From: Mycolicibacterium smegmatis | Lineage (GTDB): Bacteria; Actinomycetota; Actinomycetes; Mycobacteriales; Mycobacteriaceae | DNA: 32,000 bases | NCBI RefSeq assembly: GCF_001457595.1 | Contig: NZ_LN831039.1 | Span: 2,970,001 to 3,002,000, forward strand | Direction: 5' to 3' | In this document: piece after piece, positions 1 through 32,000 of the stretch | Numbering within the stretch: the first letter of the stretch is position 1 | Layout of the letters: every line of letters starts with the position of its first letter | Notes under the pieces: generated by a model | Told to the model about the DNA's origin: nothing | The model's input: only the letters and a program-made list of their open reading frames with translations | The model's database searches: none | Program-made: the position numbers and the translations under genes

Positions 1-1149
1 TTCGCGCACACTCCAGCGCGGGTCGAGCGCGGAATCGGGGTTCTGGTAGACGAACTGGATGTTCTTCCAGTGTGCGCGGCGGTCGCGGTGGCCGAGTCGC
101 GTGATGTCGTGGCCCAGCACCTCGATCGATCCGCGGGTGGGCTGGGTCAATCCGATGATCATCTTCGCGGTTGTGGACTTGCCGGATCCGGACTCGCCGA
201 CCAGGGCCAGTGTCTCGCCGCGACGCACGGTGAAGCTGATGTCGTCGACCGCGCGGTGGCGGTGACGCCTGTCGAGCCGGAACTCCTTGCTGACGTGGGC
301 GACTCGGATGATCTCGTCGGCAGGGGCATGGACATTCTCGTGGGCCGCGGCCGGTGGGGTGATGCCGGCCCCGATGCGGCGTACCAGGGCGGCGGTGTAC
401 TCCGACGACGGGCGGCTGACGATGTCGTCGACCGGGGCATCCTCCACGATCTGTCCCTTGCGCATCACCACGACACGCGATGCGTGATCGGTGGCGACGC
501 CGATGTCGTGGGTGACGAACAGTACGGTGGTGCCGTGTTCGGCGACCAGGCGATCGAACACCCGCAGCACCTGGGCCTGCACGGTCACGTCGAGCGCGGA
601 GGTCGGTTCGTCGGCGACGAGCAGTTTGGGGTTGAGCCCGAAAGCGATCGCGATCAGCACCCGCTGGCGCATGCCGCCGGACAGTTCACCCGGATGCTGG
701 CGCAGCCGTCGCTCGGGTTGGTCGATCTCGACCTGTTCGAGCAGATCGATGCACCGCCGCCGACGCTCGGCGCGGCTGAGCTTCTCATCTCGGAGGTCGA
801 AGATCTCGGCGATCTGCGAACCGATGGTGCGCACCGGGTTGAGCGACGCGCCCGGATCCTGCGGCACCAGTCCGACCGTGGTGCCGCGGATTCGGCTCCA
901 CTCCCGTTCGGTCAGGCCCAGGATGCCGGCGCCGTCCAATGCGAGGGTGTCGGCGGTGACGGTCGCGGTGCGTGGCAGCAGACCCAGCACGGTGTTCACC
1001 AGGGTGGTCTTGCCCGAACCGGATTCGCCGACGATGGCGACGAATTCACCGGCCGCCAGGCTCAGGTTCACGTGGCCGAGCGCGATCTTCGGTGTGATTC
1101 CGTCACCGGGATAGGTCACGGTGAGATCGGACAGTTCGAGCAGCGGCAC
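1..1149 (-). CDS. ABC transporter ATP-binding protein with two fused nucleotide-binding domains (Dpp/Opp peptide-nickel type); 3' end runs off the window
   Basis: Minus-strand translation from GTG at 1149 (SD GGAGAA at 1155-1160) reads VPLLELSDLTVTYPG...GEFVAIVGESGSGKTT (Walker A ~1004-1030). It continues with an LSGGMRQR signature (661-690), LLVADEPTSALD Walker B (~589-625) and a second Walker A GESGSGKST (~172-200). It is missing from the ORF track because it has no stop inside the window. The + ORF 70..1275 is its antisense shadow. Confidence 0.85.
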   Translation of the reverse strand, partial: MPLLELSDLTVTYPGDGITPKIALGHVNLSLAAGEFVAIVGESGSGKTTLVNTVLGLLPRTATVTADTLALDGAGILGLTEREWSRIRGTTVGLVPQDPGASLNPVRTIGSQIAEIFDLRDEKLSRAERRRRCIDLLEQVEIDQPERRLRQHPGELSGGMRQRVLIAIAFGLNPKLLVADEPTSALDVTVQAQVLRVFDRLVAEHGTTVLFVTHDIGVATDHASRVVVMRKGQIVEDAPVDDIVSRPSSEYTAALVRRIGAGITPPAAAHENVHAPADEIIRVAHVSKEFRLDRRHRHRAVDDISFTVRRGETLALVGESGSGKSTTAKMIIGLTQPTRGSIEVLGHDITRLGHRDRRAHWKNIQFVYQNPDSALDPRWSVRE

Positions 1150-1163
1150 GGCGGTTCTCCGAT

Positions 1164-2036
1164 TCAGATGTTGTTGGACTTGAGCACGCGCCGGCTCACG
1201 ACGCCGAGCGCGACGATGACGACGAGGATCACCGCACCGGGCAGCGAGGTGAGCCACCACGCGGTGGCCAGGTAGCTGCGGCCCTCGGCGACCAGGAGCC
1301 CCCACTCCGGGGTCGGCGGTGGTGCGCTGTAGCCGAGGTAGCCCAGGGCGGAGATCGCGAGAATCGCTGCGCTCAGGTCGATCACGGCCAGGGCCACCAC
1401 GGCGCCGATCGCGTTGGGCACGATGTGACGCCGGATCACCGACCAGCTGCTCTCGCCGGAGAGGAACGCGGCCTCGACGTAGTCGAGGGCACGCACCCGC
1501 ATCACCTCCGCGCGGAACACGCGCGCGAAGATCGCGATCGAACCGATCCCGACACCGATGCCGACCGACAGCGGACCGGCCCCGTAGGCCGTGACGATCC
1601 ACACCGACACCAGGAACCCGGGCAGCGCGAGAAGCACGTCGCTCAACCGCATTCCGACCGCGTCGGCGACCGGACCCGACACGCCGGCCAGGATGCCGAT
1701 GATGCTGCCGACCACCAGGCCGACGGCGACCGCGAGTCCCGCGGTGAGCAGTGTGTGGGACGTACCGTGGATGACGCGGGTCAACACATCGCGCCCGAGG
1801 TGGTCGGTGCCGAACCAGTGTGCCCAACTGGGCGGCTGGAACTTCTCCAACCGGTTGCCGTTGAGCGGGTCCGCGCTGGTGAACACCCCCGGCGCGACGG
1901 CCCACGCCGCCACCAGCACCAGCAGCGCCCCGGAGATGCGCGCCGACCACGGTGCCGCGCGCAACGCCGAAAGCGATTTGTTCCGGCGGGTTTCGGTGTC
2001 CGGGTGATCGGACGGTGGGCCGACGGTGATGCTCAC
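1164..2036 (-). CDS. ABC transporter permease (DppC/OppC-like)
   Basis: 290-aa ORF with multiple hydrophobic helices and typical binding-protein-dependent permease sequence (WFGTDHLGRDVLTRVIHG...). GTG start at 2036 overlaps the upstream stop (GTGA at 2033-2036). Confidence 0.85.
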   Translation of the reverse strand: MSITVGPPSDHPDTETRRNKSLSALRAAPWSARISGALLVLVAAWAVAPGVFTSADPLNGNRLEKFQPPSWAHWFGTDHLGRDVLTRVIHGTSHTLLTAGLAVAVGLVVGSIIGILAGVSGPVADAVGMRLSDVLLALPGFLVSVWIVTAYGAGPLSVGIGVGIGSIAIFARVFRAEVMRVRALDYVEAAFLSGESSWSVIRRHIVPNAIGAVVALAVIDLSAAILAISALGYLGYSAPPPTPEWGLLVAEGRSYLATAWWLTSLPGAVILVVIVALGVVSRRVLKSNNI

Positions 2037-3001
2037 GTGAACCTACCCAACCGGGTGCTGAAACCCTGCCGTTGTGACTTTGTGACGCGGGGGTCGAGAA
2101 CCGGGTACAGCAGATCCACCAGCAGGTTCACCCCGACGATCACCACCGAGGTGAGCAGCACCAGGCCCTGGATCAACGAGATGTCCTGGTTGGACACGGC
2201 CTGCAGCAGCACGGTGCCCAGCCCGGACCGGGAGAACACGGTCTCGGTGACCACCGACCCGCCCAGCAGCGCACCGATGGTGGTGGCCGTGACCGTCAGT
2301 GCCGGGCCCGCCGCGTTCTTGAGCACGTGCCTGCGGATCACCCAGGTGGGGCTGCCACCTTTGGCGCGGGCGGTGTTGATGTGCGGCAGGGCAAGCGTGG
2401 CCTCGGCATTCTTGAGCAGCACCTGGGCGATCGGCGCCGAGATCGGCACGGCCAGCACCGTCGCCGGCACCAGCAGAGACGCCAGAGAGCCGTCGGGGAA
2501 CAGCGAGAACAACCCGAGTTGCACCGAGAAGATCTGCAGCACCACCAGCCCCAGCCAGAATGTCGGGATCGCGCTGAACAGCGGGGGAATGCTGCGAATG
2601 AATGTCCGCAGCCACTCGAACCGGGTTGTCGAGGCCAGCAGCAGCGTCGCCAGCGCGAACGCCAACGCCAGGACGGTCGCGGTGCCGGCCAGTTTGAGCG
2701 TCTCTCCGATCACGCTGCCGATTCGGTCGGTGACCGCTTGTCCACTGGACAGCGAGAACCCGAATTGTCCGTGCAGCAACTGGTTGAGCTGTGAGAAGTA
2801 CTGCACGTACGCCGGGCGGTCGTACCCGTAGAACTCCTTGACCTGCTCGACGATCTCCGGGTTGAAGTAGCCGTCGCCTTTGGCGACGAAGATCGACACC
2901 GGGTCGGTCGGCAGGATGCTCACGCCCCAGAAGATCACGGTGAATGCCAACAGCAGCACGAGCAGCGACTGGCCGATGCGGGCGGCGGCATAGCGGAGCA
3001 T
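2033..3001 (-). CDS. ABC transporter permease (DppB/OppB-like)
   Basis: The ORF 2033..3100 is trimmed to ATG at 3001 (MLRYAAARIGQSLLVLLLAF...), the typical DppB N-terminus. This start lies 2 nt after the binding-protein stop at 3004. The upstream 33 codons are Arg/Gly-rich and overlap the preceding gene. Confidence 0.8.
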   Translation of the reverse strand: MLRYAAARIGQSLLVLLLAFTVIFWGVSILPTDPVSIFVAKGDGYFNPEIVEQVKEFYGYDRPAYVQYFSQLNQLLHGQFGFSLSSGQAVTDRIGSVIGETLKLAGTATVLALAFALATLLLASTTRFEWLRTFIRSIPPLFSAIPTFWLGLVVLQIFSVQLGLFSLFPDGSLASLLVPATVLAVPISAPIAQVLLKNAEATLALPHINTARAKGGSPTWVIRRHVLKNAAGPALTVTATTIGALLGGSVVTETVFSRSGLGTVLLQAVSNQDISLIQGLVLLTSVVIVGVNLLVDLLYPVLDPRVTKSQRQGFSTRLGRFT

Positions 3002-3003
3002 GG

Positions 3004-4590
3004 TCAGTTCTTCCAGGCGCTCTGGAACAGCGGTTCGGTGTAGTTGGTGAACTCGACGTGCACGTTGGGCGCGGCCGCGTGCACCTGCACCTCGTCCCAC
3101 AGAATCAGTGCCAGTTGATCGTCGATCACCTTCTTCTGGATCCGCGCGGCGATGTCTTTGGCGTGCGCAGGATCGGTGGCCCGCAGTTCTTCGGCCGACA
3201 ACGCGATCAGCTCGTCGTTGGTGGCGAAGGTCAGGTTGCCGTTCGCGCGACCGAACAGCATGCCCAGCCCGTTGTTGTAACTCGTGCGGGTGCCAAGCAG
3301 CGGCGTGGATCCGTCGGCGTTGGCGGCGTTGAACAACGTGGTGTCACCGGCGCGGTTCTGCAGCGCCACTCCGAGCTCGCGCCAGCCCGACTCGATGAAC
3401 TCGAACGCCGGACGGAACACCACGCTCTGGTTCGACGCGGCCAGCGTGAGGTTGAGCTTCTTGCCGTCCTTCTCCCGGATACCGTCGCCGCCGACCTTCC
3501 AACCGGCCTCGTCGAGCAGCGCCGCGGCCCTTCGGGGGTCGTATCCCAGATCTGCGCTCTCGTCGGTGAACAGCGGATCGTCGTGTCCCAGAACGGAATC
3601 AGCAGCCCGATAACTGGGGGACAGCACGGTGTCGACGACGGCCTGGCGGTCGATGCCCAGTTGCAGCGCGCGGCGGACCCGTTGATCGCTGACCAGCTCG
3701 TTGTTGATGCGAAATCCGACGATGTTGGCGGTGAGGATCGGCGCGGCCACCGGAATCACCTGGAAGCCACCCTGGGCCAGGGCCGGTTCGTCGGTGGGCT
3801 GGATGCCGCGGGCGAGATCGACCTGTCCCGACTGCACGGCACCGGCCCGCAGGCCGGGTTCGCCGATCACCCGCACCACGAGCTTGTCGAGGTACGCAGC
3901 GCCCTGGTTGGGTGAATTGACCGGCGGCCACGCGTAATCCGGCCGTTTGGTGAGCACGACCTCCTGGTCGGGGACGTGCGACTGGTAGACGAAAGGTCCA
4001 GAGCCGACGACGTTCTCGATCTTGGCCTGGCCGTCGAAATCGAGCGCCAGGGTCTTCTCCCCGCGGATCCCGGCGCGACCGTTGGCGACGACGCGGTAGA
4101 AGTTGCTGTTGGGTTGGTCGAGGAACACGGTGATGGTGTTGCCGTTGACCTCACTGTGGTCGTACCCGACGAAATCGCTGAACGGCGGGATCTTCTTGGC
4201 CGGATCTCCCTTGCCGAGTTGATCGAAGTTCGCCTTGACGACCTCGGCGGTCAACGGGGTTCCATCGCTGAAGGTGACATCGTCGCGGATCGTGAAGGTG
4301 TACCGGGTCGCGTCGTCGTTGCGGCTGAACTCTTCGGCCAGCCAGCCGTACACCTCACCGGTCTTCGGGTCGAGGTACACCAGCCGGTCGACGACCTGGA
4401 ACAGCAGATTGGCTGTCGTGTAGTTGGTGCTCAGCGCGTCGGTGACGAACTGCACGTCGGAGAAGGTGAGGGTGCCGCCGGGCTGCGGCTGCCCACTCGG
4501 TCCGGAACTGGCCGACTGCTGCTGACCGGAGCAGGCTGCCAGCACCGCCACCGCAAGGGTGCCGGCAATCATTTTGTGCAAACGGCGCAT
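3004..4590 (-). CDS. Family-5 (peptide/nickel) solute-binding lipoprotein
   Basis: The ORF 3004..4728 is trimmed to ATG at 4590, preceded by SD GAGGA. The N-terminus MRRLHKMIAGTLAVAVLAACSG carries a lipobox (LAAC). The body looks like family-5 SBP (GGTLTF...DRLVYLDPKTGEV...TFTIRDDVTFSDGTPLTAEVV). Confidence 0.85.
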   Translation of the reverse strand: MRRLHKMIAGTLAVAVLAACSGQQQSASSGPSGQPQPGGTLTFSDVQFVTDALSTNYTTANLLFQVVDRLVYLDPKTGEVYGWLAEEFSRNDDATRYTFTIRDDVTFSDGTPLTAEVVKANFDQLGKGDPAKKIPPFSDFVGYDHSEVNGNTITVFLDQPNSNFYRVVANGRAGIRGEKTLALDFDGQAKIENVVGSGPFVYQSHVPDQEVVLTKRPDYAWPPVNSPNQGAAYLDKLVVRVIGEPGLRAGAVQSGQVDLARGIQPTDEPALAQGGFQVIPVAAPILTANIVGFRINNELVSDQRVRRALQLGIDRQAVVDTVLSPSYRAADSVLGHDDPLFTDESADLGYDPRRAAALLDEAGWKVGGDGIREKDGKKLNLTLAASNQSVVFRPAFEFIESGWRELGVALQNRAGDTTLFNAANADGSTPLLGTRTSYNNGLGMLFGRANGNLTFATNDELIALSAEELRATDPAHAKDIAARIQKKVIDDQLALILWDEVQVHAAAPNVHVEFTNYTEPLFQSAWKN

Positions 4591-4806
4591 CGGGTCCTCG
4601 TCTGGGAGTCGGGGGACGGCCACGATGCACAGTCGCGGTGGGGCAAAGCTTTTCGCCGGCACACCGGCAGTGTCGGACCGCCCGAACGTACGCCGAACGT
4701 TAGGGGCGGGGTCCAACGCGCTCAACAATTTATCTTGCAGTGCGCAAAAGTATCCTGCCCGGGCGATATTCGCGACGCGATGACCGGAAAGGTCTGCGGA
4801 GCGGGA

Positions 4807-6216
4807 CTACAGGTGAGGCTGGGCGGCCACGGCCGCGCACGCCTTCGGGGTACGCCAGGCGCGCGGCAGGGCCACCGCGACGCCGATCACGCCGAGGGCC
4901 AGAGGTACCAGCAACGCCAACCGGTACGAGTCGAGCTGCCCGGCACCGGCCGTCGTCGCCGCGACCTGGACCGCCGTGGCCGCGGCCAGTCCGACCGCCG
5001 CACCGAACTGGAAGGTCGTGTAGAGCAGACCGCTGGTGAGCCCCTGCGACGACTCCTCGACACCGTCGGTCGCGGCGATCGTCAGCGGCCCGTAGGCCAG
5101 GGTGAACGCGAGCCCGAGCGCCAGCAGGCTCGGCAGCATGCTCAGATACCCCCAGTCCTGTTCGACGCCCAGGAACAGCAGGAACGACAGCGCCGCGAAC
5201 GCCATGCCTGCCGCGATGACGCGCCACAGACCGAACCAGCGCACCAGCACAGGCGTGAGTGTGGGAGCCAGCACCGCGTCGATACCGGCCACCAGCAGCG
5301 CCAGCGCCGTCGTCATCGCCGACCAGCCGCGCAACTCTTGCAGGTAGAGCACGACGATGAACTGGAAACCCATGAATCCGGCAGCCAGACAGCCCGCCCC
5401 CACGTAGGCGTTGACCTGCGAACCCGGCCGCAGCAGCGCCGGCGGTACCAACGGGTCGGCTGCGGTGCGCTGCCGGGCGGCGAATCCCGCGAACAGGGCG
5501 AGCGCGAGCAGGCCGAACGACACCGATCCGAGAACTGTTCCGTGGGCGGCGTTTTCGATTGCCGTCACGGTGAGCACCACGGCGCCGGTGACGAGTACCG
5601 CACCGGGAACATCCAACGTTCGCCTCGCTGTGACATCGTCGCGAGGGATCAGCGGGACCGCCAGCAGCAGCACCACCGACGCGAGCACGACGGGCGCGAA
5701 GAACACCCACCGCCAACCGAACGCGGTCAGCACACCTCCCGCGACGAGTCCCAGTGAGAACCCCGCCGCACCGATGCCGGCATAGATGAGCACAGCCCGA
5801 TCCCGTTGCGGCCCTTCGGGAAAACTCGTCGTGATGATCGAGAGCCCGGCCGGCATGAGAAACGCCGCGGCGATCCCGGTGATCACCCGCACCGTGATCA
5901 CCGTGGCTCCGTTGGGCGCGACACCACCCAACGCCGACATCCCGATGAAGATGACCAGGGCGGTCAGGAACACCCGCCGCCGCCCGTACACGTCGGCCGT
6001 GCGTCCGCCGAGCAGCATGAACCCGCCGTAGCCGATGACGTATCCGCTGACGATCCACTGCAGTTCGACGGTCGGGAGGTCGAGTGCCTGCCGGATGGTG
6101 GGCAGTGCGATGTTGAACATCGCGATGTCGATGCCCTCCAGGAAGGCTGCGCCGCACAGCGTTGCGAGCAGCAACGCCGCGCGGAAACCGGTTGCCCTGA
6201 CGTCGACCGAGTCCAT
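4807..6216 (-). CDS. MFS transporter, DHA2 (EmrB/QacA-like, 14-TMS type) efflux pump
   Basis: 469-aa highly hydrophobic ORF. The N-terminal motif region reads LCGAAFLEGIDIAMFNIALPTI...GGRTADVYGRRRVF (MFS motif A-like). It is divergent from an HxlR regulator. Confidence 0.8.
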   Translation of the reverse strand: MDSVDVRATGFRAALLLATLCGAAFLEGIDIAMFNIALPTIRQALDLPTVELQWIVSGYVIGYGGFMLLGGRTADVYGRRRVFLTALVIFIGMSALGGVAPNGATVITVRVITGIAAAFLMPAGLSIITTSFPEGPQRDRAVLIYAGIGAAGFSLGLVAGGVLTAFGWRWVFFAPVVLASVVLLLAVPLIPRDDVTARRTLDVPGAVLVTGAVVLTVTAIENAAHGTVLGSVSFGLLALALFAGFAARQRTAADPLVPPALLRPGSQVNAYVGAGCLAAGFMGFQFIVVLYLQELRGWSAMTTALALLVAGIDAVLAPTLTPVLVRWFGLWRVIAAGMAFAALSFLLFLGVEQDWGYLSMLPSLLALGLAFTLAYGPLTIAATDGVEESSQGLTSGLLYTTFQFGAAVGLAAATAVQVAATTAGAGQLDSYRLALLVPLALGVIGVAVALPRAWRTPKACAAVAAQPHL

Positions 6217-6272
6217 GCGACCACCTTTGGTTCCTCCTGGTAACTGACCACATCTTCAGGCACCATGGAGCG

Positions 6273-6692
6273 ATGGCGGAAGAAGGCACTTTGAAGTCAG
6301 TCGGTATCCCCAAGGGAACCGAGTGCTGCCCGGACGCTTTTCAATGGGACCGTCGCGAGGACTGCGAGGTCCGCCAGATCCTCGACCGCATCGCCGACAA
6401 GTGGTCGCTGCTCATCATCGCCCTGCTCGACGACGGGTCCATGCGGTTCACCGAGCTCAAACGCATGATCGACGGCATCAGCCAGCGGATGCTGACGGTC
6501 ACGCTGCGCCAACTCGAACGCGACGGCCTGGTGCGCCGCACCGTACACCCCGTCGTCCCGCCACGCGTGGACTACGAGTTGACCGATCTCGGCCGCACGC
6601 TGCACCAGACCGTGCAGCCTCTGGTCCGCTGGACCGAGGAGCATCAGCGCGACATCGCCGCGGCGCGGCAGCGATTCGACGAGGCGAACTGA
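6273..6692 (+). CDS. HxlR-family winged-helix transcriptional regulator
   Basis: Sequence CEVRQILDRIADKWSLLIIALLDDGSMRFTELKRMIDGISQRMLTVTLRQLERDGLVRRTVHPVVPPRVDYELTDLG is a textbook HxlR domain. It lies 56 bp from, and divergent to, the MFS gene. Confidence 0.85.
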   Translation: MAEEGTLKSVGIPKGTECCPDAFQWDRREDCEVRQILDRIADKWSLLIIALLDDGSMRFTELKRMIDGISQRMLTVTLRQLERDGLVRRTVHPVVPPRVDYELTDLGRTLHQTVQPLVRWTEEHQRDIAAARQRFDEAN

Positions 6693-6777
6693 CCCGGTTT
6701 CCGGGACTCCCGCGGAATGGATGTTGTCACGCGACCGTTTCTCACCTGAAGACTGATCAGCGGCGAAAGGGTGCGAC

Positions 6778-7200
6778 ATGACAGAGGCCATCGACTGGGA
6801 CCAGATGAACAACCAGGTGATCAAGGAGTTCCGGGAGACAGGCGGCAAGGCCGGCGGCCTCTTCGAGGGCAGCCCTCTGGTCCTGGTCCACCACACGGGT
6901 GCCAAGTCGGGGAAGCAACGGATCGCGCCTCTGGTGCCGCTGCTCGACGGCGACCGGATCTACATCTTCGGCAGCAAGGGCGGCGCCGACTCGCATCCGG
7001 ACTGGTACCACAACCTGGTGGCCAACCCGGACACCGTCGTGGAACTCGGCACCGAGACCTTCCCGGTCAAAGCGCGCGTGCTCACCGGTGCCGAACGTGA
7101 CGAGATCTACGCCAAGCAGGTCGCGGTCGCACCGCAGTTCGGCGATTACCAGCGCAAGACCACCCGCGTCATCCCGGTCGTCGAGTTGCAGCGCGTCTGA
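6778..7200 (+). CDS. Deazaflavin (F420)-dependent nitroreductase family protein (Ddn-like, split beta-barrel)
   Basis: 140 aa. LVLVHHTGAKSGKQRIAPLVPLLDGDRIYIFGSKGGADSHPDWYHNLVANPDTVVELG...RVIPVVEL matches the Ddn/DUF385-type pattern (KSG..R..PL, P.WY.NL.ANP). Confidence 0.8.
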   Translation: MTEAIDWDQMNNQVIKEFRETGGKAGGLFEGSPLVLVHHTGAKSGKQRIAPLVPLLDGDRIYIFGSKGGADSHPDWYHNLVANPDTVVELGTETFPVKARVLTGAERDEIYAKQVAVAPQFGDYQRKTTRVIPVVELQRV

Positions 7201-7201
7201 A

Positions 7202-7230
7202 CGCTCGTGCGATCTAGAGGCGCACGAGCG
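7202..7230. terminator. Perfect 10-bp GC-rich inverted repeat (CGCTCGTGCG-N9-CGCACGAGCG) between convergent genes; candidate bidirectional terminator
   Basis: Read directly: arm 7202-7211, loop 7212-7220, arm 7221-7230. It starts 2 nt after the TGA of the + gene (7198-7200). It contains the TAG (7214-7216) and the last codons of the minus gene. No U-tract. Confidence 0.4.
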
Positions 7231-7693
7231 AGAACGGGTAGGTGAACGTGCCGCCAGGCGCGCCGTCGCAACCCGCGGCGAACGAGGACTCCAAGGTGCC
7301 CTGCAGTGTCTCCGCATCCCACGAGTACACGTCGCGGGTGGCGATCACCGGACCGTAATACACGTTGCCGCAACGCAATCCGTCCGGCACGTCGACGGTC
7401 AACGTGTAACGCCCGTCGGTCAGATACGCATTGGCCCGGTACTCGAACGCCTTCGCGACCGGCATCGGTATCGCGGTGATCTGCACGCAGTCGGCCGCTT
7501 CCGGAACGCAGTACGACACCGCCCATGTCCAGGTGTGGAAGTCGTATCGGTCGGGGATGATCAGCTGATAGTTCGCGTAGAACGCCCGGGCCGGCGCTGC
7601 CGACAGGACGGCCGCCACCGTGACCCCGGTTACCATGGCCCCGGCCGTCATCAGCCCGGACATCAGCACGGAAACAGCCTTCCGTGTGCGCAT
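7214..7693 (-). CDS. Small secreted protein, four conserved Cys, unknown function
   Basis: The ORF 7214..7711 is trimmed to ATG 7693 (SD GAGGAG 6 nt upstream). The signal peptide is MRTRKAVSVLMSGLMTAGAMVTGVTVAAVLSAAPARA. The mature part has Cys in SYC, ADC, LRC and AGC contexts and ends TYPFSLVRL. Confidence 0.65.
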   Translation of the reverse strand: MRTRKAVSVLMSGLMTAGAMVTGVTVAAVLSAAPARAFYANYQLIIPDRYDFHTWTWAVSYCVPEAADCVQITAIPMPVAKAFEYRANAYLTDGRYTLTVDVPDGLRCGNVYYGPVIATRDVYSWDAETLQGTLESSFAAGCDGAPGGTFTYPFSLVRL

Positions 7694-7725
7694 GTGTTCT
7701 CCTCGTGTCAACCCGCATCGCTTCC

Positions 7726-7747
7726 GTAGGTGCGTGCTCGCACCTAC
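7726..7747 (-). terminator. Perfect 9-bp hairpin (GTAGGTGCG-TGCT-CGCACCTAC) enclosing the SDR stop codon
   Basis: Read directly. The stop TAG of the SDR (7744-7746 on the minus strand) lies inside one arm. The hairpin sits between the SDR and the downstream secreted-protein gene on the same strand. No U-tract. Confidence 0.35.
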
Positions 7748-8574
7748 ATGTGCGAGCCGCCGTCGATGCGGACCTCGGTGCCGGTGATGAAGTACGCGTC
7801 GGCGCTGCCCAGCATCGCGACCACGCCCGCGACCGCATCGGGTCGGGCGAAGATCGCGCCGCCGTCGAGCGGGAGCATCGGGGCCACCTTGCCGAACAGG
7901 GAGAAGTCCGCGTCCTCGGGAAGCCCGGGGCCGATGCTCTGCCGCGACGCCCCGGTTCCGTCGGTCATCCCCGACGAGATGGAGCCCGGCTGAACCGAAT
8001 TGAAGCGGATGCCGGCCTTCGCGAACTCCAGTGCCCAGGCGTGGGTCATCGCCAGCACGCCACCCTTGGACGCGGCGTAGGCGGCCATGTAGGGATGTGC
8101 GAAGTGCGCCGAGGTCGAACTGAAGTTCACCACAGCGGGCCGGTGGCCCTCGAGGAGCGCGCCGATGGCCTCGCGGGTCACCAGGAACGTCCCGGTCAGG
8201 TTGATGCGCAGGACCTGTTCGAAGTCGGCGAGGGAGGTCTGCGCCAGGTGGCTCGACCGTAGGATGCCCGCGGCGTTGACCAGGGTGTCGAGCCCGCCCA
8301 GCTCGGCGACCGCCGCGGCGACCCCGGCGCGCACCGAATCCTCATCGCCGACGTCGAGCGTCACGGTGGTCAACCGACTGCTGAACTCACCGGCCTTGCC
8401 CGTGGTGTCGTCGAGGCCCTCGGGGCTGATGTCGGCGGCCACCACCTGAGCGCCCTCGGCGAGGATCCGCAGTACGCAGGCCTGGCCGATCCCGGATCCA
8501 CCCCCGGTGATGAGCACCCGCCGACCGGCGTACCGCGATGGTGCGATCGGTGATTCGGCCTGCAGATCGGGCAC
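7744..8574 (-). CDS. Short-chain dehydrogenase/reductase (classical SDR, FabG-like)
   Basis: The ORF 7744..8787 is trimmed to GTG 8574 (SD GGGAG 7 nt upstream). Motifs present: VLITGGGSGIG (TGxxxGxG), NAAG, catalytic YAASK, and C-terminal ITGTEVRIDGG. The longer ATG-started form adds about 70 Arg/Pro/Gly-rich residues that are atypical for SDRs. Confidence 0.85.
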   Translation of the reverse strand: MPDLQAESPIAPSRYAGRRVLITGGGSGIGQACVLRILAEGAQVVAADISPEGLDDTTGKAGEFSSRLTTVTLDVGDEDSVRAGVAAAVAELGGLDTLVNAAGILRSSHLAQTSLADFEQVLRINLTGTFLVTREAIGALLEGHRPAVVNFSSTSAHFAHPYMAAYAASKGGVLAMTHAWALEFAKAGIRFNSVQPGSISSGMTDGTGASRQSIGPGLPEDADFSLFGKVAPMLPLDGGAIFARPDAVAGVVAMLGSADAYFITGTEVRIDGGSHM

Positions 8575-8787
8575 AGTGCGACTCCCAAATTCGTCGACGA
8601 GGCCGGCCCCAGATGAACCGGCTCCGACTACGTTGCGGCCCAACCCGGTCCACCGCCGCCGTGCCTCCCAGTGGATGGGACGAGCCGTGTCCGGGCAAAC
8701 ACTGCGGCTGCCATGGTGGGTCCCCACGAGATCGGCGGGCCGCCGTCTCCCACAGAAGTGCTGATTTGATGGAGTTGTCGTCGACAC
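8575..8787. promoter_or_regulatory. Divergent control region between the SDR and yrbEA (the mce operon leader/promoter presumably lies here)
   Basis: 213-bp non-coding gap, the second largest in the window. It becomes relatively AT-richer just upstream of yrbEA (GAAGTGCTGATTTGATGGAGTTG). An 11-nt palindrome TGTCGTCGACA sits at 8776-8786. No promoter elements could be assigned confidently. Confidence 0.35.
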
Positions 8788-9600
8788 ATGGTGAATGAGG
8801 CCGCGGATCGTTGGTCCCCCGGACTGCGCGTCCTGCGCGGGGGCACGTCGACAACGCTGGAGGCCATCGGTGGCCTGTTCGCGATGTCGTCGGATGCGGT
8901 CCGGTTCGCGTTCCGCCGGCCGTTCCAGGGCCGCGAGTTCCTGGAGCAGTCGTGGTTCGTCGCGCGGGTGTCGCTGGCGCCGACGCTGCTGGTGGCCATC
9001 CCGTTCACGGTGCTCGTCAGCTTCACCCTCAACATCCTGTTGCGTGAACTCGGTGCGGCCGACCTGTCCGGTGCCGGGGCCGCGTTCGGCGCGGTGACAC
9101 AGGTGGGCCCGATGGTGACGGTGCTGATCGTCGCAGGCGCAGGCGCGACCGCCATGTGTGCCGATCTGGGCTCCCGCACCATCCGCGACGAGATCGACGC
9201 GATGGAAGTGCTGGGGATCAACCCGATCCAGCGTCTGGTCACGCCGCGGATCCTGGCCTCGGGTCTAGTGGCGCTGCTGCTGAACAGCCTCGTGGTGATC
9301 ATCGGGATACTGGGCGGCTACACGTTCTCGGTGTTTATCCAGGGCGTCAATCCGGGCGCGTTCGCAGCGGGTATCACCCTGCTGACGGGTGTGCCCGAGG
9401 TGATCATCTCGTGCATCAAGGCGATGCTGTTCGGCTTCATCGCCGGCATGGTGGCCTGCTTCCGTGGGCTCACCATCGCCGGTGGCGGCGCCAAGGCCGT
9501 GGGCAATGCCGTCAACGAGACTGTGGTGTACGCGTTCATGGCGCTTTTCGTCGTGAACGTGGTGGTGACGGCCATCGGTATCCGGATGACGACCGGATAG
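8788..9600 (+). CDS. yrbEA: Mce-system permease YrbEA (MlaE family)
   Basis: 270 aa. FRRPFQGREFLEQSWFVARVSLAPTLLVAIPFTVLVSFTLNILLRELGAADLSGAGAAFGAVTQVGPMVTVLIVAGAGATAMCADLGSRTIRDEIDAMEVLGINPIQRLV is near-canonical YrbE sequence. Confidence 0.9.
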   Translation: MVNEAADRWSPGLRVLRGGTSTTLEAIGGLFAMSSDAVRFAFRRPFQGREFLEQSWFVARVSLAPTLLVAIPFTVLVSFTLNILLRELGAADLSGAGAAFGAVTQVGPMVTVLIVAGAGATAMCADLGSRTIRDEIDAMEVLGINPIQRLVTPRILASGLVALLLNSLVVIIGILGGYTFSVFIQGVNPGAFAAGITLLTGVPEVIISCIKAMLFGFIAGMVACFRGLTIAGGGAKAVGNAVNETVVYAFMALFVVNVVVTAIGIRMTTG

Positions 9601-9611
9601 CGGGGCCGGTC

Positions 9612-10457
9612 ATGGTGGTACGAACCCTTCACCCACGCCTCACGCGTGAACTCCGTCGCCCGGTCGACGTCGCGGGCCGGCTCGGCGACCACACGTCGTT
9701 CTACGGCAGGGCACTGGCGGGCACCCCGCACGCGGCGATGCACTACCGGCGCGAGGTCATCCGTCTGATCGCCGAGATCAGCATGGGCGCAGGCACTTTG
9801 GCGATGATCGGCGGCACCGTCGTGATCGTCGGATTCCTCACCCTCGCCGCAGGCGGAACCCTGGCGGTCCAGGGCTACAGTTCGCTCGGGAACATCGGCA
9901 TCGAAGCCCTCACCGGCTTCCTCGCCGCGTTCATCAACGTGCGGATCTCGGCCCCGGTGGTGGCCGGTATCGGGCTGGCGGCCACGTTCGGCGCCGGCGT
10001 CACCGCGCAGCTCGGCGCCATGCGCATCAACGAGGAGATCGACGCGCTCGAGTCGATGGGCATCAGGCCGGTGGAATACCTGGTGAGCACGCGCATCGTC
10101 GCCGGCATGGTGGCCATCACGCCGCTGTACGCGGTCGCGGTGATCCTGTCGTTCGCCGCGAGCAACCTCACCACGGTCGTGATGTTCGGCCAGTCCGCGG
10201 GCCTGTACAACCATTACTTCTCGACGTTCCTCAACCCGGTCGACCTGCTGTGGTCGTTCCTGCAGGCCATCCTGATGGCGATCGCGATCCTGTTGGTGCA
10301 CACGTACTTCGGTTTCTTCGCGGCGGGCGGCCCGTCCGGTGTCGGCGTGGCCGTCGGCAACGCGGTGCGCACGTCGCTCATCGTGGTGATCGCGGTGACG
10401 CTGCTGGTCTCGCTGGCGGTCTACGGCTCCAACGGCAACTTCAACCTGTCGGGGTAG
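9612..10457 (+). CDS. yrbEB: Mce-system permease YrbEB (MlaE family)
   Basis: The ORF 9156..10457 is trimmed to ATG 9612, 11 nt after the yrbEA stop. It has the YrbE hallmark GAMRINEEIDALESMGIRPVEYLVSTRIVAGMVA and multiple TM helices. Confidence 0.9.
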   Translation: MVVRTLHPRLTRELRRPVDVAGRLGDHTSFYGRALAGTPHAAMHYRREVIRLIAEISMGAGTLAMIGGTVVIVGFLTLAAGGTLAVQGYSSLGNIGIEALTGFLAAFINVRISAPVVAGIGLAATFGAGVTAQLGAMRINEEIDALESMGIRPVEYLVSTRIVAGMVAITPLYAVAVILSFAASNLTTVVMFGQSAGLYNHYFSTFLNPVDLLWSFLQAILMAIAILLVHTYFGFFAAGGPSGVGVAVGNAVRTSLIVVIAVTLLVSLAVYGSNGNFNLSG

Positions 10458-10465
10458 CAGCGAAG

Positions 10466-11671
10466 ATGGCAGCGAAGACAAGAATGAGAACAGATGTGAG
10501 ACGTCCGTTGTTGGGCGTCGCGACCGCGGTGGTGATCCTCGCGGTCGTGGCCCTGTCGGTGAGTCTGTTCCGCGGCAGCTTCATCAAGTCTGTGCCCATC
10601 ACGGTGCTGACGCAGCGTGCCGGACTGGTGATGAACCCCGACGCGAAGGTGAAACTCCATGGGGCGCAGGTCGGCCGGGTGCAGGCAATCGAATCGTTGC
10701 CCGACGGGCGTGCGGCACTCCATCTGGCGATGGAACCGGCGTACCTGGATCTGATCCCGGCCAACGTCGGTGTCGACATCGCGGCGCCGACGGTGTTCGG
10801 CGCCAAGTCGATCGAACTCGTTCCGCCGCCGAACCCTGATCCGCAACCGTTGCGCGCCGGTCAGGTCCTGTCGGCCGACCATGTCACGGTCGAGATCAAC
10901 ACCATCTTCGAGAAGTTGTCCACCGTGCTGTCCAAGATCGAACCCCACAAGCTGAACCAGACCCTGGGCGCGTTGTCGGTCGCCGTCGACGGGCGCGGGG
11001 ACCAGATCGGTCAGATGCTCACGGAATTCGACGCTTTCCTGACGAAGATCGACCCGAGCCTGCCCACCCTGGACCACGAGCTCGCGGTGGCACCGCACGT
11101 GCTCGATGCCTACGCCGACGTCGCACCCGAGTTGCTCACGACCGTCGATGCGGCCACCACGGTCAGCCGCACCATCGTCGAGGAACGGCACAACGTCGAC
11201 GGGTTGCTGCTCAGCATGATCGGACTGTCCGACATCGGGATCGACGTCGTCGGTGCCAACCGGCAGGCGATCACCGACGCGGCGCACCTGCTGGCTCCCA
11301 CGACCGATCTGACCAACGAGTACCACCAGGCGCTCACGTGCGGACTCGGCGGCGCGGTCCAACTCGCCAAGGCGCCGGGCAGTCCGGTGCCCGGCGGGTT
11401 GCTGCTGCAGACCGTCGTGCTGGGGCAGGAGCGCTACCGCTACCCGGACAACCTGCCCAAGGTCGCGGCCAAGGGCGGCCCGCAGTGCACCGACCTGCCG
11501 AAGGTGCCCTTCCAGAAGCATCCGCCGTTCGTGATCACCGATGTCAACGCCAACCCGGCGCAGTACGGCAACGAGGGCATCCTGCTCAACTCCGACGGTC
11601 TCAAGCAGATGCTCTACGGCCCGATCGCCGGGCCGCCCCGCAACTCCGCCCAGATCGGACAGCCGGGATGA
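10466..11671 (+). CDS. mceA: Mce-family substrate-binding protein MceA (MlaD domain)
   Basis: Trimmed to ATG 10466, 8 nt after the yrbEB stop. It has an N-terminal TM (LLGVATAVVILAVVALSV) followed by an Mce/MlaD domain (VLTQRAGLVMNPDAKVKLHGAQVGRVQAIESL...). 401 aa. Confidence 0.9.
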   Translation: MAAKTRMRTDVRRPLLGVATAVVILAVVALSVSLFRGSFIKSVPITVLTQRAGLVMNPDAKVKLHGAQVGRVQAIESLPDGRAALHLAMEPAYLDLIPANVGVDIAAPTVFGAKSIELVPPPNPDPQPLRAGQVLSADHVTVEINTIFEKLSTVLSKIEPHKLNQTLGALSVAVDGRGDQIGQMLTEFDAFLTKIDPSLPTLDHELAVAPHVLDAYADVAPELLTTVDAATTVSRTIVEERHNVDGLLLSMIGLSDIGIDVVGANRQAITDAAHLLAPTTDLTNEYHQALTCGLGGAVQLAKAPGSPVPGGLLLQTVVLGQERYRYPDNLPKVAAKGGPQCTDLPKVPFQKHPPFVITDVNANPAQYGNEGILLNSDGLKQMLYGPIAGPPRNSAQIGQPG

Positions 11672-12699
11672 CGGGCATCGGTGGAACCGCGCTCAAGTTC
11701 GGCGTCTTCGGCGTCGTCATGACCCTGATGACGGGCGTGCTGTTCGTGATCTTCGGCGAGTACCGGTCGGGGTCGGCCAACACCTATTCCGCGGTGTTCG
11801 ACGACGTCTCCAGTCTCAAGCCCGGCGATTCGGTACGGGTGGCAGGGCTGCGCGTCGGAACCGTGAACAGTGTTGCGCTGCAACCCGACAACACCGTCGT
11901 CGTGAAGTTCGACGCCGACGACGACGTGCGCCTCACCGAGGGCACCACCGTGAAGGTCCGGTACCTCAACCTCGTGGGCGACCACTATCTCGAGCTCGTC
12001 GACGAGCCCGGGTCGGCGCGGATCCAGCCTCCGGGTTCGCAGATCGGCTCGGACAGAACCGAGTCCGCGCTCGATCTCGATCTGCTGCTCGGCGGATTGA
12101 AGCCGGTCATCCAGGGTCTCAATCCCCAGGACATCAACGCCCTGACCAGTTCGCTCATCCAGATCCTGCAGGGCCAGAGCGGTGACGTGGAAGCGCTTTT
12201 CGCGCGCACCTCCGCGTTCACCAACACCCTTGCTGACAACGGCCAGACCGTCGAGCAGCTCATCGTCAACCTCAACGACGTCCTCACCACGGTCGCCCGC
12301 GACGGTGAGAAGTTCTCCGGCGCGGTCGATCACCTGGAAACCCTGGTCACCGGACTGGCCGCGGACCGCGATCCGATCGCGGAGGCGATCACCGCACTGG
12401 ACAACGGAACCGCGTCGCTCGCGAGTCTGCTGACCGAAGCCCGGCCGCCGCTGTCGGGAACCGTCGACCAGATGGAGCGCCTGGCGCCGCTGCTGTCCAA
12501 TGACGACGACCTCGCACGCCTGGATCTGGCCCTGCAGAAGACCCCGGCCAACTACCGCAAACTGGTGCGGCTCGGCTCCTACGGCAGCTGGCTCAACCTC
12601 TACATCTGCGGTGTGTCGGTGCGCGTGACCGACCTTCAGGGCCGGACCGCCCACTTCCCGTGGGTCATCCAGAACACCGGAAGATGCGCGGAGCCCTGA
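11668..12699 (+). CDS. mceB: Mce-family protein MceB
   Basis: ATG 11668 overlaps the mceA stop (ATGA). It has an N-terminal TM (LKFGVFGVVMTLMTGVLFVIF) and an MlaD domain (YSAVFDDVSSLKPGDSVRVAGLRVGTVNSVAL). 343 aa. Confidence 0.9.
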   Translation: MTGIGGTALKFGVFGVVMTLMTGVLFVIFGEYRSGSANTYSAVFDDVSSLKPGDSVRVAGLRVGTVNSVALQPDNTVVVKFDADDDVRLTEGTTVKVRYLNLVGDHYLELVDEPGSARIQPPGSQIGSDRTESALDLDLLLGGLKPVIQGLNPQDINALTSSLIQILQGQSGDVEALFARTSAFTNTLADNGQTVEQLIVNLNDVLTTVARDGEKFSGAVDHLETLVTGLAADRDPIAEAITALDNGTASLASLLTEARPPLSGTVDQMERLAPLLSNDDDLARLDLALQKTPANYRKLVRLGSYGSWLNLYICGVSVRVTDLQGRTAHFPWVIQNTGRCAEP

Positions 12700-13775
12700 T
12701 GCACAAATATCGTGGAACACGGCTCATCCGGACCGGGCTGCTCGGCCTGGTCCTGGTGGTGCTCATCATCGTCGTCGGCCTGCAGCCGCAGCAGCTCATC
12801 CAGATGGCCACCTCGGTCCGCTATCACGCCGAGTTCGCCGAGGCCGGTGGGCTCACGGCAGGCAACGAGGTCAAGGTGTCCGGTGTGACCGTGGGCACCG
12901 TGTCCGATGTCGAGCTCGTGAACGGCCGCGCGCGAGTCACTTTCGCGCTCGACGGCAAGACACGGCTGGGACAGGACACGACGGCGCACATCCGCACCGG
13001 CACCCTGCTGGGGCAGCGAGTTCTCACCGTGGAACCGAAGGGCAGCGGGCGGATCGGCCCATCGGGTGTGATCCCGGTGAGCCGGACGGGTTCGCCGTAC
13101 TCGTTGACCGACGCGGTCGGTGACTTCACCACCAACACGGCCGAGACCGACACCGCGGCCATCAACCAGTCACTCGACGTCCTCTCGGAGACCATCGAGC
13201 GGATCGCACCTCAGCTCGCCCCGACCTTCGACGGCATCACGCGCCTGTCGCAGTCGCTCAACAATCGCAACGAGTCCCTCGCCGATCTGCTCAAGAGCGC
13301 ATCGGAGATCACCGGGATCCTCTCCGAGCGCAGTGAGCAGGTCAATCGGCTGATCCTCAACGCCAACGACCTGCTCGCGGTGGTCCGCGACCGCCGGTAC
13401 GTGATCGTCAACCTGCTGGCCAACACCTCGGCCGTGGCACGACAACTCTCCGCACTGGTCTCCGACAACGAAGCGGAACTCGCACCCGCGCTGGAGAAGC
13501 TCAACAAGGTCCTCGCGATGCTCGAACGCAACCGCGACAACCTCACGGCCTCACTCAAGGGACTCGCCAAATACCAGCTCACGCAGGGCGAGGCGGTCAA
13601 CAACGGGTTCTACTACTACGGTTTCGCCTCCAATCTGCTGCCCGGGCCCGCCATCCAGCCGTTCCTCGACTACGCACTCGGGTTCCGGCGCGGGGTCAAC
13701 GCGGGACAGCCGCCCGACAACGCCGGGCCACGCGCCGAGTTCCCCTTCCCCAACAACGGCATTCCCGGAGGATGA
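12699..13775 (+). CDS. mceC: Mce-family protein MceC
   Basis: ATG 12699 shares one base with the mceB stop (TGATG). It has a TM (LLGLVLVVLIIVVGL) and an MlaD domain (YHAEFAEAGGLTAGNEVKVSGVTVGTVSDVEL). 358 aa, with no Pro-rich tail. Confidence 0.85.
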   Translation: MHKYRGTRLIRTGLLGLVLVVLIIVVGLQPQQLIQMATSVRYHAEFAEAGGLTAGNEVKVSGVTVGTVSDVELVNGRARVTFALDGKTRLGQDTTAHIRTGTLLGQRVLTVEPKGSGRIGPSGVIPVSRTGSPYSLTDAVGDFTTNTAETDTAAINQSLDVLSETIERIAPQLAPTFDGITRLSQSLNNRNESLADLLKSASEITGILSERSEQVNRLILNANDLLAVVRDRRYVIVNLLANTSAVARQLSALVSDNEAELAPALEKLNKVLAMLERNRDNLTASLKGLAKYQLTQGEAVNNGFYYYGFASNLLPGPAIQPFLDYALGFRRGVNAGQPPDNAGPRAEFPFPNNGIPGG

Positions 13776-15235
13776 CGATGCGCGCCTCATGGCGGATCAC
13801 TCCGCGGCTCACGCGAATCCTGCTCGTCGCACTGGTGGCGCTGACTGCCGCCGGCGGCGGGGTCGTGTTGTACCAGAAGAATTTCGGCCCCAAGACGATC
13901 GTCGCCCATTTCACGTCGGCGACCGCGATCTACCCGGGTGACGAGGTCCGTGTCGCCGGCGTCAAGGTCGGCAACATCAAGACCATCGATGCCGCGGGCA
14001 CGACCGCGAAGATGACACTTGAGGTGCAGCGGGATGTGCCGATCCCGGCGGATGCCAAGGCGATCATCGTCGCGCAGAACCTGGTGTCGGCGCGATACGT
14101 CCAGTTGACGCCGCCGTACGGGGTCGACGGCGCGGACGGCCCCGTCATGGCCGACGGCGCCGAGATCGGTGTCGACCGCACCGCCGTGCCCGTGGAGTGG
14201 GACGAGGTCAAGGAGCAGTTGACCCGCCTGGCAACCGATCTCGGACCTGCCAACGGTGTGTCGGAGACGTCGCTGGGCCGATTCATCGACAGCACCGCCA
14301 ACGCCATGGCAGGCAACGGAGACAAACTGCGCACCACCATCGCGCAGATGTCGGAGGTGGGCCGCATCCTGGGAGAGGGCAGCGGGAACATCGTCGAGAC
14401 CCTGCAGAACCTGCAGACCTTCGTCACGGCGTTGCGCGACAGCAACGCCCAGATCGTGCAGTTCCAGGGCAGCCTGGCCGATGTCACCAGCGTCATCGAC
14501 GGCAGCCGGTCAGATCTGGACGCCGCGGTCAAAGACCTGTCCGAAGCGGTCGGCCTGGTCCAGGGTTTCATCTCCGGCACCCGGGATCAGACCGCCGAAC
14601 AGATCCAACGGCTCGCCGAGGTGACGCAGGTGTTGTCCGACAACAGCACCGTGGTCAAGAACGTGCTGCACGCCGCGCCCAACGCGTTGGTGAACGGCTA
14701 CAACATCTACAACCCCGACACCGGGGGGCCGCGAGGGTCGTTCGCCATGAACAACTTCGCCAATCCGGTGGCGGTGATCTGCTCTGCCATCGGTGCCGTC
14801 GAGAACGCCACCTCCGAAGAATCGGCCAAGGCCTGCGCACAGTACCTGGGACCGGCGCTGCGGTTGATGAACTTCAACTACCTGCCCATGCCGTTCAACG
14901 CCTATCTCGGACCGGCGCCCAAGAACGTGATCTACTCCGAGCCGGGCCTGGCTCCCGGCGGAGGCGGAACACCCTCGGCCCCTGCCGAACTGCCGCCTGC
15001 CGTATCGGCCTACACCGGCGCCGGCGACGTGCCGCCTCCTGCGGGATGGGCCGACCCACCGCAGCCCCCCGGTGCGTACACCCCGAACGGGCTTCCGGCC
15101 GAACGCCATCCCGCGTTGTACCCCGGCGCGCCGGTCCCGCCCGCCACCTCGCCGCCGCCGGCGTCGACTCTGGAGGACCTGCTGTTACCTGCCGAGATGG
15201 CCGCTGCGCCACCCGCACCGGAAGGAACCCCGTGA
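13772..15235 (+). CDS. mceD: Mce-family protein MceD with a ~99-aa Pro-rich C-terminal tail
   Basis: ATG 13772 overlaps the mceC stop (ATGA). An alternative ATG at 13778 has better spacing to GGAGGA. It has a TM (ILLVALVALTAAGGGVVL) and an MlaD domain (AHFTSATAIYPGDEVRVAGVKVGNIKTI). The tail runs 14936-15232. Confidence 0.85.
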   Translation: MTMRASWRITPRLTRILLVALVALTAAGGGVVLYQKNFGPKTIVAHFTSATAIYPGDEVRVAGVKVGNIKTIDAAGTTAKMTLEVQRDVPIPADAKAIIVAQNLVSARYVQLTPPYGVDGADGPVMADGAEIGVDRTAVPVEWDEVKEQLTRLATDLGPANGVSETSLGRFIDSTANAMAGNGDKLRTTIAQMSEVGRILGEGSGNIVETLQNLQTFVTALRDSNAQIVQFQGSLADVTSVIDGSRSDLDAAVKDLSEAVGLVQGFISGTRDQTAEQIQRLAEVTQVLSDNSTVVKNVLHAAPNALVNGYNIYNPDTGGPRGSFAMNNFANPVAVICSAIGAVENATSEESAKACAQYLGPALRLMNFNYLPMPFNAYLGPAPKNVIYSEPGLAPGGGGTPSAPAELPPAVSAYTGAGDVPPPAGWADPPQPPGAYTPNGLPAERHPALYPGAPVPPATSPPPASTLEDLLLPAEMAAAPPAPEGTP

Positions 15236-16422
15236 AGCCACGTAAGCCCGCACGCGGTTGGCTCGCCGTGGCCTGCTGTGCGGTCCTCACGGTATCGGGC
15301 TGCAGGTTCGACGGCGTCAACTCGCTACCGCTGCCTGGCACCGTGGGCACCGGGTCCGACGCGGCGACCTTCCACGTGCAGATCGCGAATGTCGGTACGT
15401 TGGAGCCCAATTCGCCCGTGATGATCGACGACGTCGTGGTCGGTGCGGTCCGCAGGATGACCCTGGACGGCTGGCACGCCGATGTCGAGGTGTCCGTGCA
15501 ACCCGACGTCGTGGTACCCGCCAACGCCGTCGCGACCGTCGGACAGACGAGTCTGCTGGGGTCGATGCACCTGGCGCTGGATCCGCCCGTGGACTCAGCA
15601 CCGGAGGGCAGGTTGGCGCCGGGCGCGACGATACCGCTGAGCCGATCGACGACCTACCCCTCGACCGAGCAGACCCTGTCGTCGTTGTCGCTGGTCGTCA
15701 ACGGTGGGGGACTGATGCAGATCGCGGATATCGTGCACAACTTCAGCGCGGCGCTCGACGGGCGCGCGGTCGAGATCCGAGACCTGCTGACGCGCATGAA
15801 CAACGTCGTCGGCATCCTCGACAATCAACGCGACAACATCGTCGCGACCATCGCGGCGATGAACCGTGTGGCAGGCACTTTCGCCGCGCAACGCAGCACC
15901 CTCACCGAGGCGCTCGACCGGATCCCACCCGCGCTCGAAGTTCTTGCCTCACAACGACCACAGATCACGACGGCCATGAACAAGCTGGGGGCGTTCAGCG
16001 ACATCGCCCATCGGCTGATCAACGACTCACAGGCCGATCTGGTCCGCAATTTGAAGAACCTCGAACCGACCGTGAAGGCGCTGGCCGACGTGGGCACGGA
16101 CCTGGTCACGGCACTGTCGTACCTTCCGACCTATCCCTACACCCAGGACTTCATCGACCGCGGCATCCGCGGCGACTTCATGAACCAGTTCATCGTCTTC
16201 GACTTCACCATCCCGCGTCTGAAGAGCGGCATCCTGCTCGGCACCCGGTGGGGACAGCCGGGAGCCTCACTGGTGCCTGCACCCGGTGACCCGTGGTACT
16301 CGTCGTACACGCTGGATCCGCTCAAGGCCCCGGTCACCCCCAAGCCCACCGAGTTGGCTCCGTTCCCGCCGACGGTCGACGGAGCCGGGGATGCGGCACC
16401 GGCCGCAGAGGGAGGCAACTGA
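15232..16422 (+). CDS. mceE: Mce-family lipoprotein MceE (Lpr-type)
   Basis: GTG 15232 overlaps the mceD stop (GTGA), with SD GGAAGGA upstream. The N-terminus VKPRKPARGWLAVACCAVLTVSGC carries a lipobox (VSGC). The MlaD domain reads FHVQIANVGTLEPNSPVMIDDVVVGAV. 396 aa. The N-terminal part of ORF 14197..16422 is an out-of-gene extension. Confidence 0.85.
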   Translation: MKPRKPARGWLAVACCAVLTVSGCRFDGVNSLPLPGTVGTGSDAATFHVQIANVGTLEPNSPVMIDDVVVGAVRRMTLDGWHADVEVSVQPDVVVPANAVATVGQTSLLGSMHLALDPPVDSAPEGRLAPGATIPLSRSTTYPSTEQTLSSLSLVVNGGGLMQIADIVHNFSAALDGRAVEIRDLLTRMNNVVGILDNQRDNIVATIAAMNRVAGTFAAQRSTLTEALDRIPPALEVLASQRPQITTAMNKLGAFSDIAHRLINDSQADLVRNLKNLEPTVKALADVGTDLVTALSYLPTYPYTQDFIDRGIRGDFMNQFIVFDFTIPRLKSGILLGTRWGQPGASLVPAPGDPWYSSYTLDPLKAPVTPKPTELAPFPPTVDGAGDAAPAAEGGN

Positions 16423-17909
16423 TGATCACCCGGTTCATCCGCACCCAGCTGATCATCTTCACCATCACCTCGGTGGTCGCGTCGGCGATGATGGTGTTCA
16501 GCTATCTGCAGGCGCCCGTGCTGTTCGGAATCGGCCGCATCACCGTGACATTGGAGTTGCCGTCCACCGGTGGGCTGTACCGGTTCTCCAACGTCACCTA
16601 CCGCGGCATCGAGGTGGGCAAGGTGACCGACGTCCGGCCCACGCGCTCCGGGGCGCTGGCCACGCTGTCGCTGCAGACCTCGCCCAGGATCCCGGCCGAC
16701 CTGCAGGCGGACGTCCGCAGCGTGTCCGCGGTCGGTGAGCAGTATGTCGACCTGCGGCCCCGGACGGACGACGCGCCGTATCTTCAGGACGGGTCGGTCA
16801 TCACGGCCGCGAACACCTCGGTCCCGCAAAAGGTGGGCCCGATGCTCGACCAGATGAGCGCCCTGGTCGACAGCATTCCCTCGGGTCAACTCGGCGGCCT
16901 GCTCGACGAATCGTTCAGGGCCCTCAACGGATCCGGGCACGAACTCGGCGCGCTGTTCGATTCCTCGGCGCGGTTGGCATCCGACCTCGACGCGACCGCC
17001 GACACCACACGCACCCTGATCGACGACAGCAGGCCACTGCTCGACGGTCAGGCCGCGAGCGTCGATGCGATCCGCACGTGGGCACGCAGCCTCGCCGGCA
17101 TCACCCGGCAGGTGGCCGACGACGATGCGCAGATCCGCACCATCGTGCAGACCGGTTCGGGTGCGGCCGACGAGGCGTCGAGGCTGCTGGACCAGGTCAA
17201 GCCCACGCTGCCGGTGCTGCTGGCCAACCTGGTCACGGTCGGACAGATCGGCGTGACCTACAACCCGTCGATCGAACAACTCCTGGTGCTGCTGCCGCCG
17301 TACCTGGCCGCCACCCAGTCCTACGGTTCGTCGCTCAACAACCCGACCGGCATGGCGCTGTCGGAGTTCAGCCTGACCCTCGGCGATCCTCCGGCGTGCA
17401 CGGTCGGGTTCCTGCCGCCCTCGGAGTGGCGGTCACCGGCCGATCTGACCGACGTCGACACCCCGGACGGGCTGTACTGCAAACTCCCGCAGGACTCACC
17501 GATCGGTGTGCGCGGCGCGAGGAACTTCCCGTGCATGGGACAACCGGGCAAGCGGGCTCCCACCGTCGAGATCTGCGAGAGCGACCGGCCTTTCGAACCG
17601 CTCGCGATGCGTCAGCATGTGACCGGTCCGTACCCGATCGACCCCAACCTGATCGCCCAGGGCGTGCCGCCGGATGACCGGGTCACGCTGGACGAACACA
17701 TCTACGGGCCGGTCGAGGGAACACCTGTCGACGGCGACGCGCTGCCGGTGGCGCCGAGTGCCCACACCGCAGGTGACGGTCCCTCGGTCGCGATCGCGAC
17801 CTACGACCCCGAGACGGGGCGGTACGCGACGCCGGACGGCCAGGTGCACCACCAGGCGGATCTGGCGACGCCGGGCGCGCAGAACTGGGAAGACCTGCTC
17901 CCCAGGTGA
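16422..17909 (+). CDS. mceF: Mce-family protein MceF
   Basis: ATG 16422 shares one base with the mceE stop (TGATG), with SD GGAGG at 16411. It has a TM (LIIFTITSVVASAMMVF) and an MlaD domain (LELPSTGGLYRFSNVTYRGIEVGKVTDV). 495 aa. Confidence 0.85.
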   Translation: MITRFIRTQLIIFTITSVVASAMMVFSYLQAPVLFGIGRITVTLELPSTGGLYRFSNVTYRGIEVGKVTDVRPTRSGALATLSLQTSPRIPADLQADVRSVSAVGEQYVDLRPRTDDAPYLQDGSVITAANTSVPQKVGPMLDQMSALVDSIPSGQLGGLLDESFRALNGSGHELGALFDSSARLASDLDATADTTRTLIDDSRPLLDGQAASVDAIRTWARSLAGITRQVADDDAQIRTIVQTGSGAADEASRLLDQVKPTLPVLLANLVTVGQIGVTYNPSIEQLLVLLPPYLAATQSYGSSLNNPTGMALSEFSLTLGDPPACTVGFLPPSEWRSPADLTDVDTPDGLYCKLPQDSPIGVRGARNFPCMGQPGKRAPTVEICESDRPFEPLAMRQHVTGPYPIDPNLIAQGVPPDDRVTLDEHIYGPVEGTPVDGDALPVAPSAHTAGDGPSVAIATYDPETGRYATPDGQVHHQADLATPGAQNWEDLLPR

Positions 17910-17922
17910 TCCCGGTGGATCA
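17907..17922. terminator. 16-nt palindrome TGATCC-CGGT-GGATCA carrying both convergent stop codons
   Basis: Read directly. The TGA of mceF (17907-17909) and the TGA of the minus-strand gene (17920-17922) form the outer ends of a 6-bp stem with a 4-nt loop. It is short, so terminator function is uncertain. Confidence 0.25.
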
Positions 17923-18432
17923 GGTCTTGACCAGTTTGAACGGCATCGTGATGTAGACGGGCTTGTTCACGCCGCAGGCACCGCTCTCACCGGTGGTGAT
18001 GTCCTCACCCACCAGGGTCGTCGACTTCGGGTCGTTCATCGCGCCGTTGGGCGTCATCGGCTTGAACCGGAACACCTGAAGCCCGGGTGCGGCGGTGCCG
18101 TCCGGGCACGGAACCCAGTCGGGGATGGTGTGTTTGACGTACCAGATCCCGCTCTTCTGGTAGATCGGTGCGGTCCAGCCCCATTCGCTGTGCACCGTGC
18201 CGGTGCATTCACCGGGGTAGCTGCACTGCGTGCTGATGGTCCAGGTGCTGCGCAGGCTGGCCTGCTCGTAGAACACGTCGTTCTTGCGCGCCCACTCACC
18301 GTTGGAGGTCGCGACATACGTGCCGTTGAGGCCCCAGTCGTTCTCCGCCGCGGCCGGTGCGCTCGTCGCCACGCCGAAGCAGGTCGCGGCGGCGGTGGCC
18401 ATCACGATCGATACCCGGGATACACGCATCAT
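17920..18432 (-). CDS. Small secreted protein, four Cys; probable distant paralogue of 7214..7693
   Basis: 170 aa, SD GAGGAG 6 nt upstream of ATG 18432. The signal peptide is MMRVSRVSIVMATAAATCFGVATSAPAAA. The mature part has STWTISTQC-x6-C, VPC and GAC, and ends ITMPFKLVKT. Confidence 0.7.
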   Translation of the reverse strand: MMRVSRVSIVMATAAATCFGVATSAPAAAENDWGLNGTYVATSNGEWARKNDVFYEQASLRSTWTISTQCSYPGECTGTVHSEWGWTAPIYQKSGIWYVKHTIPDWVPCPDGTAAPGLQVFRFKPMTPNGAMNDPKSTTLVGEDITTGESGACGVNKPVYITMPFKLVKT

Positions 18433-18559
18433 CGCCTACTCCTCGTACGCGCTGGCCAGTCCAGATCGGACCGAACGCTAACAACGGGTGGCGGTGCCGG
18501 GCGGGGGAGCGCCCACTGAGCGGACGCGCGGATGGTATCGCCGATGTCGCCGTGTCACA

Positions 18560-18952
18560 GTGCTGCCCGTGCGATCGACTGTGGTGGCGGCGATGACCGT
18601 GCTGTCCGTCGTCTCGGCAGCAATGACGGCGGTGTCGGGTCAACCGGCGTACGCCGAGAGCTGTGACGAACCGTCCTGCGTTCCCGGCATCACACCGAAC
18701 GTGGTGCTGGGCGCGCCGTGCGCGGACACCGCCCGCCACGTCTTCGGCACGACCTCCTGGGGCCGGCTGGTCTTCTGCGGTTCACCGCGCCGGTACGAGC
18801 CGCGCTATTTCCGGTCGCCACAGATGGCCGGCGTCAAGGAGCCGGGGACGAGCTGTGCGGGCTACGAGCACTGGGTGGCACAGGCCCCCGACGGATTGTT
18901 CCTGAGCTGCCAGTCGCATGACGGGGCTCCGTTGTGGGAGAGGGGCAACTGA
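18560..18952 (+). CDS. Small secreted six-Cys protein, unknown function
   Basis: The ORF 18488..18952 is probably started at GTG 18560, giving VLPVRSTVVAAMTVLSVVSAAMTAVSGQPAYA as a signal peptide. The start is uncertain; alternatives are 18488, 18569, 18581 and 18593. The mature part ESCDEPSCVPG...APCAD...VFCGS...TSCAGY...LSCQS has 6 Cys. Confidence 0.55.
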   Translation: MLPVRSTVVAAMTVLSVVSAAMTAVSGQPAYAESCDEPSCVPGITPNVVLGAPCADTARHVFGTTSWGRLVFCGSPRRYEPRYFRSPQMAGVKEPGTSCAGYEHWVAQAPDGLFLSCQSHDGAPLWERGN

Positions 18953-19353
18953 TGCGCGTGGTGCTCGCGACCGGTTCGGTCGCCGCCGCGATATGCCTGC
19001 CGGTCCCGGCGCACGCTGATCCGGCGCCGCTTCACCAGGTCACGTACACGGTGACGGCCCAGACGCCGACCCGGGCCGACATCTACTACCGCGAGACCGA
19101 TCCGCCGAACTGGGCCGACTACAGCCACAATCCGTACGTCTTCAGCCCGAAGGCCGAGGTCGAGGTGGGACCAGGCGCGCCGTGGGTGCTGACCGTGCAG
19201 CTCGCCGATCCGGACCGGTGGGCGATGGTGTCGGCCACCAGCGGCAGAGGCCCCGCGACCCCGGCGTTCCACTGTGAGCTGGCGGTGGACGGAGTGGTGG
19301 TGGCGACCGGGGACGGGCCCAAGGGCGCGCTGTGCGCGGTCCGGCACTGGTAG
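18952..19353 (+). CDS. Secreted MmpS-like domain protein
   Basis: ATG 18952 shares one base with the upstream stop (TGATG). The signal or anchor is MRVVLATGSVAAAICLPVPAHA. The body VTYTVTAQTPTRADIYY...APWVLTVQL...FHCELAVDGVVVATGDGPKGALC follows the MmpS pattern (VTYEV.G...A.I.Y...LPW...C.I.VDG.V......C), recalled from MmpS4/5-type sequences. Confidence 0.6.
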   Translation: MRVVLATGSVAAAICLPVPAHADPAPLHQVTYTVTAQTPTRADIYYRETDPPNWADYSHNPYVFSPKAEVEVGPGAPWVLTVQLADPDRWAMVSATSGRGPATPAFHCELAVDGVVVATGDGPKGALCAVRHW

Positions 19354-19380
19354 TGCCGCGCGGCTGATATCCCGAGCGTG

Positions 19381-19423
19381 GGGCCCGTGCACAGAATCTG
19401 CCCGAAACGCGTGCACAGGGCCC
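19381..19423 (+). terminator. 12-bp GC-rich stem (one bulged A) with 18-nt loop downstream of the MmpS-like gene; candidate intrinsic terminator or protein-binding palindrome
   Basis: GGGCCCGTGCAC (19381-19392) pairs with GTGCAC-A-GGGCCC (19411-19423). It begins 28 nt after the stop at 19353. No U-tract, which is common for mycobacterial terminators. Confidence 0.4.
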
Positions 19424-19540
19424 ACGGTCGACGGATGTGCTCGGTGCCCACTGGGTGGGAGCCGCCGCATCGACGAGTGCTCGCCGGGGCTTACCGTGCC
19501 GCATCGGCCCGTGGGCTGATGCACTACGGAGGGAACGTTC

Positions 19541-20218
19541 TTGCTGAGCACGACTGAACGAGTGGGTACCGACGCGGACCTGCTCGCGGAGAAAGCCGAA
19601 GCCGAAGCGGCCGAGGCCGAATCGGCGGCCGCGGCGGCACGCGAACGCGCGTCACGGCTGCGGCAGCAGGCGGGTGTCACGGCAGCCGACCCGGCACCCG
19701 GCCGTCCGCGCCGTTTACGGGTGGGCCTGTCCCGGCCCCGGTGGACCACGGTGGCCGCGGCCGTCGCACTGCTGTGCACGGCCGCTCTGCTCACCGTCGG
19801 CGGATACCTCACCTGGGATCATCGGAAGACCGTTGACGACGAGCGCATGCGTGCCGAGTACACCGCGGCGGCGCGCCAGGTGGCCGTGAGCCTGATGTCG
19901 ATCGACCACAACAACGCCGACGGCGATGTGCAACGCATCATCGACAATTCCACCGGGGAGTTCCGCGACGAGTTCGCCCAGGCCTCCGAGGATTTCGTCA
20001 AGCTGGCCAAGGACGCCAAGGTCACCACCGAGGCCACGGCCACCGCCGCGGCCGTCGAATCCATGACCGATGATGCGGCCGTGGTGCTGGTGACGGTCTC
20101 GTCGACGGTCACCGACGCCGAGGGCGCCAAGGATGCGCCGCGGAACTGGCGCCTGAGCGTGGACCTGCGGCGCGACGGGGACCAGATCAAGATGGCGAAG
20201 GTGGAGTTCGTGCCATGA
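19541..20218 (+). CDS. Mce-associated membrane protein (Mas family)
   Basis: TTG start at 19541 with SD GGAGGGA 8 nt upstream. It has an Ala/Glu-rich N-terminus and a single TM (WTTVAAAVALLCTAALLTVGGYL). The C-terminal domain AARQVAVSLMSIDHNNADGDVQRIIDNSTGEFRDEF...WRLSVDLRRDGDQIKMAKVEFV is typical of Mas proteins that follow mce operons. Confidence 0.8.
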   Translation: MLSTTERVGTDADLLAEKAEAEAAEAESAAAAARERASRLRQQAGVTAADPAPGRPRRLRVGLSRPRWTTVAAAVALLCTAALLTVGGYLTWDHRKTVDDERMRAEYTAAARQVAVSLMSIDHNNADGDVQRIIDNSTGEFRDEFAQASEDFVKLAKDAKVTTEATATAAAVESMTDDAAVVLVTVSSTVTDAEGAKDAPRNWRLSVDLRRDGDQIKMAKVEFVP

Positions 20219-20814
20219 CGGTCGACGAGATGACAACTGCGAGCGACGTCGAGGTCGCTGTCGTGGCGGCTACTGAAGCCGGTGCTGAAGCCGGTACGGA
20301 CAGTCGGCTCAGGCGCGGCGCGCGCGCCTTCGGCGCGCACTGGCGGGCGATCGTCGTGGTGGGCCTGCTGGTGTCGTCGGCGGCACTGGTGACGGCGCTG
20401 TACCTCACGCAGTACCGCATCGACCGGCAGACCGATACGGCGGCCGTCGACGAGGTCGTCGCCGCCGCATCGAGCGGCACGGTCGCGCTGTTGTCCTACG
20501 CCCCGGACACACTGGAAGCGGATCTGGCCGGCGCACGGTCGAAGATGACCGGCGACTTCTTGACCTACTACGGGAAGTTCACCTCCGATGTGGTGGCGCC
20601 GGCGGTGCAGCAGAAGGGGATCACGGCCACCGCACAGATCGTGCGGGCGGGCATGATGGAGATCCGTCCCGATTCCGCGAAGGTCCTGGTGTTCCTCAAC
20701 CAGGAGACCTCCAGCAAGGAACGGCCCGACCCGTCGCTCACGGCCAGCAGCGTGGTGGTGAGCTTGACCAAAGTCGATGGGAACTGGCTGATCTCGGCGT
20801 TCGACCCGGTGTGA
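20215..20814 (+). CDS. Mce-associated membrane protein (Mas family)
   Basis: ATGA overlap with the previous gene. It has a TM (AIVVVGLLVSSAALVTALYL). The C-terminal domain reads ALLSYAPDTLEADLAGARSKMTGDFLTYYGKFTSDVVAPAVQQKGITATAQIV...VVVSLTKVDGNWLISAFDPV. Confidence 0.8.
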   Translation: MTVDEMTTASDVEVAVVAATEAGAEAGTDSRLRRGARAFGAHWRAIVVVGLLVSSAALVTALYLTQYRIDRQTDTAAVDEVVAAASSGTVALLSYAPDTLEADLAGARSKMTGDFLTYYGKFTSDVVAPAVQQKGITATAQIVRAGMMEIRPDSAKVLVFLNQETSSKERPDPSLTASSVVVSLTKVDGNWLISAFDPV

Positions 20815-21426
20815 TCAGCGGGCCGACCTGGGGCGGATGAAAACGCCTTCGGCCTGTGCGGTGACCTCGCCATCGGGTCCGAGAAGATGGCCCACGGCAA
20901 AGGTTTTCGAGCCCTCTTCCCGGTCGATCCACGCCTCGGCCCGCAGCGCACCCAGCCAGGTGGGTCGCACATAGCGGATCGTGAGCGTGCCGGTGAACGC
21001 CGTCTGGTGACGGTGATGCGCGGTGGCACCGAGCACGTGGTCGAGCACCAACGCACATACCCCACCGTGCACCTGACCGGGCGGTCCCTCGTACGGCGCG
21101 CCGAGCACCAGATCGGCTGTCGCGCGGCCGTCGGAATCCCGGTGTACATCCAGCGGCGGGGCGATGGCGTTGCGCACCCCGATGGCCACGTTGCCCCACG
21201 GCATGGGCCGACCCGCGGCGTCGCTGCGTATGCCGAACGAACCGGGTGCCACACGGGAGCCGAGCAGGGCCGCGGCTTCGTCGACGAGTCGATGCGCTCG
21301 GCGCACGGCGTCGTCGTCGGCCTCACTGCGGATCGTCAGGTCGACCAGCCGCCGAACGCTCTGTGTCAACGGTTCGTACAGCGCGCGAGCGTGTTCGGGG
21401 TCGGCAACCGAAATGGGATCGCTCAC
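20815..21426 (-). CDS. PaaI-family hotdog-fold thioesterase
   Basis: 203 aa. GPPGQVHGGVCALVLDHVLGATA is the PaaI/4HBT-type motif. GTG start 21426 overlaps the upstream kstD-like stop (GTGA). Its stop directly abuts the mas stop (TGATCA, 20812-20817). Confidence 0.8.
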   Translation of the reverse strand: MSDPISVADPEHARALYEPLTQSVRRLVDLTIRSEADDDAVRRAHRLVDEAAALLGSRVAPGSFGIRSDAAGRPMPWGNVAIGVRNAIAPPLDVHRDSDGRATADLVLGAPYEGPPGQVHGGVCALVLDHVLGATAHHRHQTAFTGTLTIRYVRPTWLGALRAEAWIDREEGSKTFAVGHLLGPDGEVTAQAEGVFIRPRSAR

Positions 21427-22991
21427 GCCGTGGTGCCTTCGGCCGCCATGTCGAGCGCCGCGAAGTGACTGAACAGCATCGACGCCCCGATCGGATTGCC
21501 GCCGCCGGGGTAGGTCGTACCGCTCACGGCAGCCATGGTGTTGCCCGCGGCGTACAGGCCCGGAATCGGCTCGCCGTCACGTCCGCGGACACGGGCGCGG
21601 GTGTCAGTGCGCAGACCGCCTTTCGTCCCGAGATCGGACAGTCCGAACGCGGCCGCATGGTAGGGCGGTGTGTCGATCGGAACCAGCGGCGAGGCCCCGC
21701 CGGTGAACACCCGGTCGTATGCCTCGTCGCCGCGGCCGAAGTCGTCGTCGTGGCCTGCGGTGGCCATCTCGTTGAAGCGCTGGATGGTGGCTTCGAGAGC
21801 GTCGGCGGGAACGCCGATCTCCTCTGCGAGGCCCGAGATCGTCTCTGCTGAACGCCACAGTCCCGCCGCGCGGTACTCGGCCGGATCGACCATCGAGACG
21901 TTGGTGGCGCCGACCGGCGGCACATCACCGGCCCGGCTGTCGTACACCATCCAGTACGGCAGCGTCAGGCGCCCGGATTCGAGTCGCTCGATCACCGCGC
22001 GGCCCAACCGGTCGTACGGTGCGGACTCGTTGACGAACCGCTTGCCGTCCTGGTCGACGAAGATGCCCCCGGTGAACCACAGCGCGAACGCGGAACGGCC
22101 GTCCGGGTGTGTCAGGCCCGGCGACCACCACGCCTGATCCATCAGGTCGACATCCGCACCCACCGCCATCGCCGCGCGGTGGGCCGCACCTGTGCTGCCC
22201 GGGCCGCCCATGGTGTCCGTCGCGCTGCCCGGCACCCCGTATCTGCCACGCATGTCGGCGTTCTGCTCGAACCCGCCCGACGCCAGCAGCACCCCGCGCC
22301 GGGCGCACACCCGTAGACGCTCACCGCCGCGTTCCACGATGGCGCCCACCACTCGGCCACTTTCGGTGATCAGTTCGGTCAGCGGGGCCTCACACCAGCA
22401 GTCGGCGTTCGGCAGCTTGTCCAGGGCGGCCAGGAACCGTCCGACCAGTGCGCGGCCGCCGATCAGCGTGTCGGGTGCGGGCGCGCCGAGGCGTTCGGTG
22501 TCGAGCGGACCGCGCACCAGACCCTGGTATGAGCCCAAAGCGCTGTCGGGCAGTGGTTTCGGGACGATGTGGCGGTACCCGTCGTTGCGGGCGCCCGGTA
22601 CCGAACCGTAGTAGTCCGGCCAGGGCAGCACGGCGAACTCGAAGCCGTGGTCCTGCTCGAGGTAGGCGATGAAGCCGGCCCCGCCGGTGACGTAGGCGTC
22701 CTGCAGTTCTTGGGGAGTCCGGTCGCCGACGACGGCGTGGAAGTACTTCAACGCCTCGTCGAGGGTGTCGTCGGTTCCGGCCCGTTCGAGCACCGGGTTG
22801 CAGGGAAACCACATGCCGCCACCACCGGAGAACGCCGTGGTGCCGCCGAACTTGTCGGTGGCCTCCACCAGCAGCACCGAAAGACCCTCCCGGGCAGCGG
22901 TATACGCACCGGCCACACCGCCACCGGAACCAGCCACCAACACATCGACCTCGACGTCGAACCGGCCGGACTCAGACCTTTGGTCGGGCAT
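21423..22991 (-). CDS. kstD: FAD-dependent 3-ketosteroid dehydrogenase-like flavoprotein (KstD family, FAD_binding_2)
   Basis: 522 aa. The N-terminal dinucleotide fold is VDVLVAGSGGGVAGAYTAAREGLSVLLVEATDKFGGTTAFSGGGGMWFP. The C-terminus is GLYAAGNTMAAVSGTTYPGGGNPIGASMLFSHFAA. SD GGAGGAG precedes ATG 22991. The symbol is by family resemblance only. Confidence 0.7.
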   Translation of the reverse strand: MPDQRSESGRFDVEVDVLVAGSGGGVAGAYTAAREGLSVLLVEATDKFGGTTAFSGGGGMWFPCNPVLERAGTDDTLDEALKYFHAVVGDRTPQELQDAYVTGGAGFIAYLEQDHGFEFAVLPWPDYYGSVPGARNDGYRHIVPKPLPDSALGSYQGLVRGPLDTERLGAPAPDTLIGGRALVGRFLAALDKLPNADCWCEAPLTELITESGRVVGAIVERGGERLRVCARRGVLLASGGFEQNADMRGRYGVPGSATDTMGGPGSTGAAHRAAMAVGADVDLMDQAWWSPGLTHPDGRSAFALWFTGGIFVDQDGKRFVNESAPYDRLGRAVIERLESGRLTLPYWMVYDSRAGDVPPVGATNVSMVDPAEYRAAGLWRSAETISGLAEEIGVPADALEATIQRFNEMATAGHDDDFGRGDEAYDRVFTGGASPLVPIDTPPYHAAAFGLSDLGTKGGLRTDTRARVRGRDGEPIPGLYAAGNTMAAVSGTTYPGGGNPIGASMLFSHFAALDMAAEGTTA

Positions 22992-22997
22992 GCTCCT

Positions 22998-23013
22998 CCT
23001 TCTTCGCAGAAGG
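22998..23013 (-). promoter_or_regulatory. 6-bp hairpin with GCGA (GNRA-type) loop overlapping the SD of the kstD-like gene
   Basis: The minus-strand RNA would read CCUUCU-GCGA-AGAAGG followed by AGGAGCAUG, so the 3' arm overlaps the SD (GAAGGAGGAG). The stem is weak (3 GC, 3 AU pairs). Confidence 0.2.
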
Positions 23014-23071
23014 TCAATGTTGCCTCCGGCGGGCGGCGGCGCAACGGGTTCTCCCGATGAGCGGTAGTGCC

Positions 23072-23094
23072 ACCACCCGTGGGGGTCGGGTGGT
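23072..23094. promoter_or_regulatory. Perfect 8-bp inverted repeat ACCACCCG-N7-CGGGTGGT 16 nt upstream of padR; candidate operator
   Basis: Read directly in the 118-bp divergent region between the kstD-like gene and padR. The dyad symmetry would suit a dimeric winged-helix regulator. No binding data are available. Confidence 0.3.
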
Positions 23095-23109
23095 TGTTAG
23101 CCTTGGCGA

Positions 23110-23805
23110 GTGACAGATGCCGCCGACACGCCGCTCGGTGAGCTGAACGTGTCGCCCACCGGATGGGCGTTGCTGGGCATGCTCTCCGGCGGTGACGAAC
23201 TGTCCGGTTACGACATCAAGAAGTGGATCAACTGGGCCATCCAGTTCTTCTACTCCAGCCCCGCGTACAGCCAGATCTATTCCGAACTGAAGCGACTGGA
23301 GCGGCTGGGCCTGGTGAGCTCGCGGGTCGACGCGGGCGCCCGCAGCCGGCGCATGTACAGGATCACCGACGCCGGACTGTCCGCCGTCACGCGGTGGGCC
23401 AACGAGGAGGCCGTCGAGCCGCCCACGCTCAAACACAACCCGGTGTTGCGGGTCATGCTGGGCCACTTGCTGAAACCGGGCCGACTGCGTGAGGTGCTCG
23501 CCGAGCACGCCGACTACGCCGACCGCATGCATCAGGCCGCCGCCACCGAGGCCCGCTGGACCGAGGACCAACCCGCCTGGTCGTACGCGGGACTGGCGCT
23601 GAGGTGGTCGGAGCGTTACTACGCCGCCGAACGCGAACTCGCGCTGCAGATGATCAAGGATCTCGACGCCGTCGAGGCACAGCTTGCCGACACGGGCGCG
23701 CAGAACATCGAGTTCCCGGTGCGCGAGTACTGGTACGAGGTCGAGCGGCGCATCGCGGCGGAGGAGACCGACGAGACACCGCCCGGCGCAGATCGGCCCG
23801 ACTGA
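23110..23805 (+). CDS. padR: PadR-family transcriptional regulator (long form with C-terminal dimerisation domain)
   Basis: GTG start. WALLGMLSGGDELSGYDIKKWINWAIQFFYSSPAYSQIYSELKRLERLGLVSSRVDAGARSRRMYRITDAGLSAV is a PadR winged helix. 231 aa. Confidence 0.85.
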   Translation: MTDAADTPLGELNVSPTGWALLGMLSGGDELSGYDIKKWINWAIQFFYSSPAYSQIYSELKRLERLGLVSSRVDAGARSRRMYRITDAGLSAVTRWANEEAVEPPTLKHNPVLRVMLGHLLKPGRLREVLAEHADYADRMHQAAATEARWTEDQPAWSYAGLALRWSERYYAAERELALQMIKDLDAVEAQLADTGAQNIEFPVREYWYEVERRIAAEETDETPPGADRPD

Positions 23806-23826
23806 GTTCCCCGGAGGGATCAGTCG
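23799..23826. terminator. Composite hairpin (7-bp CGACTGA/TCAGTCG plus inner 4-bp TCCC/GGGA, CGGA loop) carrying both convergent stop codons
   Basis: The TGA of padR (23803-23805) and the TGA of the minus-strand kstD-like gene (23820-23822) sit in opposite arms. There is a 2-nt bulge (23806-23807). Confidence 0.35.
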
Positions 23827-25496
23827 AGCCGGCCTGCGGCGTGCCGGGCCGCGATGTAGCCGAACACCAGACCCTGCCCGATGGTGGCGCCCGCGCCCGG
23901 GTAGCTGGCGCCGAAGGTGTTGGCGGCGGTGTTGCCGATGGCGTAGAGACCCTCGATCACCGAGCCGTCCTCACGCAACGCCCGGCCGCGGGCATCGGCC
24001 CGCACGCCACCGCACGTGCCGAGGTCGCTCAGCACCACCTTCACCGCGTAGAGCGGGCCGTCGTCCAGCGGGCGCAGATTGGGGTTCGGTGTCACGGTGG
24101 GGTCGCCGTAGTAGCGATCGTAGGCGCTGTCGCCGCGGCCGAAGTCGGAGTCGACGCCGGTGCGTGCGAGCGCGTTGAAGCGGCTCAGTGTGGCGGTCAG
24201 GACCGACACGTCGACGCCGATCGACCGCGCGAGTCCGCCGAGATCGTCACTGCGGTGCGCGATGCCGGCGTCATACCAGGTCTGCGGGATCGGCATCCGC
24301 GGAAACAGTTCGGCGGCAAGCAGATAGCTGTTGCGGTACCGCTGGTCGAAGATCATCCACATCACGTCGACCGGGTTGCCCACGCGCTCACGGTCCAGCA
24401 CGCGCTGCCCGAACGACATGTAGTCGGTGGCTTCGTTGATGAACCGGTTGCCGGTCTGATCGACCAGCAGGCAGCCGGGCAGTGACCGCTCGGCGAGCAT
24501 CACGGTGGGCTCACCACCGGGTAGGGGAGCGAACGCGGGGAACCACCACGCCTGGTCCATGAGTCCGGTGTCGGCGCCGAGGTCCTGGGCGATGCGGATA
24601 CCGTCGCCGGTGTTGCCCTCGGATCCGAGGCTGAGGTCCTCGTTCATCGATTCGGACTGGAACTTGCGCCGCCAGTCCATCTGGTGGTCGAAGCCTCCGG
24701 TGGCCAGCACCACGCCCCGGCGTGCGGTGATGGCGACGTCGATGCCGTTGCGGTTCACCACCGCACCGGTCACCCGATCGCCGTCGACCAGCAGGCGGAC
24801 CAGCGGACTCTGGGTCCACACCGGGATGCCGGCGCGCAGTACACCGGCGTACAGTCCTGCGGCGAGCGCCTGACCGCCTGCGGCGTACCGGCGGCGCAGG
24901 GCCAGTCCACCGATGCCCTGGAACGCGCGCAGCATGATGCGCGGGACGGCCTTTCGCGGCACGCGCGCCATCAGGTTCAACCAGCGATAATCGGCGCCGG
25001 TCACCGGCATCGGGAACGAGGATTTCATCACCCCCGGCCGCAGCCGTGACAGTTCCCGCCCGAGGACGGCGGTGTCGAACGGGCGGCATTCACACGTGCG
25101 GCCGACGGCACTGCCACCGGGACGCTCCGGGTGATAATCCGAATACCCCTTGGCCCACTGGAATTTCATCGGCGTGGTGCGCCGCAGCATCTCGACTGTC
25201 GCGCTGCCGTGATCCAGGAACGCCCCGGCCCGGTCGGCCGGTGCGGCATCGGCGACGAGGGTCTCCAGATAGGTGCGCCCGGCATCGAGGGTGTCGTCGG
25301 AACCCTCTTCGGACAGGATCGGATTGGCAGGCATCCAGAACGCGCCGCCTGAGCGTGCGGTCGACCCGCCGACCAGGGCGGTCTTCTCCACGATCATCGC
25401 CGACAACCCGAGTTCGTGCGCGGCCAGTGCCGCGGCCATTCCGGTGCCGGAGCCGACAACCAGCATATCGACGGTGAGGTTCTGGGGATCAGTCAC
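23820..25496 (-). CDS. kstD: 3-ketosteroid delta-1-dehydrogenase-like flavoprotein (KstD family)
   Basis: The ORF 23820..25763 is trimmed to GTG 25496, giving 558 aa. Motifs: VDMLVVGSGTGMAAALAAHELGLSAMIVEKTALVGGSTARSGGAFWMPANP and C-terminal GLYAIGNTAANTFGASYPGAGATIGQGLVFGYIAARHA. The upstream 89 codons are Arg/Cys-rich and non-homologous. Confidence 0.8.
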   Translation of the reverse strand: MTDPQNLTVDMLVVGSGTGMAAALAAHELGLSAMIVEKTALVGGSTARSGGAFWMPANPILSEEGSDDTLDAGRTYLETLVADAAPADRAGAFLDHGSATVEMLRRTTPMKFQWAKGYSDYHPERPGGSAVGRTCECRPFDTAVLGRELSRLRPGVMKSSFPMPVTGADYRWLNLMARVPRKAVPRIMLRAFQGIGGLALRRRYAAGGQALAAGLYAGVLRAGIPVWTQSPLVRLLVDGDRVTGAVVNRNGIDVAITARRGVVLATGGFDHQMDWRRKFQSESMNEDLSLGSEGNTGDGIRIAQDLGADTGLMDQAWWFPAFAPLPGGEPTVMLAERSLPGCLLVDQTGNRFINEATDYMSFGQRVLDRERVGNPVDVMWMIFDQRYRNSYLLAAELFPRMPIPQTWYDAGIAHRSDDLGGLARSIGVDVSVLTATLSRFNALARTGVDSDFGRGDSAYDRYYGDPTVTPNPNLRPLDDGPLYAVKVVLSDLGTCGGVRADARGRALREDGSVIEGLYAIGNTAANTFGASYPGAGATIGQGLVFGYIAARHAAGRLD

Positions 25497-25631
25497 TGCG
25501 CGATTCTCAGGCGTCGACCGTGAGGCGTGCGCCGGGCCCGCCCGGTCAGTGGAACAGCAGACCCACTCTGGCCCCGCGCCGGTGTTACATCGGAAGGTCT
25601 TTGCAAGCGACACATGACGAGGATGGCCGGT

Positions 25632-26792
25632 ATGACATCGTTGCAGCCCGACGGCGGCACCGGCGAGGTTCGCCAGATCGAGGCGCAGGCAGCGCCGACA
25701 CGATTCGCGCGAGGCTGGCACTGCCTGGGGTTGATCCGTGAGCTCGGGGACGGTAAACCGCACGCGATCAACGCCTTTGGTGGAAAGCTCGTGGTCTTCC
25801 GCGGTGCCGACGGAAAGATCAACGTGCTGGACTCATATTGCAGGCACATGGGCGGCGATCTGTCCGACGGCGAGGTGAAAGGCAACGAGATCGCCTGCCC
25901 GTTCCACGACTGGCGCTGGGGTGGCGACGGACGCTGCAAGCAGATCCCCTACAGCCGCCGCGTGCCCAAGCTGGCCCGCACCGCCACCTGGCCCACCCTG
26001 GAGCAGGACGGCATGCTGTTCGTGTGGAACGACCCGGAGAAGAACCCGCCGCCGCCTGAGGTGACGATCCCGCGCATCGAGGGCGTGGGCACCGACCGGT
26101 GGACCGACTGGCACTGGTACACGACGGTGGTGCACACCAACTGCCGCGAGATCATCGACAACGTCGTCGACATGGCCCACTTCTTCTACATCCACGGTGG
26201 CCTGCCGACGGGCTTCAAGAACGTCTTCGAGGGGCACATCGCCACGCAGTACTACAAGAGCGAGGCGCGCCCGGATCTCGGATCCGGTGAGGGCGCGAAG
26301 ATCCTCGGGACCACGTCGGTCGCCTCCTATTACGGGCCGTCCTTCATGATCGACGACCTGACCTACCACTACGAGCACGGTGACCAGCGCACCGTGCTGC
26401 TCAACTGCCACTATCCGATCGACGCCAATTCCTTTGTGCTGCAGTACGGCATCACCGTCGAGATGTCCGATGCGGTGCCGCACGACGTCGCGACCCAGAT
26501 GGCCGTGGCGCTCGGCGATTTCGTCAAGATGGGCTTCGAGCAGGACGTCGCGATCTGGAAGCGCAAGGCGCGCATCGACAATCCGCTGCTGTGCGAAGAG
26601 GACGGCCCCGTCTACCAGCTGCGGCGGTGGTACGAGCAGTTCTATGTCGACGTCGCCGACGTGACGCCGGACATGGTGGACCGCTTCGAGTTCGAGATCG
26701 ACACCACGCGTCCGCGGGAGGCCTGGCTCAAGGAGGTCCAGGACAACCTGGCCGCGGGCCGGCTGCCCAGACTGGTGGGCGTCAACAAGTGA
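25632..26792 (+). CDS. kshA: 3-ketosteroid 9-alpha-hydroxylase oxygenase component-like Rieske protein (KshA family)
   Basis: The ORF 25527..26792 is trimmed to ATG 25632 (SD GAGGA 8 nt upstream), giving 386 aa. It has ARGWHCLGL, the Rieske motif CRHMGGDLS...CPFHDWRW, and the mononuclear iron region NVVDMAHFFYIHG. Confidence 0.85.
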   Translation: MTSLQPDGGTGEVRQIEAQAAPTRFARGWHCLGLIRELGDGKPHAINAFGGKLVVFRGADGKINVLDSYCRHMGGDLSDGEVKGNEIACPFHDWRWGGDGRCKQIPYSRRVPKLARTATWPTLEQDGMLFVWNDPEKNPPPPEVTIPRIEGVGTDRWTDWHWYTTVVHTNCREIIDNVVDMAHFFYIHGGLPTGFKNVFEGHIATQYYKSEARPDLGSGEGAKILGTTSVASYYGPSFMIDDLTYHYEHGDQRTVLLNCHYPIDANSFVLQYGITVEMSDAVPHDVATQMAVALGDFVKMGFEQDVAIWKRKARIDNPLLCEEDGPVYQLRRWYEQFYVDVADVTPDMVDRFEFEIDTTRPREAWLKEVQDNLAAGRLPRLVGVNK

Positions 26793-27067
26793 CGGTGCGG
26801 CCCGACAACCGGCTCGCCGACGCGCCCATGCGGCCGGTCGGGTGTGGGACCTGCGGTGCGCGCGTGCTGGTGCGCAAGGCCAGCTGGGAGCAGACCAGCG
26901 TGCAGTGGAGCGCGGCCGCACGGCAGAGGTGCGTGGACCCGCATCGCCATGCCGGACAGACACTGTCGCTGTGCCCGCAGCTGCGTACCGCGATCGAGAA
27001 CGCGGTCCTGGAGGGCGCAGTGCCGGTGCTCGCCGAATCGGAGGATGCGAATGCGCATCGCGGATAG
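26789..27067 (+). CDS. Small four-Cys (CxxC...C...C) protein, translationally coupled to kshA-like gene; function unknown
   Basis: GTG 26789 overlaps the kshA-like stop (GTGA). The 92-aa product reads VTVRPDNRLADAPMRPVGCGTCGARVLVRKASWEQTSVQWSAAARQRCVDPHRHAGQTLSLCPQLR... Codons almost all end in G/C, as in neighbouring genes. An alternative ATG lies at codon 14. Confidence 0.55.
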   Translation: MTVRPDNRLADAPMRPVGCGTCGARVLVRKASWEQTSVQWSAAARQRCVDPHRHAGQTLSLCPQLRTAIENAVLEGAVPVLAESEDANAHRG

Positions 27068-27842
27068 GGTTTTCGTCGTCACCGGTGCAGGCAACGGCAT
27101 GGGGCGTGAGGTGGCGTTGGGCCTGGCCCGGCGGGGCGCACACGTCGCCGCCGTCGACCTCGACGAAGCGGGCCTCGCCGGCACGGCCGAGCGCGCCCGC
27201 GGCACCGGGGCGAGGATGTCGACCCACGTTCTGAACGTCACCGACCGAGACGCGGTGGCCGGGCTGCCCGACGCGGTGCTCGACGTCCACGGCCAGATCG
27301 ACGGTCTGGTGAACATCGCCGGAATCGCCCAGAGGTTCGCGCTGTTCACCGACCTGGAGGCCGACCAGATCGACCGGGTGACGACCGTGAACTTTTTGGG
27401 CACGGTGCAGATGTGCCGAGCCTTCCTGCCGGTCCTTCGGCAACGACCCGAGGCCAACATCACCAACATGTCCAGCCTGTCGGCGCTCGTGCCGTTCGCC
27501 AGCCAGGTGCTCTACAGCGCGAGCAAGGCCGCCGTCCAGCAGTTCAGCGAGGGACTCGACGCCGAACTCGCCGACACCAACGTCCGTGTGGTGACAGTGT
27601 TTCCGGACCAGGTCTCCACCAACCTGGCACAGAACTCCGGAGTGAAGATGCTCGACGCCGGCGGGCGGCGGGCCCCGGTCACCACACCCGAGGCCGCCGG
27701 GCGCAAGATCGTCACCGGCATCGCCAAGGACCGGTACCGGGTGATCATCGGTACCGACGCCCACGTGCTGTACACACTGTCGCGGTTGGCGCCGCGGCGC
27801 ACGGCCCGGATGGTGGCCAAACAGATCAAATCCGTTCTCTGA
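27051..27842 (+). CDS. Short-chain dehydrogenase/reductase (classical SDR)
   Basis: The ORF 26844..27842 is trimmed to ATG 27051 (SD GGAGG 6 nt upstream). Motifs: VFVVTGAGNGMG, NIAG, catalytic YSASK. 263 aa. It overlaps the end of the small ORF by 17 nt. Confidence 0.85.
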   Translation: MRIADRVFVVTGAGNGMGREVALGLARRGAHVAAVDLDEAGLAGTAERARGTGARMSTHVLNVTDRDAVAGLPDAVLDVHGQIDGLVNIAGIAQRFALFTDLEADQIDRVTTVNFLGTVQMCRAFLPVLRQRPEANITNMSSLSALVPFASQVLYSASKAAVQQFSEGLDAELADTNVRVVTVFPDQVSTNLAQNSGVKMLDAGGRRAPVTTPEAAGRKIVTGIAKDRYRVIIGTDAHVLYTLSRLAPRRTARMVAKQIKSVL

Positions 27843-27854
27843 TCAGGAGTATCG

Positions 27855-29444
27855 ATGCCGACAGGTCGTGACTACGACGTCATCATCGTGGGGTTCGGCG
27901 CCGCAGGCGCGTCCGCCGCGATCGAGGCCGCCGACCGCGGCGCCCGTGTGCTGGTGCTCGACCGAGGCTACGGCGGCGGCGCCACGGCCTACTCGGGCGG
28001 CATCGTCTACGCCGGTGCGGGAACACCCGAGCAGCGCGCGGGCGGCTACTCCGACAGCGTGGAGAACATGCGCGCCTACCTCGGGCAGGAGGTGGCCGGT
28101 GCCGTCAAACCCGAGACCCTGGCCCGGTTCTGTGAGCAGAGCCCGGCACTGCTCGAGTGGCTCAAGGCCCAGGGCGTGCCGTTCCGGGGCGGGGCGGTGC
28201 CGTCGTACAAGACCTCGTACCCCACCGACGACAACTACCTCTACTACTCGGGCAACGAAAAGGCCTACCCCTACGTCGATCACGCGCAACCCGCCCCACG
28301 AGGCCATCGCGTGCTCGCACCGGGCATGAGTTCCGGGCGGGTGCTTTTCGAGCGCCTCCGGGATTCCGCGCTGGCCAAGGGTGTGCACTTCACGCCGCTG
28401 GCGCACGTACATTCGCTGATCCAGGACGAAGACGGCAGGGTCACCGGTGTCCGGTACACGGTCACCGACCCCAGGCACCGCAACGCGCGTCGGCACCGGC
28501 GCATCGCCAAGGCCACGGGCAAGCTGGGCACCTGGATGCCCAGAGCGGTCGCCGGGGCCGTGGCCCGAGGCGAGCGCCTGCGCGCCGAGGCCGGTGTCGA
28601 GGCGCACGCGACCGCAGGCGCGGTGATCCTCGCCGCGGGCGGGTTCATCAACAACCGCGACTGGGTCAGCCGTTATGCGCCGGAATTCCTGAAGATCTCG
28701 CCACTGGGCACCGTCGGCGACGACGGCACCGGGATCCGGTTGGGACTCGACGCCGGGGGAGTGACCGACAAGATGGGCAACGTCACGGCCTGGCGGTTCC
28801 TGTCGCCGCCCAGTGCGTTCCTGGAGGGGCTGACCGTGGGGGCGGACGGGCGACGGATCGCCAACGAGGATCTCTACGGCGCCGCGCACGGTAGCGTGCT
28901 CATGCGCGAGTTCGGCGGTACCGGATGGGCGATCTACGACGCCGCCACCTGGCGGAAGATCAAACACCAGATCACCGAACAGACCCAGGTGTTCCAGCGA
29001 CTGCAGATCTGGTACCTGCGGACCATAGGCCACAAGAAGGCGGCCACCATCGAGGGCATCGCGGCCAAGAACGGCATCGACGCCGCGGCGCTGCGCAAGA
29101 CCGTCGACGAGTACAACCGTAGAATCGCCGGCGGGGCAGGTGATCCCGCACACAAAGATCCGTCGCTGTGCCCACCGATGGAGCGGGGACCGTTCTACTC
29201 CATCGACATCTCCGCCGATTCCTCGCTGTTCTACCCGATTCCGGGGCTGACGTTGGGCGGTCTGGTGGTCGACGAGGACACCGGAGCGGTGGTGCACCGC
29301 GACGGCGGGGTGGTGCCGGGCCTCTACGCTGCGGGCCGGACCGCGGTCGGTGTGTGCTCCAACAGCTACGTCAGCGGGTTGTCGATCTCCGATTGCGTGT
29401 TCAGCGGTCGGCGGGCCGGCGCGGACGCCGTCGCGAAAATCTAG
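27855..29444 (+). CDS. FAD-binding dehydrogenase (FAD_binding_2; divergent KstD / fumarate-reductase flavoprotein-like)
   Basis: 529 aa, SD GGAG 6 nt upstream. Motifs: YDVIIVGFGAAGASAAIEAADRGARVLVLDRGYGGGATAYSGGIVYAG and C-terminal GLYAAGRTAVGVCSNSYVSGLSISDCVFSGRRAG. Confidence 0.8.
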   Translation: MPTGRDYDVIIVGFGAAGASAAIEAADRGARVLVLDRGYGGGATAYSGGIVYAGAGTPEQRAGGYSDSVENMRAYLGQEVAGAVKPETLARFCEQSPALLEWLKAQGVPFRGGAVPSYKTSYPTDDNYLYYSGNEKAYPYVDHAQPAPRGHRVLAPGMSSGRVLFERLRDSALAKGVHFTPLAHVHSLIQDEDGRVTGVRYTVTDPRHRNARRHRRIAKATGKLGTWMPRAVAGAVARGERLRAEAGVEAHATAGAVILAAGGFINNRDWVSRYAPEFLKISPLGTVGDDGTGIRLGLDAGGVTDKMGNVTAWRFLSPPSAFLEGLTVGADGRRIANEDLYGAAHGSVLMREFGGTGWAIYDAATWRKIKHQITEQTQVFQRLQIWYLRTIGHKKAATIEGIAAKNGIDAAALRKTVDEYNRRIAGGAGDPAHKDPSLCPPMERGPFYSIDISADSSLFYPIPGLTLGGLVVDEDTGAVVHRDGGVVPGLYAAGRTAVGVCSNSYVSGLSISDCVFSGRRAGADAVAKI

Positions 29445-29455
29445 GAATCCCGCCA

Positions 29456-29500
29456 ACAGTTCGGCCCCGGCTTCCTCTCGGAAGACCGGGGCCGGACTGT
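29456..29500. terminator. Long hairpin (about 20 paired positions, TCTC loop, one bulge, one G-U) between convergent genes; strong bidirectional terminator candidate
   Basis: ACAGTTCGGCCCCGGCTTCC (29456-29475), loop TCTC, then GGAAG-A-CCGGGGCCGGACTGT (29480-29500). It lies in the 63-nt gap between stops at 29444 and 29508. Confidence 0.55.
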
Positions 29501-29507
29501 GTGTGGC

Positions 29508-30584
29508 TCAGCTGAGGACGAACGCGCTCAGCGGAGCCTCCTCGGGGTAGATGGCCGGACCACCGAGGTCGTATGCGGCGTTGAGCGCGCCGATGAAGGC
29601 CGGGTCGTGCAGCGGGTCGCTCGGGATGTCGAGCTTGATGCCCTTGGAGGCCAGGTCGTCGACCATCATGTCGATGGCCTTGTCGGTGGTCAGGTCGTCG
29701 GAGCCGTCCATGTTCTTCTTCAGCTCGTCGAAGTCGGTGAACACCTCGGCCGACCAGTGCACCAGGAACCGCAGTTCGTCGGTGTGATGGCGGGCGATCA
29801 CGTCGTCACCGTTCTTGAGCACCCACTGGTCACGGTCCGCGGGATCACCGGCGAACACCGTGTCGAACGCCAGTCCGGCTGGCATCTGCTGCTCCAGTGG
29901 ACCGTTCGCCTCGCCGCGGTGCACCATCATCTCGTTCTGCACCACCACGCCACGGTTGTTGATCGGGGGCAGGACCCGCTTGGGTGCCTTGAGCGGACCG
30001 TCGGGCCAGTAGGTGAAACCGCTGCCCTCGTCGAGGGAGAACCAGGTGATCACCTGAGCCATCTTGACCAGGTAGTCGTTGAACAGCCCGGACTTGCCCA
30101 TCACGCTGCATAGCCAGGTCGGCGCGTTCTCGTGCCGCACACCGCGGAAACTGGGTGAATCCAGGTGTCCCGGATCGCGATTCGCGCACGGACCGTTGAT
30201 GTTGAACAGCATCATCTCCGGCTTCGCGTACTGCGCACCCCAGTAGTCCTTGGCGTGGTTGAGGAACGTCTCGTTGTAGAAGCAGTCGTGCAGTTCGGGG
30301 TAGAGCACCGCACCGTAGTTGGCCAGATAGCCGCGGAACGTCGGGGTCAGGAACAGGTCCATGGACGGTTCGAAACCCTCGGGGAACATGCCGCTCATTG
30401 TCGCCATCAACTCGTCGGCCGACGCGAAGTGCTGCGCGATGATCAGCTTCCACGGGCCGCGATCGTGCACCACGTCGAGCAGGCGCTGCTTCTGGTCGGC
30501 GGTGTAGACATTGTCGACCTCGCGCGGCGGCGCCACGGGCCGCAGGATGTCGGACAACTCCATTCGCCGCTCATCGGTGAGCAT
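29508..30584 (-). CDS. Uncharacterised 358-aa protein; possible cupin/2-oxoglutarate-Fe(II) oxygenase-like fold (HxD...H)
   Basis: The ORF 29508..30740 is trimmed to ATG 30584 (SD GAAGGAG 8 nt upstream). I recognise no family with certainty. It contains DPGHLDSP (H140-x-D142) and VVVQNEMMVHRGEANG (H222). The acidic C-terminus has no TM or signal peptide. Confidence 0.7.
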   Translation of the reverse strand: MLTDERRMELSDILRPVAPPREVDNVYTADQKQRLLDVVHDRGPWKLIIAQHFASADELMATMSGMFPEGFEPSMDLFLTPTFRGYLANYGAVLYPELHDCFYNETFLNHAKDYWGAQYAKPEMMLFNINGPCANRDPGHLDSPSFRGVRHENAPTWLCSVMGKSGLFNDYLVKMAQVITWFSLDEGSGFTYWPDGPLKAPKRVLPPINNRGVVVQNEMMVHRGEANGPLEQQMPAGLAFDTVFAGDPADRDQWVLKNGDDVIARHHTDELRFLVHWSAEVFTDFDELKKNMDGSDDLTTDKAIDMMVDDLASKGIKLDIPSDPLHDPAFIGALNAAYDLGGPAIYPEEAPLSAFVLS

Positions 30585-30690
30585 CAGGGGCACTCCTTCT
30601 CTGAGATCCGGCGACATCCGCGCCGTTGCTTTTTCAATTCTGGTCGGCATCACCGGGGTTGGACCGAGCGATGTCCGGCCATCGGGAGGT

Positions 30691-31671
30691 TCAGCCCGCG
30701 AAGGGCAGGGGATCGGCGAACTTCGCACGCAGCAGAGCACCGGTTTCGGCCAGTGCCAGACGCCCGCGTGCGGTGGCCTCGTAGCGCATCAAAAAGCCGT
30801 GGTACATACCGGGATAGCGGGTGAGGGTGGTCTGCACACGCGCGGCGCGAAGCCGGTCCGCGTAGCGCTCGCCCCAGTCCCGGATCGGGTCGCACTCACC
30901 GGTGACCACGATCGCCTGGGGCAGACCGCGCAGGTCGTCGGCATAGGCCGGAACACGGTACGGGTCGTGCGGGCTGCCCGCGCCGATGTCGGCCAGATCG
31001 TGCATGTACAGGATGTCGTCACGCGACAACATCGGTGCGTCGGGCATCTCGACGATGGACTGTGCGCCCATGTCGCGGTCGAGGCCCGGGTAGAGCAGCA
31101 CCTGGGCGAAGATGGCGGGCCCGCCGTGGTCGCGTGCGGCCAGGGCCACCGCGGCCGCCAGCCCACCACCGGCGCTGTCGCCGGCGACCACGAGGCGACG
31201 GGCATCGACACCGAGTTCTTCGGCGTGCCGGGCCACCCATTCGGTCGCGGCGTACGCGTCGTCGAACTGGGCGGGCGGCGGGTATTCCGGGGCCAACCGG
31301 TAGTCGACGGCCACCACGACCGCCCCTGCGGCCGCCGCGAGCCCGCGGGCCAGCGGTTCGAACGAATGCACGCTGCCCATCACCAGCCCGCCGCCGTGGA
31401 AGTGCAGGATGACCGGGGCCCCGTCGTGCCCGACCTGCTCGGGCCGGTACACCCGCACGCCGATCTCACGATCGGATGCAGGCACGGTCCGGTCGACGAT
31501 TTCGGCCATCGGTGGCATATCGCTTGGCAGCGGGGCCGATTCGATCGCCGCGCGCACGGTTTCCAGTCCCCGGTCACGGACCGGGGCGGGCTTGCCGAAC
31601 CCGGCGATGCGGGCGGCGGCGTCGGGGTCGAGGGGCGGGCCCTGCGGCGGGCTCGGTGGTGAGGTGGTCAT
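30691..31671 (-). CDS. Alpha/beta-hydrolase, hormone-sensitive-lipase-family carboxylesterase/lipase
   Basis: 326 aa. It has the HGGG oxyanion motif (ILHFHGGGLVMGS), the nucleophile elbow GDSAGGG, a late DPIRD and YHGF (catalytic Asp/His). Confidence 0.85.
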   Translation of the reverse strand: MTTSPPSPPQGPPLDPDAAARIAGFGKPAPVRDRGLETVRAAIESAPLPSDMPPMAEIVDRTVPASDREIGVRVYRPEQVGHDGAPVILHFHGGGLVMGSVHSFEPLARGLAAAAGAVVVAVDYRLAPEYPPPAQFDDAYAATEWVARHAEELGVDARRLVVAGDSAGGGLAAAVALAARDHGGPAIFAQVLLYPGLDRDMGAQSIVEMPDAPMLSRDDILYMHDLADIGAGSPHDPYRVPAYADDLRGLPQAIVVTGECDPIRDWGERYADRLRAARVQTTLTRYPGMYHGFLMRYEATARGRLALAETGALLRAKFADPLPFAG

Positions 31672-31679
31672 GATTGCGC

Positions 31680-32000
31680 TCAGTGCTTGGCCGGATCGAA
31701 GCGGCGCTCGGTACGAAGCTGCGGAGGCACCTGTGAGATCAGCACCTGAGCGCGTTCGGCCATGGCCGAGCCGACATACTCGGGTTGGGTCAGCAGGTAG
31801 AACGCCCCGCGCGCCGACTGCTCGAAGATCGCCTCTGCCGCGTCGATGGGATCCATTGCGGCGGCCTTGATGTCGAGCATCGCCTCGCGCTGCGACTCGG
31901 CCGCGTTCACGTCGGCGCCGTCCTGCCCGGAGTCCACCCCGCCCGCTGCCTCGAAGATGTTCGACTTCACCGCACCCGGCAGCACCGCCTGCACGTGCAC
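31680..32000 (-). CDS. Short-chain dehydrogenase/reductase, C-terminal part only (5' end outside the window)
   Basis: The translation ...VHVQAVLPGAVKSNIFEAAG... resembles the region after the SDR catalytic YxxxK. The stop lies 8 nt upstream of the esterase start, so the two are probably co-transcribed. Confidence 0.6.
   Translation of the reverse strand: MHVQAVLPGAVKSNIFEAAGGVDSGQDGADVNAAESQREAMLDIKAAAMDPIDAAEAIFEQSARGAFYLLTQPEYVGSAMAERAQVLISQVPPQLRTERRFDPAKH

Follow-up and report, generated by a model that had tools for sequence, protein, structure and literature searches.

What does a complete Mce transporter carry when its genes are embedded among steroid-ring genes? The window analyzed here, a 32,000-nt stretch of Mycolicibacterium smegmatis DNA, raises this question, and the initial annotation answered it with a candidate steroid unit distinct from Mce4 and KstR. 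Independence from KstR holds, whereas novelty does not: the window covers the left arm of a C-19+ steroid cluster already published as PadR-controlled, and mce5, likewise published, lies embedded in that arm. The locus as such is already known. Our best explanation, of roughly even confidence, is that Mce5 probably forms the uptake arm of the regulon to which the cluster belongs.

Identity of the locus and its steroid-ring genes

The window DNA is 100% identical to GCA_029221955.1 and 99.05% identical to CP001663.1, and a 99%-identical MceF carries the NCBI name M. smegmatis, confirming the species. Pfam, NCBIfam and the publicly available gene calls on the identical contig recover all genes named in the initial annotation, at or near their given positions. 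The order kstD3 (MSMEG_2867), padR (MSMEG_2868), kstD2 (MSMEG_2869), kshA2 (MSMEG_2870) and the protein lengths of KstD3, KstD2 and KshA2, equal to those of MSMEG_2867, 2869 (558 aa) and 2870 (PMC5270728 Table 1), agree with the C-19+ cluster of M. smegmatis mc2 155 (Fernandez-Cabezon, Galan & Garcia, cited in PMC5962712), so the initial annotation was right to compare the window with a PadR-controlled kstD-padR-kstD-kshA cluster. The window holds the same locus from another strain, with no difference in kind, and ends before kshB2 (MSMEG_2893; PMC5270728). Published work holds that the cluster arose independently of the KstR regulon and that efficient utilization of C-19 steroids (AD, ADD, 9OH-AD) appears to need it.

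The minus-strand pair next to mce5 is composed of a hotdog (4HBT) thioesterase gene (20815-21426, PF03061) and kstD3 (21423-22991; NF009474, 985 bits, cut-off 675), which overlap by 4 nt. KstD3 matches the PDB KstD structures 4C3X and 8JBZ (E about 1e-128), with the catalytic Tyr/Tyr/Tyr/Gly aligned. On the plus strand, padR (23110-23805; PF03551, 37.9 bits, cut-off 27) has orthologues of 70-89% identity at syntenic loci. The minus-strand kstD2 (23820-25496) encodes a 3-ketosteroid delta-1-dehydrogenase (NF009479 equivalog, 1074 bits against a cut-off of 793); a 647-aa ORF for this second KstD was rejected as over-extended relative to the called gene. Divergent from it, kshA2 (25632-26792, plus strand) combines a KshA_C domain (E = 1.8e-89) with a Rieske domain and matches PDB 4QDF (E = 8e-175). 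KstD2, KstD3 and KshA2 look intact at the residues and motifs checked.

Downstream on the plus strand lie orf92 (26789-27067), a conserved 92-aa ORF with four Cys between kshA2 and SDR263, the short-chain dehydrogenase gene SDR263 itself (27051-27842), and FAD529 (27855-29444), a flavoprotein gene whose product matches 4AT0 (E = 2.6e-57) and resembles a 3-ketosteroid delta-4(5-alpha)-dehydrogenase. The minus-strand hyp358 (29508-30584, a gene call) and Est326 (30691-31671, a hormone-sensitive-lipase-type esterase) form the end of a SnoaL-SDR-esterase-hyp358 operon that starts outside the window. Among the genes searched in the window we found no TetR and no hsa gene, as claimed earlier, the hsa absence being a window-edge effect only; hsaA2, hsaC2 and hsaD2 reportedly sit farther along the cluster, past that edge. 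The original C-19+ paper reportedly sets the cluster limits at MSMEG_2851-2901, and is said to describe PadR as repressor of the cluster, with constitutive expression in padR mutants.

The mce5 locus and its junctions

The transporter is of the mce5 class (Casali & Riley 2007, PMC1810536 Table 3), where it is the first M. smegmatis mce5 copy listed. Two MlaE-type permease genes, yrbE5A (yrbEA; 8788-9600, PF02405 E = 1.5e-55) and yrbE5B (9612-10457, PF02405 E = 3e-54), precede six MlaD/Mce genes on the same plus strand: mce5A (10484-11671), mce5B (11668-12699), mce5C (12699-13775), mce5D (13778-15235), mce5E (15232-16422) and mce5F (16422-17909). All six products match TIGR00996 at 188-228 bits (cut-off 140.5). 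An ORF at 15258-16289 considered for mceE was discarded as out of frame, having no Pfam match; the mceE frame is that ending at 16422. No ATPase gene is linked to the mce5 locus. In mycobacteria the shared mceG is usually unlinked to mce loci.

The closest solved structure is the M. smegmatis Mce1 system (8FED/8FEE/8FEF). Because YrbEA and MceA match YrbE1A (E = 2.6e-94) and Mce1A (E = 2.3e-63) of the 8FED cryo-EM structure, a hetero-hexameric needle architecture is expected for Mce5 as in Mce1. Mce1 is nonetheless a paralogue, not an orthologue, with other genomic neighbors and a link to fatty-acid uptake.

Beyond mce5F, the locus contains sec170 (17920-18432, minus strand), ending 10 nt from the mceF stop and encoding a signal-peptide-like N-terminus and an Rv2253/PknI-type domain (NF052447 E = 1.9e-25); in other species it always adjoins mceF, in varying orientation. 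Two further genes with signal-peptide-like N-termini follow on the plus strand, sec119 (called 18593-18952) and sec139 (18934-19353, Rv2576c_beta domain PF27168). The real sec119 start is probably the GTG at 18569, since the GTGCG start and the N-terminal hydrophobic stretch are conserved. The Mce-associated membrane protein genes mas5A (19562-20218) and mas5B (20215-20814), also on the plus strand, are paralogues of low similarity (27% over 121 aa, E = 5e-4), and their product lengths of 218 and 190/199 aa agree with the M. smegmatis Mas pair (PMC1810536 Table 4). yrbEAB, mceA-F, the downstream Mas pair and the Mas lengths thus all correspond to the published mce5 operon, for which PMC1810536 gives no substrate and draws no link to steroid genes; the window differs in that a minus-strand Rv2253-like gene separates mceF from the accessory genes. 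The three secreted-protein genes proposed earlier are present, yet not as a single plus-strand run: the minus-strand sec170 interrupts that run and divides the mce locus into three or more transcription units.

The locus has several accessory genes whose products are apparently secreted or are membrane proteins. These would suit a role outside nutrient import, in maintaining or exporting cell-envelope lipids, which has been suggested for M. smegmatis Mce systems other than Mce4, with no metabolic tie to the steroid genes. Such a role is improbable here: the transporter genes (for a pair of YrbE permeases, six Mce proteins, the two Mas proteins and small, apparently secreted products) match those of the Mce1 system, the reviewed Mce systems to which a role is assigned act in import (of sterols for Mce4, with Mce1 linked to uptake of fatty acids), and an association with catabolic genes is seen repeatedly, in the two architectures described below.

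At the downstream junction, TGATCA at 20812-20817 was confirmed, so that the mas genes and the thioesterase/kstD block meet with zero intergenic bases. They do not run into one operon, however: the stop codons of mas5B (plus) and the thioesterase gene (minus) abut tail to tail, and the mce and thioesterase/kstD3 blocks are therefore not co-transcribed. On the other flank, SDR276 (7744-8574, minus strand, a short-chain dehydrogenase, Pfam adh_short) is divergent from yrbEA and adjoins hyp159 (7214-7693, minus strand), a gene call whose 159-aa product has a signal-peptide-like N-terminus and matched no family in an NCBIfam search; gene counting would place it at about MSMEG_2851. A hyp159 homologue lies upstream of yrbEA, divergent, in the Mce5 loci of other species, M. 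colombiense included. In genomes lacking mce, SDR276 directly follows kstD3, with 73-79% identity (five loci and others). We infer that the 12-kb mce5 block is a cassette, inverted, between kstD3-thioesterase and SDR276-hyp159.

Promoter palindromes and regulation

Mce4, the KstR-controlled cholesterol importer, has the same ABC/Mce gene set and likewise adjoins steroid catabolic genes. Mce5 belongs to a different Mce subfamily, its local regulator is PadR, and the genes next to it in the window encode ring-A/B enzymes acting on steroids that lack a side chain. Import by Mce4 has been demonstrated; for Mce5 it is hypothetical. The window contains no exact KstR box anywhere, and the mce leader not even a one-mismatch match, in line with the earlier failure to find a KstR core there. 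Since kshA2, kstD2 and kstD3 also lack both a KstR operator and cholesterol induction (PMC5270728), independence of the C-19+ cluster from KstR is supported.

Four intergenic regions share a geometry, with -10-like hexamers 38-39 nt either side of a palindrome center. A center near -50 is an unusual place for a simple repressor. The SDR276/yrbEA divergent promoter region (8575-8787) contains a perfect palindrome, TCCCAGTGGATGGGA, at 8666-8680, flanked by CAACGT (8630-8635, minus strand) and TGcCATGGT (8709-8717) at 38-39 nt from its center. This palindrome, the sole exact TCCCR-N5-YGGGA in the window, is the top-conserved leader block in seven of eight species. The sec170/sec119 divergent region (18433-18592) carries a palindrome conserved in an 18-species alignment, GCCCACTGAGCGGAC (18511-18525), with ACGCTA (18475-18480, minus strand) and CACAGT (18556-18561) at 38 nt.

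Within the PadR module, the kstD3/padR divergent region (22992-23109) contains element B at 23050-23068 (core TCCCGATGAGCGGTA; footprint over 10 species). An extended -10, GTTGTTAGCCT (23093-23103, plus strand), lies immediately 5' of the padR GTG start, which suggests a leaderless padR mRNA. In all genera sampled, PWM matches lie roughly 40-70 nt from padR. The kstD2/kshA2 divergent region (25497-25631; PWM score 28.6) has element B at 25538-25556 (TGTTCCACTGACCGGGCGG, minus strand), element A at 25579-25593 and the kstD2 -10 GAGAAT at 25503-25508 (minus strand); its footprint spans 26 loci, and among the 18 with the closest synteny the A-B spacing is 36-37 nt. Upstream of the SnoaL-SDR-esterase-hyp358 operon, other species have a strong element-B site.

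In a motif-family test (z = 4.4-5.2, p = 0.0005) the mce leader palindrome is related to the two PadR-module sites, at padR/kstD3 and kshA2/kstD2, as strongly as these are related to each other. The sec170/sec119 palindrome resembles the kshA2/kstD2 site (z = 4.1, p = 0.001), its similarity to the padR/kstD3 site not being significant in the same test. Within M. smegmatis alone, a strict PWM derived from the sites of the PadR module misses the leader and sec-gene sites, scoring them below 5 where shuffled sequence on average reaches 11.7, and the palindrome center itself differs, CCYAC in the mce leader versus CTGAY.

Synteny and the cargo of Mce5

Across 68 informative KstD3 loci, one per species, a Mce5-type operon lies immediately downstream in 31, in two architectures, adjoining either the PadR module or an hsaD-hsaA-hsaC-kstD set. 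Synteny between mce and the PadR module is not universal, 13 PadR+KshA modules (loci informative on both sides) having no mce within 10 kb. Four of seven independently sampled MceF orthologues are linked to the PadR module; no steroid genes lie near the other three (M. colombiense, a 3519A-like strain and JER01).

These patterns bear on a tentative but real possibility, that Mce5 imports another hydrophobic substrate (a fatty acid, another lipid or a side-chain sterol), its C-19+ position being an accident of cassette insertion kept by descent in one mycobacterial clade, and the palindrome belonging to a wider regulon or a paralogous regulator instead of the cluster PadR. Many otherwise complete PadR modules lack mce and have SDR276 directly after kstD3, and Mce5 orthologues (68-72% identity) occur amid WS/DGAT, nitrile hydratase and flavohaemoprotein genes. 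The leader palindrome is kept in two of the three steroid-free loci, so its presence does not depend on a PadR gene nearby. Mce5 systems linked to PadR group in a single clade, and most linked cases may therefore represent one inherited event. Against this stand the hsaD-hsaA-hsaC-kstD-linked Mce5 operons, a differently built linkage in a separate clade in which same-family palindromes precede hsaD and hsaA, and a leader/PadR-module motif similarity equal to that between the two PadR-module sites.

Expression data point toward the other substrates: in the only open-access dataset, RNA-seq without replicates, cholesterol raised MSMEG_2854-2865 and androstenedione did not (PMC4881515), and the absence of cholesterol induction for kshA2, kstD2 and kstD3 likewise counts against coupling with mce5. 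We found no Mce5 uptake or knockout data in the literature. As an analogy, Mycolicibacterium sp. HK-90 has a second steroid cluster, SCG-2, that includes kstD, kshA, kshB and hsaA as well as Mce genes of its own, and diosgenin co-induces it 6-78-fold, Mce and enzyme genes together (PMC10880577); it differs in that inducer and in its named regulators, kstR, tetR and iclR, not PadR.

The proposal that the Mce system imports a steroid processed by its neighbors gains some comparative and cis-motif support, against partial synteny, convergent blocks and an mce5 RNA-seq response to cholesterol, not androstenedione. Returning to Mce5 as uptake arm, the yrbEA/SDR276 promoter, and less clearly sec170/sec119, would share a palindrome family and geometry with padR/kstD3 and kshA2/kstD2. 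The mce5 block, with its own transcription units (three or more), would probably belong to the same regulon as the C-19+ enzymes, and Mce5 would deliver to the ring-A/B enzymes a hydrophobic substrate that is a steroid or resembles one. Co-regulation of mce5 and steroid import by Mce5 are both plausible hypotheses, and cross-species comparison together with the common DNA motif makes a steroid-like Mce5 cargo a reasonable hypothesis.

Identity of the locus and its gene order

The window shows 100% identity to GCA_029221955.1 over 20.6 kb and 99.05% identity to CP001663.1 (strain mc2 155), the comparison with mc2 155 that the initial annotation had called for. A residue-for-residue identical copy of KstD3 is encoded in many M. 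smegmatis assemblies, and a 99%-identical MceF carries the NCBI name 'Mycolicibacterium smegmatis'. The gene order kstD3-padR-kstD2-kshA2, with matching proteins, is that of the C-19+ cluster, the published PadR-linked second steroid cluster of M. smegmatis. KstD3, KstD2, and KshA2 measure 522, 558, and 386 aa, the lengths of MSMEG_2867, 2869, and 2870 (PMC5270728 Table 1), in line with the PadR-controlled kstD2/kstD3/kshA2 cluster that the initial annotation had named for this species. For these three genes, neither a KstR operator nor cholesterol induction is recorded (PMC5270728 Table 1), kshB2 is MSMEG_2893 (PMC5270728), and the C-19+ cluster evolved independently of the KstR regulon and appears necessary for efficient use of AD, ADD, and 9OH-AD (PMC5962712). 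MSMEG_2857 and 2858 are MceC- and MceD-type genes (PMC4881515), which places exactly six genes between mceF and kstD3, as in the window.

The steroid uptake-catabolism unit proposed by the initial annotation is thus the known C-19+ cluster with mce5 inside it. Its distinctness from Mce4 and KstR stands, but the locus is already published, in a model organism, and the contribution here is a sharpened, testable hypothesis and a candidate operator, not a discovery. The cluster was reportedly defined as MSMEG_2851-2901, limits that would already take in the mce genes, and kshB2, hsaA2, hsaC2, and hsaD2 lie further along it, past the window's right end; the earlier remark that the window holds no hsa genes is true but reflects only the window edge. 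In the original C-19+ study, PadR is reportedly a repressor, whose loss leads to constitutive expression and growth on C-19 steroids.

The gene map, drawn from GC3-guided ORF picking, Pfam, NCBIfam, and public gene calls for the same DNA, agrees with the earlier gene list. The left flank holds a peptide-type ABC system, composed of two permeases (1164-3001), a solute-binding protein (3004-4590), and an ATPase gene cut by the window edge, and an MFS/HxlR pair followed by an F420-dependent reductase. Hyp159 (7214-7693, minus strand) and SDR276 (7744-8574, minus) precede a 213-bp leader and the plus-strand block of yrbEA, yrbEB, and mceA-F (8788-17909). Sec170 (17920-18432, minus) is followed by sec119, sec139, mas1, and mas2 (18593-20814 as called, plus), the thioesterase and kstD3 genes (20815-22991, minus), padR (23110-23805, plus), kstD2 (23820-25496, minus), kshA2, orf92, SDR263, and FAD529 (25632-29444, plus), and hyp358 with an esterase gene (29508-31671, minus). 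The mce, secreted-protein, and mas genes had been described as running with zero gap into the thioesterase/kstD operon; sec170, on the opposite strand, interrupts the plus-strand run, and TGATCA at 20812-20817 comprises the two stop codons of convergent genes. ORF 15258-16289, considered as mceE, has no Pfam match, and mceE lies in another frame.

Two convergent junctions are very tight, with a 10-nt gap between mceF and sec170 (17910-17919) and none between mas2 and the thioesterase gene (20812-20817). A recognisable terminator is missing from both, and transcripts begun on either side should therefore continue antisense into the opposing unit. The probable start of sec119 is GTG 18569 and not ATG 18593 of the public gene call. 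This upstream codon is kept in other species and yields a typical signal peptide (MRSTVVAAMTVLS...); a conserved -10-like CACAGT stands 7 nt ahead of it, a spacing that points to a leaderless mRNA. Between sec139 and mas1, a hairpin (19373-19430) with 20-nt arms that are 85% complementary, an 18-nt loop, and a predicted RNA fold of -41.3 kcal/mol (z = -2.3) has no U-tail and may therefore act within the accessory-gene unit as an I-shaped terminator or a regulatory hairpin. Apart from this hairpin, an inverted-repeat search of the leaders yielded nothing useful, a sigma-70 promoter and terminator scan of 17800-21500 gave no match, and an Rfam scan of the window was also without match, indicating no known RNA element in the leaders.

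Transporter, steroid enzymes, and PadR

The Mce5 operon is headed by two MlaE/YrbE permease genes (PF02405, E = 1.5e-55 and 3e-54), and YrbEA matches YrbE1A of 8FED (E = 2.6e-94), the window's Mce proteins matching the M. smegmatis Mce1 cryo-EM complex. Six consecutive MlaD-domain genes, mceA-F, follow, all six of which score above the TIGR00996 cut-off; the MlaD and Mce4_CUP1 domains are found directly by Pfam in five of the six Mce proteins and, for mceE, via public gene calls on the identical contig. No Mkl/MceG ATPase gene is present in or adjoining the mce locus, and the one ABC ATPase gene that reaches into the window, at the left end, is part of the peptide-type ABC system. In mycobacteria, mceG is unlinked and shared (PMC6678751), and the lack of a linked ATPase gene, as at mce5, is the norm for mycobacterial Mce systems.

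Mas1 and mas2 are adjacent genes whose products carry an N-terminal TM segment and are weak paralogues of each other, with lengths that fit the pair listed for the first M. smegmatis mce5 operon (Casali & Riley, PMC1810536); Pfam and NCBIfam gave no match to a profile model for Mas proteins. Assignment to the mce5 subfamily follows from the M. smegmatis entry in Table 3 of Casali & Riley, the gene types of MSMEG_2857/2858, and the orthologue in M. colombiense (M. avium-complex), where MceF is 68% identical and is accompanied by the same accessory genes. The literature searched contained no study of the Mce5 substrate or cargo. In M. chitae (locus L094), yrbEA is broken into two parts of 198 and 73 aa (2311-3122) and mceE is without a Pfam match; Mce5 may be decaying there, though it lies beside an intact PadR module.

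KstD3 aligns over its full length with the Rhodococcus KstD structures 8JBZ/4C3X (E about 1e-128) and, as the one KstD inspected at residue level, keeps all four of the catalytic Tyr119, Tyr318, Tyr487, and Gly491 (R. erythropolis numbering). KstD2 passes the NF009479 equivalog for 3-ketosteroid delta-1-dehydrogenase (1074 bits vs a cut-off of 793). KshA2 carries PF00355 and PF19298 (E = 1.8e-89) and aligns with 4QDF (E = 8e-175) across the Rieske CRHMGG...CPFHDWRW and iron-binding DMAHFFYIHG motifs. FAD529, previously noted as a third flavoprotein, is closest to 3-ketosteroid delta-4(5-alpha)-dehydrogenase (4AT0, E = 2.6e-57). PadR is assigned to its family by a predicted winged-helix domain (PF03551, 37.9 bits vs a threshold of 27).

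Directly after kshA2, and missing from the earlier list, orf92 (26789-27067, plus) overlaps the kshA2 stop and encodes 92 aa with four cysteines (C19, C22, C48, and C62). No family model matches it, every syntenic locus keeps it behind kshA (46-78% identity), and it may serve KshA2 as a small metal-binding partner. The kstD3 operon differs by species: in M. vanbaalenii (L092, 14611-18937) it gains a thiolase, a ChsH2-like OB-fold protein, and a flavin reductase, and in M. wolinskyi (L090, 14980-15507) a flavin reductase replaces kstD3.

Hyp358 (29508-30584, minus) has no Pfam, NCBIfam, or PDB sequence match. Its identity across mycobacteria (81-96%) is above that of most of its neighbours, and it reaches 72-75% in Proteobacteria (Sphingomonas, Parahaliea), where it again lies beside SDR genes, outside obvious steroid clusters, with SnoaL_4 genes and an esterase also nearby in Sphingomonas. 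Its AlphaFold model (pLDDT 75.8; one of five models good) has a weak predicted fold likeness to 2OG/Fe(II) oxygenases (Foldseek E about 1e-3, TM 0.3-0.48), and H140-x-D142 and later His residues are invariant.

Linkage of mce5 to steroid genes across species

A KstD3 scan with one genome per species returned 80 loci, which were mapped with the window's proteins; 68 have at least 4 kb past kstD3 and are informative downstream, and 31 of these carry a Mce5-type operon there. Three arrangements stand out among the loci. The full M. smegmatis order (esterase, kshA2, kstD2, padR, kstD3, thioesterase, mas pair, small secreted-protein genes, and mceF-A) is found in about 14 species of Mycolicibacterium, Mycolicibacter, and Mycolicibacillus. 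The second arrangement runs from kstD through sec170 and mceF to yrbEA and lacks a PadR module within 10 kb. Genes for an alpha/beta-hydrolase and a HsaA-type oxygenase lie upstream of this kstD, joined in one locus by an extradiol dioxygenase gene (the compact hsaD-hsaA-hsaC-kstD set); hsaD-hsaA-hsaC-kstD with sec170 and a Mce5-type operon is listed for L024, L028, L031-L035, L037, L044, L045, L048, L050, and L052, all without PadR within 10 kb. The third is a complete PadR module without mce, in which SDR276 directly follows kstD3.

In the mce-less loci L036, L046, L055, L068, and L079, the kstD3-thioesterase genes and SDR276-hyp159 are adjacent and co-directional, and the mce block (8788-20814) thus behaves as a 12-kb cassette. 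The cassette sits in inverted orientation between these two gene pairs.

Among the 58 loci informative on both sides, 13 carry mce with PadR/KshA, 11 mce only, 13 PadR/KshA only, and 21 neither. The linkage is therefore recurrent, not universal: the synteny on which the initial annotation had staked its proposal recurs across species, but 13 of the 58 have the PadR/KshA genes without mce. MceF orthologues at 75-79% identity are linked to the PadR module in M. wolinskyi, M. thermoresistibile, M. chitae, and M. vanbaalenii, and those at 68-72% (M. colombiense, a 3519A-like strain, and JER01) have no such link. A neighbour-joining tree of MceE+F places PadR-linked systems in one clade, hsa-kstD-linked systems in another, and unlinked systems in between, and much of the linkage may be inherited from few events.

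A palindrome in the intergenic regions and the possible cargo of Mce5

Footprinting of the padR/kstD3 and kshA2/kstD2 intergenic regions revealed two conserved blocks, elements A and B, with a fixed spacing of 36-37 nt at kshA2/kstD2. Element A includes the TGn-TAnnn part of an extended -10, and element B reads CC(R)CTGAYCGGG, which in Nocardia is a perfect TCCCG-N5-CGGGA. Run over all loci, an element-B PWM scores strongly at these promoters throughout the genera sampled, at 41 nt from kstD2 and 40-70 nt from padR. Further strong matches precede the SnoaL-SDR-esterase-hyp358 operon in other species, both kshA and an SDR276-like gene in Nocardia, and, in M. colombiense, an alpha/beta-hydrolase gene adjoining mce5, with weaker ones (scores 9.5-12.7) upstream of hsaD and hsaA in L035, where no PadR is nearby. 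An additional element-B-like site, TATACCGCTGCCCGGGAGG (22886-22904, minus; PWM score 14.3), falls inside kstD3, some 90 nt from the start of the coding sequence, and several species have it at the equivalent position; it may be a second operator, or its conservation may be that of the coding sequence itself.

A single conserved block dominates the mce leaders of the eight species compared; in M. smegmatis it is TCCCAGTGGATGGGA (8666-8680), the sole exact TCCCR-N5-YGGGA in the window; with one mismatch allowed there are 9 matches vs 8 expected, so only the exact match is informative. When cross-species motif profiles were compared by column permutation, this leader block resembled the kshA2/kstD2 site (z = 5.2) and the padR/kstD3 site (z = 4.4; both p = 0.0005), comparably to the likeness of these two PadR-module sites to each other (z = 4.3, p = 0.0015). 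A conserved palindrome between sec170 and sec119 (18511-18525) resembles only the kshA2/kstD2 site (p = 0.001). A strict PWM built from the PadR-module sites misses both the mce leader and the sec170/sec119 sites in the M. smegmatis window, and shuffled sequence scores similarly with it; the mce leader link thus rests on the cross-species profiles and not on M. smegmatis alone. Searches for the PadR-module element by simple consensus (CCRCTSAYCGGG and GTTSTARCACCG), at up to two mismatches, gave exact matches only at the two known sites, with totals at chance. The leader palindrome has a centre unlike that of the PadR-module sites (CCYAC vs CTGAY) and is retained in two species where no steroid genes adjoin mce5.

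A search for the KstR operator TnnAACnnGTTnnA found no exact copy in the window and, in the mce leader (8575-8787), none with one mismatch either; KstR control is thus rejected, in agreement with the absence of a KstR core noted earlier for the leader. PadR is the obvious candidate to bind the palindrome, because a site always adjoins padR. In all four intergenic regions, -10-like hexamers, read by eye, lie 38-39 nt either side of the palindrome centre, which points to symmetric back-to-back promoters with the palindrome near -50, a position unusual for a simple repressor; the hexamer positions also suggest leaderless padR, kstD2, and sec119 transcripts.

Wild-type mc2 155 reportedly holds the C-19+ cluster repressed on AD. 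RNA-seq without replicates, in which MSMEG_2854-2865 are higher in cholesterol than in AD or glycerol and show no AD induction (PMC4881515), is consequently not decisive for the link between mce5 and steroids; kshA2, kstD2, and kstD3 are not cholesterol-induced (PMC5270728). The nearest analogy is strain HK-90, where diosgenin co-induces a second steroid cluster together with the Mce genes that belong to it (PMC10880577). That Mce5 feeds the C-19+ pathway is a reasonable and plausible proposal, with comparative and cis-motif support. In the furthest-reaching version, a single family of palindromic operators (TCCCR-N5-YGGGA type) would couple the expression of Mce5 to that of the ring-opening enzymes; these operators would sit near -50 in several symmetric divergent promoters and be bound by the cluster's PadR or by a close paralogue acting in trans. 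We give even chances to Mce5 belonging functionally to the regulon of the C-19+ cluster, and only tentatively suggest that it is a dedicated importer of C-19-type (side-chain-less) steroids or related polycyclics under the shared operator.

Mce transporters serve mycobacteria as their chief lipid gateways, and the literature surveyed describes a cargo for just two of them, Mce4 (sterols) and Mce1 (linked to fatty-acid uptake). If the proposal is true, it would provide a substrate class for a third mycobacterial Mce system, after these two, and define a PadR steroid regulon whose operator can be recognised. Carriage of C-19-type steroids by Mce5 would account for the cell entry of side-chain-less steroids and would make the transporter an engineering target in industrial steroid-producing Mycolicibacterium, where product re-uptake and degradation could be blocked.
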